Assembly: GCA_963766795.1 (NCBI GenBank)
Contig: CAVYBN010000007.1
Location: 54,389 to 118,388 of the forward strand
Source: Candidatus Parcubacteria bacterium
GTDB lineage: Bacteria; Patescibacteriota; Minisyncoccia; Phycocordibacterales; PALSA-1337
Length of the DNA: 64,000 bases
Direction: 5' to 3'
Shown: piece by piece, positions 1 through 64,000 of the stretch
Position numbering within the stretch: position 1 is the first letter of the stretch
Layout: every line of letters starts with the position of its first letter
Made by a program: the position numbers and the translations under genes
The notes under the pieces: generated by a model
The model's input: only the letters and a program-made list of their open reading frames with translations
What the model was told of the DNA's origin: nothing
Database searches by the model: none

Positions 1-3000
1 ATATAGTCAGGACCGGCGTGCCGGCCAGGTCGGCGCTGTAGCTCATGGGTGTGCCGTTGGCGGAAGTGCCGGAGATCGGCATGTCCACCCAGGTGATCAC
101 GCCTGAATCCTGTGCGAAATTCTCATTGCCCATCTCGAAGTAAGACGCGGAGGTCGAACCGGTATTCCAGTCATATGTGAATGAGCCGTTGCCGAGGTTG
201 AAGCCGCCTTGGAATGTCGAAGTCGAGGTCGTGGCGTCGGCGTTATAGTATCCAGCCGCGATACCGCCGTTGACTCCAAGTTGAAGATACGGCGAAGTCG
301 AAGCGATGCCAAAGAGGCCGTTCGAAGTGATGGTCAAATCCGGCATGGTCGAAGTCGAATACGCGTCGCTCGAAGTGCCGAGATAGAAGTTGCCGCCTTC
401 GGAGCTGAACAGCCAGTGCTTGAGGTTGGCGCCGGCGCCGCTGTCAGTCAGAGCCAATTGACCTTGGAATGTCCCATTGGCGGAAGTCGAAGCTATTTCA
501 AGAGACCAATTCGGAGTGGTGGTGCCGATGCCGACATTGGTTCCATTGTCGTAGATTAAGCTGTTCGCGAATGTGCCGTTGGAGTTCCATTTTGGCAGAT
601 AATTGTTGGTCAATGAAGAGACTGTTGATGAGCCGAGTAGGCCAAGCGAAGAAGTGGCCGACAATGTGTAGCCGCTCAAAGCGTTGCCGAGGAGAAGCTG
701 GCCGTAGTTTGGCGTTGACGACAATCCGGTGCCGCCGGAGGAGATAGCCAGAGCTGAAGCCAGAGACAGTGAATTCGCGGACAATGTGCCGACATTTCCA
801 TTCGTGGCATAAAGATTGGTGGATGAAGCCGTAGTCGCGTAGAAGCTGGTGGTGGTGGCGGCAGTGCCGGTGGCGTTGGTGAAGGTGAAGCTATTCAAAG
901 TGGAAGAGGCGAAGACATACAAGTTCGTCGTCGAAGCAAAGGATGAGCTGATCATCGTCGTTGAAGCGTATGGGAATTGCGAAGCGACTGAAGAAGTCGC
1001 AACAAAGTTCTGTGCCACGACTTGTCCTGCCACTGAAAGCAGTGAGTACGGCGATGTGGTGCCGATGCCGACCGCGCCGTTCTGGATGCCGCCGGAGCCG
1101 TTGGACTGCGCGTAGACGGTCAACAAGGGACTGCTGGCGATAGTGGCCGTATAGCTCTCGGCTACGCCGGCCGCGGCGCTGGATAGCGGCAGATCCACCC
1201 ACGAGACCGTGCCGGCGTCGGTGTCGAAGCTCAAGTTGCCGAGCTGGAGGTTGCTGATGGAAGTCACGCCCGAACCGAACGAATATTGGAGGGCGCCGCC
1301 GCCGACATTGAGCCCGCCGGCGAATGTCGAGGTGGCCGTAGTCGAAGTGGCGTAGAAATCATTGGCCACGACTTCCCCGGCCACCGAGAGCATGTCGTAG
1401 GGCGAAGTCGTGCCGATGCCGACATTGCCGGAGAGATACGAGGTCAAAGCGTTCGGGTCGAACCAGAACTTGGCCGTGGTAGTCGAGGTGTTGCCGATAG
1501 CCAGGATGTCGCTCCCATTCAGGGAATAATTGACGATCTCGCCGGAAACCTGCGAGGTCGTGGTCGCCCACGAGCTCAAGCTTCCGCCGCCGCCGGTGCC
1601 GCAAGCCGCGACGCTGGCCGAAACCGAGCCGTCCGTGCCGACCTGGAGGCATCGGGTCGAAACGCCTGCGAGGCTTTGCAAGACAGTGCTGCCGGAAACG
1701 TTCAAGTTGGTGGTCGAAGCGGTAGTCGCCGTGATCATGGTGGTCGAAGCATAGGCTATTTGCGAAGTCGAAGAAGCGTTGAAACCGTTCTGGAACCAAG
1801 CGATGCCTGTCGTGGCTTGGTCAGTGGCGGCAAAATTGGTCGACGGCGTGAATGGATACGCGAATGTGTCATAGCCTTGCTGTGAACCCCAGTAAGCGGC
1901 GGAAGTCGTGGAGAACGCGGTGATGCCCAAGCTGGAGGTCGCCAATTGCTGCCAGCCGCCGCCCGCGTACGAACCGAGAAGGATACCGGCGGCAGTTGGA
2001 TTGCTAATGCCCGTGCCTCCGCCTGCCGCTGTTAATATTCCGGAGCTGGTGGCATTGAAGGTGAATGAACCGCCTGTGTTGGTGATATATATGCCTGTGG
2101 TGAGGCCGTTATTGGTGGCACCGGTCGTGGTGCCAAGCGTTATGTTCCCTGTCTGCGCCGTTCCGTATGTCTGGGCGATCGTGAGCGAAGTGGTGGCGGA
2201 TTGGAGACAAGTGCCGCCGATGGCGTAGCAGCCGGAGGTGATGTTGTGACCGCCGGCAAAGGTCGAGGTGGCGGTGGTGGTGCCGACGAAGTATCCGGCG
2301 ACGGCGGCATTGCCGAGAGTGGAAGTGCCTTCGACGGAGAGAGCGAAGGTGGGAGACGATGTGCCGATGCCGACATTGGCAATATTGATATAAATATTAG
2401 GTCCCCCACCCGCCAGAGACCAATAGGTCGGGTTACTGCAAGAAGTCCATAATACTCCATCTCCTAAACCAGCTCCAAGACACTTGCTAAAAGAACCTAA
2501 TGAGCCTCCGGAATCAGCCACGGAACCCGAAAGATTAAGTATGTTAGAGACAGTCAGATTGGTGGTCGAGGCATTTACAAATTGAGAGGCTTTCGTGGAG
2601 GTGGCTGTCAAGTACGCGACCGTCGGCGAAGTCGAAGAGATGAACGCGCCGGAATTATTGATGCCGAGCCAGCCTTGGCCGAAGGAGGTCTGGCCGGTGC
2701 CGCCGTACAAAACCCCAATAGATGTCGTGGCCGAGACGACGCCGGAGATCGCTTGGAGCGGTCCGGTCAGAGAGCCGATAACCACAGAACCATTGTTGTT
2801 GACTTCAAACGGCGTGGTCGTACCGTTCGAAGTCGAAGAGCTGATGGCAAACATCGGCGCGGTAGCTGACCAGTTCGGCACGCCGATCGAGAGCGCCGCC
2901 CAAGGAGTCGAGCTTCCGATTCCCACATTGGTTCCGTTGTCGAAGATCAAAGAATTGGTGAAAGTTCCATTGGAGTTCCACTTTGGCAGATAATTATTTG

Positions 3001-3215
3001 TCAGTGAAGAGACGGTTGACGAGCCGAGAAGGCCGAGCGAGCTGGTGGCGGAGAGCGCGTATCCGCTTAGAGCGTTGCCGACCAATAGTTGGCCGTAGTT
3101 CGGCGTTGATGACAATCCCGTGCCGCCACCTGCGGCAGTGAGAATGCCCGAGGTAGTTGCGGACAGAGTAAATGAGCTGCCAGTGTTAGTTATGTATATT
3201 CCAGTTGTGAGCCCG
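1..3215 (-). repeat. Degenerate tandem copies of the repeat modules of the adjacent giant surface-protein gene. Minus-strand translation is protein-like but hops between frames and has no intact ORF. This is either a decayed 3' extension or pseudogenised paralogue, or a repeat-collapse assembly artefact.
   Basis: Blocks ~541-800, ~2040-2230 and ~2940-3130 match 3845-4110 of the giant gene at nucleotide level. Minus-strand translation of 3121-3238, in the frame offset by one from the called ORF, reads TSTGATNNGLTTGIYITNTGSSF.. TGLSSTPNYGQLLVGNALSGY, which matches the internal repeats of the giant protein. The six-frame track shows only short ORFs on either strand here. Confidence 0.5.
2622..2995. 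repeat. Near-identical direct duplicate (~375 bp) of 3472-3845, at an 850 bp period
   Basis: Identical runs are seen by eye (cggtcggcgaagtcgaagagatgaacgcgccggaattattgatgccgagccagcc...). The track ORFs 2595..2993 and 3490..3843 translate identically. Confidence 0.85.
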
Positions 3216-6200
3216 TTATTGGTGGCGCCGGTCGAAGTGCCGAGCCAAATGTTGCCGATCTGGGAAGTTCCGTATGTCTGCGCGATCGTGAGCGAAGTGG
3301 TGGCGGATTGGAGACAAGTGCCACCGATCGAATAGCAACCGCCGGTCAAGTTGAGTCCGTTTGCGAAAGTTGAAGAAGCTGTGGCTGATGTGGCGTTGAA
3401 GATGGAAGCGGAGAGGCCGGCCGGCGAATGTGGAGGTGGCGGTAGTGGAAGTCGAGACGATGTAGTTCACGGTCGGCGAAGTCGAAGAGATGAACGCGCC
3501 GGAATTATTGATGCCGAGCCAGCCTTGGCCGAAGGAGGTCTGGCCGGTGCCGCCGTACAAAACCCCAATAGATGTCGTGGCCGAGACGACGCCGGAGATC
3601 GCTTGGAGCGGTCCGGTCAGAGAGCCGATAACCACAGAACCATTGTTGTTGACTTCAAACGGCGTGGTCGTACCGTTCGAAGTCGAAGAGCTGATGGCAA
3701 ACATCGGCGCGGTAGCTGACCAGTTCGGCACGCCGATCGAGAGCGCCGCCCAAGGAGTCGAGCTTCCGATTCCCACATTGGTTCCGTTGTCGAAGATCAA
3801 AGAATTGGTGAAAGTTCCATTGGAGTTCCACTTTGGCAGATAATTGTTGGTGAGGCTTGAAACCGTTGACGAGCCGAGCAGACCAAGAGAAGAAGTGGCG
3901 CTACAGTGTAATATCCACTCAAAGCGTTGCCGAGGAGAAGCTGGCCGTAGTTTGGCGTATTGAAAGACCGGTGCCGCCGCCGGCCGCAGTGAGAGATTCC
4001 CGAGGTGGTGGCGTTGAAAGCTGAAGGAGCTTCCGGTGTTGGTGATGTATATGCCAGTGGTGAGTCCGTTATTGGTGGCGCCGGTTGAGGTGCCAAGCCA
4101 GATATTCCCCGTCTGCGCCGTTCCGTATGTCTGGGCGAGCGTCATCGAGGTGGTGGCTGACAATATTCCCAAGGACGAAGTCGCGTATTGCGTGTATCCT
4201 CCGACCGCATTGCCGATCAGCAATGACGATGAAGCTATCGAAGTCAGCCCGGTGCCGCCGTAGAGGACGCCGACAGAAGTGGTGGCCGAGACGACGCCGG
4301 CGTTGGCTTGCAAGGGACCGTTCAGCGATGAAGATAGAGTCAACGAATTGGCGCTGACTGAATTCAAAGCACTGGCTCCATTCACCGTCAAGGTTCCGAT
4401 ATTGCCATTAGTCGCGTAAAGGTTAGTTGAAGAAGCTGTGGCCGCGAAGAAATCGGTGGTGGTCGCGGCCGTGCCGGTGGCGTTCACGAAGGTGAAATTC
4501 TGCAGAGTCGAAGAGCCGGTCGAGAGAAGGTTCGGAAATTTCGCCAGACCGCCCACGGTCAGAGTGCCGGTGGCCGTGATGTCCCCGGCCGTCAGGCTTC
4601 CGGAAAAATATCCGTTGCCTTCGACCGTGAGCGGCATGAAGGGCGAGGTCGTGGCGATCCCGAGAAAGCCGAGCGTGGTGTCGAACAGGCTCTGGTAGTC
4701 TCCAAAGACCACATTGCCCTGCGAACCAAGGGAGGTGGAGCTGGCAGCCAAGACGACATTGCCTGAACCATCCGGCCCATATCCTCCTTCTATGTAGACG
4801 GCCCCTCCAAATTCACTGCCTTCTTCACCAACGCCGCCACTGGCGCTTCCGGCATTCCCTCCCAAGAGAGACAGATCACCACCGCCGCCGGCGATGTTGA
4901 AGGCGGCATTGTTAGACGCGTTGCCGCCGTTGCCGCCTTGGATCGTGACCGTGCCTCCCCAGCCGCCATTATTGAAGCCACTCCCGGTAACGACATTCTC
5001 CGAACCGCCGGTGCCGCCGAGGATGTTGACCGGACCGCCTTTGCCGCCGTTGATCTGGCCCGAGCCGGCGTTGGTGCTGACCCCGCCCAAGCCGCCGTTC
5101 AAGATGATCCCGCCGCCAATGCCGGCTATCGGAAAATTGCCGAAAGTGGAATACGAAGTGTTCCCGCCGGTCGCGCCAGTGACCAAGAGCGAAGTGGTGG
5201 CATTGGTGCCGTATTGGGTCGCAACCGACGCTGGTTGCGGGTTATTGATCATCAAGCCGCCGGTCGAGCCGAATAGGTTGAGCGTGAGCGCACCCACGGA
5301 ATTGACGACGGCCGCCAGATAGTCGGTGTTGTCGTACGCGAGATCGAGCTGCGGCACGGCCGAGGAATTGTTCTGGACCGAGAGCTTGGCGTATGGGCTC
5401 GTCGTGCCGATGCCGATATTGTTGGCGTCTTTGGTGGTCGTGCCGAAGACCAGAGTGCTGGTCGAGAAGACATTCGCGCCGTTCGCGCCGTAGAAAGCGG
5501 CCTGGCCGGCCACGCCGGTCTGGACAGAGGATGCGCCGAGCAGACCCAGTGTCGTAGTCGAGACTGACGTCCAATTGGAGCCGTTCCATTGGATCAGGCC
5601 GCCGGTTCCGAGCGATGTCCCGAGGCCGGCCGGAGCGGCGATGGTGGAGGATGAATTGACGAAATAGTTGGCCGAAGTGGTCGAGAAAGCTATGATGCCC
5701 AAGGACGAGGTGGCCATCGAAGAGACCGCGCCGTTGGTTCCGAACAGGATGCCATTCAAAGACGAGGCAAGATTGGTGGCGCCGCTGACCGTGAGCGAAT
5801 TTGCGGATACCGAATTCAAGGCCGACGCTCCATTCACGGTTAATGTTCCGATATTCCCGTTAGTCGCGTAAAGGTTAGTCGAGGAAGCCGTGGCCGCGAA
5901 GAAGCTGGTGGTGGTGGCGGCCGTGCCGGTGGCGTTCGTGAAAGTGAAATTCTGCAGAGTCGAAGAGCCGCTGACAAGGAGATTGCCGAGCGTCGCCAAG
6001 CCGCTCAAGAAAGACTTCTGCGCGTTCGGGTCGAACCAGAATTTGGCCGTGGTGGTGGAAGTGTTGCCGATGGCGATGACGTCGGTCGTGTTGTTGGAAT
6101 AGTTGACCAGTTCGCCGGAGACCTGCGAGGTGGTGGTCGACCACGAGCCGGCCGCGGCGGCGGCTCCGCCGCAACCCAGAGGATTGGCCGCGACCGTGCC

Positions 6201-9014
6201 GTCGGGACCGACTTGGAGACAGCGGATGGTCAAGCCGGTGAGGGCCGAGAGGACGACATTGCCGTTGAAAGTCGCGGAGCCTCCGAAGACATTCGCGCCG
6301 TTGAAAGTCTGGTCTCCGGTGAAGGTGTTGCTGGAAGATGTCTTGGAAATGGTCGATGAGCCGTTCGCGTAGTAGTCAGCCGAAGTCGTCGAGAATGAAA
6401 GGAAGCCCAAGCTCGAAGTGCCGGTCAAAGCGTAAGTGCCGTCCGATTGGCCCATCAACAGGTTGCCGTACGAGGGAGCGCTCGAAAGGCCCGTGCCGCC
6501 GTTGCCGACGGCCAGCGTGCCAGTGGTTGAAGACAGCGGAATCGAGAGATTCAAAGACGATGTCGCGATCGAAGAAACTGCTCCATTGGTCCCGAATAGG
6601 AGGCCGTTCAGAGCGCCGATGGTCAAGGCCGTGGTCGAAGCATACGGCAGTTGCGAAGCCGCGGAAGAAGTCGCGATGAAATTCGAAGCCGTCTGGTTGC
6701 CGGCGACGAAGGAATTGCCTTCGACGGAGAACAGCGCGAATGGCGAGGTCGTGCCGACGCCGACGTTACCGTTGGAGAGGATCGAGAGCACGGTCTGCGA
6801 AGCTTGGCCGAAGAATTCGGCGATCTTGCCGGCGCCGCTCTGCAAAACATTGATAAATGTTCCTGAAGATGAAGTGGCGTTCTGCGCGTCGCTCCGCAGG
6901 AATTGCGATGAATTCAGACCACTCAAAGCCTGCGCGTTGGTTGCCTCGAAGGCCGCCGGCACCGCGCCGAGGATCTTGCGCGGCGACATCTCGCCGTCCC
7001 ATGTCGGAGTCGGAGCGTTGGCCGTGCCGCCGATGTCGACGCCCAGATACAGCGTCTGATTGAAGTTGACGCCCGTGAATGGCGTGGTCGAGCCCAGCAT
7101 CAGGCTGAAAAGCCCGCTCTTCAAGGCCGCGCCTTGGCCATTCGAGACCAGATCATCCTCGGTCCAGATCGGCGCGCCGCCGGACAGCGAGGCGTAGAGC
7201 TTGAACTCGACGTTGTACGAGCCGTCGGCGACCGTGTTGCCCGAAGCGTCCATGAGCTTGCCCTGGTAGTTGATCTCGGGATTGAAAGCGGCGTAAGCGA
7301 TGGGCGAGAACAGCTTGAAGACGAGCGCGAAGATGACGAGAGAGGCGACGACGATGGGGATCGATTGGGAACGATCGCCAACACCGCCGCTCTCTTTCGG
7401 CGACAACACTGTTCCGTCCGAGACCGCTCTGCCTGTCGGCAGAATTGCGGCTCGGTCCGGAACAGTGTTCTCGCCTGCGAGAGCGGCTGACGAAACATTC
7501 TTATCAGTATCTTCGACCATAGCTCTTTGCGCATCGAAAGCCGAGAATTTGGTCGTCTTCCAAGCTGGCGCTTCGGCAATGACAGGATCTTTTTGGATTT
7601 CGGATTTCGGATTTGTCTCGTCCGCCGGCTGGCGGATCGGATTTCGGATTTCGGATTTGTCCGATTCTTGAATCTTGAATCTTGAATCTTGAATCTTCTC
7701 TCCGTTGCCTCCCTTGCCATTCTTGCGCCGCCTCCAGACGATGATCGCGACGATGATCGCGAGCAAGATGGCCGCCAAGATCCAGAGATAATTCCCGAAC
7801 GCGAAACCGGCTGGTAGAGAATTCAGAGCCGCGGCGGTGAAGGCGTCGAGCGAGCCGGAGAGCTGCTTCAAGCCTTGATTCTGATAGTCGAGGATGCTGA
7901 CCGTCAGAGGATATGAGCCGGACCTGCCCAAAGGCCCCATGGTCGCCTCGTAGTAGCTCTTGTCGGCGTTCGGCCGCAGGAGAAAGATGAAAGCTTTGGA
8001 ATGGTCGGCCGGATCGGAGAGGCCGAGCGCGATCGTCTTCAGGATCTGCGGCACGCGGTCGTAGCGCAGGCGGACGGTCAAGTCCTCGGTGCCATTCACG
8101 GAAACGGTGCCGCCGGCTCCGACCGGGATGAGCTTGCCGTCCTGGATGAATTGGAAGTCGAGCAATGACAAGCTGGCGATCATCGGGTCGACGTGCGCGG
8201 CTTGCTGGACATTGACGAAAGGATTCGAGGAGGTGGCCGCGGCGATCTCGCCCGGAAGCGGCATGCGCGCGAATGCCAAGGCGCCGGAAGAGACTATGCC
8301 GTTCATGCCCTCCGCGAAAATGGCGTAATAGTAGGTCACGCCAGCCTTGGCCGTGGCGTCGAAGTATGACTGCTCGGTTCCTTGATATATCGTTTCTCCG
8401 TCAGATTCATTCCCGGGGAAGAACGAGCTCGAACGGATGATCCTGACTTGGATGAAACGGAAGTCGGTCGGGTTCGTCCATAAGAGAGCGATGCCGTTCA
8501 CGAGCGGGGCGGCCGTGAAGCCGGACGGGTTCGGCAAAGGCAGAGTGCCGCCGCTCGAAGAACCGCCCGCGGCTTGTTTATTATTGGCTGGCGGCGTGAC
8601 TGGCGGCACGACCGGAGCGGGCGGAACCGTTTGCTGATAGCCGGCATGTACGGTTTGATCGGCGCTCGCGGAATATCCGGTGGCGACTTCGCCGGCGGTG
8701 TCTTCCGCGCTATAGCTCGCCGACTTCGAATTTCCGCCGCCGAAGTTCACGCTCTCTTCCTGCATCGAATAATGAGGGCTCTGCATCACTTGGGCGTGGG
8801 CGAGAGGAAGAGATGAGAGATTAGAGATAAGAGATAAGAGAAAAGCAAAACTCAAAAGGGAAAAGGCAAGTATTTTGTCACCCCAGCGAAGGCTGGGGTC
8901 CAGGGTATTGCCACCGACGGAATTGGTCGAACCTTGGATTCCCGCCTTCGCGGGAATGACAATAGAAATCGCGGGAATGACAAGCTTTTGAATTATGAGT
9001 TTCGAAATCTTCAT
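3216..9014 (-). CDS. Giant repetitive Gly/Ser/Thr/Asn-rich cell-surface protein. It has a signal peptide and a ~440-aa N-terminal domain ending in a 'LPAGF'-TM-RRRK segment. A linker made of repeat-element insertions follows, then a second signal-peptide-like TM, then a long beta-rich repeat region with recurring GTGLSS.PSYGNLL.G and N(V/I)GIGTTSP..(K)L.V modules. The called C-terminal ~300 codons are out of frame.
   Basis: A 5.8 kb ORF. Translation shows hydrophobic signal-like segments at the N-terminus and again at ~residue 560 (IPIVVASLVIFALVFKLFSPIAYA). Tail-fibre or adhesin-like repeat motifs occur many times. Two segments (SFQRHHLGNLSLRPAAAPVFQYAKLRP... and the final ...RPLRFHLQRHISHSFF...RRHQ) are Arg/His-rich nonsense, typical of wrong-frame read-through in GC-rich DNA. 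Confidence 0.6.
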   Translation of the reverse strand: MKISKLIIQKLVIPAISIVIPAKAGIQGSTNSVGGNTLDPSLRWGDKILAFSLLSFAFLLSLISNLSSLPLAHAQVMQSPHYSMQEESVNFGGGNSKSASYSAEDTAGEVATGYSASADQTVHAGYQQTVPPAPVVPPVTPPANNKQAAGGSSSGGTLPLPNPSGFTAAPLVNGIALLWTNPTDFRFIQVRIIRSSSFFPGNESDGETIYQGTEQSYFDATAKAGVTYYYAIFAEGMNGIVSSGALAFARMPLPGEIAAATSSNPFVNVQQAAHVDPMIASLSLLDFQFIQDGKLIPVGAGGTVSVNGTEDLTVRLRYDRVPQILKTIALGLSDPADHSKAFIFLLRPNADKSYYEATMGPLGRSGSYPLTVSILDYQNQGLKQLSGSLDAFTAAALNSLPAGFAFGNYLWILAAILLAIIVAIIVWRRRKNGKGGNGEKIQDSRFKIQESDKSEIRNPIRQPADETNPKSEIQKDPVIAEAPAWKTTKFSAFDAQRAMVEDTDKNVSSAALAGENTVPDRAAILPTGRAVSDGTVLSPKESGGVGDRSQSIPIVVASLVIFALVFKLFSPIAYAAFNPEINYQGKLMDASGNTVADGSYNVEFKLYASLSGGAPIWTEDDLVSNGQGAALKSGLFSLMLGSTTPFTGVNFNQTLYLGVDIGGTANAPTPTWDGEMSPRKILGAVPAAFEATNAQALSGLNSSQFLRSDAQNATSSSGTFINVLQSGAGKIAEFFGQASQTVLSILSNGNVGVGTTSPFALFSVEGNSFVAGNQTASNFIATSSAASQLPYASTTALTIGALNGLLFGTNGAVSSIATSSLNLSIPLSSTTGTLAVGNGGTGLSSAPSYGNLLMGQSDGTYALTGTSSLGFLSFSTTSADYYANGSSTISKTSSSNTFTGDQTFNGANVFGGSATFNGNVVLSALTGLTIRCLQVGPDGTVAANPLGCGGAAAAAGSWSTTTSQVSGELVNYSNNTTDVIAIGNTSTTTAKFWFDPNAQKSFLSGLATLGNLLVSGSSTLQNFTFTNATGTAATTTSFFAATASSTNLYATNGNIGTLTVNGASALNSVSANSLTVSGATNLASSLNGILFGTNGAVSSMATSSLGIIAFSTTSANYFVNSSSTIAAPAGLGTSLGTGGLIQWNGSNWTSVSTTTLGLLGASSVQTGVAGQAAFYGANGANVFSTSTLVFGTTTKDANNIGIGTTSPYAKLSVQNNSSAVPQLDLAYDNTDYLAAVVNSVGALTLNLFGSTGGLMINNPQPASVATQYGTNATTSLLVTGATGGNTSYSTFGNFPIAGIGGGIILNGGLGGVSTNAGSGQINGGKGGPVNILGGTGGSENVVTGSGFNNGGWGGTVTIQGGNGGNASNNAAFNIAGGGGDLSLLGGNAGSASGGVGEEGSEFGGAVYIEGGYGPDGSGNVVLAASSTSLGSQGNVVFGDYQSLFDTTLGFLGIATTSPFMPLTVEGNGYFSGSLTAGDITATGTLTVGGLAKFPNLLSTGSSTLQNFTFVNATGTAATTTDFFAATASSTNLYATNGNIGTLTVNGASALNSVSANSLTLSSSLNGPLQANAGVVSATTSVGVLYGGTGLTSIASSSLLIGNAVGGYTQYATSSLGILSATTSMTLAQTYGTAQTGNIWLGTSTGATNNGLTTGIYITNTGSSFSFQRHHLGNLSLRPAAAPVFQYAKLRPASPRQRFEWILHCSATSSLGLLGSSTVSSLTNNYLPKWNSNGTFTNSLIFDNGTNVGIGSSTPWAALSIGVPNWSATAPMFAISSSTSNGTTTPFEVNNNGSVVIGSLTGPLQAISGVVSATTSIGVLYGGTGQTSFGQGWLGINNSGAFISSTSPTVNYIVSTSTTATSTFAGRPLRFHLQRHISHSFFNFRKRTQLDRRLLFDRWHLSPIRHHFAHDRADIRNFPDRQHLARHFDRRHQ
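8877..8981. repeat. Family-A palindromic element, inserted in frame at the 5' end of the giant gene (peptide VIPAKAGIQGSTNSVGGNTLDPSLRWGDK). It has an extra partial arm at 8971-8981.
   Basis: gtcaccccagcgaaggctggggtccag ... ttggattcccgccttcgcgggaatgac. The inverted arms match the consensus of the other copies. Confidence 0.8.
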
Positions 9015-9019
9015 AATCG

Positions 9020-10438
9020 TTAATTGACCGCGCTCGTCGAAGTCGCCTTGACCGGCACCAAGACGTACAGGAAGTCGTGCCCGGCCACCGTCCTGAAGAC
9101 CGGTTGGATCACGCCGGTGGTCCCGTCCGGATTCGGCCTTACCGTGACCGCGTCGGAGAACGAATTCTGGATGCTCTTCTCGAGCTTGACCTGATCCGAC
9201 GGCGAACCGGAGGGCGGCAGGATGACCACGCCTCCGTGCTCGGCCGTGACCTTGCCTTGTTCTCCGGGCGGGATCACCGACGAGGCGGGCGGCTCTTCCG
9301 ATCCCACGCCGACATCCGCGCTCTCGTCGACGCCGCCATTCAAAACAACCGTAGCGTTCGCATTCGCACTCGAACCGGCGCTCGAAGAAGCATTCACCGC
9401 ATCCGTGCCGCCGACCGCCAGGCTATTCGAAGGCCGGCTGGAATCATTGCTTGCGATCAGTGACAAGGCGTTCGAAGCCAAGCTGGAAGTCCCCGAGAAC
9501 ATCGAGCTCCAAGCCGAGGCTAGCGTCTCGCCGGCTCCGGCGGCGATATTCTCAATCGATTGGAGCGCGATCTGCGGCAAAGACTGGATGGCCGAAGCGG
9601 CTTCCGCGACATTGGCGGCCGAAGCATTTTCCAAAGACGAGACGCTCGAAGAAATGTCTGCGAACGTTTGAGACGGATGCAGACGGGAATTCCCCATAGC
9701 CGTCATCGCGACCAAGAAGATGACCGCCGCCAATGTCGGCGAGAGCAAAGCATACGGAGAACGGACCGCTGATGCGAATCTTTCTGTCGGAGTCGGAAGA
9801 TACGTCCACTTCCAAGCCGGCGGAGGTTCGACGGCCGGCAATTGTCGATTGATGATCGACGCCTGGGCGCGAGCATCGAGCTTGGAGATCGTGACGCGAG
9901 CGACATCGGCTAGCGTTTCGCGGATAGGGATTGAAGATTGCAGATTGAAGATTGAAGATTCACGATTGACGAATGTTTTGTCATTCCCGTGCAAACGGGA
10001 ATCCAGTGTTTTTTCTCTGATGTCAATCGTTTCACCCTGGATCCCCGCTTTCGCGGGGATGACAGAATTACTTGAAATGAGTGATTTCTGATCTTGAATT
10101 TCGGATTTCGGATTTGTCTCGGATTTCGAATTTCTGATTTCGGATTTTGTGGTCATTTCTGACATCGCAGGCTTGAGGTCAATGATCGTCGAAATTCCCT
10201 CATCAGTGAGGCCGAAAACATCCATCTTTTTGAAGATCGTTTGGTTCGGTTTTATCGACTCTTTTTTGTGACGCAAAATTGAGTTCTCGTCGACGTACCA
10301 GAAGCGTCCGACCATTCTGCAGATCAATTTTCCAGCGCGACAAAGCTGACCGACGTAGTCGTTTGAATATCCGGCTATCTCGGCAGCTCGGCGAGACGAG
10401 ATGTATTGCCTGCCTTCGATAATTAGTGAGTCGCTCAT
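9020..10438 (-). CDS. Membrane protein with an N-terminal excisionase/MerR-like HTH domain, a single TM helix (LAAVIFLVAMTAMG) and a Ser/Ala-rich extracytoplasmic tail. Its stop lies 5 bp before the giant-gene start.
   Basis: The N-terminus (RRAAEIAGYSNDYVGQLCRAGKLICRMVGRFWYV) resembles the small HTH protein at 10938..11189. Hydrophobic stretch at ~residue 225. The C-terminal 230 aa are low-complexity S/A/N-rich. The intergenic distance to 9014 is only 5 bp. Confidence 0.55.
   Translation of the reverse strand: MSDSLIIEGRQYISSRRAAEIAGYSNDYVGQLCRAGKLICRMVGRFWYVDENSILRHKKESIKPNQTIFKKMDVFGLTDEGISTIIDLKPAMSEMTTKSEIRNSKSETNPKSEIQDQKSLISSNSVIPAKAGIQGETIDIREKTLDSRLHGNDKTFVNRESSIFNLQSSIPIRETLADVARVTISKLDARAQASIINRQLPAVEPPPAWKWTYLPTPTERFASAVRSPYALLSPTLAAVIFLVAMTAMGNSRLHPSQTFADISSSVSSLENASAANVAEAASAIQSLPQIALQSIENIAAGAGETLASAWSSMFSGTSSLASNALSLIASNDSSRPSNSLAVGGTDAVNASSSAGSSANANATVVLNGGVDESADVGVGSEEPPASSVIPPGEQGKVTAEHGGVVILPPSGSPSDQVKLEKSIQNSFSDAVTVRPNPDGTTGVIQPVFRTVAGHDFLYVLVPVKATSTSAVN
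9980..10063. repeat. Family-A palindromic element, in frame in the HTH-membrane gene (VIPAKAGIQGETIDIREKTLDSRLHGNDK)
   Basis: gtcattcccgtgcaaacgggaatccag ... ctggatccccgctttcgcggggatgac. Confidence 0.85.
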
Positions 10439-10643
10439 TCGGTGTAATTATACCTTTCATTCTCCTAATATGATTGGGGATAACCCGCTTCGCGGGTTTC
10501 CAACACTGCACTCTGATGTCGTGAATAGAATTAGCATTCACGCGTCCTCGCTTGTGTGGATAAGTGCCATTTTTCCGACCAATTTTTGATCCTACTTCAT
10601 TGTCGATTTCTGACCAAAAAAAATCGTCATTTTCGACCACCAT

Positions 10644-10937
10644 TTTGACCCTCTACAAGCCCCTAGGAGACGCGATAATTTCAAATACAATATTAGCCCA
10701 CATCAAAATCATTTAAAAAGGCATTCTTTAGCTACAATAACCGGGCCGAATCACATAGGTCCGACCTCAGTAAAACATCTGATAGTGTCAGCAAGAAAAA
10801 TATTGACATACCGATCGACGGAGGTCCGACCTGTGTGATTCTAAGTAATCCACTATGTTGATAACTCTTGCTATTTTATGATGAATTATGATGTATAATT
10901 ATCAAGGTTTAATAATCTATCTTAATGCTTCAATTCC
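10644..10937. promoter_or_regulatory. AT-rich divergent intergenic region between the HTH-membrane/giant-protein operon and the small HTH gene. It contains a split inverted pair of the GGTCCGACC hairpin motif (10756-10775 and 10826-10848) flanking a TTGACAT -35-like hexamer.
   Basis: gaatcacatAGGTCCGACCTcag ...(50 bp incl. ttgacat)... ggAGGTCCGACCTgtgtgattc. These are the only non-coding ~300 bp in the first 11 kb. The genes diverge from it. Confidence 0.4.
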
Positions 10938-11189
10938 ATGCCCAATAATAAACTAATTTCGATAAAGGAAGCATCTCAAATGCTCGGCGTGACGCCGCTT
11001 ACGCTCCGGAATTGGGATAAATGCGGAAAATTAAGGGCTATGAGGCATCCTATGAACAATTATAGGGTCTATAAGGCCGAGGAAATCGAGCATTTGCTGG
11101 ATAATATGATGGATCGCAAGCCGGCTTTGTATGTTCCGGAGCGAAAAAAGACTCGTAGGCTTGAAGTAAGGCACCTGGGAGAAGATTGA
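10938..11189 (+). CDS. Small excisionase/MerR-family HTH DNA-binding protein (83 aa)
   Basis: ASQMLGVTPLTLRNWDKCGKLRAMRHPMNNYRVYKAEEIEHLL resembles the excisionase-type HTH (HTH_17-like). It is a paralogue of the N-terminus of the 9020..10438 product. Confidence 0.6.
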   Translation: MPNNKLISIKEASQMLGVTPLTLRNWDKCGKLRAMRHPMNNYRVYKAEEIEHLLDNMMDRKPALYVPERKKTRRLEVRHLGED

Positions 11190-11355
11190 TGCAAGATTCC
11201 ACGCCCTTCGGGCACTTTCTCAAGGTGGGTTTTTAAAAATAGCCGAGAGCTTTAATTCTCGCCTCGCCGAGATATCCACCAACATAGGGCTATCTCGGAT
11301 GCACTTGACAGCGCTTTGTGATAAAATATTGTATAATTAATCCATCGAAAAACAT

Positions 11356-12997
11356 ATGAAATATATACCGGTGATCGGTCTGGAAATACACGCCGAGCTC
11401 AAGACAGCCTCGAAGATGTTCTGCTCCTGCAAGAATGACCCTGACGAGGAAAGGCCTAATTCCAATATCTGCCCCATTTGCCTAGGCCATCCGGGCACTT
11501 TGCCGGTATTGAATCGCGAGGCCATAAAGCACGTGCTAAAGGTCGGTGTGGCAGTCAACGGCAAATTGGCCGACTTCACCGAGTGGGACCGCAAGAACTA
11601 CTTTTATCCGGACATCCCCAAGGGCTATCAGATCAGCCAGTACAAGTATCCGCTTGGTCTCCGACGGCGAGCTTGCCGGCGTCGCGCTCGAGCGCATCCA
11701 CCTCGAAGAAGACACCGCGCGCTCCACTCATGACATCGAGGTCGGACCTCGACACGGAATACCCAGAGGTCCGACCTCTCTAGTCGACTTCAACCGATCG
11801 GGAGTCCCTCTCTTGGAGCTCGTGACCAAGCCTGTCATCCACGACTCTGCGACCGCAGTCAGGTTCGCGAAGGAACTGCAATTGCTCCTGCGCTCTCTCG
11901 GCGCCGGCGACGCGAACATGGAGAAGGGCGAGATGAGAGTCGAAGCGAACGTGTCAGTTAGTAAGATTGATGAAGAGATAGGAGATAAGAGATTAGAGAT
12001 TAGAGAACGGCGGAGTTCGAAGGTGTCTGTCATTCCCGCTGATTCTTTTGTCATCCCCGCGAAAGCGGGGATCCAGAGTCAAACTATTGAAGGTGGTAAT
12101 ACACTGGATTCCCGCGTGCGCGGGAATGACAAAATTAAACTTGGAACGAAAACAGAAGTTAAGAACTTGAATTCATTCAGGTCGGTGGAGAAAGCGATCG
12201 AGTACGAGATCGAACGTCAGACTTCCCTCTTGGAGAAGGGCGAGGCTGTCGTCCAAGAGACTCGAGGATGGGACGACTCGCTCGGCGAAACTTATCCTCA
12301 ACGATCGAAAGAGAGCTCGCACGACTATCGCTACTTCCCTGACCCGGACATACCCAAGATGAAGCTCTCGGAGATCCCGGAGTTCTCGTCCGCTGAATTG
12401 AAGAAGTCCTTGCCAGAGCTGCCGTGGGTTAAACGAGACCGATTCAAGAAAGATCTCGGCATGACCGACAAAGAGGTTTCGGTGTTCGTTGAGAATGATT
12501 TTCTTTCGGCATATTTCGATCAGACGATTAAAGCCACCGGCACAGATAAGAAGATCGTTCGTCTCGTGATCAATTATCTTCTGACCGATTACGTCGCACT
12601 TTTAAAAGGCTCGACTGATTTGAATGGACAACGGCACCAGTTCCATTTGAATCCTCTGTACATCGAGCCGAAACATTTCGCCGAGCTCATTTCAATGGTC
12701 GCCTCCAATGAGATCTCATCCAGAGGCGCCAAAGACTTGCTTGCGATCCTCTTAAAGGAAAAGGATACTTCACCCAAAGTTCTTGCCAAGAAGCACAACC
12801 TCCTCCAAAAGAGCGACGCCGCAGACATCTCGCCGATCATCGAAAAAGTCATCGCAGACAACGCCAAAGTCGCCGCCGAGTTCAAAGCTGGCAAGACTGC
12901 ATCGCTCCAATTCCTGATCGGCCAGGCCATGAAAGCCGCCAAGGGTTCGGCTAATCCGGAGGTAGTCAAGAAGCTTCTCATTGAAAAGCTTGGCTGA
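11356..12997 (+). CDS. gatB: Asp-tRNA(Asn)/Glu-tRNA(Gln) amidotransferase subunit B. It is split by an apparent +1 frameshift near 11655-11665 and carries at least three in-frame repeat insertions.
   Basis: The N-terminus MKYIPVIGLEIHAELKTASKMFCSC...NICPICLGHPGTLPVLN and the later IHLEEDT...YRYFPDPDIP are canonical GatB. The frame-1 ORF 11356..11733 and the frame-2 ORF 11546..12997 overlap, and the conserved sequence continues across them (..QISQYKYPL | VSDGELAGVALERIHLEEDTA). Inserted peptides are HDIEVGPRHGIPRGPTSL, SKIDEEIGDKRLEIRERR and VIPAKAGIQSQTIEGGNTLDSRVRGNDK. Confidence 0.85.
12029..12129. repeat. Family-A palindromic element (with an extra half-arm at 12029-12045), in frame in gatB
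   Basis: gtcattcccgctgattcttttgtcatccccgcgaaagcggggatccag ... ctggattcccgcgtgcgcgggaatgac. Confidence 0.85.
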
Positions 12998-13003
12998 ATC
13001 AGC

Positions 13004-13022
13004 ACACAGGTCGGACCTGCGT
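13004..13022. terminator. Family-B palindromic hairpin (cacacaGGTCGGACCtgcg), 7 bp after the gatB stop. A possible terminator or REP-like element.
   Basis: A perfect GGTCGGACC core with flanking inverted cacaca/tgcg. The same hairpin recurs at 18069-18089, 56147-56166, 63628-63660 and, split, at 10756-10848. Confidence 0.35.
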
Positions 13023-13199
13023 AATCGGGTCATTTCCACCGTTTGACCCGATTATCGCATTGAAAAACATTCATAATCATTGAAAAAGCTCTCATTCACA
13101 GGAGCTTCTTAGTCTGTAAACATTATTAAAGGCGGATATTCCCTGCTTCAAGGGATGTCGGTAAATTTTATCAGCTTCAATCGATTGAAATGCAGAGCA

Positions 13200-13297
13200 G
13201 GAGATGACGCCTGTTCAGGACGGTGCCCCCCGTGCGAACATTTCTGGTATTCGTTTTGTTGTCAAAGTCCTTCACGGGCATGTTCCTACCGCTCTTT
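13200..13297. repeat. Family-D MITE-like element (reverse orientation, one end degenerate), intergenic between gatB and obg
   Basis: ctgttcaggacggtgccccccgtgcgaacatttctggtattcgttttgttgtcaaagtccttcacgggcatgttcctaccgctc aligns with the reverse complement of 56977-57076. Confidence 0.6.
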
Positions 13298-13305
13298 AAT
13301 AACCT

Positions 13306-14295
13306 TCACTGAAGCAGCTTGACCAGCTCTTCCGCCAGCTTCTTGATGGCGCCATCGTCGAGAACGGAGACTTCAAGGATGTTTACGGAGGTTCGACCTC
13401 CGTTTTTCGACATGCCCGCCAATGCCTTTCTAGCTTTTTTGATCGTATTTGAATCGACCAGATCAGTCTTGGTCAAAATGATGACTTCCTTCTTTTCCGT
13501 GAGCCCTTCGCCGAACTTTTCCAATTCTTTGCGGATCACCCGGTATGCAGCCTCGACGTCTTCGTTCTCGAGGGAGATCAGATGCAAGAGCATCTTGGTG
13601 CGCTTAACATGCCGCAGGAATCGATGACCGAGGCCTTTGCCTTCGGAAGCGCCTTCGATCAGTCCGGGAATGTCGGCCAGAATGTAGCCGCCGGGCAAGA
13701 CACCCAGATGCGGGTCGAGCGTGGTGAAGGCATACGACGCGACTTTGGCGCGAGCATGCGTGAGCGCGTTCAGGAGGCTGGATTTGCCGGCGTTCGGCAG
13801 ACCGATGAGACCGGCGTCGGCGATCAAGTTGAGCTCGACTTTGAAGTCGGCCTCATCGCCATTCACGCCGGGCGTGGATTGTTCCGGAGCGACATTCGTA
13901 GAAGCTTTGAAGTATTCGTTCCCGAGACCTCCGCGGCCGCCGTGCAGGATCTTCGAGACTTGGCCGTCTTCGATGAGCTCGACCACGCGGCCGGAATCGA
14001 CGTTGGTGACGATCGAGCCGATAGGCAGATCTATGTAGCGATCCTTGCCAGTCCTGCCCTGTTTGCTCTGGTTGGCTCCGGCAGAGCCGTCGTCGGCATC
14101 GAAGCGCTTGACCGCCTTGTGGCGAGCCAAGATGTTGAAATCGCGCACAGCGCGCACGAAGACATCGCCGCCCTTGCCGCCGTTGCCGCCGGACGCGCCG
14201 GCGAATTCCTTGAATTTCTCGTGCCGCCAGCGCACGACCCCGCCGCCGCCGTCTCCGGCTTTGGCGTGGAACTCTATTTCGTCTATGAGAGCCAT
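13306..14295 (-). CDS. obg: GTPase Obg/CgtA
   Basis: A Gly-rich N-terminal Obg fold (FHAKAGDGGGGVVRWRHEKFKEFAGASGGNGGKGGDV) followed by G1-G4 motifs (GLPNAGKSSLLNAL, DIPGLIEGA, TKTD). Confidence 0.9.
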   Translation of the reverse strand: MALIDEIEFHAKAGDGGGGVVRWRHEKFKEFAGASGGNGGKGGDVFVRAVRDFNILARHKAVKRFDADDGSAGANQSKQGRTGKDRYIDLPIGSIVTNVDSGRVVELIEDGQVSKILHGGRGGLGNEYFKASTNVAPEQSTPGVNGDEADFKVELNLIADAGLIGLPNAGKSSLLNALTHARAKVASYAFTTLDPHLGVLPGGYILADIPGLIEGASEGKGLGHRFLRHVKRTKMLLHLISLENEDVEAAYRVIRKELEKFGEGLTEKKEVIILTKTDLVDSNTIKKARKALAGMSKNGGRTSVNILEVSVLDDGAIKKLAEELVKLLQ

Positions 14296-14325
14296 GGTCG
14301 GCTCATAGTACGCTACTAGAGCGAA

Positions 14326-14814
14326 TTACTCAACTTTTAATTCATGCTCAATGATCTTCGATTGGTACTCCTTGGTCGAAGGCTTGTCGAACAGGAATCT
14401 CCCTTTGAAGCGCTTGCCTTTGAGGAAAAGCGGCATCCAATAGAGATCGTCTGGCCACATGTCCTTGAATGGGATCTCATTTACGTCGAACCATTGCGGC
14501 TTCATCTCTTCGGTTTCGATCGGGTTGCCGGTAAAATCGCTGACCTTGAAGAAGTTGACTTCGACGATCTCCTGATCGCTTTCGAATACGAAATGTATTA
14601 ATCCGACATTCTCCAGACTCAAAGCTTCAATGTGGGCTTCTTCTGAAAGTTCCCTTTTGGCGGCGTCTTCGATGGATTCACCGTCATGGACTTTGCCGCC
14701 GAAGCCGTTCCATCTGCCAGCGCCGAAGCCGCACTTCTTCAGACCCAGAAGGATTTTAGGCGGCTGGTGCACCAAGCACAATGTAGTGATGATCTTTTTA
14801 TTTTCTGTAAACAT
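14326..14814 (-). CDS. NUDIX hydrolase (MutT/8-oxo-dGTPase-like)
   Basis: Nudix box GGKVHDGESIEDAAKRELSEEAHI, in a 162 aa protein. Confidence 0.8.
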   Translation of the reverse strand: MFTENKKIITTLCLVHQPPKILLGLKKCGFGAGRWNGFGGKVHDGESIEDAAKRELSEEAHIEALSLENVGLIHFVFESDQEIVEVNFFKVSDFTGNPIETEEMKPQWFDVNEIPFKDMWPDDLYWMPLFLKGKRFKGRFLFDKPSTKEYQSKIIEHELKVE

Positions 14815-14942
14815 TCTTTTTACCGCACCACGGGCAATGCCATTCTAGCTTCTTTGCCGGTGCGTCGCCGATCGTCCACCATTTATGGCAACGGGCGCAG
14901 GAAAAATGGTGGAGTGATTCGACGGAACGTTTTCCTTTTTTA

Positions 14943-14957
<15 letters not shown>
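14798..14957 (-). CDS. Small zinc-ribbon protein (~53 aa, CxxC...CxxC). Its start overlaps the secA stop.
   Basis: The track ORF 14798..15073 is out of frame with secA over its first 38 codons. The internal ATG at 14955-14957 gives MARENSKKGKRSVESLHHFSCARCHKWWTIGDAPAKKLEWHCPWCGKKNVYRK. Confidence 0.35.
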
Positions 14958-18032
<3,075 letters not shown>

Positions 18033-18068
18033 TAGAGAGCCACTCTAGCACATTTTGAGCGAGAAAAA

Positions 18069-18089
18069 CACACAGGTTCGACCTGTGTG
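18069..18089. terminator. Family-B hairpin (cacacaGGTTCGACCtgtgtg) between the murB stop and the secA start
   Basis: A 21-nt perfect palindrome in the 64 bp murB-secA spacer. Confidence 0.4.
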
Positions 18090-18096
18090 ATCAGAC

Positions 18097-19302
18097 TCAA
18101 TTCACCCAATCGACTTCGCCTTCGATATCGAGATCGGTCTTGTCCTTGACGCGCCGCATGAGCTCTTGCGAAAGGCTGACGACCTCCGCGGCGGAAGCGC
18201 CCGGCACGGCAACTAGGACCAAGGCTTGCTTCTCATAGACGCAAGCCTTGCCCATCTTGAGCCCTTTGACGTCGCAAACCTTATCGAGGACCCAGCCTAG
18301 CGAGACCTTGACTCGGCCGTCCGGCTCCGGAAAGCCCGGCAGGTCCGGATATTTTGCCTTCAAGAACTTGAATCTATCGGCGTCAATGATCGGATTCTTG
18401 AAGAACGAGCCGGCCGTGCCCCAGAGCTTCCAATCCGGCAATTTGCGGGAGCGCACGTCGATGACGGCCTCGCGTACCTGTTTAAGGGTAGGACGCATTG
18501 ATTGATGAGCTGGATTCGCCGACTGCGCCGTTGGATTGATTGCCGGTTGTTTGGCAACCGATCGACCTTTAATAGTTTTTTTGCCAACGAAATAGTCCTG
18601 CAAGTCTTTGTAGTCAATGTTGACATTGCCATTTTTTGAAAGACTGAAATCGACGCGCGTGATGATGTAGCGGCCTCGCTCGCGCTTGAAGAGGCTGTCG
18701 CGGTAAGCAAATCCGCAATCCGCATTCGAAAGCTCGACGAACTCCATCGAGCGCGTGTCCAGCGCGCGCACGCTCGAGATCGTATGAGCCGCTTCCGCGC
18801 CGTACGCTCCGATGTTCTGCACCGGCGTCGCTCCGACCGTGCCGGGAATGGCGGAGAGATTCTCGATGCCGTATAATCCCCGCTCTACAGCCCAGTCCAC
18901 GAGGCCGTCCCATAATTCACCGGCACCGACGGTTATTGTAACTGTGTTGTCATTCCCGCGCATGCGGGAATCCAGTGTATCACTGCTTTCGATTTCAGCA
19001 GTCTGACCCTGGATCCCCGCTTTCGCGGGGATGACAGTTTGTCCCTTGATCCCTGCTATCTCCATCTTAATGACTAATCCTTGGAATCCCTTATCGGAGA
19101 TAAGAACATTCGATCCGCCGCCGAGGACGAATATCGGCAGCTCTTTCTTCTTGGCGAAGCTGACGGCTTCGATCAATTCATCTTCATTCGAAGCACGACA
19201 AAAAAACGCGGCGGAGCCGCCGATCTTGAAAGTGGTGAATTCAGCAAGTTGGATGTTTTCTTTGATAAGCACATCAGTTAAATTCCAAATTCCAGAGATC
19301 AA
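18097..19302 (-). CDS. murB: UDP-N-acetylenolpyruvoylglucosamine reductase MurB, with an in-frame Family-A insertion
   Basis: FAD-binding N-terminus (FTTFKIGGSAAFFCRASNEDELIEAVSFAKKKELPIFVLGGGSNVL) and GTVGATPVQNIGAYG. The insertion VIPAKAGIQGQTAEIESSDTLDSRMRGNDN splits a conserved block. Confidence 0.85.
   Translation of the reverse strand: MISGIWNLTDVLIKENIQLAEFTTFKIGGSAAFFCRASNEDELIEAVSFAKKKELPIFVLGGGSNVLISDKGFQGLVIKMEIAGIKGQTVIPAKAGIQGQTAEIESSDTLDSRMRGNDNTVTITVGAGELWDGLVDWAVERGLYGIENLSAIPGTVGATPVQNIGAYGAEAAHTISSVRALDTRSMEFVELSNADCGFAYRDSLFKRERGRYIITRVDFSLSKNGNVNIDYKDLQDYFVGKKTIKGRSVAKQPAINPTAQSANPAHQSMRPTLKQVREAVIDVRSRKLPDWKLWGTAGSFFKNPIIDADRFKFLKAKYPDLPGFPEPDGRVKVSLGWVLDKVCDVKGLKMGKACVYEKQALVLVAVPGASAAEVVSLSQELMRRVKDKTDLDIEGEVDWVN
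18949..19035. repeat. Family-A palindromic element, in frame in murB
   Basis: gtcattcccgcgcatgcgggaatccag ... ctggatccccgctttcgcggggatgac. Confidence 0.9.
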
Positions 19303-19400
19303 ATCCCAGAAAAATCTCAGAATTCAAATTTCAAATATCATACTGTTTTTTGATCATTGGAATTTGAATTTTTTCTGGAATTTGTGATTTGGATTTTGAA
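19255..19400. repeat. Family-E AT-rich palindromic intergenic element. Its second copy is at 23255-23400.
   Basis: aaatcccagaaaaatctcagaattcaaatttcaaat...ttggaatttgaattttttctggaatttgtgatttggattttgaaatttcaag. The same architecture and about 80% identity occur at 23255-23400. Confidence 0.65.
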
Positions 19401-19654
19401 ATTTCAAGATATGATCTTGCGCCAACTGACGGCGACGGGTGCGAGCTCCAAATATTGTCTAAAATAATGTGAGTACAGCCGTCGCCGTCACTTGGTGCAA
19501 TCCGCGCTCAATTGTACAAAGAATCGGCCGGAAACGCAAAAGGCCGCCAGAGGCGGCGCTTTGCGTTAGACATTTTGGAGAGTGCCCACACTTTCGCACT
19601 CACGCCAGTACTATAGCATGGAGATTGATTATTATCAAGCTCTGCCTGTGCACA

Positions 19655-19900
19655 ACTCCACCGCTTCCTCTCGGCGACAACAGTGTTCCGTCCGAGACCG
19701 CTCTGCCTTTCGACAGAATTGCGGCTCGGTCCGGAACACTGTTCTCGCCTGCGGAAGCGGTTCATGCAAGGCAGAAGCGGAACATGGGATGAAGCGACAT
19801 TGCGAAGGCGCGAAAGGCGCCGAGCACAAGAAATCGTCCCGATGGACATCGGGACGATTTCGGTCGCTGAACCCCATGTTCCGCTTCTGCCTCAAATTAT
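19655..19900. repeat. Composite Family-C palindromic elements. The left half is homologous to 7386-7500 (inside the giant gene). The right half is homologous to 22110-22262.
   Basis: gacaacagtgttccgtccgagaccgctctgcc...ggctcggtccggaacactgttctc (a hairpin), then ggcagaagcggaacatggg...cccatgttccgcttctgcc (a hairpin). Matching copies are listed in the call. Confidence 0.65.
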
Positions 19901-22104
19901 CACTTTTTCGCTGACTGGATCTGCTGGATGGCGGCATCAATCTGCGTCTTGTATTCGGGGTGGGCTTTGGCAAGCTGCTGTAGGGTCGCAATGGCTTGCT
20001 GATTCATGCCAGCCGCGTACTCGGCTTGCGCCAGTTGCGTGCCGGCAGTCAGGTCGGTCGAAGTGGCGGTGAATGACTTCTGGTATATTGCAATGGCTTT
20101 CGAGTAATCCTTGGCGATCATGTAGGCCTGAGCGATCTGCGGAGTTCCGAACAGCGCGGGATCGTCGCCGAAGAGCTGATGCGCCTTGGCTTCTTCCCCA
20201 TTCGCGACCAATGCCAGCACATAAGCAGACTTCACTTCACCGTCTGATGGATCCAGCGCATAGGCCTGCGCCAGAAGCGTCACGGCTTTGGCGATCTCGC
20301 CGCCATTCAGGTAAACATTGGAAAGCTCGAGATCGAGGGATTGCTTGGCCGGAGACAGCTGGTGGGCGGTTTCGAGCAGAGGCTCGGCTTGCGAGAATTG
20401 TCCGATCGAGGCCAGAAATGATCCGCCGAGCGTGTATATGCGCGCGTCCTTCCACGGCGTAGCCGCAATCTGATCCTGGATAGTCTGCATGGCCGAGCCG
20501 AAGAATGCCTGCTTGACCGGTCCGGGAACCTGCTGGCTGCCGATGACATTCCCGGCGCAGGACAGGAGCTGTTCGCGGATCTCTTGATCGGCTCCGTAAA
20601 CATTCACGGACAAGGCCGACTGGAAGAGCGAGGCGTCGGTGATCTGCGGACTGCCGCAGGCTTGAAGAGCCGCGATGAGGCGAGTGTTGGCTTGTATCGG
20701 ACGATAATCGAAGAAATAGAGCGTGAAGACCAAGGCGACGATGACGGCCGGAGCGGCGATGTATTCGACGGATTCGAGCGAGATCTGCTTGTTCCACCAC
20801 GACCACTGGATCGGCTTGCCTGCTCGGAATGAATCCGTGAATGCCAGCGCCGCGAAGAACGGCACATAGCTGGCCAAGTTGTCGAAGACGAAGATATTAT
20901 GCACGGCATAAGCTCCGATCAATCCGGTGAGCACGCTCTTCTCGGCTATCGAAAGCGACGACTTCCAGACGGCATAAAGGAACAAGATGTACAAAGAAAG
21001 ATACGCCAGCAAGCCGACTAGGCCGGAAGCCGTCAGCCAATCGAGATAGACGCTGTGCGCGCGGTCGAACCATTGCTCCTGATTCCACATGTGCGGATTG
21101 TAATAGGCGTTGAAGATGTAGTTGAAATTCTCCTGTCCCCAGCCGAGGATCGGACGGTGCTCCCAGCCGGTCAGCGCCATGTTCCAGATGTAGAGACGCG
21201 CGACTGATTCCGTGTCAGTGAGAGAGATCTTGGTCAAACGGCCGAGGATCTCGTTATTCTTGATGATCGGAGCGTTGCGAGCCGACCAGATGCCGATCCC
21301 AACTATTATGACGCCGATCAAGATGCCTCCGGCGACCTTACGGGAGCGCTTCGATTGGTCACGACCGATGATTGCGTAAATGAAAAGCCCCAACATCAAT
21401 CCGCCAACCCAACCAAGAATAGTGCCGCGAGTATTGGTCTCGAATAAGAGGAAGCTGAAGAAGACAGCCAGTATCGGATAGGCCCACATCAGGAATTTGG
21501 CGTTAGCTATTTTCTTGGCCTTGGCCGTGAAGAAGAGGTACGCGCAAAGGCCGGCATTCCAGAGCATGTACACGGCCATGTAAGCGGCATTGCCGAGCGA
21601 AGCATCGATGCGGCTCGAACCCTGGTGGATGGCCGCCCAGCCGAACAATTGCCATAGGCCGTAGACGCCGACGCACAGCGCCACGAATATCTCGAAGTTG
21701 AGCCAGCGGTGCCACATGCGCCTTCCCGTTTCGCCGGTGCCAAATATGCCGGTCGCCGCCATGAATAAGGCCCAGAGGTGGACGACGGTGATCCAGCCCT
21801 CCATGCGCTCGAAGTTCGACCACATACTGCGGAGCGGATTGACGCCGGCGAGATCTGCGACCAGCGCGACCAGAGCGAAGACGGTCACGCCGATCGTGAG
21901 CGGCGTCAATTTCGGACGATACTTGGCGTCGAGCGCGGAGAGGACCAGCCAAGCCGCGAAAGCGATCTCCACCAGGACGCGGAAATAGAAGGCCTTGCCG
22001 GTGATGAACGGGAAGAAGAACGAATTGGCGACGATCAGCGGGAATATCGGCACTAGGAACAGGGCCGCGATGGCGATGCCGCGCAGGGTTTTTTGTAGAT
22101 TCAT
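19900..22104 (-). CDS. O-antigen ligase (Wzy_C/WaaL/PglL) family polytopic membrane protein with a C-terminal TPR domain. The start is reassigned to MNLQK at 22104.
   Basis: About 12 predicted TM helices and a large loop with conserved Arg/His typical of the Wzy_C family. The C-terminal ~250 aa carry TPR-like repeats (AQAYALDP..., AQAYMIAKDYSKAIAIYQKS, AEYAAGMNQQAIATLQQL). The first 51 called codons lie inside the Family-C repeat and are not protein-like. Confidence 0.7.
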   Translation of the reverse strand: MNLQKTLRGIAIAALFLVPIFPLIVANSFFFPFITGKAFYFRVLVEIAFAAWLVLSALDAKYRPKLTPLTIGVTVFALVALVADLAGVNPLRSMWSNFERMEGWITVVHLWALFMAATGIFGTGETGRRMWHRWLNFEIFVALCVGVYGLWQLFGWAAIHQGSSRIDASLGNAAYMAVYMLWNAGLCAYLFFTAKAKKIANAKFLMWAYPILAVFFSFLLFETNTRGTILGWVGGLMLGLFIYAIIGRDQSKRSRKVAGGILIGVIIVGIGIWSARNAPIIKNNEILGRLTKISLTDTESVARLYIWNMALTGWEHRPILGWGQENFNYIFNAYYNPHMWNQEQWFDRAHSVYLDWLTASGLVGLLAYLSLYILFLYAVWKSSLSIAEKSVLTGLIGAYAVHNIFVFDNLASYVPFFAALAFTDSFRAGKPIQWSWWNKQISLESVEYIAAPAVIVALVFTLYFFDYRPIQANTRLIAALQACGSPQITDASLFQSALSVNVYGADQEIREQLLSCAGNVIGSQQVPGPVKQAFFGSAMQTIQDQIAATPWKDARIYTLGGSFLASIGQFSQAEPLLETAHQLSPAKQSLDLELSNVYLNGGEIAKAVTLLAQAYALDPSDGEVKSAYVLALVANGEEAKAHQLFGDDPALFGTPQIAQAYMIAKDYSKAIAIYQKSFTATSTDLTAGTQLAQAEYAAGMNQQAIATLQQLAKAHPEYKTQIDAAIQQIQSAKK

Positions 22105-22109
22105 GAGAT

Positions 22110-22262
22110 GAATATAGCATGGGCATGAGGCAGAAGCAAAACATGGGGATTCGGCGACCGAAATCGCGCCCTGCTGGGCGCGTTTCTCGTGCTCGGCGCC
22201 TTCGCGCCTCCGCAATGCCGCCTCACCCCATGTTTTGCTTCTGCCTCCAAGCTTCAATTCCT
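22110..22262. repeat. Family-C palindromic element immediately upstream of the ligase-like gene
   Basis: ggcagaagcaaaacatgggg...gcgccgagcac...ccccatgttttgcttctgcc. Its partner is at 19760-19900 on the other side of the same gene. Confidence 0.65.
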
Positions 22263-23231
22263 GGACTTGCGCCTGGCGATCAACTTGTCCGCCAATCTCC
22301 TTATGGGCCGGATTTTCAATGCATACCTCACGATCACGGAATGATGAAAATCGAAAAGATTCATATGGTAATGGTAAAGCAGGACCCAGCGAGCATAGTT
22401 AATGTATTTACTGAAAACGAGCTTGCTGAACGCAAAGGAATATTCACTGGAACCGTTGATGTACGCCGCGCAGATCACGACACCCGAATCTACAGTGCCG
22501 ATCATGCTTTTACATCTCGCCAATGAAAAGAGATCCATGATGAAATCCTCGCCGTTGGTCTCCCTAAAATGGTCTTTAGAATAATGCGAGTCATTCGAGA
22601 TCACCGTACAGCCGATCTCGCGCAGCTTGTCCGACCATATCGCGTTCCATTCTCCGCTGTCGGACGCCAGATATACCCTGCCGCCGGCGTTATCAGCCAT
22701 GAATCCGCGCGCCTCCTCTTCGATGATCTCGTTGATCTTCTTCAACTGGCTCGGGACTATGGCGTACGGCGTTATACAGTCCGTGACTTTGGCGACGAAT
22801 TTATCCGTCATGCGTATGTGGATCCCGAGGCAATCGCTTCCGACCTCGAGCTTATCGATCTTTTGTATGATGCGAGAGATCGGTCTTACCCTTTTATAAC
22901 AGTTTACCCACAGCTTCAAGAATCCCTTATCCGATATGTTCAGGTCCTTCGGCTTGTTGCACCTGACGAATTTCAGGCTCGGTTTGATGCTCGGCTCAAA
23001 GCCGTAGTCTATGCCGTCTAAGGACACATCTTTTACTTCGTCATTCCACGGCTTAGCTTGCAACCCCTCTATCTCGCAGAATTCCAAGAATTCGAAGGGT
23101 CCGGCGTGCGACTTCTCTTCTTTTATGTAAAGAACGGGATCGTTCTTGAGCGTCGCTGCGGCTATGTAAAAAGTCAACAGCTTCAATCTGTCGCAGAAAC
23201 CGTTCCTGATTATCGAGAGGTCAGCGATCAT
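22254..23231 (-). CDS. Hypothetical protein (325 aa), possibly a GT11/GT23-type glycosyltransferase-like fold (weak HIRMTD motif)
   Basis: A long non-overlapping ORF with codon usage like its neighbours. Only a weak resemblance to the fucosyltransferase H.RRGD motif. Confidence 0.3.
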   Translation of the reverse strand: MIADLSIIRNGFCDRLKLLTFYIAAATLKNDPVLYIKEEKSHAGPFEFLEFCEIEGLQAKPWNDEVKDVSLDGIDYGFEPSIKPSLKFVRCNKPKDLNISDKGFLKLWVNCYKRVRPISRIIQKIDKLEVGSDCLGIHIRMTDKFVAKVTDCITPYAIVPSQLKKINEIIEEEARGFMADNAGGRVYLASDSGEWNAIWSDKLREIGCTVISNDSHYSKDHFRETNGEDFIMDLFSLARCKSMIGTVDSGVVICAAYINGSSEYSFAFSKLVFSKYINYARWVLLYHYHMNLFDFHHSVIVRYALKIRPIRRLADKLIARRKSRN

Positions 23232-23254
23232 TTATTTTAACTATTTTAACATGG

Positions 23255-23400
23255 TAAAAATCCCAAATCCCAGAAATCAAACTCCAGAAAAGCTTCAGAA
23301 TTCAAATTCCAAAAAGTCTGCTTTTTGATTATTGTAATTTGAATTTTGAGATTTCTCTGGAACTTGTGATTTGAATTTTGAGATTTTATTAGGAATTAGG
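23255..23400. repeat. Family-E AT-rich palindromic intergenic element (second copy)
   Basis: aaaatcccaaatcccagaaatcaaactccagaaaagcttcagaattcaaattccaaaaagtctgctttttgattattgtaatttgaattttgagatttctctggaacttgtgatttgaattttgag. Confidence 0.65.
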
Positions 23401-23428
23401 TAATTAGGTCAATTAGAAATTCTTGATC

Positions 23429-25363
23429 TTAATTCCTTATATCGTACATACGTGAGTAGTAAGTCTCCTTGTCCTTGAGCAATTCCACTGGTTTGCCCGA
23501 TTCAACAATCTTCCCGCCGTCAAGGACCAGGAGCTGGTCGCTGTGCGCCACGGTCGAGAGGCGATGCGCGATAATGACGATGGTCATCTTGCCTTTCAAT
23601 CCTTCGATCGCCTGCTGTATGTATTTCTCCGACTCGCCGTCGAGCGCGCTAGTAGCCTCATCGAGAAGCAGGATCTCCGGCTTGCGCGCCAAGGCGCGCG
23701 CGATGGCGATGCGCTGGCGCTGACCGCCGGAAAGCCGCGTTCCGCGCTCCCCGACTATGGTATCCAATCCCTCCGGCAATCCGGATACGAAATCTTTCAA
23801 ATAAGCTGCTTCGACGGCGCTTTCGATATCGGCGTCATTCACATTCGAATCATGGAATCGGATATTATTGCTAATCGTGTCGTTCAATAGGAATGCGTCT
23901 TGCGGCACATAAGCGATCGAATGGCGCCACTGCGAAAGATTCGTGACATTGATATCTTTGCCGTCGATCGTAATAATTCCAGCCGTAGGTTTTAACAATC
24001 TCAAAATAAGATCGAACACGGTCGTCTTCCCCGCACCGGACTTGCCGATGATCCCAATGGTATTCCCTTTCGGGACCGTGAATGAGAGCCCTTTGAGCAC
24101 ATATTCGCCGAGCGTTTGCTCTCCAGAACCACTGTTTGCTTTCGTCCAATTTTCTTCAGCTTGCCTCCCTTTAATCTGTTCCTTTTCCGCGTACGCGAAC
24201 GACACGCCTTCAAAACGAAGCTCCTTTTTGAAACTGAAAGGTGTTCCGTCAGTCCCGCGCGCGGGTTCGGCGTAGCGCGCGGCCTGATCGCGGTATTCTA
24301 GCACGCCTTGGACGAACGGCACCGCTCCGCTGATATTCTGGGCATATTGTTGGAGACTTTGGATATAATCGAACATCTTTTGGATTAGATATACCACCGC
24401 CGCCAATGCGCCCAGATTGTAGGCCGTGCGATAGTACGCGAAAGCCACCACCAGCGAGATGAAGACGATGCCTATCGGCTGGATGAACGACACCGTCAAG
24501 TTCTGGATCATGTACTGGCGCATCTGAAGCCTCCGCAACGCTTCAAAATTTCTGGAGGAAAAATCAATGAAAGGCTTCTCATTGCCCGCCGCCTTGATAC
24601 ACTTCATGCCGCCTATGCTCTCGTTGACCTGATGTGAGATCTCCTTATTCAGGCGCTCGGTTTCGGCCGAGTACCGCCGCACCTTGAAAATGAACGGTTT
24701 GAAGACGAAGAAGATGGCCCCTCCAAGGATGAGCGTCATCACGGTGACGGTCTTGGAAATATTCAAGGCCACGATAAGATACATCAGGAAGCCTCCGATT
24801 ATTCCCACGGACGAAGTGACGGTATCCAAAAGGACGCCGCTCTGCGAGACGTCGGTCATGATGACCGTCTCCAGATGCCCCAGCTTCTGCTTCGAAAGAT
24901 AAGGCCAATCGGCCGAGAGCGTCTCGCGGTAGAGCTGGTCCATGGTCTTACGCTGATATCCCGTCCGAATCAGATTACGGATATAATTCAAATAACAGGT
25001 GAGACCGGCGCTGCCGGCGAACATCAGGCAGATGAAGACGAGCAATGATGGCAATGTGAGCGGGATGTGCGCGATCGCGAAAAGGTTCCTGATGAAGTTC
25101 GTGATGGAGTCGGTCCCGATGCGATCAGTGCCGTTGACAAAGAAGGAGAAGAGCGGGATGAGCGCATTCGCCCCGACCGCTTGAAAGAGACCGCTTAAGA
25201 CGCCGAGGACTGAAAGCAAGACGATCTGCTTCTTGTACGCACCGAAGGCGCGCCTGGCCAGCTTTAGAGCGGCCAAGAGACGAGATGCGCCGGATAGGAA
25301 CGGATTACGGTTCGACATGGCCTTATTTATACGCCAAAAACGGTCGCGTGTCCACAAAAGCAA
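23429..25363 (-). CDS. ABC transporter, fused permease/ATP-binding exporter (MsbA-like type I exporter)
   Basis: Six N-terminal TM helices, then an NBD with Walker A GKSGAGKTT, signature LSGGQRQRIAIARAL and Walker B ILLLDEATSALD. A ~35-aa insertion lies in the NBD N-terminus. Confidence 0.9.
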   Translation of the reverse strand: MLLWTRDRFWRINKAMSNRNPFLSGASRLLAALKLARRAFGAYKKQIVLLSVLGVLSGLFQAVGANALIPLFSFFVNGTDRIGTDSITNFIRNLFAIAHIPLTLPSLLVFICLMFAGSAGLTCYLNYIRNLIRTGYQRKTMDQLYRETLSADWPYLSKQKLGHLETVIMTDVSQSGVLLDTVTSSVGIIGGFLMYLIVALNISKTVTVMTLILGGAIFFVFKPFIFKVRRYSAETERLNKEISHQVNESIGGMKCIKAAGNEKPFIDFSSRNFEALRRLQMRQYMIQNLTVSFIQPIGIVFISLVVAFAYYRTAYNLGALAAVVYLIQKMFDYIQSLQQYAQNISGAVPFVQGVLEYRDQAARYAEPARGTDGTPFSFKKELRFEGVSFAYAEKEQIKGRQAEENWTKANSGSGEQTLGEYVLKGLSFTVPKGNTIGIIGKSGAGKTTVFDLILRLLKPTAGIITIDGKDINVTNLSQWRHSIAYVPQDAFLLNDTISNNIRFHDSNVNDADIESAVEAAYLKDFVSGLPEGLDTIVGERGTRLSGGQRQRIAIARALARKPEILLLDEATSALDGESEKYIQQAIEGLKGKMTIVIIAHRLSTVAHSDQLLVLDGGKIVESGKPVELLKDKETYYSRMYDIRN

Positions 25364-25453
25364 TCGGACTACAAACCCATGACTTTATCATTCCACCAGA
25401 GTAAGATAGAGTCACAAGCAATTTCATCCTTTGGACGAAAATGCCTATAGCGC

Positions 25454-26386
25454 ATGAAGAAAGAAAGAAAAACAGTCGTTTTCGCCAAAGACGCCCTCAA
25501 TAAGATGATCGGGGGCGGCTTTGATCTTTTGATCGGAAAGAATATGCCGTCAGGCCATATGTGGCCGCCGACGAATTATAAAAAGCGGAGTCCTTTACGC
25601 TATCGATTCATCGAGAGGCCGCTTGCCGAGCACGGAGTCTTCATTCCGCAGAGATCTCCCAAAGACGGGAGTCAGTTCAAGACATTCAACGACGAACACA
25701 GGATATTGGATGGATTGCTCGATTCCTTGTCTGTACCGATCATCCGGTATTATGTCGACATCGGAGCCGCCGATGGGATCGACATGTCAAATACCTATCT
25801 CCTGGCTGCAAACGGATGGCACGGGCTTTCTATCGAAATGGACGCGAACGCATTCGCGGCATTGTCAGTCACATATCAATGTCTTCCGAATATCGACCTG
25901 GTCCGATCAGGGGTGACTCCTGAAAATATAGCGAGCTTGCTCACATATGCCGAGGTTCCCTCGGACTTCGGCGTATTGAGCCTCGATATCGATGGATACG
26001 ATTTCTATGTCTTGCAAGAGATCTTGAAGGCGCATCGTCCGCAGGTGATCATAGCCGAGATCAATCCATCGATCCCCGCGAGCGTATGCGTCTCTTTGAA
26101 ATATTCGGGATCTTTCTTCTGGACAGGACAGACCTTTGTCGGGATGAGCGTGGCCATGCTCAAAGGGCTGGCCGACGAGCATGATTACGGCATAGTCGAG
26201 GTAAACGGATGCGCGGCATTTTTGATGCCAAACGAGATCATCCGGGGGCATACGAGACTGAGCTTGGAAGAGATGGACGCAAAGATAGTATCAACGAACC
26301 CTGATATCGACCCCGTGCTGCGCAAGGAATTGAACGCGTCTCCGTCAAAGACGCTCGACTATGTTTCGAATGTCCTGTTCAAATAA
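25454..26386 (+). CDS. FkbM-family methyltransferase-like protein
   Basis: YYVDIGAADGIDMSNTYLLAANGWHGLSIE ... LSLDIDGYDFYVLQEIL matches the Methyltransf_21 pattern (DIGAN.G, ..D.EG.E..VL). Confidence 0.5.
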   Translation: MKKERKTVVFAKDALNKMIGGGFDLLIGKNMPSGHMWPPTNYKKRSPLRYRFIERPLAEHGVFIPQRSPKDGSQFKTFNDEHRILDGLLDSLSVPIIRYYVDIGAADGIDMSNTYLLAANGWHGLSIEMDANAFAALSVTYQCLPNIDLVRSGVTPENIASLLTYAEVPSDFGVLSLDIDGYDFYVLQEILKAHRPQVIIAEINPSIPASVCVSLKYSGSFFWTGQTFVGMSVAMLKGLADEHDYGIVEVNGCAAFLMPNEIIRGHTRLSLEEMDAKIVSTNPDIDPVLRKELNASPSKTLDYVSNVLFK

Positions 26387-26420
26387 GAACCGACAGACGG
26401 ATATGTCTTGACCGCCTTAT

Positions 26421-27296
26421 ATGATCACGACGAAACTTAAAAAAGTGATAGAAAACAGGAGAGGCTCGCGCAATCGCGTCGACATCGCGCTTGTTCGGAT
26501 CAAGGACTCTCTGTGGCTTTTTTCGCACAAGACATTGCCATGGATGTCGGATCAGGCCGCGCGGGTGATGCTGCCGTTCTGTGGTAAGAAGCTGCTGCAA
26601 CAGCTCACTCCTTTCGCAGTGACCGGATTCCAAGACAAGATACGGCTCGGCAATCCGTCTGACGGAGGTTATGTAATACCAAAGGATATATTGCCGCTTA
26701 TTCAGTCAGTCTACACATATGGAGTCGAGAATGACGTAAGTTTTGAAGAAGACCTGATAAAGATGGCCTCTGTTCCAGTCAGACTGTATGATCATACCAT
26801 CGATGCTTTGCCGGTAAATAATAAGAATTTCTTTTTCAAGAAGCAAGGGATCGCAAGGAACAAACATGGAGCATTCGACACTTTCAGAAATCACGTGATC
26901 GAGAACGGCGATACGGACAAACGGATCCTCTTAAAGATCGACATAGAGGGACATGAATGGGACGTAATCTCTGACATAATAGATACCGAATATAAGAATA
27001 TAGTAGCGATCATATTAGAGATGCACGGATTTGATCGGTACGCGTACACGCGAAAGTACATCCGTGTCCTGAAAAAGATCAATTCCAGATTCACGCTAGT
27101 CCATATCCATGGGAATAATACATGCGGAGTTATCAAGGTTTCCGGTAAAAAGATACCTATCTTATGCGAATTGACTCTGATCAACAACCGGCTTGTCAGC
27201 GAAAGGAAGGCTCTTAATGAACAGCTTCCTTCTCGCGTAGATCGTCCGAATCAACCGCACTTAGAGGATATAGTCTTGGATTTCTGGAAGAAATAG
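26421..27296 (+). CDS. FkbM-family methyltransferase-like protein (paralogue)
   Basis: LGNPSDGGYVIPKD ... KIDIEGHEWDVISDII. Confidence 0.5.
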   Translation: MITTKLKKVIENRRGSRNRVDIALVRIKDSLWLFSHKTLPWMSDQAARVMLPFCGKKLLQQLTPFAVTGFQDKIRLGNPSDGGYVIPKDILPLIQSVYTYGVENDVSFEEDLIKMASVPVRLYDHTIDALPVNNKNFFFKKQGIARNKHGAFDTFRNHVIENGDTDKRILLKIDIEGHEWDVISDIIDTEYKNIVAIILEMHGFDRYAYTRKYIRVLKKINSRFTLVHIHGNNTCGVIKVSGKKIPILCELTLINNRLVSERKALNEQLPSRVDRPNQPHLEDIVLDFWKK

Positions 27297-27313
27297 TCCT
27301 ATAATCCAGACCT

Positions 27314-27991
27314 ATGACCTACAAAGACAGAGTAAAAAGGTTCGCCAACAAGGTACGCTACGAGAATATCTCGAGCCTGGGCTCATCGGGCTTGAAGATA
27401 TACGCCGTCTGCATCAGGCCTTTCTGGTCAAAAGAACGGAGGCTTTTCTTCGAGGGCAGCCCGCACTTGCCTGAAGGCCAGCTGCATGTCGCAGACCGGC
27501 GCGCCATGTACAAGACCTTAGTCGAGCGCCGGCCAAAGCAGTGCGTAGAGATCGGCATGTGCATGGGCGGAGGTAGCACTTTCTTCATGGCGCTGGCATT
27601 CGAGAAGATCGGTAGCGGCCACGTCGTCAGTACGGAAGCATATAACCCGAACTATCAGACGGCGGTGGAAAGATACCGGAAGGGTCTGCCCGGGCTTGCG
27701 CACAGGATCACCTTCATCAACACTGATTCGACGGAGCCTCTCGTCAAATACGTCAAAGACGGGGTCGGGTCTTTCTTCCTAGACGGAGCCGAGGATGCCG
27801 AGGAGTCCGAAGGACAATACAGGTTCTTCCTTCCCTATTGCCGGAGCGGGGACATATTCATGGCGCATGACTGGCGCTCCGAAAAGATGCGCCTCGTCAG
27901 GCCTCTGGTCGAAGCGGACCCGCGTTGGAAAAAGCTGGTGTCGTTGGAACCGCCGCAGAGCCTCGGATTCGTCATATACATGCGCGAATAA
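27314..27991 (+). CDS. Class-I SAM-dependent O-methyltransferase (TylF/CmcI-like)
   Basis: VEIGMCMGGGSTFF glycine-rich SAM motif. The size (225 aa) fits macrocin-O-MT-like sugar O-methyltransferases. Confidence 0.55.
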   Translation: MTYKDRVKRFANKVRYENISSLGSSGLKIYAVCIRPFWSKERRLFFEGSPHLPEGQLHVADRRAMYKTLVERRPKQCVEIGMCMGGGSTFFMALAFEKIGSGHVVSTEAYNPNYQTAVERYRKGLPGLAHRITFINTDSTEPLVKYVKDGVGSFFLDGAEDAEESEGQYRFFLPYCRSGDIFMAHDWRSEKMRLVRPLVEADPRWKKLVSLEPPQSLGFVIYMRE

Positions 27992-28011
27992 AAGTCATAT
28001 ACTGTCGGCAT

Positions 28012-28998
28012 ATGTCATCGGACGCGCACAGCCGCTCAGAGATCGCTTTCGAGCGCCGACGCTTTGCCGTAAAGCACGCGCTTTTCAGTTTGCGCGCCAA
28101 GATCACCAGCAATTACAAGCCTTCGAGCTATCCCTTTGTATCCGGCGACGGCTTCCGGGCTTTGGCTCGATTAAGATTCGATTCGATTGAGGACGTCGAA
28201 GCGGCTTCAAATGACGCGTCATTCAAAGTCGGCAAAGGAGACATCGTCTTCGTGGCCAACTCCATAGTCAAAGACTTCTTTGAGAAAGTGCATCCCGATA
28301 TATCCGATCCTTACGTCCTCATCACTCATAATGGCGACGATAATGTCAATGAAGATTACTTTAGATTCATCGACAGCAAGATCATCCGATGGTTCGCACA
28401 AAATGTCTTGGTTAGCCACCTAAAAGTGACGCCAATTCCGATAGGATTAGAGAATCTGCATTATTATCAGAACGGCATTATCTCATATTTTAAAGCTATG
28501 CGGAAAAAACTCGAGAAGAACGGCTCGACAAATAATGACCTTGAAAGAAAAGCGCGGATCTTCTATCACTTCAAAGTCAGGACAAATTCAGGCGAGAGAC
28601 AGCCGGCATTTGATTACTTCAATCGTAATCAACTGGCAGAAACGATCGAGGATAAACTATCGCCATGGCTGTATCTCAATAAGCTCTCAAGATATATGTT
28701 CGTGGCTTCTCCGCCAGGGAACGGTGTGGATTGCCACCGAACTTGGGAAGCCTTATATTTAAGGACTATTCCAATCGTTAAAGACTCGCCAGCCATGCGG
28801 TCGTTCACGGAGCTCGGCTTGCCGTTGTGGATAGTCAGAGAATGGAGCGAGCTCGACGGCTTGGCCGAAGACGATCTTGCTCAAAAATATGATATCCTGA
28901 TGAAAACAGCCGATTGGGAAGCTTTGAATATGGATCATTGGACGGCGCTGACAAGGAAAGCCGCTTATTCTAATTATAACGAAAAAGAACATGCCTAA
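28012..28998 (+). CDS. Exostosin(GT47)-like glycosyltransferase (start reassigned to MSSDAHSR)
   Basis: FVASPPGNGVDCHRTWEALYLRTIPIV matches the GT47 C-terminal motif pattern F.L.P.G....R..EAL..G.IPV. Confidence 0.45.
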   Translation: MSSDAHSRSEIAFERRRFAVKHALFSLRAKITSNYKPSSYPFVSGDGFRALARLRFDSIEDVEAASNDASFKVGKGDIVFVANSIVKDFFEKVHPDISDPYVLITHNGDDNVNEDYFRFIDSKIIRWFAQNVLVSHLKVTPIPIGLENLHYYQNGIISYFKAMRKKLEKNGSTNNDLERKARIFYHFKVRTNSGERQPAFDYFNRNQLAETIEDKLSPWLYLNKLSRYMFVASPPGNGVDCHRTWEALYLRTIPIVKDSPAMRSFTELGLPLWIVREWSELDGLAEDDLAQKYDILMKTADWEALNMDHWTALTRKAAYSNYNEKEHA

Positions 28999-29815
28999 AA
29001 AGATCAAAGGGGCGTTGAGGAAAGCTTTTGAAGCACGCAAGGCGGCAATGGCATTTTTGAAGCGCAAATCGCGCAAGATGAAGCGCCTATTCGGCGGCAA
29101 AAAAGGCAAGGGCTATACATTCGCCATCACTTGCGTGAAAAAACCGGTCTATGTAAAAATGGCCATAGACAACGCCAATTCGCTTCATTATTTGAATGAA
29201 AACCATTCATTCGTCATATACGCCGACACCGTCTGCCATGAAGAATTCAAAAGGCTTCGGCATAAGCTCGATTACCCTTCACAAGTGGAATGCCGTGACG
29301 CTTTTGGAACGGTCAAAGGGCCTTGGCAATATTGCAAAGTCGATACGATCATCGACGCCGGCCGCAAAGGCCTCGTCTTTACCGACGCTGACGGCATATG
29401 GCACGATGAGCCGACGATCGATCCGGATAAGGTAACTATCTTGGTCTTGGCGTACGCGATAAGAGACGAACCGCTTGAAAGGCGGACGGCAGAGGCGCTT
29501 TTCGAAGAACAAGGGGCTGTTGATCTCAATCATTACGTGCTCGGCTTCCTTTTTGTCCCAATGTCTATGATGACTGAAGCGTTGGCAAACGACATAAAGA
29601 GATTCACAGGCATTCTTCTTGAGGATCCCCTGGCTTTCCTTGACTGTGAAAAGGATCGTCGCACCATCCATCGTCTGGCCGATGAGCTCGGGGTAAGTAT
29701 CGCGCTCCAGATACATTACAAGGATATCGTGACCCTTAAACAAAGCGACGGGCCGAAGAGCTGCGAGCTGTTGCAATCGCTGTACTATGGATGTAAGAAT
29801 GATGTCATCGAGTGA
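28991..29815 (+). CDS. Hypothetical protein in the glycan cluster (274 aa)
   Basis: A clean ORF with 8-nt overlap with the upstream gene. No recognisable motif. Confidence 0.35.
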   Translation: MPKKIKGALRKAFEARKAAMAFLKRKSRKMKRLFGGKKGKGYTFAITCVKKPVYVKMAIDNANSLHYLNENHSFVIYADTVCHEEFKRLRHKLDYPSQVECRDAFGTVKGPWQYCKVDTIIDAGRKGLVFTDADGIWHDEPTIDPDKVTILVLAYAIRDEPLERRTAEALFEEQGAVDLNHYVLGFLFVPMSMMTEALANDIKRFTGILLEDPLAFLDCEKDRRTIHRLADELGVSIALQIHYKDIVTLKQSDGPKSCELLQSLYYGCKNDVIE

Positions 29816-29839
29816 CAGCCCATCCGTTAAAAACCTCCG

Positions 29840-31051
29840 ATGAAACCCCTATCCGTCAACATCCCCTGCTATAACTGCGCCGATACGCTCGAAGAAGCGG
29901 TCGCTTCGATATACAGGCAGGGATTGAGAGATTTCGAGATCGTCATGGTCGACGACGGATCGACTGACGGCACTCGCGGCGTCATGGAATGCCTCGCCAA
30001 GGAGCATCCCGAGATCAGGCTTTTCTTCCACGAGAAGAACAAAGGGGGCGGAGCGGCTCGGAACACAGCGATCAGGAGCTCCAAACACGATCTGATCTAC
30101 TGCCTAGACAGCGACAACATGCTGGGATCGGATTCCCTCTCGCGCATGGTCGCGATGCAGGAGAAGACCGGCGCAGACGGTATTTCCGTCGGAAGATCGA
30201 CGAAATTCGTCGGGCATGACACGGCGCATGTCTCCTCCGTGAACGACTGGTATAACGGCGATGCCCCGATAGGCTTCGAGAGCCTTTTTGAGGATTCTCC
30301 CGGCAAAGATTGCGGCCTTTATTCGACTTTTCTGCACACGAAGAGAGCCTTCGAAATAACGGGCGGATATCCTGAACACCATGGCTTCGACACTCAAGGC
30401 TTCGCTTTTCGATTCCTGTGCAATGGGCTCGTCGCGCGCGCTTGCAAAGATGCGGGAGACTTCCACAGGGTAAAATACGGGCAAAGCTACTACATACGCG
30501 AACATGCAGCCGGGCGAGTCTCTCTAAATTGGTATCTCGTGTACGCGGAATTCATGTATTTGTTCAGCGAAAGCGCGAAGGAAGTCCTGCTTTCAGCCAG
30601 GTTCGACGACCATGATCATCCGCTGTCAAAAAAAATTTTGGCGTGCAAAGAGAGATTCGCGCCAGAGTATAAATCTCTGATAGTCCCCTACGCGAAAAAG
30701 GCATACCGCGAGCGGATTGCTCGGTCCGGCGGGACGAATCCTTATGACGATTATTGGCTGGGAGAAGAATCTCTGCTCGCCGGCGACTTCATTGCGGCTT
30801 CAGGGCATTTTCTGCGCGCGATCAACGGCGGACTCGACTATCCGCGGGCATGCCTGCGGCTGTTAACGACATTGGAACGGGAACAAACCGGTCAAACTCT
30901 CAAAAAAGACATTGCTTTTGAAGGATGGATCTCCGACGTCTTAGATGCCGACCGAATCACGCCGCCGCTAAAAAATAGCGATAGCCTCTGGACGCGCGCG
31001 ACCCGGAAGATCTCCCGCAAGATCTCGGGATCACGAAACTTAAAGATCTGA
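29840..31051 (+). CDS. GT2-family (GT-A fold) glycosyltransferase
   Basis: LSVNIPCYNCADTLEEAVASIYRQGLRDFEIVMVDDGSTDGT ... DSDNML (DXD). Confidence 0.85.
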   Translation: MKPLSVNIPCYNCADTLEEAVASIYRQGLRDFEIVMVDDGSTDGTRGVMECLAKEHPEIRLFFHEKNKGGGAARNTAIRSSKHDLIYCLDSDNMLGSDSLSRMVAMQEKTGADGISVGRSTKFVGHDTAHVSSVNDWYNGDAPIGFESLFEDSPGKDCGLYSTFLHTKRAFEITGGYPEHHGFDTQGFAFRFLCNGLVARACKDAGDFHRVKYGQSYYIREHAAGRVSLNWYLVYAEFMYLFSESAKEVLLSARFDDHDHPLSKKILACKERFAPEYKSLIVPYAKKAYRERIARSGGTNPYDDYWLGEESLLAGDFIAASGHFLRAINGGLDYPRACLRLLTTLEREQTGQTLKKDIAFEGWISDVLDADRITPPLKNSDSLWTRATRKISRKISGSRNLKI

Positions 31052-31053
31052 AA

Positions 31054-31821
31054 ATGACCATGGGAAAAACGCTAGTCTTGAACATCAGATTCGGCGGCCT
31101 CGGCGATCACCTCTTCTACAGCCACATCCCGCGCATCGCTAAGGAGACCGGCACTTATGGCAACGTATACGTCTCCAACCGCTCCGAATTCCGGTCGCCA
31201 GAATATAAACGACTGATATGGGAGAAGAATCCATTCGTGGACGGATTCTCCGATGAGCCGGACACCCAGTTCATCCGCGACATCTCCGAGTTCGAGAAGG
31301 ATCCTATCCATTACAACATCCTCGATACGCTCATGTTCATGCTTGGACTAGACGACGGCAAACGGTTCCATGAGCCGGAGCTATACTACGAGCCCAAGTT
31401 GCGCGCTGACGTGGCAGACGCCGATCTTTATGACCCGAATTATGTCTCGAATATAGGCGAGTTCAGCTCCACTGATCTGGCAAGATGCATGTGGAAGCTT
31501 GGCCTCGCACCCAACGCTCAAATGGCCATGCGCGACCGGAGCATTCCTCTGCCGATCGAAAGGACCGCCACAGCAAAAGACCTTGAGGATTTCTGCGACA
31601 TCGTAAATTCTTGCCATTCTCTATGTTGCCTGACCAGCGGCACGGCCACGCTGGCGGCCGCTCTAGGCAAACCGGCAGTGGCATTCTACGGCGCAGGCCA
31701 ATCAAGAAGATTCCATCATTCGAAGCTACACAGATATGTGTATGTGCCGCAAAGGCCCTTAGCGCGGGCGAGAAGAGCCTTAAGAGGCTGCCTTGGGCGA
31801 TTGCGCGGAAGATTGCGGTGA
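31054..31821 (+). CDS. GT9 (heptosyltransferase)-like glycosyltransferase, short form
   Basis: An N-terminal GGLGDHL and a C-terminal SGTATLAAALGKPAVAFYG resemble GT9 motifs. Confidence 0.45.
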   Translation: MTMGKTLVLNIRFGGLGDHLFYSHIPRIAKETGTYGNVYVSNRSEFRSPEYKRLIWEKNPFVDGFSDEPDTQFIRDISEFEKDPIHYNILDTLMFMLGLDDGKRFHEPELYYEPKLRADVADADLYDPNYVSNIGEFSSTDLARCMWKLGLAPNAQMAMRDRSIPLPIERTATAKDLEDFCDIVNSCHSLCCLTSGTATLAAALGKPAVAFYGAGQSRRFHHSKLHRYVYVPQRPLARARRALRGCLGRLRGRLR

Positions 31822-31872
31822 TTGTTAGAATGATATACTAAACGGGCTGAAATAAAAAAGCATATCAATATC

Positions 31873-32706
31873 ATGATCATCCTTGAAATGGAAGGCGGGC
31901 TCGGCAACCAGATGTTCCAATATGCGTTTGGGAAAGCTTGTTCGGTCAAGCTGAAAGAGCCGTTATTCCTCGACTTGAGCTGGTACAGGAATAAGCACAG
32001 CAAAAGGAAATTTCTGTTGGGTAAAATGAATGTGTCTTTCGACCGCTCTTCCAAGAACCTCTTCTATGTCAAGATATTGCGGCTGGTCAAGAATCCGTCG
32101 GTTTTGAAAGACAACGGATTCTTTGAAGAGAAGAATCTGGGCATTAACGGCAATATCATTCTTGATGGGTTTTGGGAATCGTACAAGTATTTCGAGGACA
32201 TTGTAGGCGAGGTCAAAAAAGAATTCGTGCTAAAAAAACCGTCGGATAGGTTCATCGAGCTTTCAAAGGAGATAAGACCGGATTCGATTGCGATACATGT
32301 CCGGCGCGGCGATTTCCTGGCGCTGACCGACAGCAGGCATCAAAATGGCGTTCCATATTACACGAAAGCTGTTGAATACATCGTGCGAAATAAGAACCTG
32401 ACGAATCCGCAGATCACGATCTTTTCAGATGACCCTAAATGGTGCAAAGAAAAACTGGGATCATTAGCAGGGCAACCAACCGAAGTCTTCGGAGAAAAGC
32501 TGGATTCCGACGCGGAGGAATTGATGCTGATGTCCCTATATGGCAATCAGATCATCTCCAACAGCACTTTTTCCTGGTGGTCAGCTTATTTGAATCCTAG
32601 TCCGGACAAGACGGTCGTCATGCCGAATAATTGGTTCACGGATTCGCTGACAAACCAAAGACATCTTGCCGGGATTCGCGTGCCGGGATGGACAGTGCTT
32701 GAATAG
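31873..32706 (+). CDS. Alpha-1,2-fucosyltransferase (GT11)
   Basis: GGLGNQMFQYAFG and AIHVRRGDFL are the hallmark GT11 motifs I and II. Confidence 0.8.
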   Translation: MIILEMEGGLGNQMFQYAFGKACSVKLKEPLFLDLSWYRNKHSKRKFLLGKMNVSFDRSSKNLFYVKILRLVKNPSVLKDNGFFEEKNLGINGNIILDGFWESYKYFEDIVGEVKKEFVLKKPSDRFIELSKEIRPDSIAIHVRRGDFLALTDSRHQNGVPYYTKAVEYIVRNKNLTNPQITIFSDDPKWCKEKLGSLAGQPTEVFGEKLDSDAEELMLMSLYGNQIISNSTFSWWSAYLNPSPDKTVVMPNNWFTDSLTNQRHLAGIRVPGWTVLE

Positions 32707-32731
32707 CGGTTATGCTAGACTGTGATAATCA

Positions 32732-33685
32732 ATGACCGCTGAATCCAAACAACTCGATACTCCAGTACTATTCCTCATCTTCAATAGGCCGGATGCGACA
32801 AAGCTGGTCTTCAAAAAGATACAGCAGGTCCGTCCCAAGAAGCTGTTCGTTGCAGCGGACGGCCCACGAGAAAGCGTCGAGAGCGACAAGGAAAGATGCG
32901 CGGGGGCGCGAAAGATCGTGGAACTGATCGACTGGCCGTGCGAACTTCATACGCTGTTCCAAGAAAGGAACAACGGAGCTGGGTTGGGATCGGCCAAGGC
33001 GATAGACTGGTTCTTTGGGCATGTCGAGGAAGGCATCGTGCTCGAAGACGACGATATCCCTGATCTCTCCTTTTTCCGTTTCTGTTCCGACCTGCTCGCA
33101 CGTTACAGAGACGACGACAAGGTCATGATGGTGAGCGGAGACAATTTCCTGTTCGACAGAAAAAAGATCCATGAAAGCTATTATTTTTCCATCTATCCCA
33201 TGCAATGGGGATGGGCCACATGGCGACGAGCTTGGAAAAAATATGATTACAAAATCAGCACTTTGCCTGATTTTATCGCCAAAGATACGATATCTTCAGT
33301 TCTGCAAAAACCGATCCAAAAAAAGTATTGGATGGACATCTTCCAAAAAATGTACGGCGGCACGCGAAAAGACGCTTGGGACTATCAATGGGCATACGCC
33401 ATGTGGCGCAATGGAGGATTATGCGCTGCACCGAGCAAGAATCTTGTCTCGAATATAGGATATTCAAAGGATGCTACCCATACCACGGACACGAGAAGCA
33501 GACTGGCCAATGTGCCGGCATTAGAGATGGCGTTCCCGTTGGACCATCCGACCGTGAAAGAGCCTGACAGAAAGGCAGATGATCTCTTGTTCTATACATA
33601 TTATGGCCGGAATCTGACGCTGGAGAGGAGATCCAAGGATCAGATCAGGAAGATGTTAAGGAGATATCTGAAAATCAATATATGA
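32732..33685 (+). CDS. Nucleotide-diphospho-sugar transferase (GT-A-like)
   Basis: VLFLIFNRPDATKLVFKKIQQVRPKKLFVAADGPRE resembles a widespread GT-A family N-terminus. LEDDD is an acidic motif. Confidence 0.45.
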   Translation: MTAESKQLDTPVLFLIFNRPDATKLVFKKIQQVRPKKLFVAADGPRESVESDKERCAGARKIVELIDWPCELHTLFQERNNGAGLGSAKAIDWFFGHVEEGIVLEDDDIPDLSFFRFCSDLLARYRDDDKVMMVSGDNFLFDRKKIHESYYFSIYPMQWGWATWRRAWKKYDYKISTLPDFIAKDTISSVLQKPIQKKYWMDIFQKMYGGTRKDAWDYQWAYAMWRNGGLCAAPSKNLVSNIGYSKDATHTTDTRSRLANVPALEMAFPLDHPTVKEPDRKADDLLFYTYYGRNLTLERRSKDQIRKMLRRYLKINI

Positions 33686-34644
33686 CCTGCGAAATATGCG
33701 GCGGAAATATCTTTCTTTCAATCAAAGGCCTCTTCGACGACCGCTACGGATATCCGAGGCTCTTTGACATTTACCGTTGCACTTTCTGCAAGAGCTTCCA
33801 GACCGAGCCGCGATTAAAAACGGTGGAGGTCGGACCACTGTATACTGATTATTATCCCCGTAAGAATATCGACCCCGTGGCGATTAAAGCTCGCGCTGGA
33901 GCATTCAAACTATCCGGTGCTTTTGATCGTTGGTTCTCTGGCGAACATCGAGTACATCATCTCTTGCCGGCGATATCACATTCAAACATCGATAGGTCCA
34001 AAGTCCTCGACATCGGCTGCGGCGACGGCTCTTCCCTATTGGAATTAAAATACTTGGGCTACGACGCCTATGGCATCGAGACTGATCTTAATGTGGCCAA
34101 AGTCCGCGACGCTTTGGATTTAAATATCCACATCGGTACAATCGAAGATGCGCCGTTCCCAGAGCATTCATTCGACTACATAATCGCCAATCAAGTGGTC
34201 GAGCATGTGGTAGATCTCGATAGTTTTTGCGTTTCAATTAAAAGGTTTCTGATTCCTAATGGGATCGTAATCTTATCGACGCCAAATGCCAAAAGCATTT
34301 TCCGAATGTTCTACGGCCGTCGCTGGATGCACTGGCATATTCCCTACCACCAGCAGATCTTGAGCGCCAGAGGGCTTGAAATCCTATTGAATTGCCGCGG
34401 ATTGAAAACAGCCAAAATCAAGACGCTCAGCCCTGCTTCATGGACGATGCATGAGCTCAATCGTTTACGATTCAAGGCTGAGCTCGGCAAGAAGAACCCG
34501 TTTTGGACAGACCCCAAAAGCATACGCTCGACGCTTGCTGGCAAGATCGGCCGTAAAGTGGCATTCTATGGATTGCAAACCATCGGCAAGGTTGCAGACT
34601 TATTAGGATACGGAAATTGTATGATAGTGTACGCAACATGCTAA
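33682..34644 (+). CDS. Class-I SAM-dependent methyltransferase with an N-terminal CxxC...CxxC zinc ribbon
   Basis: CEICGG...CTFCKS, then VLDIGCGDGSSLLEL (motif I) and IIANQVVEHVVD. Confidence 0.75.
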   Translation: MTCEICGGNIFLSIKGLFDDRYGYPRLFDIYRCTFCKSFQTEPRLKTVEVGPLYTDYYPRKNIDPVAIKARAGAFKLSGAFDRWFSGEHRVHHLLPAISHSNIDRSKVLDIGCGDGSSLLELKYLGYDAYGIETDLNVAKVRDALDLNIHIGTIEDAPFPEHSFDYIIANQVVEHVVDLDSFCVSIKRFLIPNGIVILSTPNAKSIFRMFYGRRWMHWHIPYHQQILSARGLEILLNCRGLKTAKIKTLSPASWTMHELNRLRFKAELGKKNPFWTDPKSIRSTLAGKIGRKVAFYGLQTIGKVADLLGYGNCMIVYATC

Positions 34645-35462
34645 CCATTTTCACCATCCCCAAGCCATTCACCGACCCTCATATCCGCGTGATCCAGCGA
34701 AACGCGATTCAGAGCTGGAAAAAGCTCCATCCGGACATAGAGATCCTTCTTCTCGGGAACGAAGCCGGCACGGCCGATGCGGCACGCGAATTCGGCGTGA
34801 GACATATTCCGGATATCGCTAAGAATGAGTACGGCACTCCGTTCGTCAATTCGGCATTCGAGACTGCGCGGAGGATCGCGAGCCACGATATCATCATGTA
34901 CGCCAACACGGACATCATCTTGCTTTCCAATCTCATCCAGACATTGCCGCGCCTTCCGGCAAAGGATTTCCTGGCCATCGGCCGCAGGATCAATCTGGAT
35001 GTCGACCGTGAACTCGATTTTGAGGATCCCGAATGGAAAACCAAGCTCAAGGACGAAGCCGCAAACAGCGGAGTGCTCCATTCCTGGGCCGGGATCGACT
35101 ATTTCATCTTCAACGGGGATCCGTTTAAGGACATGCCGGCTTTCGTCGTCGGCCGGCCAGCCTGGGACAATTGGACCGTCGGCAAATCGAGACGGACTCT
35201 CCGATACACCATAGACGCCACGGCCTGCATCACGGCCATCCACGAGAGCCACGAATACACACAGAATCTCTTAGGCCACAAGAAGCACACCAACCCGGAG
35301 GCCGTCAGCAACAAGAGATTCATCAAGGATCACGTCCACACCTTCACCATCGAAGACGCAAACTGGAGATTGACGCAGGATGGATTGAAAAGAAACTATC
35401 TTTATTGGCTACCCTTCGTTAAGCGCTATTTGAAACACTTACTTAAAAAAATTAGCCACTAG
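34617..35462 (+). CDS. Hypothetical protein, possibly a GT-A-like transferase
   Basis: A clean ORF overlapping the upstream stop. The start may be MLTIFTIP at 34638. Confidence 0.35.
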   Translation: MYDSVRNMLTIFTIPKPFTDPHIRVIQRNAIQSWKKLHPDIEILLLGNEAGTADAAREFGVRHIPDIAKNEYGTPFVNSAFETARRIASHDIIMYANTDIILLSNLIQTLPRLPAKDFLAIGRRINLDVDRELDFEDPEWKTKLKDEAANSGVLHSWAGIDYFIFNGDPFKDMPAFVVGRPAWDNWTVGKSRRTLRYTIDATACITAIHESHEYTQNLLGHKKHTNPEAVSNKRFIKDHVHTFTIEDANWRLTQDGLKRNYLYWLPFVKRYLKHLLKKISH

Positions 35463-35465
35463 TAT

Positions 35466-36365
35466 CTAGTTTCTGACCGCGCGTATGTTCTTGAAATCGT
35501 CTCCTTTGGCCGGGAAGCTTTTTACGAACTTCTCGAAATCAGACGGCGGCAGAGGCACGAGCTCCCGCTTGTCCTCGTCTATGACCGACAGTGACAAGCC
35601 TTGATCGCGGAGCTTCTCCAGAAGCTCGATAGGACTGCGAGAGAGCCCCTGTATCGCCTTCGGATTGAATTCCGAGAATAAAACTAGATTGCGGTTGGCA
35701 GCCAAGGTCTCGCGCATGCCGTCTATCGCCAAAATCTCCGCGCCTTCGATATCCATCTTGATGATATCCACCTTGGGAGAGCCCTGTCGCTTGAGAGAGC
35801 TGTCTAATGTGTCGCATGCCACTTCAGCCTCCCCGAGCTGATGGCGGTTGTTCGCGAATGAATGCAGGCCGCTGTGAGCGTCCGCCAAGAACAATGTGCG
35901 CGCGCCGGCTCTGTCCGAAAGCGCCAGCTTCACGGCAGTGGCCCAGGAGAATCCGTTCTTGGCGATGTTTTTTTCAAGGATGGCAAAATTCTTTTCTTCC
36001 GGCTCATAAGCGAACACCCGCCCGGTCGGGCCAACGCGCCCGGCCGCGATCACGGTGTAGTATCCGATATTGGCTCCCATGTCGACTACAGTCATTCCGG
36101 GCCTGACATCCTTCCTGAAGAGCTCGACCTCGAACGGGTCGTGCGCGCCAAATGCCAAGGCTCCGGAGCTGCCTACATCATACTTGTCCAGAAAGACTTC
36201 GCCTTCCTCTATCTTGACCGAGTCCGGCATCATGGCGCTGATAGCTTTATTGGCCATCCAACGCAATGGCCTCGGCTTGCAGATGGTGATGTAGAAAAAT
36301 CTGACTGCCGATGGCGACAGACAAAGGATGAGCTTTTTCAGCGAAGAGGCGAGACGACGTTTCAT
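35466..36365 (-). CDS. FkbM-family methyltransferase
   Basis: VVDMGANIGYYT ... VFAYEPEEKNF ... DIIKMDIEGAEILAIDGM (canonical Methyltransf_21). Confidence 0.8.
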   Translation of the reverse strand: MKRRLASSLKKLILCLSPSAVRFFYITICKPRPLRWMANKAISAMMPDSVKIEEGEVFLDKYDVGSSGALAFGAHDPFEVELFRKDVRPGMTVVDMGANIGYYTVIAAGRVGPTGRVFAYEPEEKNFAILEKNIAKNGFSWATAVKLALSDRAGARTLFLADAHSGLHSFANNRHQLGEAEVACDTLDSSLKRQGSPKVDIIKMDIEGAEILAIDGMRETLAANRNLVLFSEFNPKAIQGLSRSPIELLEKLRDQGLSLSVIDEDKRELVPLPPSDFEKFVKSFPAKGDDFKNIRAVRN

Positions 36366-38668
36366 TTGAATGAATAGACTTTCAAGCCGCCAGTCTCGTA
36401 GACTTCGCGGAGGATCTTATACTGATCCATCTTCCAGCTCGGATCCTTGACCGTGTCCCAAACGACATAATCCACGCGATACTTCCTGATATCCTTGGTA
36501 AAGCCGTCCGCAAATATGTTGTCAGGCGTGAATAAGATCCTCTCCTTAGGCAATAAGTAACTTCCAGCCAAGTATTCCCAAACGACGTTATCGAAGGTAT
36601 AGATCGGAACCAGCGCCGAAATATCTTCATTGGCGAACACGACGCTCTGCGGCGTTGAACTGGCGTTAAGCCATTTCATCAAAGGCATATAGCGCTGATC
36701 GAAGGCGACGCTGTCATGCCAATGGACATATGATGAATAGCTGACGAATGCATTGGCCCCGAATGAAACGAGCGTGATCGCGATGATGGCAACCATGGCT
36801 AGCATCCGGCGGTTTTTGAGGATATGTAAAAGGACATAGATGAGAACGATCGTGAATATCGGCACGTTGAAATACCAATGATAGTGGCCTTCTTGCAAGA
36901 GATGCCCGGTGATGACCTGCTGATTGATCACGACGAAAGCGGTGGCGAGAAGGCCGAGCAGGAACCAATCGGTTTGCGAGCGCCCGAATCCAGATAAGCG
37001 CTTCTTCAAGAAAAGATATCCGATGAAAATGGCGAGCGTGATGCAACCGGCGACGCTTACGAACGGAATATGGGACATGACCAGCTTCAGGCTGTCGGCA
37101 AAATCGGCATAATACGGGCTCCGGGTCACGGCGATCATGTCATATATGAAATAGGAACCTACGACAATGCCGATGAACATCGATGCCGCAAGCTTGGCGG
37201 CATCTTTACGTCGTCTAGCCAGGAAGAGCCCCGCGATGAAGACGGCGGCCAGAGCGGCGATGAAGGTCATATCAAAGATATACACATAGAAAGATGCTCC
37301 GAATACGAACCCGAGACAGATATACCATTTCCATTTATGTTCCTTGAGGGCGATGAAAAGCAGGTTGAGGTACGAGAAGAAGAAGATCGAGCTGAATTGC
37401 GGATATATGGGACGAGAATATGTTGTGAATCCCCAGAAGCTCGGGTATGCCGTGTCCAACCGCAGGAGATGCGGGATATCCGGCGCGTTCATGAAATTAT
37501 AGCCGAGCATGACAGCACACATGGCCACAATCGACCATGCGCGCTTTCCGGTCATTCTGAAGAACAGCAGATAGATGAGGAAGGCTACAATGGCCGGAAG
37601 AAGGAACTTATAGATCAGGGCCAAGACGGGCACCGAGAGATTGAAGATGATCCCAGGCACGGCCAAGATAGGATCTGCCAGACTGAAGCTTCCCGGTGGC
37701 ACGGAGTATTTATCTTCATATATGAACGGATTAAACGAAATGTCTCCTGCGTAGGCCTCGTGGATTCGCGCCAGATAATACGGTTCGGCATCGCCTTTCA
37801 TCATATACAGGCCTTGATATGACGAGCCGAGGCTTTGGATGAAGATGAACTGGGGACCGACCGTGGCAATCCCGATCAGCACGGCGAAGACGATGGCCCA
37901 GATGTGTTTTTTTATAAATGACCGGCATTTAAAAGAAGATTTATCGCCATACGCCCCGATTATAAGATTATTCTTGATCTTCATAAGCTCCCAGAAGCCG
38001 AAGATGTACGAGCCCAAGTTGACAGAATTCCCGGCCGGATTGTCCCACTTGACTTCGATCTCCTGGATGACGAGGCCTTTGGTCTGGGCGATAGCGACCA
38101 GCTCGGTATCGAAGCCGAAACGGTCGATGGTCTGCGTTTGGAAGACCGGCTCCGCTGCGGCCGCGGTGAACAATTTGAATCCGCGGATGGTGTCGTATAT
38201 GTTCGGCGTCACCAGCGACCGGATGATCACCTTGCAGACCTTGCCAAGAGCGCGCCGGTACCACTGATTATCGTCGCGTGCGTGTGAGCCCGGCAATTCT
38301 ATGGAACCGATCACAATATCCGCTCCGGCTTCGATATGCTTCTGGAACCGGTCGAAATTATCTATAGTGATGGAATTATCCGCATCCATGAAAAGACGGA
38401 GCTTGCCGCGAGCCAACAGCATCCCCTGCTTCACCACCGCTCCTTTGCCGCGATTGCGATCGTTCTCGACGACCTCAAGATGCTTGAATTTCCTGCCGAA
38501 ACCTCTCACAAAATCCGCCGTACCGTCGGAAGAACCGTCGTCGACCACGATGACTTCGGCCTTAAAAGGCTTTCCCTTCAGGTACGCGGCTATACTATCC
38601 AAGGTAGCGCCGATGCGCGCCTTCTCGTTATAGGCAGGAATGACTATGGATAGGTAGATATCAGGCAT
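36362..38668 (-). CDS. Bifunctional-looking protein. It has an N-terminal GT2 polyprenyl-phosphate glycosyltransferase (GtrB/DPM1-like) domain fused to a large polytopic membrane domain of at least 12 TM helices (GT-C/YfhO-like).
   Basis: SIVIPAYNEKARIGATLDSI ... EVIVVDDGSSDGT ... FMDADNS, then ~500 aa of hydrophobic helices. Confidence 0.75.
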   Translation of the reverse strand: MPDIYLSIVIPAYNEKARIGATLDSIAAYLKGKPFKAEVIVVDDGSSDGTADFVRGFGRKFKHLEVVENDRNRGKGAVVKQGMLLARGKLRLFMDADNSITIDNFDRFQKHIEAGADIVIGSIELPGSHARDDNQWYRRALGKVCKVIIRSLVTPNIYDTIRGFKLFTAAAAEPVFQTQTIDRFGFDTELVAIAQTKGLVIQEIEVKWDNPAGNSVNLGSYIFGFWELMKIKNNLIIGAYGDKSSFKCRSFIKKHIWAIVFAVLIGIATVGPQFIFIQSLGSSYQGLYMMKGDAEPYYLARIHEAYAGDISFNPFIYEDKYSVPPGSFSLADPILAVPGIIFNLSVPVLALIYKFLLPAIVAFLIYLLFFRMTGKRAWSIVAMCAVMLGYNFMNAPDIPHLLRLDTAYPSFWGFTTYSRPIYPQFSSIFFFSYLNLLFIALKEHKWKWYICLGFVFGASFYVYIFDMTFIAALAAVFIAGLFLARRRKDAAKLAASMFIGIVVGSYFIYDMIAVTRSPYYADFADSLKLVMSHIPFVSVAGCITLAIFIGYLFLKKRLSGFGRSQTDWFLLGLLATAFVVINQQVITGHLLQEGHYHWYFNVPIFTIVLIYVLLHILKNRRMLAMVAIIAITLVSFGANAFVSYSSYVHWHDSVAFDQRYMPLMKWLNASSTPQSVVFANEDISALVPIYTFDNVVWEYLAGSYLLPKERILFTPDNIFADGFTKDIRKYRVDYVVWDTVKDPSWKMDQYKILREVYETGGLKVYSFK

Positions 38669-38810
38669 GAAATATCCAGTATTTATATATGAAAAAGCTC
38701 TCTAGCGCAACCAAGCCGGTAGCTATGACGAAGGCTATCACAGCCGACATCAAGTACCGCAAGCCGGTGAATCTGGTCAAGATATACATCAAGGCCACGG
38801 CTATGCTCAT
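38661..38810 (-). pseudogene. GtrA-like C-terminal fragment (49 aa from the first ATG, extendable to ~72 aa with CTG/TTG starts). Its stop overlaps the start of the GT2-membrane gene in an ATGCCTGA overlap.
   Basis: Minus-strand translation gives MSIAVALMYILTRFTGLRYLMSAVIAFVIATGLVALESFFIYKYWIFHA. The last ~60 nt are ~85% identical to the 3' end of the FemAB::GtrA gene at 42205-42270 (...LVALGSFFVYKYWIFTRRAS). It is too short for the ORF track. Confidence 0.35.
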
Positions 38811-38860
38811 GCAGGAGGTGATTGCAAAAAACAGCCCTTGTGATAGAGTCCCTTTCAGAT

Positions 38861-39325
38861 ATGAATAAAAATAAAATAGCCCTCATCCAAGGCGCATTTG
38901 ACCTTCTCAATTATGGTCACGTCCGCGCGCTCGGCGCAGCCAGACACGTTGCCGCGCATGTCATAGTCGCCCTGAATGGCGACGGGCTCATCAATAACAA
39001 CGGCCGTTGGAGCTACAAGGACAGCAGGCCTGTCCTGCCATGGTGGCAAAGGAAAGCCATACTAATGTCGCTCCGATCCGTCGATCGGGTCGTTCCGGCT
39101 CACACATTCAGCCCTCTCGAGCTGTTGAAGAGATACAAGGCCGACGTATACGTCGTAGGCCTGGAATGGAAGCACACGAAGCAAGCCGAGATCGAATATA
39201 TGATGGAATCAGGAGGGAGGATCATCTGGACGCCGCGATACAAAGGCGTCATCTCGACAACCCATATAAAGCTCATGCTCCTCGAGGAGGCTCAAAGGGC
39301 GAGCGTCAAAGCCGCTTCACGATAG
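38861..39325 (+). CDS. Cytidylyltransferase-like nucleotidyltransferase (RfaE-domain-II / TagD-like)
   Basis: IALIQGAFDLLNYGHVRAL contains the (H/Y)xGH nucleotidyltransferase motif. 155 aa. The start is set at MNKNK. Confidence 0.7.
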   Translation: MNKNKIALIQGAFDLLNYGHVRALGAARHVAAHVIVALNGDGLINNNGRWSYKDSRPVLPWWQRKAILMSLRSVDRVVPAHTFSPLELLKRYKADVYVVGLEWKHTKQAEIEYMMESGGRIIWTPRYKGVISTTHIKLMLLEEAQRASVKAASR

Positions 39326-39387
39326 ACCCGCGAAATAGGCGGGATATGCACAACATTTACGGGCGTCCCTGCGGATGCCCGTCATTT

Positions 39388-40572
39388 TTATGCTGTGGCC
39401 TCCCCCGTGATGAACCGCAGGATCCTTTTTGCACGATTGTCCCATGTCAGCGGCTCGACATCGGCGCGGGCTTTTTTTGACAGAGCGGCTGCACGAGCCG
39501 GGTCTTTGAGGATGCCTATAAGCCCGCGCGCGAGGCCTTCTGCATCGTCGGGGGGCACCAGCACAGAATTGCCTTCATTCAAGATCTCGCGCAAAGACGG
39601 CAGGTCTGAAGCCACGATCGGAATCCCGCTTGCCATGTATTCGAAGAGCTTGATCGGCGACGTATATCTCACGGACTCCTCGCTCCGGGCGCTGTTCGGC
39701 AGCAAGAGAGCGTCGGCGGATCGGAGATAGCGCGGGATGATCTTGCGGTCGCGATAGCCGATGAAGTCCATGTTCATGATCTTTCGACGAGCAACGACAT
39801 GGCGATAATCCGCGACGTCTTCAGCACTGCCGCCGACGATGACGAAGCGCATGTCCTGAATAGCGCTTGGCACAGCCGGGATGCTCTTACCCATGATCTC
39901 TGCGGCATCGACGAGAGTATCGACGCCTTTCCAACCGTAGAGAAAACCAGAATATAAGGCGATCTTCTTATCAGCCGGCAATCCCAATTCCTTTCGTAAG
40001 GCTTGTCTCTCGTCAGTGAATGAGAACTCAGCCAGATCGATGCCATTCGGCAGAGGCAGGACGTCGTTGAAGCCGTTCGCTTTGAATTCATCGGCCACGC
40101 CGCGGGAGTTGGTCACGAACTTCTTGACCCGCCTCAGTGAAAAGAAGAACATCTTTTTTTTCAGAAGGATGCGATGCGCTTCATAGACTGTCTCGAAACC
40201 GAGGGCGCTCAAAAGGACCGCTGTGGCAAATTCACGGGTATACATGAGAGTCCTTTTCCTAGACATGAAGAGCACGCGTGCGAAAACCGAAAATGTGAAT
40301 GTGACAAGCTGAACCCAGTAAGCCAGCCATTCTAGGCGATCGAACATATCGATGCTAGGCACATAGGTTATCTGGAAACCCTTACGGATGCGGTAAAAGC
40401 TGTAGGCGTCTTCGGCGATCGCGTTGTGCCGCCGCGGCACGATCAATTCGATATCCGCTCCGGCAGCGGCAAAAGCTTCGCACATCTTGGCAATCTGCAA
40501 GCCGTGGGCCTTCTCCGTGGGCATCCGGACATTGCTGACGTACAAGATCTTTTTTGCCAGAGACCGGCTCAT
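39388..40572 (-). CDS. GT4-family glycosyltransferase
   Basis: The C-terminal EESVRYTSPIKLFEYMASGIPIVASDLPSLREIL matches the GT4 E..K..E.MA.G.PVV motif. Confidence 0.85.
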   Translation of the reverse strand: MSRSLAKKILYVSNVRMPTEKAHGLQIAKMCEAFAAAGADIELIVPRRHNAIAEDAYSFYRIRKGFQITYVPSIDMFDRLEWLAYWVQLVTFTFSVFARVLFMSRKRTLMYTREFATAVLLSALGFETVYEAHRILLKKKMFFFSLRRVKKFVTNSRGVADEFKANGFNDVLPLPNGIDLAEFSFTDERQALRKELGLPADKKIALYSGFLYGWKGVDTLVDAAEIMGKSIPAVPSAIQDMRFVIVGGSAEDVADYRHVVARRKIMNMDFIGYRDRKIIPRYLRSADALLLPNSARSEESVRYTSPIKLFEYMASGIPIVASDLPSLREILNEGNSVLVPPDDAEGLARGLIGILKDPARAAALSKKARADVEPLTWDNRAKRILRFITGEATA

Positions 40573-41138
40573 ATATCGCGCTCGGGCATGGCTACGCAGA
40601 TCAGGTTCGGATTCTCGATTCGGAATAAAGCCGGCAGATATTTCAAGAGCATACCGCGGCTGGATGTGAAGTGCAGATTATGGAAACGTGTGATATAGCC
40701 GACCTGACGCAAGCTGAACTCAAGACTCTCCTTATCCCAGATGAAATAATGGCGGCCATGCTCCGGCAGATATGTCTTGGCTTCGTTGTCGAAGCCGCGC
40801 CTGTTCGGGACGACGATGAGCAGCCTGCCGCCAGCGGAAAGGATTCCTTTGACTCGCAGGGCGAGACCTAGAGGGTCCTTTATGTGCTCGAAGACATGAT
40901 TGATTATGACCAGATCGAATTTGCCCTGGAGATGCAGGTCTTCAAGGTCCTCCTTTACGAAAGCGACTCTGGGGTCCAGCCGAACGGGCTTATTATAGAG
41001 ATCCACGCCCACGATCTTCTCTAGATGGGGGTATCGCGAAGCGATATCGTTGATGAGCTTGCCATCTCCGCACCCGAGCTCGGCCAAGCTTTTCTTCCCG
41101 GCTACCAGTTTGTCTATTATTTTTAGGAGTGATTCCAT
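40569..41138 (-). CDS. Class-I SAM-dependent methyltransferase
   Basis: LAELGCGDGKLINDI ... FDLVIINHVFEHIKDP. Confidence 0.8.
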   Translation of the reverse strand: MESLLKIIDKLVAGKKSLAELGCGDGKLINDIASRYPHLEKIVGVDLYNKPVRLDPRVAFVKEDLEDLHLQGKFDLVIINHVFEHIKDPLGLALRVKGILSAGGRLLIVVPNRRGFDNEAKTYLPEHGRHYFIWDKESLEFSLRQVGYITRFHNLHFTSSRGMLLKYLPALFRIENPNLICVAMPERDI

Positions 41139-42190
41139 ATGTCTCTGAAAGCTTCAGCGAGCTTCCGCGCCATTTCGCTTGTCGAAAGCCGCTCTTCCGC
41201 TGATCGCCGCGCATGGCGCGCCAGCCGCTCCGCCAGAGCCTTGTCATCCAGCATGGCCAGCTTGGCTGCTATGTCTTTTGGACTGCGGAAGTCGACCAGC
41301 AAAGCGTCCGAACCGTCCGTGACATAATCAGTGATGTACGCCTTCCTCGAAGCGATGATCGGCAGGCCGCTCGCCATGGCTTCGACCAAGACGGTCTGTC
41401 CGGAACAATCGGATCCGTCGCCGTGACCATCGTCGTGCGTAATGAGGAGAAGCGCCGCGGCTTCGGCAAATTTAGCATAGACTTGCGCTTGCGGCAAATC
41501 GAGATGCACGCGCACATTCGGCGGGATATCCTGGAGATCCGAGAGATTTCTCTGACTACAGGCAAATTCGAATCGCCTGTGCGGAAGCATCCGAGCCGCG
41601 TCCGCCACTGTGCCATAATCCCTCCCGTTGTCCCTGCCAGCCGACAAGATAGAGCTCTTCCGCCCGGAATAAACCGGCTTGTGAAAGCGGACATCCACAC
41701 CGAGAGGTACGAAGAAGATACGGCCTTGGAACGACGGCAGAGCCTCCTCAAGATGCGCCTTTTGCACACGCGAAAGGCAGACGACGCCGTCAGCCCCGCC
41801 GATCAGCCAGCGCAACAATCGCCGTTTCAGAGGCCTGTCTCGATTGGCCCCTAGCACGCGGCCGAGGCTGATATCCAAAAGCACGAACTTGGTTTTCAAC
41901 CGGAAGAGCCGCTTCAGGAACAGGCCGTACAACAACGAAGATCCGAATATCAGGTCGTATCTGTCAGACAAAGAGAAACTGGCGATCAGAAGGAGATGCT
42001 TCAAACGGAACGGCATGATCGAGTCAAGGCATCCGATAACAGGGATATCGCTGAACTCTTTAAACTCGGCTTCGATATCGGATCCCGAAAGTTGGTCGAG
42101 GCCGTAGAATTGCGTGTCAGGATAATCGACACTGATCTCGCCTTTGAACTTATCCTTGCGCGAACCTGAATAAAGATAGAGGACTTTCAT
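41123..42190 (-). CDS. GT4-family glycosyltransferase
   Basis: GQTVLVEAMASGLPIIASRKAYITDYV in the GT4 C-terminal domain. Confidence 0.8.
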   Translation of the reverse strand: MKVLYLYSGSRKDKFKGEISVDYPDTQFYGLDQLSGSDIEAEFKEFSDIPVIGCLDSIMPFRLKHLLLIASFSLSDRYDLIFGSSLLYGLFLKRLFRLKTKFVLLDISLGRVLGANRDRPLKRRLLRWLIGGADGVVCLSRVQKAHLEEALPSFQGRIFFVPLGVDVRFHKPVYSGRKSSILSAGRDNGRDYGTVADAARMLPHRRFEFACSQRNLSDLQDIPPNVRVHLDLPQAQVYAKFAEAAALLLITHDDGHGDGSDCSGQTVLVEAMASGLPIIASRKAYITDYVTDGSDALLVDFRSPKDIAAKLAMLDDKALAERLARHARRSAEERLSTSEMARKLAEAFRDIWNHS

Positions 42191-42202
42191 GTATATATCG
42201 GC

Positions 42203-43252
42203 TCAAGAAGCCCGACGGGTGAATATCCAGTATTTATATACAAAAAAGCTGCCGAGCGCAACCAAGCCGGCGGCAATGACTTGAGAGAGGATGTACCACA
42301 AGCCGAAAGCGTCGGTGAAGATGTAAACCAAGAGCGTATTCACGCACAGATTGAAAATCGAAACGCCGAGGTATTTGCCGGCTTGGCGGTGCATGCCGTC
42401 GGTGGCGCGATCTCTGAATGTCCAGAATTTTTGCAGGAAGAAGCTGACTCCGAAAGCGATGATGAAAGCGACCACGGCCGAGGCGAGGTACCACAGGCCG
42501 GCGAATCTCGTGAACGCGTACAGCAAGCCGATATCCACCGCAGCAGCAGTGCCGCCGGAGACGAGGTATCGGAATATCTGCTGGCGATGCGACCATAGGC
42601 CAGCCAATCGCGGCGAGATCTTGCCGAGCCGCAGGCCGAAGTTGTGTGTTTTGGTGGACATGAATGATTTGAGACGATAGCTTGGCGAGCCGGACTTGGC
42701 ATTGAAGATGTAGAATCTCTTAGCTCCGAAGCCTTCTTTGAAATGATTGTGTGAATCATCACTGATCGTTGAAGGACCGAGATCGAGCCAGTGGATGCCC
42801 TTTTCAATCGACCATTTGACCAGTTCGTCATAAAGGCGGTCATTCACGGCATGGTCCCAATAAGAAGGATCGGAGATATTGAACATCAGCAAGGCGTATT
42901 CGCTTGAAACCAAACAATAATTCACACCAACCAATTTACCAGGCTTCGATTCGTTAGCATTCGATCCGCCGCCTTTCAATTCCTCGCCGCGGTCGAACAA
43001 CGAAATCGTCACCACGCTTTCACTAAAAGCTTTTTCAAGGTCTGCGAACCATTCACGGCTTCTTGGCTTGCTTTTCAAGCGTTCCATTGATATTGAATAC
43101 AATGCATAGAAATCTTTCGGAACTGCGCCGATCTTCAAAGTGAATAAATTCTTATAAGATTTCCTGACCAGATTCCGCGTCTTGCCTTCATAAAGACCGA
43201 AGCGCTTTTCAGGATCATTCACGCCTTTCAAATCAAGCGCGTAATTAATCAT
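42203..43252 (-). CDS. FemAB/Acetyltransf_6-like (GNAT-fold) domain fused to a C-terminal GtrA-family 4-TM domain. The start is reassigned to MINYAL.
   Basis: The first 69 called codons are Ser/Arg-rich nonsense overlapping the upstream ORF. The GNAT-like core (WDHAVNDRLYDELVKWSIEKGIHWLDLGPS) is followed by a GtrA signature (VSGGTAAAVDIGLLYAFTRFAGLWYLASAVVAFIIAFGVSFFLQKFWTF). Confidence 0.5.
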   Translation of the reverse strand: MINYALDLKGVNDPEKRFGLYEGKTRNLVRKSYKNLFTLKIGAVPKDFYALYSISMERLKSKPRSREWFADLEKAFSESVVTISLFDRGEELKGGGSNANESKPGKLVGVNYCLVSSEYALLMFNISDPSYWDHAVNDRLYDELVKWSIEKGIHWLDLGPSTISDDSHNHFKEGFGAKRFYIFNAKSGSPSYRLKSFMSTKTHNFGLRLGKISPRLAGLWSHRQQIFRYLVSGGTAAAVDIGLLYAFTRFAGLWYLASAVVAFIIAFGVSFFLQKFWTFRDRATDGMHRQAGKYLGVSIFNLCVNTLLVYIFTDAFGLWYILSQVIAAGLVALGSFFVYKYWIFTRRAS

Positions 43253-43517
43253 TCGAGTTCCCGGATTGAACGGGACTGAAACTGTTGAACTGAACATTCT
43301 TATAGCGGTTCTTGATTGAGTTAATCGCTGATTCGAATTCAACCGGCTTCGCTTCGAATGCCAGCGAATAGAACCATTTGAAACCGCCGGCGAAATATTC
43401 CTTGCCATCGGTGAAGACAGGAATAGCGGAATGGTCGCCATTAACCGGCGCGACGCCATAAGCGTTTTTCAGATAATCGAGCGTCTTCTGCTCTTTAATG
43501 AGGCCAGTGATATGCAT
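43245..43517 (-). CDS. Small protein (90 aa) overlapping the FemAB::GtrA start by 8 nt (ATGATTAA). It may be the detached N-terminal lobe of the FemAB-like domain.
   Basis: Protein-like translation (MHITGLIKEQKTLDYLKNAYGVAPVNGDHSAIPVFTDGKEYFAGGFKWFYSLAFEAK...). Its frame differs by one from the downstream gene. Confidence 0.4.
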   Translation of the reverse strand: MHITGLIKEQKTLDYLKNAYGVAPVNGDHSAIPVFTDGKEYFAGGFKWFYSLAFEAKPVEFESAINSIKNRYKNVQFNSFSPVQSGNSND

Positions 43518-43518
43518 G

Positions 43519-44379
43519 TTATTTCTTCCTTCGAAGCAGTCTTTTAATGGCTAGGTATCGGCGTGATTTGGCTACTTTGCACTTGAATTCAGCCATTGAA
43601 GTAGTCGCAGAAATCGCCATGCGCGGCAATTCCAAAGGATTCACCTGCGAACCATTCGACTGCGGCTCGATGATCTTTTCTTTAACAGTGACCGCCGATT
43701 GGAATCGAAGCGAGGAAACGATCTCAATCGTCTCATTTGAGTACTTGCCATACGGATACGCAAAACAAACAACAGGTTTTCCAGTGATGCCTTCGATCAT
43801 TTGTTTCGATTGCGATATGTCTTTCAACGCGTCTTCCCTGTTCATGTCTCTCAAAATACCGTGCGAATGCCCGTGCGGCATGATCTCGACCAAGCCTCCG
43901 TTCGAAAGCTCTCTGATTTGGTCGATGTCCATGACAGACAGAGAAGAAGCAACGATTGGAGTCGAGCTGCCCGCATTGAGATTGACGGCATCGGCGCTGG
44001 CGGTAGCTGGCAAATCGCCTTTTTTCAAGGTGAATTCTTTTCCGATGTATGCCGTTGAAATAAATATCGTGGCTGGAGTCGAATGCTTTTTGAGTATCGG
44101 CAAGGCTTCATTGAAATTATCCTCATATCCATCATCGAATGTGACTGCGACGGCATTCACTGGCAAAGTACCTGATCTCAATCGTGAGGCGAATTCGGAG
44201 AGCCTCAAGCATTCGCGGCCTGACGATTTCAAGAATGACATTTGTTTTTCAAACTCTTCCGGAGTGACTGTGAATTGCGCGCGATTGTGGCCTATCGAGT
44301 GGTACATCAAGATCACGGGCGCCGGATCGCCGGCTGGCGCGAAAACTGAAATTATTTTCCAGAAGATATTTTTAATCAT
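43519..44379 (-). CDS. Polysaccharide deacetylase (CE4, NodB homology domain)
   Basis: VAVTFDDGYEDNF (motif 1, TFDDG), MPHGHSHGIL (His motif), CFAYPYG. Confidence 0.85.
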   Translation of the reverse strand: MIKNIFWKIISVFAPAGDPAPVILMYHSIGHNRAQFTVTPEEFEKQMSFLKSSGRECLRLSEFASRLRSGTLPVNAVAVTFDDGYEDNFNEALPILKKHSTPATIFISTAYIGKEFTLKKGDLPATASADAVNLNAGSSTPIVASSLSVMDIDQIRELSNGGLVEIMPHGHSHGILRDMNREDALKDISQSKQMIEGITGKPVVCFAYPYGKYSNETIEIVSSLRFQSAVTVKEKIIEPQSNGSQVNPLELPRMAISATTSMAEFKCKVAKSRRYLAIKRLLRRKK

Positions 44380-44439
44380 GACGGCATTTTATTTGTAACC
44401 AAAACTTTGCACTTTGCATTTTGCACTTCTCATTTATTG

Positions 44440-45084
44440 TTAGCCTGCAATCGGCTCCAGTGTGAAGAAATGATGGTACTGATTCTCGAACGGCACGAAT
44501 TCGCGACGGATGATGAAATGCTGTTTAATAGCTTTTCTGATCGTAGCCGGAGAATATCCCTTCTTGCCGATCTCCCAATAGTGCTGGCCATTCCAAGAAT
44601 GTTGCCGAGGAAATGGAGCTTTAAAAGCGAACTTGATCTCCGGAACAAACGGTAATTTGAGCAGGAATCTAAAAGCCGGACCGAAATGCGGCAAGCTGAT
44701 GACTGCCCCATTCTTAGCCACGCGGGCGATCTCTGCCAATGCATGCGGGAATTTCTCGAACGGGAGATGTTCGAGGACTTCGAAGACGCAAACGACATCG
44801 AAAGACTTATCTGGAAAAGGCAGGGCTTCGGCGCTACCGACCACGTCCGGATTTAAATCAGCGGCGATATCCAAGCTCGTATATTCGATATCCGTATTAT
44901 TCTTTATGAAACTGCAAAAAACGCGGTCGCCGACGCCGATCTCCAGGATCGAGCGCGGCTGGAAAGCCATGGCCTCATCGAGCTGATGGAAATAGCTCGC
45001 CCAGCGCTCCGGCCGCGCGTAGGCCTTGAGATCATAAGCTTTCTTGTCGACCTGCTTGCTTTGCACGATTTTGGGGAATCGCAT
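44440..45084 (-). CDS. Class-I SAM-dependent methyltransferase
   Basis: ILEIGVGDRVF ... FDVVCVFEVLEHLP. Confidence 0.75.
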   Translation of the reverse strand: MRFPKIVQSKQVDKKAYDLKAYARPERWASYFHQLDEAMAFQPRSILEIGVGDRVFCSFIKNNTDIEYTSLDIAADLNPDVVGSAEALPFPDKSFDVVCVFEVLEHLPFEKFPHALAEIARVAKNGAVISLPHFGPAFRFLLKLPFVPEIKFAFKAPFPRQHSWNGQHYWEIGKKGYSPATIRKAIKQHFIIRREFVPFENQYHHFFTLEPIAG

Positions 45085-45088
45085 GTGA

Positions 45089-46318
45089 TTATCCTAGCAT
45101 GACCTCGCTCAACTTTCTTACGACCGTCCTGACGTCGAAATCAGCTCGGGCTTTGTCTTTCAGATAAGCAGCGATTGTCGTGCGATCAGTCTGCCACAAG
45201 GCCTTGATCTTGTCTGACAAATCCAACGGATCTTGGAATTTGAAGATGAGCTTATCCGCGTACTGGCCAAAAACAGCCTTAAATGCCTCATTTGAAACTA
45301 ACGGCAGACAGCCGGCGGCCATGCCTTCCAATACGACTTTATCGATGCCACCGGTCGGCGTCAGATTTATATTAAAATCATTGCCAAGATAATAAGCCGC
45401 TATCTCTGATTGCGGCACGGCGTGATTGAAATGCACCCTGTCTTGCAATCCCTTAGACTTGACCGATTCCTTGAGCTCATTGAAATATGAATCATCATCA
45501 GCCGTCACCGGCGAACCGACGATATCGCAATGAACTTCAGTTCTTTCGCGTCTCAACAGGCCGACTGCTTCAATCAGCGTCTCCAAATTCTTGATGCGCG
45601 TGATTCGGCCGATGCTCACTAAGCGCAAATTTTGATGAGAATGAGAGAGGGGCGCGTCATGCCCATGAAGGACATTGCCAACAGAATGAATGCCAGGCGA
45701 ATCAGAAAGGGGGAACAGTCCTGAATGGGCATGACGCGCCCCTCGAGCAAAGCTTTCAACGTCGATCCCGTGGCCGATAATATGGAGTTTTTTAGTCTTC
45801 AGCCCGAAGCTCTCCGGAGCGGCCGTGAATATCTCGTCGGAAAGGCAAGCGGCGAGCCTCAATTGGAGATGCACGGCGCGATGCGTGTACCACAGCCCGA
45901 TCTTCTTATTCCACGCTTTCCATAATAGGCCGCCAAGGATGACGTATATCTGATTCATGTGCACGAAGACGGCGTCGTAATTATTTCGCTCGCGGCAAAT
46001 GATCGAGATGAAGCGTGCAGCGTATCGAAGCCGGTCACTGAAGCTTGAAGCTAGAAGCTGGGAGCTAGGAGCTTGAAAAGTATCAGCTTCAAATTTTGAT
46101 TTTTGACTTGCAATTTTGCCTTTTGCCTTTTGCCTTTTGACTTTTTCCTTGCCGAGCGACAGCACGCGCACATTTGCCGGCAATTCGTGCTTACCTTCTT
46201 CAAGGCATACTACGATGACCGAATCGAAATGCTTGGTGAATTCTATGATCCAGCCATGAAAAAAACCGAGGATAGGGTCGTCGCGATCGACTTTTTGAGT
46301 GCAGATTAAGAGACGCAT
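45089..46318 (-). CDS. GT4-family glycosyltransferase carrying two in-frame repeat insertions (a Family-D element and an agctgggagct-type element)
   Basis: GGIDKVVLEGMAAGCLPLVSN. The inserted peptides are QKAKGKIASQKSKFEADTFQAPSSQLLASSFS (46040-46150) and a segment spanning 45646-45743. Confidence 0.8.
   Translation of the reverse strand: MRLLICTQKVDRDDPILGFFHGWIIEFTKHFDSVIVVCLEEGKHELPANVRVLSLGKEKVKRQKAKGKIASQKSKFEADTFQAPSSQLLASSFSDRLRYAARFISIICRERNNYDAVFVHMNQIYVILGGLLWKAWNKKIGLWYTHRAVHLQLRLAACLSDEIFTAAPESFGLKTKKLHIIGHGIDVESFARGARHAHSGLFPLSDSPGIHSVGNVLHGHDAPLSHSHQNLRLVSIGRITRIKNLETLIEAVGLLRRERTEVHCDIVGSPVTADDDSYFNELKESVKSKGLQDRVHFNHAVPQSEIAAYYLGNDFNINLTPTGGIDKVVLEGMAAGCLPLVSNEAFKAVFGQYADKLIFKFQDPLDLSDKIKALWQTDRTTIAAYLKDKARADFDVRTVVRKLSEVMLG
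45646..45743. repeat. Family-D MITE-like element with 18-bp terminal inverted repeats, in frame inside a GT4 gene
   Basis: gaggggcgcgtcatgccc ... gggcatgacgcgcccctc. The internal sequence aligns with 56977-57076. Confidence 0.75.
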
Positions 46319-46321
46319 ATC

Positions 46322-47188
46322 TTATTTCTTTGATCGGCGTGGGATTTCTGCGCCGTAAACGCCCTTTAATAGGTCGAGATCCTTCTTGGACGATTTCAAT
46401 AATTCCACATTCTTGTCGCGAATGGCTTCAAGAACCATGAGGCCTGCCTTATCTTTCATCCTCTCTCCAAAGAATCGCGTGAAGGCCTCGAAGTCTTTGA
46501 TGAAACAGTGGCCGCCAGCGCCGCGACCGCTCTTATGGACCGGATTCAGATAACGGTGCGAGGAGATCATTGGATCGGCACGGAAGGAGGCCATGAGCAT
46601 ATCCCAATCCATAGCATGCCTATGAGCGATGTCATAGAGCATGTTCGAGAAGACGACTGAAATGTATCCGTGGATGTTGTGCGCATATTTGATGAACTCT
46701 GCTTCGTCAGACGAACAAATGAGACTGTACGGGGCATGCGGCAGAATTGATAGCACGCGTTTGGCAGCGACGCGATGAGCCGCATCATTCTTCGGCATGC
46801 CGACGATATTACGATCGGGATTGGCGGCGTCTTGCGCGGCAGTCCTTTCTGACAAGAATTCCGGCGAATCAAGGACGATGCGATCCGGGTAGGCCTTTTG
46901 GATCGCGCGAGTCGTGCCCATGATGAGCGTGGATTTGATGACAGCGATCTTGCCTTTTCCCACGAGCTTGACGGCACTTTTGACAATGCTCGAATCAAAG
47001 CCCTTGGGTGTGGTCGGAGTCGGTACAGCGATGAATACCACGTCACAGCCTGAAATCAAGCGTTTATTGCCCTTATAGGCTTTTTCCAGGCCATATCTGA
47101 CGGTTTTATAGCCGCGTTTTTCGAAATCGTCGGCATAATTCCTGCCGATCCAGCCTTGGCCGATGAAGCCGATCGTTGGTTTTTTCAT
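46322..47188 (-). CDS. UDP-glucose/GDP-mannose dehydrogenase-family protein, short form (288 aa, NAD-binding plus central domain only)
   Basis: IGFIGQGWIG Rossmann motif, VVFIAVPTP and SPEFLSE resemble UGDH family motifs. It lacks about 120 C-terminal residues of canonical UGDH. Confidence 0.55.
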   Translation of the reverse strand: MKKPTIGFIGQGWIGRNYADDFEKRGYKTVRYGLEKAYKGNKRLISGCDVVFIAVPTPTTPKGFDSSIVKSAVKLVGKGKIAVIKSTLIMGTTRAIQKAYPDRIVLDSPEFLSERTAAQDAANPDRNIVGMPKNDAAHRVAAKRVLSILPHAPYSLICSSDEAEFIKYAHNIHGYISVVFSNMLYDIAHRHAMDWDMLMASFRADPMISSHRYLNPVHKSGRGAGGHCFIKDFEAFTRFFGERMKDKAGLMVLEAIRDKNVELLKSSKKDLDLLKGVYGAEIPRRSKK

Positions 47189-47283
47189 GGGTGAATACTA
47201 CCTAAAATAGGCCTTTGATTCAAGAGATTTGATTGGCCGGCGAGGATTACGATTGAGGACCGGAGATCGTACGCTGCCGCATA

Positions 47284-48492
47284 TCAATGTTGCATGCCGA
47301 TCGCCTCAGTAATGGCTTCAGCTACCCTTTCTGATTCCGGCTCAACAATGATGGCTCCGACTTCACCGGCGACTCCGACATCCGTTGAAACGATCTTGCA
47401 TCCGGCGGCTTGAGCTTCGACTAATGACATTCCATAGCCTTCGAATAAGGAAACATTTAAGAACAAGTCGGCGGTCTTGTAATACGAGATCAGCGTGGTT
47501 TTGTCGGCCCAATCTTCGAAGACGACCGACTCACCGGCTTGTGGCTCTCCGCCAGCTGGCGGACCACCATTTGAGCCACGATCATCGCCAGTTCCAATCA
47601 ATCCCAATTGTTTTGCGATCCCTCTGAGCTTCGCCTCCTGCGAACCGCGGCCGACAATGACAAGCCCGGCCTTCGGAATCTTCTTAACGACTTCCTTGAA
47701 AGCCTCGATCGCCATGCCGATGTTCTTCTCTGGTTCCAACCGCGAAGCCATCAAAATGATCTTTTTGAATTGCGGATATTTCTTGCGCAGATCAGCGTTT
47801 GAATCGATTGGTATACTCTTAATCGAATCAGTGTCGACAGCGATCGGCCTGACTGCGATCTTAGTCGAATCGATCCCGACGGTTTCAACCAGATATTTTT
47901 TGATCCTATCTGAAACGACGCGGATAGAATCAGCTTTGCGCACATACGACAGCGCCAGAGCTTTGCGGATCTTATTGGTTAGATTGAACGGATAATAAGG
48001 GCTGCCGATGTCCTCATGGATCTGGATCTCCAATGGCAAGTTGAATCGCTTCTTTAGAGAAACTCCGGCCATGGCCGTCAACGAAGCGTCTTGGCAAGTC
48101 ATCTCCGTGATGCCGCGCTTCTCGATGATGAATCTGCCGAGGCTGATCGCGTCGAAAGGATACAATGATTTGAATCGAGAGCGCGTGGAGTATGCCCAGC
48201 AGTTGGGAGAAATAACGGATTCAGAATTTATGATTTTCAAACTGTCACCCCCGCGAAGGCGGGGGTCCAGTGTATTACCACTGACATAATCGTTGTGACC
48301 CTGGATTCCCGCTTTCGCGGGAATGACACAAAAATTTCGTCTTGCAAAGACGATGATGTGAACTTCACCCCAATCTTTGGCATATGCGATCTGTCGCGCA
48401 CGCACAGAACTGCCCTCTTCAAAGATAGACCGATCAGTCGAGATCATCAGCAATCTTCGATTGGTCTTGGTTGTGGACTGATTGGGAGGCAT
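47284..48492 (-). CDS. GT4-family glycosyltransferase with an in-frame Family-A insertion
   Basis: LFEGYGMSLVEAQAAGCKIVSTDVG. Insertion VIPAKAGIQGHNDYVSGNTLDPRLRGGDS. Confidence 0.85.
   Translation of the reverse strand: MPPNQSTTKTNRRLLMISTDRSIFEEGSSVRARQIAYAKDWGEVHIIVFARRNFCVIPAKAGIQGHNDYVSGNTLDPRLRGGDSLKIINSESVISPNCWAYSTRSRFKSLYPFDAISLGRFIIEKRGITEMTCQDASLTAMAGVSLKKRFNLPLEIQIHEDIGSPYYPFNLTNKIRKALALSYVRKADSIRVVSDRIKKYLVETVGIDSTKIAVRPIAVDTDSIKSIPIDSNADLRKKYPQFKKIILMASRLEPEKNIGMAIEAFKEVVKKIPKAGLVIVGRGSQEAKLRGIAKQLGLIGTGDDRGSNGGPPAGGEPQAGESVVFEDWADKTTLISYYKTADLFLNVSLFEGYGMSLVEAQAAGCKIVSTDVGVAGEVGAIIVEPESERVAEAITEAIGMQH
48244..48327. repeat. Family-A palindromic element, in frame in the GT4 gene
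   Basis: gtcacccccgcgaaggcgggggtccag ... ctggattcccgctttcgcgggaatgac. Confidence 0.85.
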
Positions 48493-48621
48493 GATAATCA
48501 GGTAATTTTTAATTTTTCAATTTTTAATTTTTAAATAATGATCAAATGATCGAATTTCCAATGAAAAATTAGGACATTAAAAATTATTTAAAAATTCAAA
48601 AATTAATAATTCAAAAATTGT

Positions 48622-49674
48622 TTAACGCTCCATGGCGTCTTTCTTGCGTTGCTTTCGAACCCGCTTCCAGACACTGACGATCTCGCTCCCTATCTCTTCC
48701 CAAGTGTGGACGAACTTGAATGCACGGACATTATCGGCTTGGGCGGCGCGATTGGCTGGATCTGACAGCCAGACGATCTTGTCAGAAATATCCTTCGGAT
48801 CCTGCGGGTCAACGAATACGGCGCATTCACGGACTCGATCGGCGATGCCGGTCTCCTTCGTCAAGATGAAAGGCGTGCCGACGCGGATGGCATCAAAGAT
48901 GAGATTCGGGCTGATATCGCCGAGCGAAGCCAAGATGACCGCGTACGAGCGGTGGATCTTCTCGACGAAGCTGTCATAGACGGCCTTGCCGCAATCGAGC
49001 TCGATGTCGTCAAGGCCGCGGCGCCCGAGCGTGGCGCGAGCGTCCGCGAAGGCATCCTTCAGGAGGTCGACGTTCTTCCATTTGAGCGGACGGGTGCCGG
49101 CCACGAACATGCGGTTCTCCGGCTCGACTGGCTTTTCGCGCGGACCGCAGAAGTTCTCGACGAGAAAGCTTTTCCTGTGATCGAGCCCGTAAGCCTTCTC
49201 GAATATGCCCATCTGCCAGTCTGTGCTGAAGATGACCGCGGCCGCCTTGCGGAGAGCCGCGCCTCCCCATTTGAAGACAGGCTTCTCTTTGCCGGACAGC
49301 TTGTCCATCCTCGTCGCATATAAGTCCTTAAATAAGACGAGATCGCCTGTCCGTTCGACGTAAGTCTCCCACAGAAAATCTCCGCCGGTGCGGATGATAT
49401 ATCGCTTGCCCATCATCCTGCAGGCCCACATCGTCGGTACGGCCGCGCTCCAGGTGTCTAGGACGAGGATGAGATCGGCGTTCCAGCCTTTGCGCATGAC
49501 CTTGTTCATGTAAAGGACGTGGCGGATGCCGGGCGGCGCGGCGCGCTCCCAGCGGAAAGCCGCGACTTTGACCTGATGGCCCTGCTTGCGCCAGGTCTCA
49601 TAGAGATTGCGGGCATACTGGGCGGGGCCGCCGATGTCGGGCGGATATATGCCGGAGGCGATTAAAATCTTCAT
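48622..49674 (-). CDS. GT4-like glycosyltransferase
   Basis: The N-terminus ILIASGIYPPDIGGPAQYARNL is typical of the GT4 N-domain. The C-terminal motif is weaker. Confidence 0.65.
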   Translation of the reverse strand: MKILIASGIYPPDIGGPAQYARNLYETWRKQGHQVKVAAFRWERAAPPGIRHVLYMNKVMRKGWNADLILVLDTWSAAVPTMWACRMMGKRYIIRTGGDFLWETYVERTGDLVLFKDLYATRMDKLSGKEKPVFKWGGAALRKAAAVIFSTDWQMGIFEKAYGLDHRKSFLVENFCGPREKPVEPENRMFVAGTRPLKWKNVDLLKDAFADARATLGRRGLDDIELDCGKAVYDSFVEKIHRSYAVILASLGDISPNLIFDAIRVGTPFILTKETGIADRVRECAVFVDPQDPKDISDKIVWLSDPANRAAQADNVRAFKFVHTWEEIGSEIVSVWKRVRKQRKKDAMER

Positions 49675-50849
49675 TCTTTCAGTGTAGCAGAATCGAAGAC
49701 AGCTTTCATCTTATTCGCGATCGCCTTCCACTGGTACTTTTCCTCGACCATCTTCCTCGCATTTTTGACGATATATTCGCGCGACTCTTTGTCTTTCATG
49801 AGCTTCTCGACTTTCTGCGCGATCGAGCGCGTGTTGTCGACTTCGCAGAAGAGACCGGTCTCGCCGTCTTTCAAGAAATCCGGGATGCCGCCGACCGGCG
49901 TCGCGATGACGGGAATGCCAGCCGCCATAGCTTCCAAGAATGAGTTTCCGAGGCCTTCGGAGCGCGACGGGCGGATGAAGATGTCGGATGCTTTCAAATA
50001 AGCAGGCAGATTCGAGTGCGAAACAAAACCAATGAAGAGAACACGGTCAGATTCTTTCGAATTCAAACCGAGCTTGATCGCCTGCGCTTTCAAATCATTT
50101 TCAAGAGCGCCTGCGCCAAGGACAATCAATTTAATATTCGCCGGCAAGTATTGAAGCGCGCTCACGATATCGTCGACGGCGTTCTTGTGAACCAATCGCG
50201 AAGCTGTCACCAAGAAGACATCGTCGGCTTTTTTGCCAAGCTCCTCTTTTAAGGCCATGGCAATGGCCGTATTCTCGCTGGAAAATAGCCTGTAGTCGAC
50301 GCCATTCGGGATTATTTCAATTGGACAGGTCGCACCCATTTGTTTCGACCAATCGGCCAAAAAAGACGATATGGCCGTGATATGGTCAGCGCTCTTGAAG
50401 ATCTTGGCGAAGAGGAATTTGAATATGCCTTCGCGCCTCTCGAAATTATCGCCTTCTTGAATGGTCAGAACCATCGGCACTTTTGGATGGACGAGCTTGA
50501 ATAGGTACGCGGCAAAACCGGCATAGCTGGCCATGATCGGCCAGACCGCGTCGTACGGCTGTTTGCGATTCAAGCTCAAAGCCTTGAAGAAAGCCGCGAA
50601 TGGAAAAAGCAGTTTTGACAACGGCAATATCCTCGAGCTCTTTGTGTTGTGGCCGAACCACGGCGCGCCGACGCGGTAGACATTCACATTCCCGACGCGT
50701 TCAAAAACTGGCGCTTGCTTGCGCAGAGTGACCATGTCGAAAGCGCATTCACTGGGATCGATGCGGTCGGTGATCTCCTTCACGGCCACTTCCGCCCCGC
50801 CGACGTAGCGAGGGTAATAGGCCAGCGAGAATATGAGGATGCGGCGCAT
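49671..50849 (-). CDS. GT4-family glycosyltransferase
   Basis: FIRPSRSEGLGNSFLEAMAAGIPVIATPVGGIPDFL. Confidence 0.85.
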   Translation of the reverse strand: MRRILIFSLAYYPRYVGGAEVAVKEITDRIDPSECAFDMVTLRKQAPVFERVGNVNVYRVGAPWFGHNTKSSRILPLSKLLFPFAAFFKALSLNRKQPYDAVWPIMASYAGFAAYLFKLVHPKVPMVLTIQEGDNFERREGIFKFLFAKIFKSADHITAISSFLADWSKQMGATCPIEIIPNGVDYRLFSSENTAIAMALKEELGKKADDVFLVTASRLVHKNAVDDIVSALQYLPANIKLIVLGAGALENDLKAQAIKLGLNSKESDRVLFIGFVSHSNLPAYLKASDIFIRPSRSEGLGNSFLEAMAAGIPVIATPVGGIPDFLKDGETGLFCEVDNTRSIAQKVEKLMKDKESREYIVKNARKMVEEKYQWKAIANKMKAVFDSATLKE

Positions 50850-50942
50850 AGTACCAATAGTAAATAGTAAAGAGAAAATAGTAAATAGCTGGAAATTTTC
50901 TGATCTTTTTTACTATTTACTATTTCATATTTACTATCTCTT

Positions 50943-51242
50943 TTACTCCACTTTCAAGACCTTCTTCAGCACTTCTTCCGGCACTTCGCCGGGTTTGGCC
51001 GGTGAAGAAGCCGACGATTGAGATGCGGGCGCAGACGAAGAAGATGGGGCCGTTGATTTAGCTACAGGCGGAACCGATGCAGGTGAAGCTGGAACCATGG
51101 CAGCCGGATTCGAATCAGCGATCGGCATCAACGGATCTGACTTCAATGGTTGCGATTGCGGTGCTGGTGAAACGGCTGACGGTTTGGCCAGCGCGGCCGC
51201 GAGAGCGCTGCGGAGGTCGTTGACATTCTTAACCGTCGGCAC
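50943..51242 (-). CDS. Pro/Ala/Ser-rich low-complexity protein (99 aa). It may be the same gene as 51369..51779 in a shifted frame.
   Basis: Compositionally biased PASV-rich sequence ending ...EVPEEVLKKVLKVE. Confidence 0.3.
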   Translation of the reverse strand: MPTVKNVNDLRSALAAALAKPSAVSPAPQSQPLKSDPLMPIADSNPAAMVPASPASVPPVAKSTAPSSSSAPASQSSASSPAKPGEVPEEVLKKVLKVE

Positions 51243-51368
51243 TTTCGGATCTATGCGCGGCGCGGGCGGCTTTGGAGCCAGTGAAGAAAGAGAGACTGGC
51301 TTTGATGGCTCGACAGGCGACGATTGCGATGCAGTCGGAATGGAAGCCTTTGAATTGGAAGTTGGAGC

Positions 51369-51779
51369 TCACAGATTGGCTGGGAGCGGCGAGTGGGCCG
51401 GTTTTAAATCGACTGTCGGAACCGAGGCTTTCGAATCGGCCATAATCGGCTTCTGTGCAATCACTTGATTCAAGACAACAAACGGCTTGTGAGTCACACC
51501 TGCATTCGAGGCGGGCGAGGCAGAGCTTCCGAAGAGCCGAGGACTGTCCGAGCGAGCAGAGATCGAAGCCTTTAAAGAAGGGTTTGCGTCAGCCGCGCCT
51601 TCTTTGTCATCCCCGCGAAAGCGGGGATCCAGTGTCTTTGTTGTTTGACCCTGGATTCCCGCTTGCGCCTTCGCTTCGCTTCGGCTTGCGGGAATGACAA
51701 CAACATCCTTCGCGGGACTGCTTCGAATCTCTGCCTTCTTCACCGTCGGCTCATGGAACTTGACTATCCCCTCCTCCAC
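51369..51779 (-). CDS. Pro/Ala/Ser-rich low-complexity protein containing a Family-A element in frame. It overlaps the VirD4-like gene end by 29 nt.
   Basis: VIPASRSEAKAQAGIQGQTTKTLDPRFRGDDK, then S/P/A-rich sequence. Confidence 0.3.
   Translation of the reverse strand: MEEGIVKFHEPTVKKAEIRSSPAKDVVVIPASRSEAKAQAGIQGQTTKTLDPRFRGDDKEGAADANPSLKASISARSDSPRLFGSSASPASNAGVTHKPFVVLNQVIAQKPIMADSKASVPTVDLKPAHSPLPANL
51606..51698. repeat. Family-A palindromic element (a variant with a ~25-bp insert in the right arm)
   Basis: gtcatccccgcgaaagcggggatccag ... ctggattcccgcttgcgccttcgcttcgcttcggcttgcgggaatgac. Confidence 0.8.
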
Positions 51780-53031
51780 TTCTGCGCGCGGCTTCGGAGA
51801 ACTGCTCGCGCGAAGCGGCGATGATGTCCGTGAAATACGACGTGCTCGGATGCGCGATCGGCGGCAGAGTCATGGCCGAGAATGGCGGCGAAGTCAGGCC
51901 GTCGATCATCAGCTTCAGGTATATCTGCGCAAAGCCCAGATTGACCAGATCCTCGATCTCGAACTGCGGCGTGAACTCATTCTCGAGCATCTCCGCGTCG
52001 TTGGCACCGATGCGGAAGAGGATCATCGTGCCGACGTTGCCGAAGACCGCCGGCCGCACGAACTCGTCCATCTGCTCGACGTATTGGTGGGCGATGGTCA
52101 GGTTGAGCTTGTATTTGCGGGCTTCGGACAGGATGTCCGCGAATGACGCGTTGGCGAAGTTCTGGAATTCGTCGACGAACAGATAGAAGTTCGGCAGCAT
52201 CTTCATGACGCGGTCCGGCACGTCGGCGCGCGACATCGCCGCCAGGTATATCTTGGTCACCAGAAGTCCCCCGAGGAGCTTCATGTTCTCGTCGCCGATC
52301 TTGCCCTTGGACAGGTTGATGATCATGATCTTCTTCTTGTCCATGGCCTCGCGGAAATCGAACGACGAATGCGGCTGGCCGATCATGTTCCTGATCAGCG
52401 GGTTGGCCGTGAATTGTCCGACCTTATTCTGGATGGCCGGCACGGCCTCGGCGGCCTGACGCTCGGTGTAGCTGGCGAACTCCTTGGTCCAGAAAGCTTT
52501 CACTGAAGGGTCTTTTATGTATGAGACGATGTCATTCCTGTATGCCTTGTCCGAGAGCATCCTATTCACGCCCAAAAGAGTCGAGCCCGGTGCTTCGAGG
52601 AGCGCCAGGAGAGTATTGGTCAGAATGTATTCCATGCGAGCCGACCAAGCGTCTACCCAGATCTTCTTGAAAGTGCTCATCAGGCCGGAGACGACCAGAT
52701 GGCGCTTGTCGGGATCGATCGATTCGAGGACGTTGAATGAGATCGGGTATTCGGTGTCGAAAGGCGCGATGTAAATGACATCGCGGATGCGGGACTGCGG
52801 CACATATTCCATGAGGAGGTCGGCGGTCTTGCCGTGCGGGTCGATGAAGCACATGCCCTCGCCGTTCTGGATATCCTGGACGGCCATGTTCTCGAGCAAG
52901 GTGGATTTGCCCATGCCGGTCTTGCCGATGACATAGACGTGGCGGGTGCGATCCTTGGCCTTGATGCCGAACTTCACCCGCTTGTTGCGGGCATCCGTCT
53001 CGGCGAAATATGTGATCTTATTCTCGTCCAT
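51751..53031 (-). CDS. Soluble VirD4/TraD/TraG-like (TrwB_AAD_bind or HerA/FtsK-like) P-loop ATPase
   Basis: Walker A VIGKTGMGKST, Walker B LFVDEFQNF, and a coupling-protein-like AHQYVEQM...GNVGTMILFRIG block. No N-terminal TM segment. Confidence 0.65.
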   Translation of the reverse strand: MDENKITYFAETDARNKRVKFGIKAKDRTRHVYVIGKTGMGKSTLLENMAVQDIQNGEGMCFIDPHGKTADLLMEYVPQSRIRDVIYIAPFDTEYPISFNVLESIDPDKRHLVVSGLMSTFKKIWVDAWSARMEYILTNTLLALLEAPGSTLLGVNRMLSDKAYRNDIVSYIKDPSVKAFWTKEFASYTERQAAEAVPAIQNKVGQFTANPLIRNMIGQPHSSFDFREAMDKKKIMIINLSKGKIGDENMKLLGGLLVTKIYLAAMSRADVPDRVMKMLPNFYLFVDEFQNFANASFADILSEARKYKLNLTIAHQYVEQMDEFVRPAVFGNVGTMILFRIGANDAEMLENEFTPQFEIEDLVNLGFAQIYLKLMIDGLTSPPFSAMTLPPIAHPSTSYFTDIIAASREQFSEAARRSGGGDSQVP

Positions 53032-53273
53032 TCGAGGTTATTTTAACATAAAATCGGCCGGAAATGGCATCCACTTAAGTATGGCATAAACAGAAACCCG
53101 CGACTCATTGCTGAGCCGCGGGGCAAATCCGTGAAAGTTTTGAGCTTGCGCTCGCGGTTCTTTCGACCGAGTGGGTATAGCCACTATTCACTTAACGAAG
53201 TCAACATTCATCGTCTTGTGATAAGTTCGGAAATAAACCGCGACATTACTTTCGTACCAATATGGTTTCGTTA

Positions 53274-53561
53274 CTAGAAGTTGCACGCCTGCGACTTGGT
53301 CATCGTAATCATCATCCAAGTGGAGGATGATGCTCTGACCAATATTGACGCGAGACACAGCCGTCGAGAAATCGTGTACTCTTTACCTTTCACAGTGATA
53401 TAGGTGTTAATCCGTCCACTGCTGTGGGAAGTAATAATGACATTCTCAACCACTGCTCCTATTACCTTTGCAAAACCATTCAGCTCCAGGAAGAGCCGTG
53501 GGGGTAAGCGTTTTGTATCTCGAAGAAGACCAAGCCTCATGGGTTTGTTTTTAATTTTCAA
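53274..53561 (-). CDS. Small hypothetical protein (95 aa) in a low-GC island
   Basis: An isolated ORF divergent from 53829..54074. No motif recognised. Confidence 0.3.
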   Translation of the reverse strand: MKIKNKPMRLGLLRDTKRLPPRLFLELNGFAKVIGAVVENVIITSHSSGRINTYITVKGKEYTISRRLCLASILVRASSSTWMMITMTKSQACNF

Positions 53562-53828
53562 GTGGATTTCGCTTTCTTTTGTTGTATATGTTTTATTGTT
53601 GTGTAGTTAAATCTAGCTCTCAAAAGGCAAATTTCACCTTTTTGGAGCCAGATTCATACCGTTCTCAATGACCTTATCTTACTAATTCAAGTATAGCACA
53701 ATTGAGTAAATAAGTCAATACTTTGACGATTTCGTCAAATATGTGTCGTTATGTGGCTCTGTTGAGGCGTAGAAGTGGGGTTTATGATTTTTTGCAAAAG
53801 CGCATATAAATATGCTATCATTCTAGCA
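53562..53828. promoter_or_regulatory. AT-rich divergent intergenic region with a perfect 16-bp palindrome, TTGACGATTTCGTCAA (53723-53738), a candidate operator
   Basis: The palindrome lies ~90 bp upstream of the 53829 start and ~160 bp upstream of the divergent 53561 start. Confidence 0.35.
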
Positions 53829-54074
53829 ATGAACAGCAATCTCCAAAAAGAGCTTGAATATTTTAAGGCGCATCAAGACGAACTCGTAAAACGATACGAG
53901 GGCAAATTCGTCATTATCAAAGACCAGAAAATCGAGGGGGTATATGGCACCGAGATCGAGGCATACACCGAAGCTCAGAAGAGGTTCGAGCTTGGAACAT
54001 TCATGATCCAACAGTGCCTCGCCGGTAAGGAGAGCTATACTCAGTCTTTTCACTCAAGAGTATCATTCCCTTAA
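53829..54074 (+). CDS. Small protein (81 aa), DUF5678-like, a family with unknown function
   Basis: MNSNLQKELEYFKAHQDELVKRYEGKFVIIKDQKIEGVYGTEIEAYTEAQKRFELGTFMIQQC follows the ...Y.GKWV.I.D.KV... E.Y..A.KKF pattern of that family. Confidence 0.4.
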   Translation: MNSNLQKELEYFKAHQDELVKRYEGKFVIIKDQKIEGVYGTEIEAYTEAQKRFELGTFMIQQCLAGKESYTQSFHSRVSFP

Positions 54075-54682
54075 TCGAATATGCATCATGCTTTCGTACC
54101 ATCTGCGCATGATCACAATGTGATGGAGGGCGGGAATAGAGAACAAAGGAGAGCGCTCAAATCTAAAAGACGATAAGCTTTTTGCATGAAAAACTAAACC
54201 CCCGTCCATGTACATCGGCACGGGGCTTTCCGGCATCTTCCAGCGCCGGGTTAATATTATGTGCAAAGAATTGAAACCGGCTAGACCATCATGCGTTGCG
54301 ACCTTCCATTTCCGCCGGCCATTTGCGCAAACACCTGCGAAGAGACCTCCCGGCGCATCGAAAGCCTGATGCCTCCTCCGGATTTTGACTCCAAAACCGC
54401 TTGTGCTTGGAGCCTCGATTGAAGTTCGACCCTCGTTCGCAGCGTCGGCGAAAGCCCTGGGCGATTGCCGTCTTCACGATCGTTCAGTTGACAATCGCTG
54501 GTCCCATCTCCGAATGTTATCTCTTGGCATAAACGTTATAATTCGGTTTCAAATCCCACCGCACCGTCCTGCGATCGAGAAAATGGAGGACATCTGGCAT
54601 CCATGCCAGACGATCTCGACTGCATCAGCGCCATGTAGAATCTATCCGGGGTAGAATCATACAACTTATTGTAAGAATAGCA

Positions 54683-54710
54683 AGCCACTAGCGACTAGGT
54701 GCTAGTGGCT
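54683..54710. terminator. Perfect 10-bp-stem hairpin (agccactagc-gactaggt-gctagtggct) spanning the stop of the DUF4015-like gene
   Basis: The inverted repeat is read directly from the sequence. It lies at the boundary between the low-GC island and the flanking gene. Confidence 0.3.
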
Positions 54711-55897
54711 ACTGTCGCCGGCATCAATTCCGGGATGTTGTAGACGCTTGCCGCGTTCCAGAGCATCCAGCCTGACAGACCGGAATCGTAGACCGCCTGC
54801 TTCTCGGACTCGACCGCGGACGGCGGATACAGAGCCTTGTAATCGAAAGCCTGCAGCCAAGGACGTAACTTGTCCGGCGTCGATGAAGCCGCGACAGCCC
54901 GTTCGACCGCGCGTGTCATGGTGAATCTGACTATGGAATACGGATCAGCGGCCGGATTCGCGTAGCCGTCGAAGCCGTCGATGAAATGAGAAGGATAGAC
55001 CATCTGGTCCACGAAGTCGAAATACGGCAGAGCATCTTCCATGACTTGGCCTATCCCCATGTCGTCGGTATTCACTGTCGTCTGGCCGAATAAGTCGGCG
55101 GAGATCTTTATTCCTGTATGTGAATCGATCGTCGGTTGCAATTGTGAATGTAAGTATGAGAAAAACTCTTTGATGACCGCGACTTTAGTCGTCGAGGCCG
55201 GCAGAGCGAAGTGCGCGTCGGACATGTCTCCGTCTGACGGGAATCGGATGTAGTCGAAATTGATCTCGTCGAAGCCGATCGAGTAAGATTCTTTGGCTAT
55301 AGCTACGATGTAGTCCCAGTAGGGCTTGCTATCGGGGTCGACATAAGACAGTCCGCTCTTGTCCGTCCACGGTCGGCTCGGATGAGACAGGCTGGCCACG
55401 GCAGATTCCGGATGCGCGTTCGAATACAACGGATCCTGAAAAACTGTGATCCGGCCGATCGCGTAGATCCCTTTGTCGTGCAATTCTTGGACGAATTCAG
55501 GCAGATCAATTATGCGACAACCATTGCCTCCGTGAGGCACGGCGACTGAAGTCGAAGCGTATGACACTGTGCCGCTATAATCCTTGATATCGATGACCAT
55601 GGAATTGATCTCGGTGCCAGCCAATTCATTGACGACCTTGTCGCGCAGCTTCGATTCGCTCCCGGTGCAGGCGGTGATATATACGGCCTTGACGGGAATC
55701 GGAGTCGGGATGTGGACAACCGCTGGTTTCACTGGAATGACTGGGGCTTCAATGGCCGCAGCTTTTAAAGCATCACTGGAATCCGCGTAAGAGACGCGGC
55801 TCCAAGCCGGCCAGCTCATTGCCATCGTCATGCCGGCGGAAATCGCTCCTACGGCCAAAATAAGGGCTAGAATAGGCATCAGCCATTTGTTCCGCAT
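54695..55897 (-). CDS. DUF4015-type putative glycoside hydrolase (TIM-barrel, GHL10-like) with an N-terminal signal/anchor
   Basis: MRNKWLMPILALILAVGAISAG signal-like N-terminus. AVYITACTG...INSMVIDIK...IGRITVFQDP...FDEINFDYIRFP matches the conserved blocks of this family. Confidence 0.55.
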   Translation of the reverse strand: MRNKWLMPILALILAVGAISAGMTMAMSWPAWSRVSYADSSDALKAAAIEAPVIPVKPAVVHIPTPIPVKAVYITACTGSESKLRDKVVNELAGTEINSMVIDIKDYSGTVSYASTSVAVPHGGNGCRIIDLPEFVQELHDKGIYAIGRITVFQDPLYSNAHPESAVASLSHPSRPWTDKSGLSYVDPDSKPYWDYIVAIAKESYSIGFDEINFDYIRFPSDGDMSDAHFALPASTTKVAVIKEFFSYLHSQLQPTIDSHTGIKISADLFGQTTVNTDDMGIGQVMEDALPYFDFVDQMVYPSHFIDGFDGYANPAADPYSIVRFTMTRAVERAVAASSTPDKLRPWLQAFDYKALYPPSAVESEKQAVYDSGLSGWMLWNAASVYNIPELMPATVATST

Positions 55898-55901
55898 AGA
55901 T

Positions 55902-56123
55902 TCATTTGGCTGAAACATCAGAAGGAGTGATTTTATGCTCGGCGTAAGACATCGCGGAAGGATCATCCTTGGTTGCATTCACCGGCTTCAATCGATAGGC
56001 CAAGAAAACGACGAGAAGCCCGCTCAAACACGCCAAAACCGGTTTCCAATCAGAGGGAAAGCCCAAGAATGGCAGGACCGCCAACCAGACTCCGAAGACC
56101 ATCAAGACTTGGCGTTGGGACAT
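55902..56123 (-). CDS. Small two-TM membrane protein (73 aa)
   Basis: MVFGVWLAVLPFLGF and LACLSGLLVVFLAY hydrophobic helices. It is packed tightly between neighbours. Confidence 0.4.
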   Translation of the reverse strand: MSQRQVLMVFGVWLAVLPFLGFPSDWKPVLACLSGLLVVFLAYRLKPVNATKDDPSAMSYAEHKITPSDVSAK

Positions 56124-56135
56124 GGGATGATTGTA

Positions 56136-56951
56136 TCACACAGGTCGCACCTGTGTATTCGAAACTATGACCACGAATTCTCCCCTGACTTTATCCGGAC
56201 GCGCTTCGAAGTATGCCTTGATTTCAATTGGCGTGCCAGCCACGACTTCTTCAAATATTTTTGTCAGTTCGCGGCAAATCGTTACCTTCTTAATCGCATT
56301 CTCAAAAGGAACTTTGGCCAGACCTTTGCGATTCTTAGAAGCAGATTTCGAGTGCGTATCAATAGTGGTGGGATCTAAATGCTCATCAATCGCAACCTGA
56401 CCTAAATGCTTTGCAAGCGAATCGAGGGTCTTGATTATTCGGTGCGGCGATTCATAGAAGACCATCGTGCGTTCCGAAGCGGCTATTTCTTTGAAGAGAG
56501 TTTCTCGGCCCTTCTTGTGCGGCAAAAATCCCAGGAATGTTAAGTCTGCGCATGGCACGCCGGCTATCGATAGAGCGGCAGTCAATGCTGACGGACCTGG
56601 CACTGATTCGATCTTGATCGTCCCAGCATTGATTTCAATCGACAATTCACGGCGAATGCGTGCCACCAATTCAGCACCAGGATCGGAGATGCCAGGCGTA
56701 CCGGCGTCTGAAACTAACGCTAAATTTTTTCCTTCCTTTAAGAGGCCGATTATTTCATCGACGCGCGAGAGCTGGCTATGCGTGTGGTACGACAATGTGT
56801 GGACTTTAATGCTATGCCGATCAAGCAGCCGCTTGGTCATGCGAGTGTCTTCGCAGAGAATCACGTCCGCCGATGCTAAGACTTTAAGGGCCCGAAGAGT
56901 TATGTCTTCGAGATTGCCTATGGGCGTGCCGATGATTGAAAGCGTAGCCAT
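56136..56951 (-). CDS. rsmI: 16S rRNA (cytidine1402-2'-O)-methyltransferase RsmI
   Basis: LSIIGTPIGNLEDITLRALKVLASADVILCEDTR ... SDAGTPGISDPG ... tetrapyrrole-methylase fold motifs. A Family-B hairpin overlaps its last codons. Confidence 0.9.
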   Translation of the reverse strand: MATLSIIGTPIGNLEDITLRALKVLASADVILCEDTRMTKRLLDRHSIKVHTLSYHTHSQLSRVDEIIGLLKEGKNLALVSDAGTPGISDPGAELVARIRRELSIEINAGTIKIESVPGPSALTAALSIAGVPCADLTFLGFLPHKKGRETLFKEIAASERTMVFYESPHRIIKTLDSLAKHLGQVAIDEHLDPTTIDTHSKSASKNRKGLAKVPFENAIKKVTICRELTKIFEEVVAGTPIEIKAYFEARPDKVRGEFVVIVSNTQVRPV

Positions 56952-56976
56952 GCGAATACTCTAGCATATCCAGTAG

Positions 56977-57076
56977 GAGCGAGAGAAACATGCCCGTGAA
57001 GGACTTTGCCAACAAAACGAATACCAGGAATATTGGCACGGGGGCACCGTCCTGAATGGGCATGTTTCTCTCGCTC
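56977..57076. repeat. Family-D MITE-like element with 19-bp perfect terminal inverted repeats, intergenic
   Basis: gagcgagagaaacatgccc ... gggcatgtttctctcgctc. Confidence 0.8.
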
Positions 57077-57122
57077 ATGCAGCCTCTGTCTTAGAAATAA
57101 ATCCTGTGGTAAGGTAATATCC

Positions 57123-58490
57123 ATGGAACAGCCGAAACAGACCGTCATATATGTGACCCGCGAGATCGAGCGAGCCATGGGAATGGCCCCGAACGAGCAT
57201 TACCGCATCGTCGCCAACCGCACGCCTTACGGCGAAACCATTAAAAAGCAATACCCCGATTTCGTCACGCTCGTCGAAAGCCCGACGCCCAAGCTCCTTG
57301 GCACCGGCGAACTTCTGGACCATCCAAAAACTGCCGCTGTCTATGAAGAGATCGCTAATTCTTTTATCACCCCCGCGAAGGCAACGGTCCAGGATCGATC
57401 TGCTGATTCTCCTGTCATCCCCGCGAAAGCGGGGATCCAGGGTCAGACCACTGGAAATGGTAATACACTGGATTCCCGTTTTCACGGGAATGACAAAACG
57501 ATTCCCAATTTCCTCGTCTTCAAGAACACCGCGCGCATCGAGCCGATTGCGCACGCGCACGGCTGGAAGCTCGTGAATCCTCTGGCGTCGCTCTCGGAGC
57601 AAGTCGAGAACAAGATCAGCCAAGTCGCGTGGCTCGAAAATTCAGCCGAATACTATCTGCCGAAGCATCAGGTAGGACCGCTCAAGAGGATGACTTGGAC
57701 CGGCGAGCCCTTCGTCCTCCAATGGGGCCACGGTCACACCGGCGACGGCACCATCCTCGTCAATTCGCAGGCAGAGCTCGACAAGTGGAAGGCGCGATTC
57801 CCCTATCGCATGACGCGCGTGAGCGCTCTCGTGAGCGGCCCTTCATTCACGGTCAACGCACTGGTCGCCGGCGACGATGTCCTCATCGGCAACCCGAGCT
57901 ATCAGATCACCGGCATGGCGCCGTTCACCGACAGCCGCTTCGCCACCGTCGGCAATGACTGGAGCGCGGTCCGCAACATCCTCTCCGAAGCCGAGCTGCG
58001 TTCGATCGAGAATCTGGCCAAAGACATCGGCATGCGTCTCAAAGACAGCGGTTGGCGCGGCCTCTATGGCGTGGACATCATGCGCGACGACGAACGCGGC
58101 CGTATCTTCCTCATCGAAGTCAATGCCCGCCAGCCCGCTTCCACGCCTTTCGAGTCATTCTTACAGGAATCAGAGCGCGTCAAGGGAGCTGCCGGTTTGA
58201 CAATATTTGAAGCTCATTTGAAGGCCTTGCTCGGCGAAGCCATCACCGAACCTTTGATCAAGATCAAAGACGGTTCGCAGATCATCCAGCGCGTCACCAA
58301 TGCCGTCAGGTCAGTGCCTGCCAACGCAGCCAGTGCTCTTGAATCAGCCGGCTATCAAGTCGTTTCTTACGCCAACACTGAACTGAACGCCGACCTCCTG
58401 CGCATTCAGTCCATGAATGGCATCATGGCTGGACATGATGTGTTCAATGAGAAAGGAAAGGAGATCGTCAAGATCGTTTCAAGTAAATAA
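57123..58490 (+). CDS. ATP-grasp family ligase with an in-frame Family-A insertion near the N-terminus
   Basis: RIFLIEVNARQP(A) is the ATP-grasp C-terminal catalytic motif. Insertion VIPAKAGIQGQTTGNGNTLDSRFHGNDK. The start is reassigned from 57006 to the ATG at 57123 because the upstream codons lie in the Family-D element. Confidence 0.65.
   Translation: MEQPKQTVIYVTREIERAMGMAPNEHYRIVANRTPYGETIKKQYPDFVTLVESPTPKLLGTGELLDHPKTAAVYEEIANSFITPAKATVQDRSADSPVIPAKAGIQGQTTGNGNTLDSRFHGNDKTIPNFLVFKNTARIEPIAHAHGWKLVNPLASLSEQVENKISQVAWLENSAEYYLPKHQVGPLKRMTWTGEPFVLQWGHGHTGDGTILVNSQAELDKWKARFPYRMTRVSALVSGPSFTVNALVAGDDVLIGNPSYQITGMAPFTDSRFATVGNDWSAVRNILSEAELRSIENLAKDIGMRLKDSGWRGLYGVDIMRDDERGRIFLIEVNARQPASTPFESFLQESERVKGAAGLTIFEAHLKALLGEAITEPLIKIKDGSQIIQRVTNAVRSVPANAASALESAGYQVVSYANTELNADLLRIQSMNGIMAGHDVFNEKGKEIVKIVSSK
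57368..57494. repeat. Family-A palindromic element with an extra partial left arm (57368-57395)
   Basis: cacccccgcgaaggcaacggtccagg...gtcatccccgcgaaagcggggatccag ... ctggattcccgttttcacgggaatgac. Confidence 0.85.
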
Positions 58491-58559
58491 AGCCATTCTT
58501 CATTCGCAGATTCGCCATTCGTAGCATTCGCATTGGATTCGTAGATTAGCATTATATAT

Positions 58560-59393
58560 ATGAACACCAAGACCCTCACACCGCGCGCTCTGTCAGTCAT
58601 CGACCAGTACCTTCATTTCAAGGTCGGCGCCGGCCTGTCTGCCGGCAGACAGGCCGTCTGCTCCGTTCCCTATTTCAATAACAAGACGGTCAGAGCCAGA
58701 GCTTCGCTTCGCGCCGAGATCGGCAAGGGCAGTCCCAAGGATATTTACGACGAGGCGCAAGCCATGCTAATCAAACAACATGTTTCGATCGACACACTTG
58801 CCGATGAATCATTGAAAAAGATGCTCGCTGATAATAACATCGGCATCGATTGTTCAGGTTTCGCTTATTATGTCCTCAATGCTGAAAGCGCTGAAGCTGG
58901 CAAAGGGCCGCTTGATAAGCACATCTCATTCGTTAATTGCAAAGGGATCCTCGGCAAGATGCGCGCAAAGTTCAGGCCGGCCGAGAATTGCGACGTCACT
59001 ACGCTCGCAGACGATAAGAACAGCCGGATCATTCCTTTAAATGAAACTTCACCTGGAGACATTGTCACTATGATTGGCGATCAATCGTCCTCTCCTCTAA
59101 TCTCCAATCTCCAATCTCCAATCTCTAGTGAACGTGATCATATTTTAATCATCCACCAAGTCGACTATCAGAACTTCTCGGCCTTCAAGCTCTATTATTC
59201 GCACGCTGTCGCTTATCCCGAGGATGGGCTTTATGGCAGCGGAGTAAAGCAAGGAACCGTTGAGATCACTGACTCCAAGAAAACGTTAACCGAGCAGGAA
59301 TGGATCGAGAACGGCAAGAGCGGCGATGCCAACCGCATCTATTTGCGTGCATTGAAATCGAAGACGGAATTACGTCGTTTGAAGTGGCTCTAA
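58560..59393 (+). CDS. NlpC/P60 (C40)-like cysteine peptidase candidate
   Basis: GIDCSGFAYYVLN (catalytic-Cys context), PGDIVTM and HILIIHQV (His) in Cys...His order. It contains a (ctccaat)n microsatellite-encoded SPLISNLQSPISS. Confidence 0.45.
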   Translation: MNTKTLTPRALSVIDQYLHFKVGAGLSAGRQAVCSVPYFNNKTVRARASLRAEIGKGSPKDIYDEAQAMLIKQHVSIDTLADESLKKMLADNNIGIDCSGFAYYVLNAESAEAGKGPLDKHISFVNCKGILGKMRAKFRPAENCDVTTLADDKNSRIIPLNETSPGDIVTMIGDQSSSPLISNLQSPISSERDHILIIHQVDYQNFSAFKLYYSHAVAYPEDGLYGSGVKQGTVEITDSKKTLTEQEWIENGKSGDANRIYLRALKSKTELRRLKWL

Positions 59394-59414
59394 CATCGTG
59401 GTATTGTTTGAGGA

Positions 59415-60542
59415 ATGATAAGCATCCTCCAAGGCACGGCCGACCTGGCCTATATCCTCGGTTTTGCGCTGGTCGGCGCCGTCATAGCTTTCCTGTGGGC
59501 GCCGCTCCTTACCAAAGCACTGTACCGATTCAAGGTCATCAAAGCTCCCAAGACCGAGCTTGTGGCCCTCGGTTCGCAGGCATACAAAGCCAACACGCCG
59601 GTCATGGGCGGCTTGCTCGTCATCATCACGGTCGCGCTCGTCACCTACCTCTTCAACTGGTCGCGCTCATTCACGTACGTGCCGATCGGCGTGATGCTCA
59701 TCTCCGCGGCTTTGGGCGCCGTCGACGACCTCATGAATGTCTACGGCGTCGAACGGCGTTCGCGCAAATTCGGCCATGTCCTGACGCTTATCCGAGTCCA
59801 TCATGACTGGAAGATGCGCGTCTGGTACGCGCTCACCCTGCCCTGGACGGCTTTCAAGCGCCTGTCGGTCTGGTTCGGCTCGCGGCCCGGCAAGGGCGTC
59901 TTCGTGCATGAGAAGCTCATCCTGCAATTCATCGCCGGAGCCATCACCGCCTGGTGGGTCTACGAGAAGCTCGGGCCGGCCTGGCACTTCATCTACTTCT
60001 CGTTCGGCTACTCCGTCAATGCCGGCTGGCTGATCGTGCCGATCATGGTCCTGGTCGTGATGTTCACCGCTAATGCCGTCAATATCGCCGATGGCATGGA
60101 CGGCCTCTCCGGCGGCATGCTCATCACCACCTTCAGCGCGCTCACATTCCTGTCATGGATCAACGGCTTCGGCGAGATCGCCATCCTGAATGCCACCACA
60201 GTGGGCGCTCTGGCGGCTTACACCTATTTCAACATCAAGCCGGCGCGCTTCATGATGGGCGACATTGGCTCACTGGGCCTTGGTGCGCTCCTGGCTGTGA
60301 ATGCCCTAGCCATCGGCGAGCTAGGCTCGCTCTTCTTCTTGGGCTTCATGTTCTATATCGAGGCCTTTTCGGTCATCATCCAGGTCGGCTCGCGCTACGC
60401 ATTCGGCCGCAAGGTCTTCCGCATGGCGCCTCTTCATCACCACTTCGAGCTCAAAGGCTGGAGCGAGGAGAAGACCGTCATGCGCTTCTGGGTCATCCAT
60501 TTCATCTTCGTGGTCTTCGGATTCTGGTTGGCGCTCCACTAA
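59415..60542 (+). CDS. mraY: Phospho-N-acetylmuramoyl-pentapeptide transferase MraY
   Basis: NTPVMGGLLVI, AVDDLMNV, NAVNIADGMDGL, FMGDIGSLGLGALLA and PLHHHFEL conserved MraY blocks. Ten TM helices. Confidence 0.85.
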   Translation: MISILQGTADLAYILGFALVGAVIAFLWAPLLTKALYRFKVIKAPKTELVALGSQAYKANTPVMGGLLVIITVALVTYLFNWSRSFTYVPIGVMLISAALGAVDDLMNVYGVERRSRKFGHVLTLIRVHHDWKMRVWYALTLPWTAFKRLSVWFGSRPGKGVFVHEKLILQFIAGAITAWWVYEKLGPAWHFIYFSFGYSVNAGWLIVPIMVLVVMFTANAVNIADGMDGLSGGMLITTFSALTFLSWINGFGEIAILNATTVGALAAYTYFNIKPARFMMGDIGSLGLGALLAVNALAIGELGSLFFLGFMFYIEAFSVIIQVGSRYAFGRKVFRMAPLHHHFELKGWSEEKTVMRFWVIHFIFVVFGFWLALH

Positions 60543-60643
60543 AAGTATAAAGGTATAAAAGAAGAAAGGTATAAAGGTATAATCGCAACATCGCTTCTCG
60601 CATACTTTTATACTTAAATACCTTAATACTTTTATACTTATTC

Positions 60644-61327
60644 ATGACTTACCTTCACTGGGACGAAACAACAATCATCGACTTCTCCGAGAAGAATATT
60701 TCCGCCATGTACGACTGTGGCTATGTTTTCACGCGTATCGGTAAAGGAGTGATGCAACAGACGCGCTCGGTGCGCATCGATTTGAGCAAGTTCGAATTGA
60801 CGAGCGAGAATCGGCGCATCCTAAAAAAGGCTGCCCTTGATGGATTTGAGACGATTTCAACACCTTGGGCACATTACGATCTGCGTGTCGGTAAGCTAGC
60901 TAAGGATTTTTATACTGCCAAATTTGGTCCGAATATCATGAGCGCCTTTAAAGTGAAAGAAATGATGACTAATCCTGCGCGCAACAATTTTAATGAAGTG
61001 CTCATATTCTCAAGCGATTCAACGGCGATTGGTTGGACTATCTGTTACAAAAATACCGAGCTCCTTCATTATTCGTATCCCTTCTATGATTTAAATGTGT
61101 CGTCAAAAGATATGGGACTTGGCATGATGATCCGCGCGATTCAATATGCAAGGGATTCTGACGTGAAATACGCCTACCTCGGATCCCTTCAGCGCCCCGG
61201 CGACACCTATAAGCTCCAATTCGCAGGCCTGGAATGGTTCGACGGCGGGCCTGATGGTTCGAATAAGTGGTCGACAGATATTGATAGAGCGAAAAGAATC
61301 CTATCATCTGCTACTCTTGAATCCTGA
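60644..61327 (+). CDS. ATE_C-domain (arginyl/leucyl-tRNA--protein transferase, Bpt/Ate1-like) aminoacyl-tRNA-dependent transferase candidate
   Basis: LIFSSDSTAIGWTICYKNTELLHYSYPFYD...KYAYLGSLQRPGDTYKLQFAGLEWFDG matches the ATE_C pattern (..D.lsdglS.VY.fydP....SLG...yvYLGY......YK..F.P.E). There is no Cys-rich ATE_N. Confidence 0.5.
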   Translation: MTYLHWDETTIIDFSEKNISAMYDCGYVFTRIGKGVMQQTRSVRIDLSKFELTSENRRILKKAALDGFETISTPWAHYDLRVGKLAKDFYTAKFGPNIMSAFKVKEMMTNPARNNFNEVLIFSSDSTAIGWTICYKNTELLHYSYPFYDLNVSSKDMGLGMMIRAIQYARDSDVKYAYLGSLQRPGDTYKLQFAGLEWFDGGPDGSNKWSTDIDRAKRILSSATLES

Positions 61328-61330
61328 ATC

Positions 61331-62761
61331 ATGAATCTTGAATCTTCTCAAAACCTGCCTGAACACATCCACGTCATCGGCATTTGCGGCGTGGCAACGA
61401 GCGCTTTAGCCATAGCTTTCCACAAGGCCGGCGTCAAAGTCACCGGCTCCGACAAAGGCTTCTTCCCGCCGGTCTCGACCGAGCTTGAAAAAGCCGGCAT
61501 CCCCTTCTACGCCGGCTGGCATCCTGAAAAAATCGCAGAGAATGGCATGCCTGATCTCATCATCGCCGGTGCCAGCGGTACGAGCTTGTCCAATCCAGAG
61601 ATCATGTACACGAAGGAAAAAGGCATTTCTCTTCTTTCGTTCGCAGAAGCCATCGGAAAATATGTCGTAAGAAAAAATTCCGTCGTTTGCACTGGAACTT
61701 GGGGCAAGACGACGATTTCGGCCTTGCTTTCATTTATCTTGTCGGAAGCCGGCATGAGGCCGAGCTATTTCACCGGCGGTGTTTCGCTATCACATCCGAC
61801 AGGGGTTATTTCCGATTCAGACTGGAGCGTCGTCGAAGGAGACGAATATCAAGTCTCGATCTCCGACCACCGCCCAAAATTCGTCTATTATGCCCCAACA
61901 CATCTTCTGTTAACTTCAGTCTCCTGGGACCATGCGGACCTGTATCCGACTGAAAAGAGTTATTTCGATACATTCGAAAAGCTCGTTAAAGAAGTCCCAA
62001 AAAATGGCTGCATCGTGGCTTGTATTGACAACGAAGGCGTTCAAAGAACATTAAAGAGTGCGAACGATTTGACCACAGGCCGCAAGGTCGTAAAATATGG
62101 CCGAAATGAATCAGCCGATTATTCATATCATTCACTGACACAAACAGAGAATGGCCTGCGTTTCCAGATAAGCAATGGCAATGAATGCTATGAGATAGTC
62201 TCTCCGATGCTCGGCGGCTTCAATGCGCAGAATATCACGGCGGCTTTCGCCATGGCACGCACGATCGGAATACCAGCCGACAAGATCATCGCCTCCATCA
62301 AGAACTTCAGAGGCATCAAGCGCCGCTTTGAGAAACGATTTGAAGGCGAGATCACTGTCTTCGATTGCCATGCTCCCACACCGGAAAAAGCTTCTGCCGT
62401 CCTGAAAGAATTACGCGCGATCTATAGTGGCAAGATCATCGCCATCTTTGAGCCGAACATCGGTGGCCGTGAACGCGAAGCAGCCGCTAAGTATTCGAAT
62501 GCTTTCAAAGATGCCGACACTGTGCTCATCCCGCGTCTGACAAAGCTGAAAGTTGCCGAAAATGATTCGAATCAACCGATGGAAGGTATTGAATTAGCCA
62601 CGGTCATTTCAAAGACTCACAAAGACTGTCATTGCATCGAAGACGACGCCGAGCTCGTTGAAACGGCCGTATCTCAAACAAAAAAAGGAGACATCATCGT
62701 CTTCCTGGGCTCGCATGGATTCAGAGGAATGATAGAAGAAACGGTGAAGAGATTGGCTTGA
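61331..62761 (+). CDS. mpl: Mur-ligase family enzyme closest to Mpl (UDP-MurNAc:L-Ala-gamma-D-Glu-meso-DAP ligase). MurC cannot be excluded.
   Basis: HIHVIGICGVATSALAIAFHKAGVKVTGSDKGFFPPVSTELEKAGIPFYAGWHPEKI and GDEYQVSISDHRPKFVYYAPTHLLLTSVSWDHADLY align block for block with E. coli Mpl ([72 protein letters not shown]). Confidence 0.75.
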   Translation: MNLESSQNLPEHIHVIGICGVATSALAIAFHKAGVKVTGSDKGFFPPVSTELEKAGIPFYAGWHPEKIAENGMPDLIIAGASGTSLSNPEIMYTKEKGISLLSFAEAIGKYVVRKNSVVCTGTWGKTTISALLSFILSEAGMRPSYFTGGVSLSHPTGVISDSDWSVVEGDEYQVSISDHRPKFVYYAPTHLLLTSVSWDHADLYPTEKSYFDTFEKLVKEVPKNGCIVACIDNEGVQRTLKSANDLTTGRKVVKYGRNESADYSYHSLTQTENGLRFQISNGNECYEIVSPMLGGFNAQNITAAFAMARTIGIPADKIIASIKNFRGIKRRFEKRFEGEITVFDCHAPTPEKASAVLKELRAIYSGKIIAIFEPNIGGREREAAAKYSNAFKDADTVLIPRLTKLKVAENDSNQPMEGIELATVISKTHKDCHCIEDDAELVETAVSQTKKGDIIVFLGSHGFRGMIEETVKRLA

Positions 62762-62768
62762 TTCCTTT

Positions 62769-62852
62769 GTCATTCCCGCGAAAGCGGGAATCCAGGGTAC
62801 TACCACAAACGCCCGTAGTCATACACTGGACCCCCGCTTTCGCGGGGGTGAC
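62769..62852. repeat. Family-A palindromic element, intergenic (convergent gene ends)
   Basis: gtcattcccgcgaaagcgggaatccag ... ctggacccccgctttcgcgggggtgac. Confidence 0.85.
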
Positions 62853-62860
62853 AAAGTTGT

Positions 62861-63058
62861 CTATTTTCCTTCATCGACGATCACAGTTTTGACCTCATTG
62901 TCCGCCGTGATCTCCTTGACCAGGAGCGTCATACCGCAGTGGTTGCATTCGATGACCATGCCGGCCGCGATATTCGGATAGCGCGAAAGGTCGAGGACAT
63001 TCTTGCATTCCGGGCAGACGCAGACCAGCTTTGATGATTCGGACCTTTGTTGGATCAT
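62861..63058 (-). CDS. Small zinc-ribbon protein with a LysW-like fold (65 aa)
   Basis: CPECKNVLDLSRYPNIAAGMVIECNHCGMTLLVKEITADNE is a CxxC-18-CxxC ribbon like the LysW/ArgW carriers. The C-terminus ends ...VDEGK rather than a terminal Glu. Confidence 0.35.
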   Translation of the reverse strand: MIQQRSESSKLVCVCPECKNVLDLSRYPNIAAGMVIECNHCGMTLLVKEITADNEVKTVIVDEGK

Positions 63059-63097
63059 TGCCTTTCAATAATAGCGAAAATACGATAGCATGGCAAT

Positions 63098-64000
63098 ATG
63101 AATAAGTCAGCAAAAGACGCTTCGGATGGTGCGAAGGCCGCTCCTATTACGCCGCTTGAAGCCTATCCCAAGCTGGCAAAAGCCATAGGCGTCAATCAAT
63201 TGTTCTTCAAGCGCGAGGACCTGCATCCTTACGGCTCTCACAAAGGCCGCTCCATTCCGGTCATGATCGACCATTATTTGAAGGCCGGTGAGCGCCGATT
63301 CGCCATCTCTTCGTCTGGAAACGCGGCATTGGCGGCGGCACTTTATGTTGCTGTCATTCCCGCAAAAGCGGGAATCCAGGGTCTAGCTGCTGAAAACAAT
63401 CCGATCAGCCTCGATATCTTCATCGGCCAGCATGCCGCGCCGCACAAAGCGCAACGATTGAAAGAACTCGCTGACGAGCATATCCGCGTCCTCATCAAAG
63501 AGCGGCCATTGCAAGCCTTGACGCAGGCCGTGAATGAGAGCGCGCGGAGTTTGAGGCAATCGACTGACGATCTGGCTTTGATCGGTTATGAATCTTTGGC
63601 ACAGGAATTAGCGGCAGCAACAGCACGGAGGTCGGACCTCCGTAGGTCGGACCTAAGTATCTTCATCGGCACTTCTTCCGGCACCACGGCTCAAGCTTTG
63701 GCTGCATATTTCTTAAAAGAAAAGCTCCCCATCCAAATCCACATCGTCCAGACTTCTTCATGCCATCCTTTGGCGGACGCATTCGAATCGTACGATGGAC
63801 CAGACGAAGCTTCACTGGCTGATGCCATCGTTGACATGACCGCGCGGCGCAAAGAAGCTCTGATCCCGCTCATCAAAAAGAGCGGCGGCCGTGCCTGGGT
63901 CGCAACTAATGACGACATCAAAGCCGCACAGGAACTGACGCTCAAGAATACTGGCTTGGAGATATCCACTAACAGCGCGTTATCAGTAGCTGGAGCGATG
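63098..64000 (+). CDS. Fold-type-II PLP-dependent enzyme (threonine synthase/dehydratase-like), partial: it runs off the window end. It contains a Family-A half-element in frame.
   Basis: FFKREDLHPYGSHKGRS (PLP-lysine context) and SSSGNAALAAAL. The frame is open from the ATG at 63098 to the window edge. Insertion VIPAKAGIQG at 63353-63380. Confidence 0.5.
   Translation, partial: MNKSAKDASDGAKAAPITPLEAYPKLAKAIGVNQLFFKREDLHPYGSHKGRSIPVMIDHYLKAGERRFAISSSGNAALAAALYVAVIPAKAGIQGLAAENNPISLDIFIGQHAAPHKAQRLKELADEHIRVLIKERPLQALTQAVNESARSLRQSTDDLALIGYESLAQELAAATARRSDLRRSDLSIFIGTSSGTTAQALAAYFLKEKLPIQIHIVQTSSCHPLADAFESYDGPDEASLADAIVDMTARRKEALIPLIKKSGGRAWVATNDDIKAAQELTLKNTGLEISTNSALSVAGAM

What the first reader, a model, noticed from the sequence alone, without database searches (positions are those of the whole stretch)
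8877..63380. An ~85-100 bp palindromic element inserted in frame into at least eight protein-coding genes, including secA (twice), murB and gatB
Eleven copies of one inverted-repeat element (arms GTCATTCCCGCGAAAGCGGGAATCCAG / CTGGATTCCCGCTTTCGCGGGAATGAC around a variable ~25-35 bp core) occur in this 64 kb. Nine lie inside ORFs and keep the reading frame. Each adds a 28-35 aa peptide of the form VIPAKAGIQG-x(8-12)-TLDSR(L/F/M)(H/R)GND(K/N). Host genes include the essential secA, murB and gatB, plus a GT4 glycosyltransferase, an ATP-grasp ligase, the giant surface protein, the HTH-membrane protein and a PLP enzyme. In-frame palindromic insertions into essential genes are known from Rickettsia palindromic elements, but this family and the density seen here would be unusual. 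The element always codes in the same orientation and frame, which suggests selection on the encoded peptide, not neutral drift.
Basis: seen in the sequence. Interest (0 to 1): 0.8.

Follow-up and report, generated by a model that had tools for sequence, protein, structure and literature searches.

The report
In-frame hairpin repeats in CPR genes
A small hairpin-pair DNA repeat known from Neisseria (dRS3/NTS) and Rickettsia (RPE-6) sits in frame inside essential genes of an ultra-small Patescibacteria genome, adding about 28 disordered residues to surface loops; this is a known kind of element in a new host.

Summary
The window holds 20 copies of a 27-nt hairpin arm (0 expected by chance). They form ten inverted pairs of 81-93 bp plus one solo arm. 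Ten of the 11 loci lie inside ORFs, always read as VIPAKAGIQ...LDSR.RGND.

The family is not new. The arm meets every defining feature of CGTC-1 REPs (dRS3 in Neisseria, RPE-6 in Rickettsia). It also matches the NTS/SRM motif that Ssn GIY-YIG single-strand nucleases recognise. The exact 27-mer occurs in more than 20 bacterial phyla and in viral contigs.

The host is a Paceibacteria (CPR) bacterium. Orthologues of SecA and MurB lack the inserts. The inserts fall in loops that an AlphaFold model predicts as disordered.

All 15 changed stem pairs are compensated within an arm, while pairing between the two arms is no better than shuffled controls. The constraint is therefore on the small DNA hairpin, not on the peptide. 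Frame and orientation bias fit a filter against disruptive translations.

No ssn or RAYT gene lies in the window, so the mobilising enzyme is inferred, not shown.

Verdict: a new member of a known kind, moderately interesting because almost all copies are intragenic and sit in essential genes.

The parts
8877..8981 (-). Hairpin pair (8877-8960) in the N-terminal region (aa 19-46) of the 1932-aa surface protein. In the sense strand it is preceded by a 21-nt extension (8961-8981): a truncated arm GTCATTCCCGC plus a 10-nt linker. Peptide: VIPAISI-VIPAKAGIQGSTNSVGGNTLDPSLRWGD.
9980..10063 (-). Hairpin pair, 84 bp, in frame at aa 126-153 of the 472-aa protein (ORF 9020-10438).
12029..12130 (+). Hairpin pair (12050-12130, 81 bp) in gatB, in the loop between 3h0l_B residues 201 and 206. 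It is preceded by the same kind of 21-nt truncated-arm extension (12029-12049).
15555..15638 (-). Hairpin pair, 84 bp, in secA variable site 2 (aa 799-826, wing/scaffold domain).
17298..17381 (-). Hairpin pair, 84 bp, with both arms identical to the consensus, in secA variable site 1 (aa 218-245, inside the DEAD-like motor domain). It is the closest relative of the copy at 15555.
18949..19035 (-). Hairpin pair, 87 bp, in murB (aa 90-118). It lies in a loop that is 5-7 aa long in two Paceibacteria orthologues and about 9 aa in PDB 4jay.
48244..48327 (-). Hairpin pair, 84 bp, in the GT4 glycosyltransferase (aa 56-83).
51606..51698 (-). Hairpin pair, 93 bp, in ORF 51369-51779 (no family match). 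The sense 5' arm has a 25-nt loop in place of GAAA, an extra 21 nt that keeps the frame.
57414..57494 (+). Hairpin pair, 81 bp, in the ATP-grasp enzyme (aa 137-163).
62769..62852 (+). The only intergenic pair, 84 bp. It starts 7 nt after the stop of the MurC-like gene and lies between convergent genes. An independent short-read contig (L120) breaks here.
63353..63379 (+). Solo arm with no partner arm, read in frame as VIPAKAGIQ inside the PALP-domain enzyme that runs off the window end.

Best explanation
The elements are inverted pairs (REPIN-like dimers) of a CGTC-1-type REP hairpin. This is the same motif as Neisseria dRS3/NTS and Rickettsia RPE-6.

Each arm has a TGTC tag, an 8-bp stem (ATTCCCGC/GCGGGAAT), a 4-nt loop and a CCA tail. 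The arm-core-arm unit is copied as a whole.

Inferred mechanism: the unit is a non-autonomous element. It is moved or maintained in trans by an enzyme that reads the arm as a single-stranded DNA hairpin. The candidates are an Ssn-family GIY-YIG nuclease or a RAYT-type HUH transposase.

The host is a gene-dense Paceibacteria genome, with about 89% of the window under ORFs, so most landing sites are coding. Only some copies survive:
- those whose length is a multiple of 3;
- those that avoid the stop-containing frame;
- those that land in permissive surface loops;
- those that translate into a hydrophilic, disordered peptide.

The peptide is a tolerated passenger. The conserved object is the DNA hairpin.
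For: Shown:
- Every CGTC-1 feature from PMC3733652 is met: tag, stem, loop, tail and dimer spacing.
- The SRM pattern from PMC11893778 matches 19 arms, against 0.3 expected.
- The positions that paper reports as critical for SsnA are conserved. The three bases 5' of the palindrome (GTC) are invariant in all 20 arms, and the C just after the palindrome is invariant in every arm aligned (12 elements).
- The local hairpins pair in 100% of 192 cells, with 16 doubly changed cells (0 of 500 shuffles reach this). The long arm-arm hairpin is no better than shuffles.
- Cores are homologous between copies, so the whole unit is what gets copied.
- The same 27-mer lies next to single-domain GIY-YIG genes in L043, L044, L161 and L191. 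L044 and L161 show the motif-gene-motif layout.
- The inserts are absent from the nearest SecA orthologues (79, 72 and 68% identity) and from MurB of two relatives.
- The inserts lie in segments with pLDDT below 50, predicted as coil, between well-modelled secondary structure.
- The reverse orientation and the other frames give Cys/Trp/hydrophobic peptides or stop codons.
- The same pair is in frame in IleRS of a Rickettsia endosymbiont. The element's peptide also occurs in a TGT enzyme elsewhere on this genome's contig, in an aaRS fragment and in a methyltransferase.
Against: - No ssn or Y1-transposase gene was found in the 64 kb, in the 8-kb loci around the motif in other Patescibacteria genomes, or in two relatives' SecA loci.
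- The rest of the 157.8-kb contig could not be fetched.
- No empty-site allele in a near-identical strain was found, so recent mobility is not demonstrated.
- No target-site duplication is visible, and the true element ends are uncertain. The flanking T at -1 and AAA at +1 to +3 are conserved and may belong to the element.
- The compensated stem variants recur in several copies. They may represent a few events in master copies rather than many independent ones.
Confidence: 0.7

Rival explanations
1. The arms are working recognition sites for an Ssn-type single-strand nuclease that the host uses to control incoming or single-stranded DNA, as shown for natural transformation in Neisseria. They sit inside genes only because this genome has almost no intergenic space. 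On this reading they are kept by selection, not just tolerated.
For: - The conserved features are exactly those that SsnA needs: GTC, the hairpin, and the C after the palindrome.
- Each strand of a pair carries one forward-oriented motif.
- In all nine intragenic pairs the sense 5' arm encodes VIPAKAGIQ; its base changes are confined to a compensated, synonymous T/A-to-C/G stem change, plus a loop base, the last arm base or a 21-nt loop expansion in two copies.
- Placement relative to coding sequence is what random placement would give: 10 of 11 copies against 89% ORF cover.
Against: - No ssn gene is in the window or near the motif in the other Patescibacteria loci examined.
- Relatives have few or no copies: one in 16.5 kb of L144 and none in 22.9 kb of L143. 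That fits a lineage-specific burst better than a conserved function.
- The tag here is TGTC, not CGTC, and no arm matches the strict NTS consensus.
Confidence: 0.15
2. One reading: the encoded 28-aa peptide is itself a selected module that adds a function to many proteins, which would explain the constant frame and orientation.
For: - Ten of ten intragenic loci use one frame, and eight of eight orientable pairs use one orientation.
- VIPAKAGIQ is invariant.
Against: - The host proteins are unrelated: translocase, cell-wall enzymes, amidotransferase, glycosyltransferase, and the n-region of a signal peptide.
- The middle of the peptide is variable.
- The stem covariation changes residues in the 3' arm.
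- The model predicts disordered coil.
- Elsewhere in public data the same DNA is mostly intergenic, or is read in other frames and called as short spurious ORFs.
Confidence: 0.05
3. The hairpins act in the mRNA, for example by pausing translation or altering stability, or they are removed after transcription so that the protein lacks the insert.
For: - The elements form strong predicted structures (z-scores from -5.8 to -12.2).
- The sense 5' arm has a GNRA-like GAAA loop.
Against: - All copies keep the frame and avoid stops, which would be unnecessary if the segment were removed.
- No Rfam family matches.
- SsnA does not bind the RNA form of the motif.
- No splicing-type signature is present.
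Confidence: 0.03
4. The segments are ancestral loop sequences of these proteins, or assembly artefacts, and not insertions.
For: Three other Paceibacteria SecA proteins carry the peptide at site 1.
Against: - The three nearest SecA relatives and two MurB orthologues lack it.
- The same DNA unit occurs in nine unrelated ORFs and once between genes.
- It is seen in independent assemblies.
Confidence: 0.02

Closest known systems
CGTC-1 REP family (Di Nocera, De Gregorio and Rocco 2013, PMC3733652), which includes Neisseria dRS3
   Same: CGTC/TGTC tag, 8-bp stem starting AT, 4-nt loop, CCA tail, inverted dimers with 20-100 bp spacers, heterodimers, and occasional intragenic dimers encoding 20-30 aa.
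   Different: - That survey found the family in five phyla and did not list Patescibacteria.
- In the genomes it surveyed most REPs are intergenic (PMC3733652). Here 10 of 11 loci are intragenic.
- Some copies here have a 21-nt truncated-arm extension or an expanded loop.
NTS / Ssn-related motif, target of SsnA GIY-YIG single-strand nucleases (PMC11893778, 2025)
   Same: - The sequence is nearly identical to CGTCATTCCCGCGMAVGCGGGAATCYRG, and the arms match the published SRM pattern.
- The positions critical for binding and cutting are invariant.
- The exact arm was found beside Ssn-like genes in other bacteria and in a viral contig.
   Different: - The tag is TGTC.
- No ssn gene is in the window.
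- That paper does not use the terms intragenic or Patescibacteria.
Rickettsia palindromic elements (RPE), especially RPE-6
   Same: - Palindromic repeats inserted in frame into essential genes, adding a loop peptide.
- CGTC-1 units in R. conorii are RPE-6 (PMC3733652).
- A Rickettsia endosymbiont carries pairs built from the same arm (one arm mismatch), in frame in IleRS.
   Different: - The host phylum differs.
- The spacers are shorter and differ in sequence (27-33 bp here, against about 60-80 bp with nested hairpins in L035).
- NCBIfam RPE models do not hit these peptides.
REPIN-RAYT systems (Bertels and Rainey; bioRxiv 10.1101/2021.07.10.451892)
   Same: - Two REPs in inverted orientation that behave as one replicating unit.
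- The Neisseria REPIN master sequence ATTCCCGCGCAGGCGGGAATC is the same hairpin.
   Different: - REPINs are extragenic and are tied to a resident RAYT gene.
- No RAYT is seen here, and the copies are intragenic.

Membership tests
CGTC-1 REP (dRS3 / RPE-6 type) | Terminal CGTC tag, often TGTC | tested here: met
   GTC is invariant in all 20 arms. The base before it is T in 10 of 10 sense 5' ends, and the mirror base after the 3' arm is A in 10 of 10.
CGTC-1 REP (dRS3 / RPE-6 type) | 8-bp stem that begins with A-T and T-A pairs | tested here: met
   The stem is ATTCCCGC/GCGGGAAT. All 192 cells pair, and all 15 changed pairs are compensated.
CGTC-1 REP (dRS3 / RPE-6 type) | 4-nt loop and an unpaired CCA tail | tested here: met
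   The 20 arms tabulated have 4-nt loops (GAAA, GCAA, GTAA, GAAG, GCAC, GCAT, AAAA), and the tail CCA(G) is invariant apart from its last base in one arm. The one exception is the sense 5' arm of copy 51606-51698, which has a 25-nt loop.
CGTC-1 REP (dRS3 / RPE-6 type) | Inverted dimers with 20-100 bp spacers | tested here: met
   There are ten pairs. Nine have spacers of 27-33 nt and copy 51606 has 18 nt. Most are heterodimers, with 3-7 differences between the two arms.
NTS / Ssn-related motif | Match to the published SRM degenerate pattern and to the NTS consensus | tested here: met
   The SRM pattern gives 19 matches, against a mean of 0.3 in simulated windows. The NTS consensus gives 6 arms at 1 mismatch, 16 at up to 3, and 0 exact because of the T-for-C tag.
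NTS / Ssn-related motif | A cognate ssn (GIY-YIG, cd10448) gene in the genome, often flanked by the motif | tested here: inconclusive
   None is in the 64-kb window by motif scan or tblastn. The rest of the genome was not obtainable. The association was reproduced in L044 and L161.
NTS / Ssn-related motif | Binding and cleavage as a single-stranded DNA hairpin | not testable with these tools
   This needs an enzyme assay.
REPIN-RAYT system | A resident RAYT (HUH Y1 transposase) gene flanked by the REP | tested here: inconclusive
   No such domain was found in the ten window ORFs of about 100-280 aa scanned with Pfam. This was neither a whole-window nor a whole-genome test.
REPIN-RAYT system | Extragenic location | tested here: not met
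   10 of 11 loci lie inside ORFs.
Rickettsia palindromic elements | Palindromic repeat inserted in frame in conserved genes, absent from orthologues | tested here: met
Rickettsia palindromic elements | Match to curated RPE protein-domain models | tested here: not met
   NCBIfam gave no hit to four element peptides at E up to 10. RPE4 did hit the Rickettsia IleRS, but at a different site. Whether an RPE-6 model exists in the library was not established.
MITE | Terminal inverted repeats plus a target-site duplication, derived from an IS | tested here: inconclusive
   Inverted arms are present. No direct duplication is seen at the flanks, and no parent IS was found.

The most novel reading that the evidence does not exclude
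In this Paceibacteria lineage, small hairpin repeats may be the main source of lineage-specific loop expansions in conserved, essential proteins. The NTS/CGTC-1 type and at least three other palindromic families would be involved. They would enter the same few permissive loops again and again, and tend to re-insert nearby. On this reading REP-type elements, classically 'extragenic', act as a steady generator of protein-length variation in CPR genomes that have almost no intergenic space. They may at the same time serve as Ssn-type recognition sites.
Probability: 0.25. Interest if true: 0.6.

Novelty: new member of a known kind. Interest (0 to 1): 0.4.

Why it matters
- It links three literatures that describe the same 27-nt hairpin under different names: dRS3/NTS, CGTC-1 REP/REPIN and RPE-6. 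It also extends the motif to Patescibacteria.
- It shows a genome in which a 'repetitive extragenic palindrome' is almost entirely intragenic, inside SecA, MurB, GatB and TGT. This gives a natural map of loops that tolerate insertions in essential proteins.
- The perfect covariation of the small hairpin, together with invariant Ssn-contact bases, makes a concrete prediction. A hairpin-reading single-strand DNA enzyme should be encoded in this genome.
- For annotation, such inserts inflate protein lengths, break short-read assemblies, and produce the recurrent VIPAKAGIQ, SFPRKRES and WIPAFAGMT spurious ORFs seen in databases.

Tried and rejected
**Searches that gave little or nothing**
- Fetching the rest of the 157.8-kb source contig failed for SecA, P0001, the giant protein and P0218. 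The MurC-like protein gave only a 4.7-kb short-read contig.
- Full-text search for the peptides found nothing.
- A protein word-index search with a 40-aa insert segment returned only 31 short hypothetical ORFs.
- A metagenome scan with a subfamily-specific 20-mer gave 22 stretches, most of which lacked the rest of the arm and look like chance matches. Only about four were CPR-type elements, too few for a frame census.

**Tests that came back negative**
- NCBIfam RPE models did not hit the peptides.
- Rfam found no family in the window.
- A GIY-YIG motif scan, tblastn with two Ssn-like proteins, and a Pfam scan of ten ORFs of about 100-280 aa found no nuclease or transposase in the window.

**Ideas rejected**
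- The long arm-arm hairpin as the conserved structure. It is the minimum-energy fold but shows no covariation.
- Orientation set by replication direction. Plus- and minus-oriented copies alternate along the window and follow the gene strand instead.
- The insert as an ancestral SecA feature.


Full report

Yes. The 27-nt arm GTCATTCCCGCGAAAGCGGGAATCCAG has 17 matches at up to 3 mismatches, against none in 100 dinucleotide shuffles. Looser settings recover 19-20 arms.

The arms form ten inverted pairs and one solo arm:
- Nine pairs lie inside ORFs: 8877-8960, 9980-10063, 12050-12130, 15555-15638, 17298-17381, 18949-19035, 48244-48327, 51606-51698 and 57414-57494.
- One pair is intergenic (62769-62852), starting 7 nt after the stop of a MurC-like gene.
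- The solo arm (63353-63379) is in frame inside a PALP-domain enzyme.

All pair lengths are multiples of 3 (81, 84, 87 or 93 bp). Every intragenic copy starts in codon phase 0 and reads VIPAKAGIQ...LDSR.RGND.

Pfam confirms SecA (two copies), MurB, GatB, a GT4 glycosyltransferase and an ATP-grasp enzyme as hosts.

Four caveats apply:
- ORF 51369-51779 has no family support.
- The giant-protein copy lies ahead of the hydrophobic segment of the signal peptide.
- The true start of the ATP-grasp gene may lie downstream of the annotated one. The copy is internal either way.
- The N-terminal ~100 codons of gatB are in another frame. One extra G near 11647 causes this, and it may be a pseudogene or an assembly error.

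**2. Host**

The nearest SecA relatives are Patescibacteria of the Paceibacteria/Parcubacteria group. Named hits include Taylorbacteria and Minisyncoccia. An identical SecA lies on a 157.8-kb NCBI/ENA contig, which could not be fetched.

**3. Are they insertions in loops?**

I aligned 120 Paceibacteria SecA proteins. They share four hypervariable sites whose lengths run from 5-23 aa at the shortest to 73-113 aa at the longest.

The window's two copies fill part of site 1 (aa 218-245) and site 2 (aa 799-826). The three nearest relatives (79, 72 and 68% identity) lack them. Four other proteins of the 120 carry this kind of peptide at site 1: three carry both halves and one only the SR.RGND half. 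The three full copies sit at different offsets in the loop.

For MurB, two Paceibacteria orthologues have 5-7 aa where the window has 34. PDB 4jay has about 9 residues there.

For GatB, the insert lies between residues 201 and 206 of 3h0l_B. The window has 57 aa there, against 4 in the solved structure.

An AlphaFold2 model of the SecA was built from the 120-sequence alignment. It gives pLDDT below 50 and coil for 212-291 and 797-845, flanked by well-modelled strands and helices.

**4. What is the element?**

It belongs to a published family, described under several names.
- PMC3733652 defines CGTC-tagged REPs. The CGTC-1 family has a CGTC tag (often TGTC), an 8-bp stem beginning A-T/T-A, a 4-nt loop, a CCA tail, and mostly inverted dimers with 20-100 bp spacers. 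The authors equate it with Neisseria dRS3 and with R. conorii RPE-6. They also report intragenic dimers encoding 20-30 aa.
- PMC11893778 defines the NTS motif, CGTCATTCCCGCGMAVGCGGGAATCYRG. SsnA, a 94-aa GIY-YIG enzyme, binds it as a single-stranded DNA hairpin and cuts a few nt upstream. The paper also gives a degenerate 'SRM' pattern found widely, including in Rickettsia and Wolbachia.
- A REPIN-RAYT study lists the same Neisseria hairpin as a REPIN.

The window's arms meet every CGTC-1 feature. The SRM pattern matches them 19 times, against 0.3 expected.

These span more than 20 phyla: Proteobacteria, Chloroflexi, Planctomycetes, Nitrospirae, Acidobacteria, Bacteroidetes, Actinobacteria, several CPR groups and a Rickettsia endosymbiont. 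It also occurs in 73 stretches of viral contigs.

Single-domain GIY-YIG genes lie next to the motif in L043, L044, L161 and L191. L044 and L161 have the motif-gene-motif layout. This independently reproduces the published association.

In the Rickettsia endosymbiont locus, a pair built from the same arm (one arm mismatch) sits in frame in IleRS.

**5. What is conserved?**

Across the 20 arms, 15 stem pairs differ from the consensus. All 15 are changed on both sides so that pairing is kept, and none is broken.

On an alignment of 12 elements, the two local hairpins pair in 100% of 192 cells, with 16 doubly changed cells. None of 500 shuffles reaches this. The alternative arm-to-arm long hairpin pairs in 91.7% of cells, which is no better than shuffles. 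The long hairpin is nevertheless the minimum-energy fold.

GTC before the stem and C after it are invariant. These are the positions reported as critical for SsnA cutting and binding.

Arms are 88% identical between copies and cores 64%. The cores are still clearly homologous, so the whole arm-core-arm unit is what has been copied.

Several compensated changes alter the peptide in the 3' arm (S to P, N to D or G). They are synonymous in the 5' arm.

The constraint is therefore on the DNA hairpin, not on the peptide.

**6. Frame and orientation**

The arm has two open frames and one with TGA stops. Ten of ten intragenic loci use the VIPAKAGIQ/LDSRFRGND frame, which has a probability of about 0.001 if the two open frames were equally tolerated.

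The core is asymmetric. All eight orientable coding pairs have the same orientation relative to the gene, although the genes lie on both strands and alternate along the window. This rules out an orientation set by replication direction.

The reverse orientation reads ...QCLSARLNRFT..., and the other open frame reads SFPRKRESR...HWIPAFAGMT. The frame actually used gives G/S/T/E/Q/N-rich peptides.

This fits a filter on translation products. A transcription-coupled insertion bias cannot be excluded.

**7. Placement**

About 89% of the window lies under ORFs. Ten of 11 loci in ORFs is therefore what unbiased placement would give.

This contrasts with the same motif in other bacteria, where 134 of 199 arms are not inside a long ORF. 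Many of the remainder are doubtful, because spurious long ORFs are common in high-GC DNA.

Relatives have far fewer copies: one in 16.5 kb of L144 and none in 22.9 kb of L143. The window's genome thus appears to have had a burst.

A profile of the nine peptides finds 3370 cluster representatives at E up to 0.001. Among the best hits, many are spurious ORFs across repeat arrays. Real hosts also appear: an aaRS anticodon-binding fragment, an MmeI-type methyltransferase, and a TGT enzyme located on the same 157.8-kb contig as this window but outside it.

**8. Mechanism and what remains inferred**

Shown: family identity, hairpin constraint, insertion into loops, and the frame and orientation bias.

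Inferred: that the units are moved or kept by a hairpin-reading single-strand DNA enzyme (Ssn-type or RAYT-type). No such gene is in the window, and the rest of the genome was out of reach.

No empty-site allele, target duplication or exact element end could be established. T at -1 and AAA at +1 to +3 are conserved and may be part of the element.

**9. Verdict**

The family, however, is already described, and in Rickettsia it is one of the RPE families. The evidence points to selection on the hairpin rather than on the peptide.

What is new is the host (Patescibacteria), the near-total intragenic placement in essential genes, the strict frame and orientation, and the recurrence of insertion at the same SecA loops by different repeat families across Paceibacteria.

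I rate it a new member of a known kind, with interest 0.4.

Noticed in passing
window 11356-11733 and 11546-12997 (junction near 11647-11662): gatB is split between two frames. The first ~100 codons (MKYIPVIGLEIHAELKT...YQISQYKYPL) are in the frame of ORF 11356-11733 and the rest are in ORF 11546-12997. One extra G in CCGCTTGGTCTCC would explain it. It could be a pseudogene, a programmed shift or an assembly error.
   Followed up: partly
window 12029-12049 and 8961-8981; protein P0218 (same contig, outside the window): Two copies are preceded, in the sense strand, by a 21-nt extension: a truncated arm (GTCATTCCCGC) plus a 10-nt T-rich linker. This gives VIPAxSx-VIPAKAGIQ. The same peptide pattern occurs in a TGT enzyme elsewhere on the contig. 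Weaker versions of the linker (TGATTCTYYT) precede the copies at 57414 and 62769. The origin is unexplained.
   Followed up: partly
window 51606-51698: The sense 5' arm has a 25-nt loop (AAGCCGAAGCGAAGCGAAGGCGCAA) in place of GAAA. This is 21 nt longer, keeps the stem intact and still keeps the reading frame.
   Followed up: partly
window 15555-15638 and 17298-17381; L143:10670-10755 and 12308-12393: The two secA copies are each other's closest relatives (core 90% identical). In a relative, an unrelated 86-nt hairpin-containing element sits 99% identical at the same two SecA loops. This suggests local re-insertion or strongly limited permissive sites.
   Followed up: partly
window 45647-45744, 56977-57076, 19769-19892, 22127-22247: Two further palindromic repeat families are present. 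Their arms are ...CGTCATGCCCATGAAGGAC / GTCCTGAATGGGCATGACG... and GAGGCAGAAGC..CATGGGG / CCCCATG..GCTTCTGCCTC. One copy (45647-45744) is in frame in a GT1 glycosyltransferase. Others lie at gene 5' ends or between genes.
   Followed up: partly
window 17769-17873, 15096-15182, 10094-10147: The other variable sites of SecA are also built from repeats. One is a 105-bp palindrome of heptamer repeats (GGTACAG... / ...CTACACC) around an A-rich core. Another is an AAATCCGAAATC-type repeat encoding KSEIQN-like peptides. The latter also occurs in the 472-aa protein.
   Followed up: no
L145-L217 (IMG/VR); L161:3005-3377: The exact 27-mer occurs in 73 stretches of predicted viral contigs. L161 carries a motif-GIY-YIG-motif cassette. 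This is a possible route for spread of the motif between phyla.
   Followed up: partly
L120 (Logan contig from ERR11593882), end of contig: An independent short-read assembly of the same strain stops 33 nt after the MurC-like stop codon, inside the intergenic element. The repeat breaks assemblies.
   Followed up: no
window 23257-23387, 48504-48616, 50856-50937, 60540-60639: AT-rich imperfect palindromes occur in several intergenic gaps. They are distinct from the GC-rich hairpin repeats.
   Followed up: no
window 51751-53031 and 51369-51779: A VirD4/TraG-type coupling-protein gene is followed, with a 29-nt overlap, by the low-complexity ORF that hosts one element. The ORF may be a frameshifted C-terminal tail rather than a separate gene.
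   Followed up: no

Follow-up and report, generated by a model that had tools for sequence, protein, structure and literature searches.

A single minus-strand ORF of 1932 aa (3216..9014 in the ORF list of the window, that is, of the whole 64,000 nt stretch of DNA that was analysed) probably encodes a membrane anchor and a giant surface fibre in one continuous frame. We put at about 75% the probability that it is a genuine single fused gene whose product forms a transmembrane (TM) hairpin and whose repeats are secondary. The origin of such a gene would lie in two adjacent genes with coupled translation, a pair conserved in Paceibacteria-type CPR bacteria, that became joined in frame. The first would specify the membrane anchor (signal peptide, short PamT-like segment, FnIII-like domain pair, TM helix and K/R tail) and the second the giant surface fibre, in which a cleavable signal peptide would precede a conserved beta-rich N-domain.

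Layout of the ORF

Hydropathy analysis with a 19-aa window revealed three strong hydrophobic segments in the 1932 aa, at aa 45-72, 409-427 and 552-575, with a weaker stretch (aa 2-24) in the N-terminal part that derives from repeats. The features, all on the minus strand, are as follows.

8793..9014, minus: N-terminal signal peptide of the putative fused precursor, aa 1-74, ending ...LPLAHA|QV
8610..8792, minus: N-terminal segment of the mature anchor module, aa 75-135, QSPHYSMQEESVNFGGG...AGYQQ, PamT-like, with a proline-rich linker next
7833..8534, minus: two tandem FnIII-like beta-sandwich domains, the predicted anchor ectodomain, aa ~161-394
7788..7817, minus: LPAGFAFGNY juxtamembrane segment, aa 400-409
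7734..7790, minus: TM1, YLWILAAILLAIIVAIIVW, predicted stop-transfer anchor helix running from out to in, aa 409-427
7713..7733, minus: RRRKNGK positive-inside cluster on the predicted cytoplasmic side of TM1, aa 428-434
7362..7712, minus: putative cytoplasmic loop of the TM hairpin, aa 435-551, 117 aa
7666..7697, minus: TCTTGAA heptamer array (x4.6), reading IQDSRFKIQES
7591..7658, minus: two GGATTTC arrays (7591-7614 and 7637-7658), reading SEIRNP and NPKSEIQ
7518..7520, minus: in-frame ATG, aa 499, a proposed internal start
~7379..7490, minus: palindromic (MITE/REP-like) hairpin element, in-frame, reading ...GENTVPDRAAILPTGRAVSDGTVLSPKES...
7290..7361, minus: TM2, IPIVVASLVIFALVFKLFSPIAYA, the putative internal signal peptide, aa 552-575
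between nt 7290/7289 (aa 575/576), minus: predicted signal peptidase I site AYA|A, followed by AFNPEINYQGKL
6945..7289, minus: conserved beta-rich N-domain of the fibre, aa 576-~690, AFNPEINYQGKL...EMSPRKILGAVPAAFEA
2..6944, minus: fibre shaft, repetitive and G/S/T-rich

The motif, TM helix and RRRKNGK tail reported in the initial annotation of this DNA were all recovered; they span aa 400-434 and thus lie closer to the N-terminus than the ~440 aa given there. TM1 has a hydropathy peak of 2.88 and is predicted to be helical by AF2. An in-frame 'VIPAKAGIQ...' element enlarges the n-region of the precursor signal peptide, and a heptamer array (8808-8845) codes for some of the h-region; the orthologue L006 carries a canonical signal peptide, MNILKTIRKF...SSCAHA|QVMSSSHY.

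Fused and separate forms of the gene pair

The proposal that the two halves are separable modules was borne out, as anchor and fibre are separate genes in 37 GTDB genomes. In these split loci the fibre starts mostly between -23 and +22 nt from the anchor stop, the commonest offsets being -4, -8, -11 and -14 nt. The N-module homologues P0002, P0003, P0005, P0006 and P0007 end directly after the TM helix and K/R tail, as do 54 further proteins whose C-terminal tails were read, and in ~40 orthologous genes the TM1 helix with its K/R tail forms the C-terminus of a separate protein. A K/R cluster after TM1 is present in homologues, fused and separate alike.

One continuous anchor-fibre ORF was found in 17 GTDB representative genomes, and further fused forms in 4 JGI contigs, in 3 proteins of the initial homology search and in at least 16 more cluster representatives (up to 7725 aa) of a 1.84-billion-protein library. 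The fused junctions share the order TM1, basic loop, TM2 and AxA|xFNxxINYQGKL. Loop lengths range overall from 0 to 130 aa. In the 20 classified fused loci (the 17 from GTDB, L001, L002 and the window) they run from 0-16 aa up to 57 aa in L001 and 102 aa in L006, the 117 aa loop of the window being the longest; short examples among fused proteins are P0116 (~14 aa) and L025 and L031 (0-4 aa, KKKK). The ORF extends more than 2000 aa beyond the junction in 5 of the 20. The source assemblies of the fused relatives L001 and L002 contain obvious frameshifts.

In a neighbour-joining tree, 11 of the 12 members of the window's clade are fused, the exception being L003, where two genes lie between anchor and fibre, and at least five other lineages are fused as well. 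The closest relatives, P0001/L001 (70% identity) and L006 (61%), are both fused, and no heptamer arrays were found in their loops. The comparison of orthologues indicates that the fusion is real and recurrent; that it predates the repeats follows from the fused state of these array-free relatives and of many other orthologues. Natural anchor-fibre fusion is common in these tiny CPR bacteria. These data back the fallback reading of the initial annotation, a genuine multi-TM giant protein.

It might be argued that a wrong heptamer copy number or a consensus indel had created the ORF from two genes that, in the true genome, lie in different frames or have a stop between them. Heptamer arrays are indel-prone, the exact products were not found in a public gene index and frameshift-like breaks occur in gatB and in the fibre of the window. 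However, the fused state is the norm of the clade, a random indel would have just a one-in-three chance of giving the correct frame, and an independent Logan contig matches window positions 12105-14487 with 100% identity over 2383 nt. Such an artefact is therefore improbable. The breaks themselves comprise a frameshift-like disruption of gatB near 11655 and several local frameshifts in the fibre at 3915-4142; L001 served as the comparison for the out-of-frame stretches of the shaft. In addition, the listed ORF stops at 3216, and a 1155-codon open frame with fibre-like sequence (2..3466, minus strand), entered through a 1-nt shift near 3430, exits the start of the window. Assembly indel errors or decay of the window copy may lie behind the fibre and gatB disruptions.

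Repeats in the loop

The initial annotation had described ~110 aa made almost entirely of repeats between the two hydrophobic segments. The extent of the loop agrees with this (117 aa), but repeats account for only ~190 of its 352 nt (~54%). The loop sequence cannot be aligned with those of L001 or L006. As had been noted, the inserted repeats carry no stop codon, and the loop is open in two of the three minus-strand frames; openness alone is hence no proof of selection. The TCTTGAA array, to which an array at 61315-61349 is similar, lacks stops on the minus strand only, and the GGATTTC arrays lack them in all six frames. One miscounted heptamer copy would shift the frame across the loop.

The same repeats are found elsewhere in the window. 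The HTH17-TM gene (10098-10147) and secA (15097-15122) both carry in-frame GGATTTC-type arrays; SecA contains in-frame repeats at aa 53-87 and 950-982, and others are present in GatB (~60 aa), MurB and the HTH17-TM protein. The hairpin element (arms at 7399-7416 and 7458-7475) folds as RNA with -67.6 kcal/mol (z = -10.8) and had no match in Rfam. Its second copy, at ~19653-19762 in the murB/Wzy intergenic region, is 95% identical, and one of the differences is a compensatory C/G swap. The distribution of these elements indicates that they are mobile and tolerated within coding sequence. We propose that both the palindromic element and the heptamer arrays were inserted later, and that a tolerant cytoplasmic loop would thereby have grown to 117 aa.

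The scenario first favoured for this locus was the reverse, with repeats in an intergenic spacer accidentally joining two genes so that the ORF would be a recent, genome-specific, neutral or deleterious read-through. Repeats without stops do make up about half of the loop, which is longer than in any other classified fused locus, and the modules are separate in the 37 other GTDB loci. Against it, the split genes overlap or abut, leaving essentially no spacer to receive repeats; L001/P0001, L006 and nine more members of the clade are fused without such repeats, and among the orthologues that have one uninterrupted protein here are some whose loop is just KKKK. TM2 of the window is, moreover, well conserved in P0001 (IPIVVASLVIFALVFKLFSPIAYA vs TPIVVALIIFALAFKAFVPIAAA). 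Bridging by repeats is thus a very improbable origin of the ORF.

The in-frame ATG, also pointed out initially, exists, but no GGAG, GAGG, AGGA or AAGG motif was found upstream of it. An internal start at this position is probably not needed, as TM1 and TM2 follow each other without an intervening start codon in fused orthologues whose loops are short.

Rickettsia palindromic elements are multi-copy elements without stop codons that lie in-frame inside protein-coding genes. They have been reviewed (PMC3184786), and the Coxiella QMITEs are likewise multi-copy palindromic elements that are in-frame and free of stops (PMC5896051). The palindromic elements of the window resemble both in lying in-frame in coding genes, functional ones included, and differ from both in co-occurring with short heptamer tandem arrays. 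The window repeats have reached secA, gatB, murB and even a signal peptide, and belong to families absent from Rfam.

The segment around TM1 and sorting signals

CPR bacteria are known to encode sortases. The initial annotation had likened the LPAGF segment, TM1 and the basic tail to sorting signals of the LPXTG, PEP-CTERM or PGF-CTERM kind, and this three-part arrangement would, superficially, fit a processed signal recognised by a sortase-family enzyme. The likeness extends to the split orthologues, in which a secreted protein ends in a hydrophobic helix and a basic tail. In contrast to those signals, a conserved recognition motif and a cognate enzyme in the window were both lacking. Firstly, LPAGF was not conserved in any homologue, the aligned positions reading AVGGDLG, TVKGFNQT, VTNNFNRS, DLSGNET and SLYNIYKD, and no conserved motif was found in the 54 C-terminal tails of homologues. 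Secondly, the LPXTG_anchor model TIGR01167 scored 11 bits (cutoff 15.9) and aligned over model positions 9-34, which exclude the motif; GG_III-CTERM, Heimdall-CTERM and Loki-CTERM also remained under cutoff, with alignments covering the TM helix and tail only. Thirdly, none of the scanned window ORFs carried a Pfam sortase or exosortase domain. A true sorting signal is thus hardly credible here. On these comparisons the LPAGF segment is not a sorting motif, and the TM1 segment acts like the simple C-terminal membrane anchors of PamC, PamD and PamR.

Proposed TM hairpin and cleavage

The suggestion that the second hydrophobic segment resembles a signal peptide was confirmed by homology: where the fibre has a gene of its own, the counterpart of TM2 is its N-terminal signal peptide. 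Sequence rules and homology suggest a TM hairpin with a cytoplasmic loop: TM1 as a stop-transfer helix and TM2, the former signal peptide of the fibre, would form a helical hairpin with the basic loop on the cytoplasmic side, and TM2 would re-initiate Sec export of the fibre. Signal peptidase I would then cut at AYA|AFNPE to yield anchor and fibre in a 1:1 ratio at the same spot of the membrane, where the anchor ectodomain would be the likely dock for the fibre N-domain.

Cleavage at AYA|A is somewhat favoured, the AxA site being retained in fused as in split genes, with small residues at -3/-1 in 18 of 20 fused loci and in 33 of the 37 where the genes are separate. The fusion and the hairpin could also be real with TM2 left uncleaved as a signal-anchor, so that the fibre would stay covalently joined to the anchor module. 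Fused proteins with loops of 0-4 aa (L025, L031) resemble compact helical hairpins, and a covalent tether would account for the repeated tolerance or favouring of fusion. If TM2 were a mere anchor, however, the AxA site would be expected to drift, whereas in the 18 fused loci that keep the -3/-1 rule it lies right before the near-invariant x(F/I)NxxINYQGKL, and in the 37 split genes the homologous site is that of a regular signal peptide at the N-terminus. An uncleaved TM2 is thus rather unlikely.

The fibre and anchor modules and related systems

The fibre N-domain, whose fold is a prediction, was modelled by AF2 with pLDDT 89-96 over its first 100 residues and has 156 homologues at E <= 1e-5. 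The INYQGKL motif begins at residue 75 or earlier in 108 of 112 homologues, which places the domain after the signal peptide. Weak matches to the NCBIfam model Bdello_MAT_N (E 6.7e-6, 26 bits, under the cutoff of 60) and, by Foldseek, to the Bd2133 fibre point to the mosaic adhesive trimers (MATs) of Bdellovibrio, a bacterium that attaches to other bacteria. MATs are long surface fibres whose conserved beta-rich N-domain is thought to bind some element on the surface of the producer (PMC10769870). MATs and the window fibre have in common such a domain, of ~110-130 aa, directly after the signal peptide. Unlike Bdellovibrio, the organism of the window is a monoderm-like CPR bacterium, and no membrane-anchor fusion like that of the window fibre is reported for MATs. 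A domain scan detected no S74 or known tip domain.

For the anchor, AF2 with an 81-sequence alignment predicted tandem FnIII-like domains (pLDDT 86-98 over aa ~161-394) and a TM helix (pLDDT 81), with pLDDT below 50 over aa 75-135. Foldseek searches of the PDB with the FnIII-like span returned tandem FnIII pairs (E ~1e-6) and Vibrio cholerae RbmA (E 4e-5); conserved motifs of the ectodomain are KVPxILKTI and ILDYxNQGLK. Residues 75-135 matched positions 4-80 of the 241-position NCBIfam profile NF058579 (CPR_pilus_PamT; E 2e-10 to 4.5e-11) with a score far under its cutoff of 240 bits. The anchor module is thus modelled as an ectodomain of tandem FnIII domains held by a TM anchor at the C-terminus. 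It resembles PamR, the membrane tether of the CPR Pam pilus, which is described as RbmA-like and as having an N-terminal strand, tandem FnIII domains and a TM helix at the C-terminus (bioRxiv 10.64898/2026.03.03.709456). In both, a signal peptide and an additional strand-like segment at the N-terminus are combined with a pair of tandem FnIII domains and a C-terminal TM helix; both are specific to CPR bacteria, and for both a role in fastening an extracellular filament to the cytoplasmic membrane is proposed. PamR itself gave no sequence match, the sub-threshold match to PamT at the N-terminus being the only one, and PamA/PamB pilin genes and PapD-like chaperone genes were not found within the window. 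The partner of PamR is a donor-strand pilus, whereas that of the window anchor is a giant fibre, adjacent or fused.

The fbcH gene of Bradyrhizobium japonicum reportedly encodes a cytochrome b/c1 precursor in one ORF, in which export begins anew at an internal signal sequence that follows the final TM helix of the first protein. A signal peptidase cut is said to yield two mature proteins in a 1:1 ratio, and the halves are reportedly separate genes in other bacteria. The window ORF likewise encodes two membrane or exported proteins with an internal signal after a TM helix. The fbcH products are respiratory cytochromes, whereas the window ORF encodes a surface anchor and a fibre, unrelated proteins for which cleavage is suggested by the sequence. 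Unlike in fbcH, the fused and split states of the anchor-fibre pair alternate many times within one bacterial class.

Hydrophobic segments and repeats in the giant ORF

The giant ORF (3216..9014, minus strand, 1932 aa) contains three strong hydrophobic segments in a 19-residue hydropathy scan, with an additional weaker peak at aa 2-24 in its repeat-derived N-terminus. The second and third segments, termed TM1 and TM2, are separated by a K/R-rich loop of 117 aa (nt 7362-7712). The segments and the elements of the loop are as follows.

Features of the giant ORF; the three protein segments were assigned by hydropathy
aa 45-72, minus strand: N-terminal signal peptide, end LPLAHA|QV
aa 409-427, followed by aa 428-434 (nt 7713-7790), minus strand: TM1 YLWILAAILLAIIVAIIVW, then RRRKNGK
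aa 552-575 (nt 7290-7361), minus strand: TM2 IPIVVASLVIFALVFKLFSPIAYA, then AFNPEINYQGKL
7591-7614 and 7637-7658: GGATTTC heptamer arrays in the loop
7666-7697: TCTTGAA x4.6 heptamer array in the loop
~7379-7490: palindromic element of ~110 nt in the loop (fold -67.6 kcal/mol, z = -10.8)

The TM helix with its basic tail, the repeat-bearing loop and the second signal-peptide-like helix described in the initial annotation are thus all present in the ORF. The segment lies at aa 400-434 rather than at about aa 440, and the loop, said to consist almost entirely of repeats, does carry them but only over ~54% of its length. A second copy of the loop palindrome, 95% identical and differing by a single compensatory C/G swap, is intergenic (~19653-19762); no Rfam match was found in the window or at the loop hairpin. 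A role of the hairpin as an intrinsic terminator was rejected, as no U-run is found 3' of it on the coding strand. The repeats are indeed devoid of stop codons, as had been pointed out, and because the loop is without stops in two of the three coding-strand frames, an open frame through it proves little by itself. The in-frame ATG at 7520 exists, but its use as a separate start is unsupported: it has no Shine-Dalgarno-like motif, and a start codon is missing at this place from fused orthologues whose loops are short.

Repeats also contribute to the N-terminus. An AAGAGAT x5.4 heptamer array (8808-8845) encodes aa 57-69 (FAFLLSLISNLSS), which belong to the hydrophobic core of the signal peptide, and an 'IPAKAGIQ' element (8935-8982) lies within its n-region, resulting in a 74-aa presequence. 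Some of the signal-peptide sequence of the giant protein thus appears to come from repeat DNA.

TM1 and its tail form a membrane anchor

The segment LPAGFAFGNY-TM1-RRRKNGK is a TM anchor of the plain C-terminal type, with a positive-inside tail, and not a sorting signal, the identity first proposed for it. Every homologue has unrelated residues in place of LPAGFAFGNY, the positions aligned with LPAGF reading, for instance, AVGGD, TVKGF, VTNNF and SLYNI, and no shared motif precedes the helix among 54 C-terminal tails. All the sorting-domain models scored below their cutoffs (LPXTG_anchor TIGR01167, 11.0 bits vs 15.9, with only model positions 9-34 matched; GG_III-CTERM, 13.8 vs 22; Heimdall-CTERM, 11.9 vs 24; Loki-CTERM, 10.0 vs 19.9), and every match covers the TM helix and tail only. 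Placement at the extreme C-terminus is true of the split orthologues only and not of the giant ORF. No Pfam or NCBIfam match to a sortase, exosortase or archaeosortase was obtained among the ORFs scanned in the 64-kb window, which also encodes gatB, obg, a Nudix hydrolase, secA, murB, a Wzy/TPR protein, an ABC exporter and a large glycosyl- and methyltransferase cluster. For PamC, PamD and PamR, a simple C-terminal TM anchor of the kind seen in the giant ORF is reported.

Anchor and fibre are encoded split or fused in relatives

To compare the junction between the two halves, homologues of each half were collected. Five first-half homologues (P0002, P0003, P0005, P0006 and P0007) end just past the TM helix and its K/R tail; a profile search added 79 more, and all 54 readable tails end in the same way. 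Three proteins, P0001 (70% identity, the closest relative), P0004 (53%) and P0116 (from an NCBI Paceibacterota MAG), are fused, and their second hydrophobic segment leads straight into AFNxEINYQGKL. The INYQGKL motif is present in 112 of 119 newly listed homologues of the fibre N-terminus and starts at residue 75 or earlier in 108 of these 112, directly after an N-terminal signal peptide, which makes TM2 the homologue of a genuine signal peptide.

The frequency of each arrangement was assessed on 80 loci fetched from GTDB species representatives, whose junctions were classified by script (64 classifiable).

Arrangement of anchor and fibre in the 64 classifiable GTDB loci
Single uninterrupted ORF: 17
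Two genes, fibre directly behind the anchor: 37
Fibre further downstream: 1
No fibre motif in the downstream flank (>1.5 kb available): 3
Contig end too close for a call: 6

In the 37 split loci, the fibre starts mostly -23 to +22 nt from the anchor stop, and the two genes typically overlap by 4, 8, 11 or 14 nt; a small indel suffices to fuse or split the pair. Fused loops range from 0-16 aa upward, two loci (L025 and L031) reading TM1-KKKK-TM2. Longer loops are found in the related loci L001 (57 aa) and L006 (102 aa), and that of the window, counted as 119 aa in this survey, is the longest. Five fused loci have an ORF extending more than 2000 aa beyond the junction. When 1.84 billion cluster representatives were searched exhaustively with a profile, generic multi-FnIII proteins dominated the top matches; only matches spanning the whole module were kept, and these gave at least 16 more fused proteins (655-7725 aa) that share the junction. 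A JGI metagenome scan gave four more fused ORFs. The fused fraction was taken from the GTDB loci and the exhaustive profile search, since word-indexed protein searches, which listed only proteins of up to ~680 aa, are unfit for it.

In a neighbour-joining tree of the anchor module, 11 of the 12 members of the window's clade are fused, and at least five other fused lineages are present. The sole unfused member is L003 (JGI Ga0395911_000129), in which a Bro-N gene and a further gene separate the anchor from the fibre. At this locus (10001-13600), the second inserted gene encodes a 286-aa secreted protein, and the signal peptides of anchor and fibre are near-identical (RIYPSFIFIFALCSLLF... and HIYPSFIFIFALCTLLF...).

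The initial annotation had favoured two genes bridged into one ORF by repeat insertions. The comparison of orthologous loci, chosen beforehand as a test able to refute this, found proteins that are continuous at this position with neither stop nor start at the junction. The L001 and L006 loops contain no heptamer arrays, and neither aligns to the hairpin element; DNA alignment of the window's loop with these two is uninformative because the loops are too diverged. Combined, these results indicate that the anchor-fibre fusion is genuine, recurrent and predates the repeats; the alternative that the annotation had kept in second place, a genuine multi-TM giant protein, is supported by the continuous fused orthologues.

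Reliability of the window sequence

As the loop holds heptamer arrays, a miscount of one unit would put the junction in another frame, and frameshift-like breaks do occur in the window. In gatB (11356-12997, plus strand) the frame changes at ~11655-11663, where the orthologues of L002 and L003 have extra inserted residues; this reflects a sequencing error, the collapse of a repeat or the breakage of an essential gene. The fibre shows four frame changes within about 150 nt (3915-4142, minus strand) and a 1-nt shift in GCCGGCCGGCC near 3430. It appears to extend past the listed stop at 3216, because a same-strand open frame of 1155 codons (2..3466, minus strand) is fibre-like and continues beyond the start of the window. 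RRRKNGK is thus followed by about 1500 codons and, in the shifted frame, by at least 1155 more, and the locus probably encodes a real giant protein of more than 3000 aa, or else is a decaying copy. The breaks in gatB, at ~3430 and at 3915-4142 reflect either consensus errors or decay of this copy.

Exact-product look-up of the giant ORF (with three alternative starts) and of the adjoining 472-aa ORF gave no record, a 100% identical Logan contig was obtained for Obg only, and the metagenome scan contained no near-identical relative. An assembly artefact as the origin of the continuous junction ORF is nevertheless quite improbable, as the fused state is clade-wide.

The loop repeats belong to element types dispersed in genes

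Elements of the same types were found in several genes of the window. In secA (14943-18032, minus strand), three different in-frame heptamer arrays encode aa 53-87 (17774-17876), between FRERL and ILDEILPEAF; further arrays encode aa 950-982 (15087-15185), between the core and the SEC-C zinc motif; and two 'IPAKAGIQ...RGNDK' palindromic copies lie inside the gene (15553-15639 and 17295-17387). gatB carries an in-frame insertion of ~60 aa (11973-12150) made of an AAGAGAT heptamer array and a 'VIPAKAGIQ...RGNDK' palindrome, an element also present in MurB. Directly upstream of the giant ORF, a gene at 9020-10438 (minus strand) encodes a protein with an HTH_17 N-domain, a TM segment and a conserved C-domain (HTH17-TM protein). 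It is syntenic with genes for 291-332-aa proteins in L002 and L003, and mid-gene heptamer arrays and a palindromic element account for its 472 aa, compared to 291 aa in L003.

The 'VIPAKAGIQ...LDSR.RGNDK' palindromic element (~90 nt) has at least 10 copies in the window, mostly within ORFs; its hosts include murB, secA, gatB, a glycosyltransferase and an ATP-grasp protein. It is in frame where checked (gatB, murB, the HTH17-TM protein and the N-terminus of the giant ORF) and looks like a genome-wide, coding-tolerated MITE-like family.

Copies of the 'VIPAKAGIQ' element in the window
8935-8982
9976-10064
12049-12134
15553-15639
17295-17387
18947-19036
48296-48328
51603-51635
57402-57498
62759-62855

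The repeats of the loop are likewise multi-copy (two copies of the hairpin, heptamer arrays window-wide) and stop-free in the frame read. Given that the same element types are in frame in undoubted genes, the loop repeats are ordinary members of a genome-wide stop-free population, whose elements survive where the protein tolerates extra disordered sequence, comparable to the Rickettsia palindromic elements (PMC3184786) and the Coxiella QMITEs (PMC5896051). They lengthened a pre-existing cytoplasmic loop, and the fusion is not their work. For annotation, it follows that stop-free repeats of this lineage extend loops of real, even essential proteins and do not mark gene boundaries, and that a TM helix, basic tail and signal peptide found together inside a giant CPR ORF are no ground for splitting it automatically.

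A further reading gives the loop heptamer arrays a function, as a slipped-strand switch for phase variation of a giant host-attachment fibre. A single 7-nt unit gained or lost would change the reading frame downstream of TM1 and leave the anchor alone (fibre OFF), and restoring the heptamer count would couple the fibre to the anchor again (fibre ON). The alternative frame through the loop is open and stops at 7121 (ORF 7121..7720), so that the shifted product would consist of the anchor and a ~200-aa tail, without the fibre. If true, this would be phase variation assembled from selfish repeats inside a fusion junction; we consider it very unlikely.

Elsewhere in the window, a TCTTGAA array (61315-61346) spans the stop of ORF 60644..61327 and the start of a Mur-ligase gene (61331..62761); on the strand of ORF 60644..61327, a TGA is supplied by the repeat unit itself.

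The two halves resemble known surface proteins

Pfam detected no significant domain in either half of the giant ORF or in the loop. The first ~60-80 aa of the mature protein resemble the PamT N-terminus (NCBIfam E 2e-10 to 4.5e-11; 42.6 bits vs a cutoff of 240), and this stretch has a pLDDT below 50 in AlphaFold2. The AlphaFold2 model of the anchor module (81 homologues, mean pLDDT 81) predicts two beta-sandwich domains (pLDDT 86-98) followed by a long helix (residues 333-358 of the model), and Foldseek matched it to tandem fibronectin-III pairs (E ~1e-6) and to Vibrio cholerae RbmA (E 3.6e-5). PamR, proposed as the membrane tether of the 'Pam' pilus of CPR bacteria, combines an RbmA-like tandem FnIII with an additional N-terminal strand and a TM helix at the C-terminus (bioRxiv 10.64898/2026.03.03.709456). 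The anchor module has an N-terminal signal peptide and resembles PamR, in the predicted fold, in two tandem RbmA-like FnIII domains followed by a TM helix. No PamR model was among the NCBIfam matches and, unlike PamR, the module is found in a window without pam operon genes (PamA/PamB pilins, PapD-like chaperones); its neighbours are the HTH17-TM protein, gatB, obg, secA and the glycosyltransferase cluster.

In L002 and L003, genes for pilin-like proteins and for a protein ending in a TM helix are found near the locus, which suggests that a Pam-like pilus cluster lies beside the fibre locus in these relatives. The pilin-like proteins of this vicinity have 228-239 aa and the C-terminal-TM-helix proteins 338-400 aa. 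Upstream of the anchor gene (8079-9995 in L003, 8870-9310 in L002), proteins with the same 'SSxYxLESDSLNFGGG...' PamT-like segment are encoded, and in L003 this segment is fused behind a PT-HINT/intein-like domain.

The fibre begins with a beta-rich N-domain of ~110 aa (AlphaFold2 pLDDT 89-96). It matches NF053851 Bdello_MAT_N weakly (E 6.7e-6; 26 bits vs a cutoff of 60), and its best Foldseek match is the Bd2133 fibre (E 0.013); no meaningful match to PDB sequences was obtained. In Bdellovibrio MAT fibres the N-domain directly follows the signal peptide and is thought to bind an unidentified element of the producer-cell surface (PMC10769870). The likeness lies in a beta-rich N-domain right behind a signal peptide, with a family score below cutoff. 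No Pfam match above threshold was obtained for the 1384-aa fibre part, whose C-terminus is outside the window.

Proposed working of the fused precursor

CPR/Patescibacteria live attached to other microbes, and we know of no account of how their giant surface fibres are kept attached when the cell lacks an outer membrane. In the working that we propose, the N-terminal signal peptide would export the FnIII ectodomain, TM1 would act as a stop-transfer segment leaving the basic loop in the cytoplasm, and TM2 would re-engage Sec so that the fibre is exported. Signal peptidase I would then cut after A575, so that the fibre N-terminus is freed and the anchor keeps a foot of two helices. In 18 of 20 fused loci (17 from GTDB, L001, L002 and the window) and in 33 of 37 split loci, the near-invariant x(F/I)NxxINYQGKL is preceded by small residues at -3/-1 (AxA or TxA), and from their presence in both we infer signal peptidase I cleavage at the internal AxA site. 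The main competing possibility is an uncleaved TM2 that keeps the fibre covalently tethered. With cleavage, the outcome would be that of the translationally coupled split genes, anchor and fibre being made in equal amount and at the same place.

The conserved adjacency of the two genes and their repeated fusion point to the anchor ectodomain as a dock for the fibre N-domain. The recurrent fusion would thereby serve as a natural 'Rosetta stone' linking a PamR-like tandem-FnIII anchor to a MAT-like fibre N-domain, and predicts the anchor as the dock of this domain, the partner that is unidentified for Bdellovibrio MAT fibres. It also provides a bacterial example of a polyprotein whose processing probably depends on signal peptidase, and the many pairs that exist in nature in fused and split form can be used for tests.

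The closest mechanistic precedent known to us is the cytochrome b/c1 precursor encoded by B. japonicum fbcH. As in an fbcH-type precursor, the two halves are separate genes in relatives and are joined via a TM helix and an internal signal peptide. We read the giant ORF as a fused precursor of anchor and fibre that contains an internal signal peptide, lies in a surface-fibre locus conserved in CPR bacteria and bears in-frame repeats as secondary insertions. The junction may have a wider use: a cluster representative of 1226 aa (P0282) carries the anchor module and the TM1-loop-TM2-'THA|A' hairpin with a different passenger (AVSDSGLVGYWSFDEGAGT...), and the hairpin may thus be a general means of coupling exported proteins to the anchor.

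Follow-up and report, generated by a model that had tools for sequence, protein, structure and literature searches.

An interrupted gene joining a FemX-like domain to a GtrA-type membrane domain in a bacterial glycan locus

The locus and its interrupted gene

The window, a 64,000-nucleotide stretch of a contig from a Candidatus Parcubacteria bacterium, carries on its minus strand an ATG-started ORF of 349 aa (42203..43252) encoding an Acetyltransf_6/FemAB-like domain and then a GtrA domain with four transmembrane (4-TM) helices, together with a 90-aa ORF (43245..43517) whose 3′ end it overlaps. The initial annotation had the coordinates of both ORFs right, and gave the longer one a residue too many (350 aa). 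The public record calls both ORFs as separate genes. Directly upstream is the gene of a CE4 polysaccharide deacetylase (43519..44379, minus strand; PF01522 Polysacc_deac_1, E=7e-28), the translationally adjacent partner: its stop codon is followed after 1 nt by the start of the gene considered here, which has an AGGAAG Shine-Dalgarno-like motif upstream. Alignment shows that the CE4 catalytic motifs TFDDG, HGHSH, AYPYG, and LPR are conserved; the protein has no clear signal peptide, and its top family matches are PNAG deacetylases (PgaB/IcaB), not ArnD. Beyond it lies a SAM-dependent methyltransferase gene (MTase; 44440..45084, minus strand; PF08241), a conserved member of an MTase-CE4-Fem module that is kept in five of the other loci (L001, L002, L004, L008, and L010). 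In each of the eight other distinct loci, down to 40% identity, the Fem-like gene is directly preceded by CE4, with one MTase between the two in L001, and all nine distinct loci (the window and these eight) are CE4/GT4/MTase glycan clusters. The deacetylase neighbour and the glycan-locus setting, both recognised in the initial annotation, are thus borne out.

Downstream, a 768-aa GT2::GT-C fusion is encoded at 36362..38668 (minus strand). Its N-terminal polyprenyl-phosphate GT2 has a DAD motif at D95-D97, its top PDB matches being PfDPMS (7e-11), ArnC (2e-7), and GtrB, and its NCBIfam matches Dol-P-hexose transferase, PpgS, and AglJ. The C-terminal ~526 aa adopt a GT-C fold (pLDDT 91.8; best Foldseek matches STT3, AftA, DPY19, PglB, and ArnT) and belong to a family without a Pfam model. 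A homologue of this fusion is the next gene downstream of the Fem::GtrA gene in L002 and L005; the two are 3.5 kb apart in the window, and they are not adjacent in L001 and L004. In L001 a 230-aa GT2 homologous to the GT2 domain of the window stands beside a 620-aa membrane protein, which was considered as a GT-C homologue but shows no BLASTP similarity to it. The intervening ~3.5 kb in the window (38822..42190, mixed strands) holds two GT4 genes (41123..42190 and 39388..40572) and an MTase gene (40569..41138) on the minus strand, and a cytidylyltransferase-like gene (38822..39325) on the plus strand; a GT4 directly downstream of Fem::GtrA is common to the window and L004, and the whole segment is missing in L002 and L005. 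Next to it is a 49-aa ORF (38661..38816, minus strand), a degenerate GtrA remnant in which the end of TM4 follows immediately on TM1 and the beginning of TM2; it has 46-61% identity to the GtrA domain (tblastn against the window), and its stop overlaps the start codon of GT2::GT-C. It looks like a relic of an ancestral gene order in which Fem::GtrA was followed by GT2::GT-C.

The 90-aa and 349-aa ORFs share ATGATTAA, which, as had been observed, they read in different frames, but the change of frame does not occur there. DNA alignment reveals a single-column gap relative to the window at position 43283 in four of four homologous genes, where the window carries one surplus base, read as A on the minus strand and as T on the plus strand, in the minus-strand context TTCAAC-A-GTTTC, outside any homopolymer run and ~31 nt upstream of the overlap. 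This base shifts the frame, so that the '90-aa protein' ends in 12 residues (SFSPVQSGNSND) translated from the wrong frame; the genuine VSVPFNPGTR is encoded in the frame of the long ORF. When base 43283 is deleted there is an uninterrupted ORF of 437 codons, whose 5′ part (codons 1-78, MHIT...NVQFN; 43284..43517, minus strand) encodes most of a reduced N-terminal GNAT lobe.

Every homologous gene recovered is continuous across the frameshift site. In each of the 10 other locus ids, which represent 8 distinct loci, tblastn matched the catalytic region once only, meaning that none of the homologues is split, and five distinct homologues (P0002-5 and P0009, P0002 and L008 being different contigs) are continuous Fem::GtrA fusions of 418-438 aa; the objection that homologues might never be fused to GtrA thus fails. 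The initial annotation had left the choice between a frameshift and a genuine two-gene arrangement, and it is the former that stands. A functional split, either as two true genes or with the protein produced by programmed +1 frameshifting, would be in keeping with the two gene calls of the public record, with the ATG of the second ORF, and with an overlap typical of operon genes. However, exactly one inserted base sets the window apart from its continuous homologues, the ATG of the second ORF falls inside the gene at a position where other members have Leu, the split loses the strand with the invariant S80, P82, and F83, and TTCAACAGTTTC offers neither a slippery nor a stop-codon signal for frameshifting; we therefore reject both forms of this explanation, to which we give hardly any credence. 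The region 42203..43517 is almost certainly one frameshifted gene, and the pair of ORFs in the public record is its two halves. Either the gene has (recently) been inactivated in the source genome or it has been assembled wrongly; because the window copy retains all of the residues that are invariant in the family alignment, the damage should be recent or artefactual, and if the gene is indeed broken there, it may do nothing in that organism.

The Fem::GtrA fusion is very rare. A scan of the GTDB species representatives turned up only one relative (L007), and a scan of JGI metagenomes yielded four loci, which confirms the rarity, while such small numbers limit the statistics. Literature on FemAB, Acetyltransf_6, exopolysaccharide, and PEP-CTERM topics yielded no paper on the Fem plus GtrA architecture or its function.

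A FemX-like tandem-GNAT domain

Pfam supports the original division of the long ORF into a FemAB/Acetyltransf_6-like N-terminal part (PF13480) and a GtrA C-terminal part (PF04138). PF13480 is the sole catalytic-domain model passed, scoring 32.8 bits where 22 are required (E=9.4e-8) over residues 45-161 of the 349-aa product. The curated FemAB, FemX, and TIGR03019 models are not passed: Pfam FemAB (PF02388) scores 17.3 bits, under its cut-off of 24, NCBIfam FemX (NF047883) scores 22.6 against 500 and misses the equivalog threshold, and TIGR03019, the top NCBIfam match (E=7.7e-12), is partial (profile positions 127-199) at 44.9 bits against 260. These weak FemAB-type matches begin at profile positions ~127-153, indicating that the 349-aa ORF is without its N-terminal lobe. 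The 90-aa ORF alone has no family match in Pfam or NCBIfam; it aligns to the N-termini of all of the homologues, and in an AF2 model of the repaired protein, which has a tandem-GNAT fold with pLDDT ~90 over residues 1-270, its in-frame part (43284..43517) is modelled at pLDDT 88-92 within a single tandem-GNAT unit. The earlier suggestion that it is the N-terminal lobe of the same domain is thus upheld. The lobe is reduced to ~88 aa; its end (VSVPFNPGTR) and the C-terminal GNAT lobe make up residues 79-275 of the repaired protein (42692..43282, minus strand), in which a variable loop insertion of 16 aa (residues ~176-193) has low pLDDT.

The closest structures are enzymes that use aminoacyl-tRNA. 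The family profile matches FemX over residues 146-309 at E=6e-10 and over residues 115-308 at E=2.5e-14, and its PDB matches are aminoacyl-tRNA transferases only, with Sbb17 (5e-10), Sba18 (1e-8), and S. aureus FemX (7e-3) following FemX (2.5e-14). Foldseek ranks Sbb17/Sba18, FemX, FemA, and MprF in that order for the repaired model, with probability 1.0 to FemX, FemA, and Sbb17. The catalytic Lys of FemX and several of its other residues have counterparts here. HMM alignment puts the F-K of the motif SHNHFKEGFG on FemX F304-K305, so that Lys260 (K172 of the 349-aa ORF; codon AAA at 42737..42739, minus strand), which is one of just four invariant columns among 29 sequences of 23-82% identity, corresponds to Lys305, for which a catalytic role in FemX is described (PMC12945691); an R/K aligns with FemX R211, and W156 with FemX Y215. 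Within the C-terminal GNAT lobe there is also an invariant basic helix (K112-K122; 43151..43183, minus strand), whose KTRNLVRKS (K112-S120; helix 111-120 in the model) aligns with FemX KTKSKIKRP (K168-P176). A basic helix on GNAT domain 2 is known to bind the acceptor stem of tRNA (PMC6103681), and from the alignment we infer that KTRNLVRKS is a putative tRNA-binding helix of this type.

It is pertinent here that the sole Pfam model passed bears the name 'Acetyltransferase (GNAT) domain', and that acyl-CoA tandem GNATs (2wpw, VipF, and 3frm) appear in the fold search with E-values of ~1e-5 to 1e-6. The enzyme might then be an N-acyltransferase dependent on acyl-CoA or acyl-ACP, which places a non-acetyl acyl group on the amine exposed by CE4 with no involvement of aminoacyl-tRNA. 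We regard this as unlikely, since none of the sequence-level PDB matches is of that kind, the structural matches to Sbb17/Sba18 and FemX have E-values lower by four or more orders of magnitude, neither the catalytic Lys of FemX nor the basic helix varies, and in the C-lobe sequence, inspected by eye, the beta4-alpha3 position (SDPSYWDHAVNDRLYDEL) shows no Q/R-x-x-G-x-G/A acetyl-CoA loop. That the protein is a peptidoglycan branching enzyme of the classical kind, acting like FemX or MurM on lipid II with GtrA as its anchor beside the undecaprenyl-linked precursor, seems far less probable again. FemX is the best PDB sequence match, and the homologue P0011 carries the automatic name 'lipid II:glycine glycyltransferase', but the scores are far under the FemX and FemAB cut-offs given above, and the N-lobe, the part of FemX that binds UDP-MurNAc-pentapeptide, is shortened here to the ~88 aa already noted. 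Moreover, none of the nine distinct loci has a mur/fem context, the gene being preceded instead by CE4 within GT4/MTase clusters, and such extreme rarity is ill-suited to a core cell-wall function. We consider it likely that the protein is an aminoacyl-tRNA-dependent transferase acting on the amine freed by the CE4 enzyme. The window has no tRNA genes and therefore offers no hint as to the amino acid used.

The membrane domain and a possible lipid-linked pathway

A basic linker helix (residues ~276-310, beginning YRLKSFMSTKTHNFGLRLGKISPRL; 42587..42691, minus strand) joins the catalytic and membrane domains. It is modelled as a helix at 278-300 with low confidence, and in unfused homologues the same segment is the C-terminal end of the protein. 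The GtrA/DPMS-type domain that follows (residues ~311-437 and the stop codon; 42203..42586, minus strand) matches PF04138 (GtrA_DPMS_TM) over all 117 model positions (1-117), with E=1.2e-24 and 87.2 bits against a cut-off of 26.1 (residues 228-344 of the 349-aa ORF). The model has four long helices here (311-337, 343-366, 372-403, and 408-430) at low confidence (pLDDT 50-74), and there is a profile match to the TM domain of the P. furiosus DPMS (5mlz, E=6e-4). The closest GtrA domains are those on GT2 and GT4 enzymes; the proteins that carry them have the NCBI name 'Patescibacteria group bacterium'. The GtrA-like TM domain of PfDPMS binds Dol-P-Man, although translocation of polyprenyl-phosphate sugars by GtrA is debated even for characterised members (PMC12992685).

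The catalytic domain occurs in other contexts as well. Most relatives are without GtrA, which is absent from ~20 representatives of related clusters; one relative, P0030, has only a single TM helix at its C-terminus, and the relatives include a CE4(+DUF3473)::Acetyltransf_6 fusion (P0150), Fem-like::MTase fusions (P0052 and P0061), and GT4:: fusions. Since the ~20 relatives manage without GtrA, the chemistry does not in itself call for membrane anchoring, and a soluble nucleotide sugar or a lipid-PP-oligosaccharide could serve as substrate. A tRNA-dependent enzyme could have as its acceptor a nucleotide sugar, the repeat unit of a lipid-PP-oligosaccharide, or a glycolipid, with GtrA as a mere anchor that neither binds nor flips the substrate. 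GtrA in these organisms is fused at either end to many different enzymes, which suggests a generic membrane module; W. viridescens FemX itself takes a UDP-linked substrate (PMC12945691), and the many GT4s of the locus would be able to build an oligosaccharide. This explanation seems improbable to us, if a little less so than the use of acyl-CoA, because the Pren-P-GT::GT-C gene is directly downstream in two lineages and has the GtrA relic at its start in the window, and because the GtrA family as well as PfDPMS's TM domain are specifically tied to polyprenyl-P-monosaccharides (PMC12992685).

A lipid-linked substrate, suggested by the GtrA domain and by the conserved DPMS/ArnC-like GT2::GT-C neighbour, would fit a pathway that resembles those of Gtr and Arn. 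The intact product would be a 437-aa bitopic enzyme, consisting of a cytoplasmic FemABX-type tandem-GNAT transferase of ~290 aa with a reduced N-lobe, to which the C-terminal GtrA/DPMS-type 4-TM domain is attached via the basic helix. The GT2 like those of DPMS, ArnC, and GtrB would make a polyprenyl-phosphate-linked N-acetyl-hexosamine at the cytoplasmic face, and the adjacent CE4 would strip its N-acetyl group, much as ArnD deformylates Und-P-Ara4FN. The GtrA domain would keep the FemX-like domain at the membrane and close to the lipid carrier, and the FemX-like domain, with Lys260 serving as FemX Lys305 does and the KTRNLVRKS helix binding the tRNA acceptor stem, would move an amino acid from aminoacyl-tRNA onto the freed sugar amine. 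The neighbouring methyltransferases may alter the product further; the lipid-linked sugar would then cross the membrane by way of the GtrA domain or another factor, and the GT-C domain could pass the sugar on the outside to a surface glycan made by the many GT4 enzymes of the locus.

The initial annotation had proposed amino-acylation or acylation of a lipid-linked sugar at the membrane, which the evidence favours and sharpens to an aminoacyl-tRNA-dependent, Gtr/Arn-like process that we infer. An acceptor that is a sugar amine is suggested by the conserved CE4 neighbour and by the CE4, GT4, and MTase fusions among the relatives, and has a structural parallel in Sbb17/Sba18, which have been solved with the amino sugar streptothrisamine bound. 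All of the chemical steps are conjectural, and we put the chance that the full pathway holds as written at about even. More tentative still, and possible rather than probable, is the broader proposal that the family carries out a novel reaction, the aminoacyl-tRNA-dependent N-aminoacylation of a polyprenyl-phosphate-linked amino sugar by an enzyme fused to the very GtrA module that would handle this lipid, within an Arn/Gtr-like pathway that would decorate the surface of ultra-small, probably Patescibacteria-type bacteria with sugars carrying amino acids.

The known destinations of diverted aminoacyl-tRNA are the cross-bridges of peptidoglycan (Fem), the lipids of membranes (MprF), and a small number of antibiotics. 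If the proposal is correct, tRNA-dependent chemistry would extend to lipid-linked surface glycans, giving a third tRNA route into envelope chemistry besides those of Fem (peptidoglycan) and MprF (phospholipid). It would also provide testable roles for the many Acetyltransf_6/FemAB-like genes that lack an explanation in polysaccharide loci, those of PEP-CTERM systems among them, for GtrA domains fused to enzymes, and for the GT-C family that lacks a Pfam model. A narrower lesson concerns annotation, in that two ORFs of the public record are the halves of one gene.

Relation to known systems

The top fold match is to Sbb17/Sba18, Orf11-type proteins of streptothricin-type pathways (PDB 9wqw, 9wqx, and 9wqy; Foldseek E=1.8e-10, TM 0.6 on target), which are likewise compact (~285-310 aa), have the tandem-GNAT fold, and are aminoacyl-tRNA-dependent amide synthases. 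Orf11 of the BD-12 pathway, which is placed with the FemABX family, performs Gly-tRNA-dependent glycylation of streptothrisamine (PMC12945691), and this glycylation of an amino sugar is the same chemistry as that proposed for Fem::GtrA. However, Sbb17/Sba18 are soluble, belong to Streptomyces secondary metabolism, and act on a free small-molecule acceptor; they have neither a membrane domain nor a CE4/GT2/GT-C context, and their identity to Fem::GtrA is only ~15-17%. Fem::GtrA has conserved equivalents of Lys305, Phe304, Arg211, Tyr215, and basic helix 168-176 of FemX from Weissella viridescens (PDB 1ne9 and 4ii9), but FemX is soluble, has a full N-lobe of 145 aa rather than ~88, and uses UDP-MurNAc-pentapeptide, whereas Fem::GtrA is in a non-peptidoglycan context and under the FemAB/FemX cut-offs.

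In general plan Fem::GtrA also resembles MprF and other aminoacyl-phosphatidylglycerol synthases, which combine a cytoplasmic tRNA-dependent tandem-GNAT domain with a membrane domain that flips the lipid product (PMC6103681), and MprF is matched by fold at E ~1e-6 (Foldseek). In MprF, though, the membrane domain lies at the N-terminus, comprises many TM helices, and has no relation to GtrA, and the acceptor is a phospholipid hydroxyl (giving an ester bond), not a sugar amine. A different comparison is with the PEP-CTERM/XrtA FemAB protein (TIGR03019), for which the exopolysaccharide system it belongs to likewise provides a CE4 counterpart (TIGR03006). Fem::GtrA is not a member of TIGR03019, as its score against the cut-off shows; members of that family keep a complete N-lobe and lack GtrA, no XrtA context is seen around Fem::GtrA, and we found no functional characterisation of the PEP-CTERM FemAB proteins in the literature.

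The logic of the proposed pathway is shared with the Arn (ArnC, ArnD, ArnE/F, and ArnT), Gtr (GtrA/GtrB/GtrC), and mycobacterial GalN (PpgS/Rv3632/Rv3779) pathways, in which a Pren-P GT2 loads the lipid, a small GtrA- or SMR-like protein carries out the flipping or helps with it, and transfer of the sugar on the outer side falls to a GT-C enzyme (PMC12690121, PMC9671496, PMC12992685). In the Arn and GalN pathways the sugar is also deacylated while lipid-linked, ArnD removing an N-formyl group and a deacetylating factor of mycobacteria an N-acetyl group (PMC12690121, PMC9671496). The four protein types (Pren-P GT2, CE4, GtrA, and GT-C) are all encoded in the locus, but its CE4 matches PgaB/IcaB-type models rather than ArnD, and equivalents of ArnA and ArnB are absent. 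Aminoacylation and Fem-like enzymes are absent from all of these pathways, and the arrangement in the window differs from theirs in its fusions, which join GtrA to the modifying enzyme and GT2 to GT-C.

One gene with an extra base

Two reverse-strand ORFs encode the putative transferase: a short ORF of 90 aa (43245..43517), starting 1 nt past the stop codon of the adjoining CE4 polysaccharide deacetylase gene, and a long ORF of 349 aa (42203..43252) in a different frame, the two overlapping by ATGATTAA. The 349-aa product matches both Acetyltransf_6 (PF13480, E=9.4e-8) and the entire GtrA/DPMS transmembrane model (PF04138, E=1.2e-24), each above its curated cut-off; the fusion of a FemAB-like domain to GtrA proposed in the initial annotation is thus real, and no chance ORF pattern. 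FemAB-type models match this product weakly and begin no earlier than profile positions ~127-153, indicating that it lacks an N-terminal lobe, and the 90-aa product alone has no family match.

The short ORF had been suggested to supply that lobe, detached either by a frameshift or through a genuine two-gene arrangement. When the two products were joined and used as one query against 5.8 billion proteins, the matches included homologues (P0002-P0005 and P0009; 418-438 aa, 92-100% query coverage, 44-77% identity) that are continuous across both ORFs, which establishes the short ORF as the missing N-terminal part; four further proteins of ~290 aa lack GtrA. The homologues align across the junction as ...NVQFN-VSLPFDPGTR-MINY..., where the window has NVQFN in the short-ORF frame and VSVPFNPGTRMINY in the long-ORF frame. 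Aligned with four homologous genes at the DNA level, the window has exactly one column that they lack (TTCAAC-A-GTTTC), at position 43283 and not in a homopolymer; deletion of this base yields an open gene of 437 codons. The catalytic region is a single uninterrupted tblastn match in the other loci (10 locus identifiers, 8 distinct), and the frameshift is therefore the explanation that stands. A two-gene design or programmed frameshift is very unlikely, because the homologues are uninterrupted, the ATG of the 349-aa ORF is an internal residue (a leucine in some family members), and the split costs the protein its invariant S80, P82 and F83 (numbering of the repaired, 437-aa protein). Since the window copy keeps all of the family-invariant residues, the lesion is either a recent event or an assembly error.

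A FemX-like catalytic domain

The repaired protein is modelled with pLDDT ~90 over residues 1-270, including the repaired junction, as a tandem-GNAT unit with the N-lobe shortened to ~88 aa. Its best Foldseek match in the PDB is Sbb17/Sba18 ('aminoacyl-tRNA-dependent peptide synthase complexed with streptothrisamine', E ~2e-10), followed by W. viridescens FemX, S. aureus FemX and FemA, then the catalytic domains of MprF/aaPGS, and after these the acyl-CoA tandem GNATs (E ~1e-5 to 1e-6). Family profiles compared with PDB sequences match tRNA-dependent enzymes only (FemX 2.5e-14, Sbb17 5e-10, Sba18 1e-8, S. aureus FemX 7e-3). The invariant F259-K260 aligns with FemX F304-K305, an R/K with R211, W156 with Y215, and the invariant helix KTRNLVRKS with KTKSKIKRP; across 29 sequences of 23-82% identity, the only invariant columns are D245, G247, K260 and G264. 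K305 is the catalytic lysine of FemX (PMC12945691), and a basic helix is described as a common binder of the tRNA acceptor stem in Fem enzymes, L/F-transferases and aaPGS (PMC12945691, PMC6103681). Orf11 of the BD-12 pathway, which has been assigned to the FemABX family, uses Gly-tRNA to attach Gly to the amino sugar streptothrisamine (PMC12945691), the same sugar that is bound in the Sbb17 and Sba18 structures.

We also note a 16-aa Gly/Ser-rich insertion, RGEELKGGGSNANESKPG (42725..42778 region, residues ~176-193). Of the 10 aligned family members, the window's protein alone has it in this form, and P0007 has a different version. It is modelled with low confidence and probably represents a variable surface loop.

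The fusion is rare. Searches of 5.8 billion clustered proteins and of 241 million records from metagenomes turned up only five distinct fused genes besides the window's own. In a search of 1.84 billion cluster representatives, GtrA is present in just two of the 150 best, and GTDB species representatives include a single relative, which is unfused. A literature search found no paper describing the architecture, which is a novel arrangement of known parts.

Conserved neighbors and membrane partners

The eight other distinct loci comprise five with GtrA fused (L001, L002, L004, L005=L006=L009 and L008), two unfused (L003=L011 and L007) and one cut by a contig end (L010). In all eight a CE4 gene lies directly upstream of the Fem gene, usually overlapping it, with one methyltransferase between them in L001. 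The CE4 proteins keep the TFDDG, HxxxH, YPYG and LPR catalytic motifs and have no clear signal peptide. The wider module runs UDPG-DH-like, GT4, MTase, CE4, Fem(::GtrA). An exhaustive profile search identified more distant relatives in which Acetyltransf_6 is fused to an N-terminal CE4(+DUF3473) (P0150), an N-terminal GT4 (P0152) or a C-terminal SAM-methyltransferase (P0052, P0061), fusions that link the enzyme's function to deacetylation, glycosyl transfer and methylation.

The module is accompanied, also in L005, L006 and L007, by a conserved 288-aa UDP-glucose/GDP-mannose-dehydrogenase-like protein (46322..47188, reverse strand); part of its N-terminal NAD-binding domain and its central domain are matched, and the C-terminal domain, which it is too short to hold, is not. 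A TraG/TrwB-like type IV coupling-protein ATPase adjoins the glycan cluster both here (51751..53031, reverse strand) and in the distantly related L001 (1..799). Elsewhere in the window a palindromic element of ~85-100 bp, with core GCGGGAATCCAGGGTC and outer arms TGTCATTCCCGC / GCGGGRATGACA, recurs at 8930, 9995-10048, 12065-12115, 15570-15623, 17313-17366, 18964-19020, 48243-48328, 51604-51700, 57429-57479, 62784 and 63368 (18 half-site matches, where chance alone would give 0.7). The majority of copies fall within long ORFs, for example the GT4 gene 47284..48492, and are read through in frame as peptides such as IPAKAGIQ...LDPRLRGGD, resembling RPE/MITE-like in-frame insertions.

The GtrA part of the fusion matches the transmembrane domain of P. 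furiosus DPMS, and its nearest GtrA relatives in the database (48-59% identity) belong to fusions with GT2 and GT4 enzymes, attached at one end or the other. Inspection of the sequence shows basic residues in the linker, TM2-TM3 loop and C-terminal tail, which by the positive-inside rule puts the N-terminal catalytic domain on the cytoplasmic side, where aminoacyl-tRNA is available.

In L002 and L005 Fem::GtrA is immediately followed, with an overlap or a gap of 1 nt, by the gene for a 771-782-aa homologue of the window's 768-aa GT2::GT-C protein (36362..38668, reverse strand); in the window this gene lies 3.5 kb downstream of Fem::GtrA. The N-terminal GT2 part of the protein carries a DAD motif and best matches PfDPMS, ArnC and GtrB, as well as Dol-P-hexose / PpgS / AglJ models. 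The 526 aa at the C-terminus fall within a family without Pfam annotation (39 matches, mostly standalone proteins of ~520 aa) and model as a GT-C fold (pLDDT 91.8) with STT3, AftA, DPY19, PglB and ArnT as top matches. It is unusual in its own right for a donor-making enzyme to be fused to the one that uses the donor. Directly in front of this gene, a 49-aa ORF (38661..38816, reverse strand) is a remnant of a GtrA domain: it is degenerate and internally deleted, is 46-61% identical to the Fem::GtrA C-terminus, and overlaps the GT2::GT-C start codon with its stop, implying that a past rearrangement separated two formerly adjacent genes. The ~3.5 kb between them holds GT4, MTase, GT4 and cytidylyltransferase-like genes. 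The remnant is evidence for an ancestral arrangement in which GT2::GT-C followed Fem::GtrA, and for later insertion of the GT4/MTase/GT4 cassette.

A proposed aminoacylation pathway

Because the locus encodes all four protein types of a Gtr/Arn-type pathway together with a Fem-type transferase, we propose a six-step pathway. The analysis itself establishes gene structure, folds, conserved residues and synteny; the donor, acceptor, step order and role of GtrA are inferred. Polyprenyl-P-HexNAc would be made and would then lose its N-acetyl group; the freed amine would be aminoacylated from aminoacyl-tRNA at the cytoplasmic face and optionally methylated; and the product would be translocated and passed by the GT-C domain onto a surface glycan. 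If this chemistry is confirmed, aminoacyl-tRNA would be shown to serve envelope biosynthesis in a new way. The scheme follows the logic of Gtr/Arn-type pathways (PMC12690121, PMC9671496, PMC12992685), with which the locus has in common the Pren-P GT2, CE4, GtrA module and GT-C types, whereas the Fem-type transferase is additional here.
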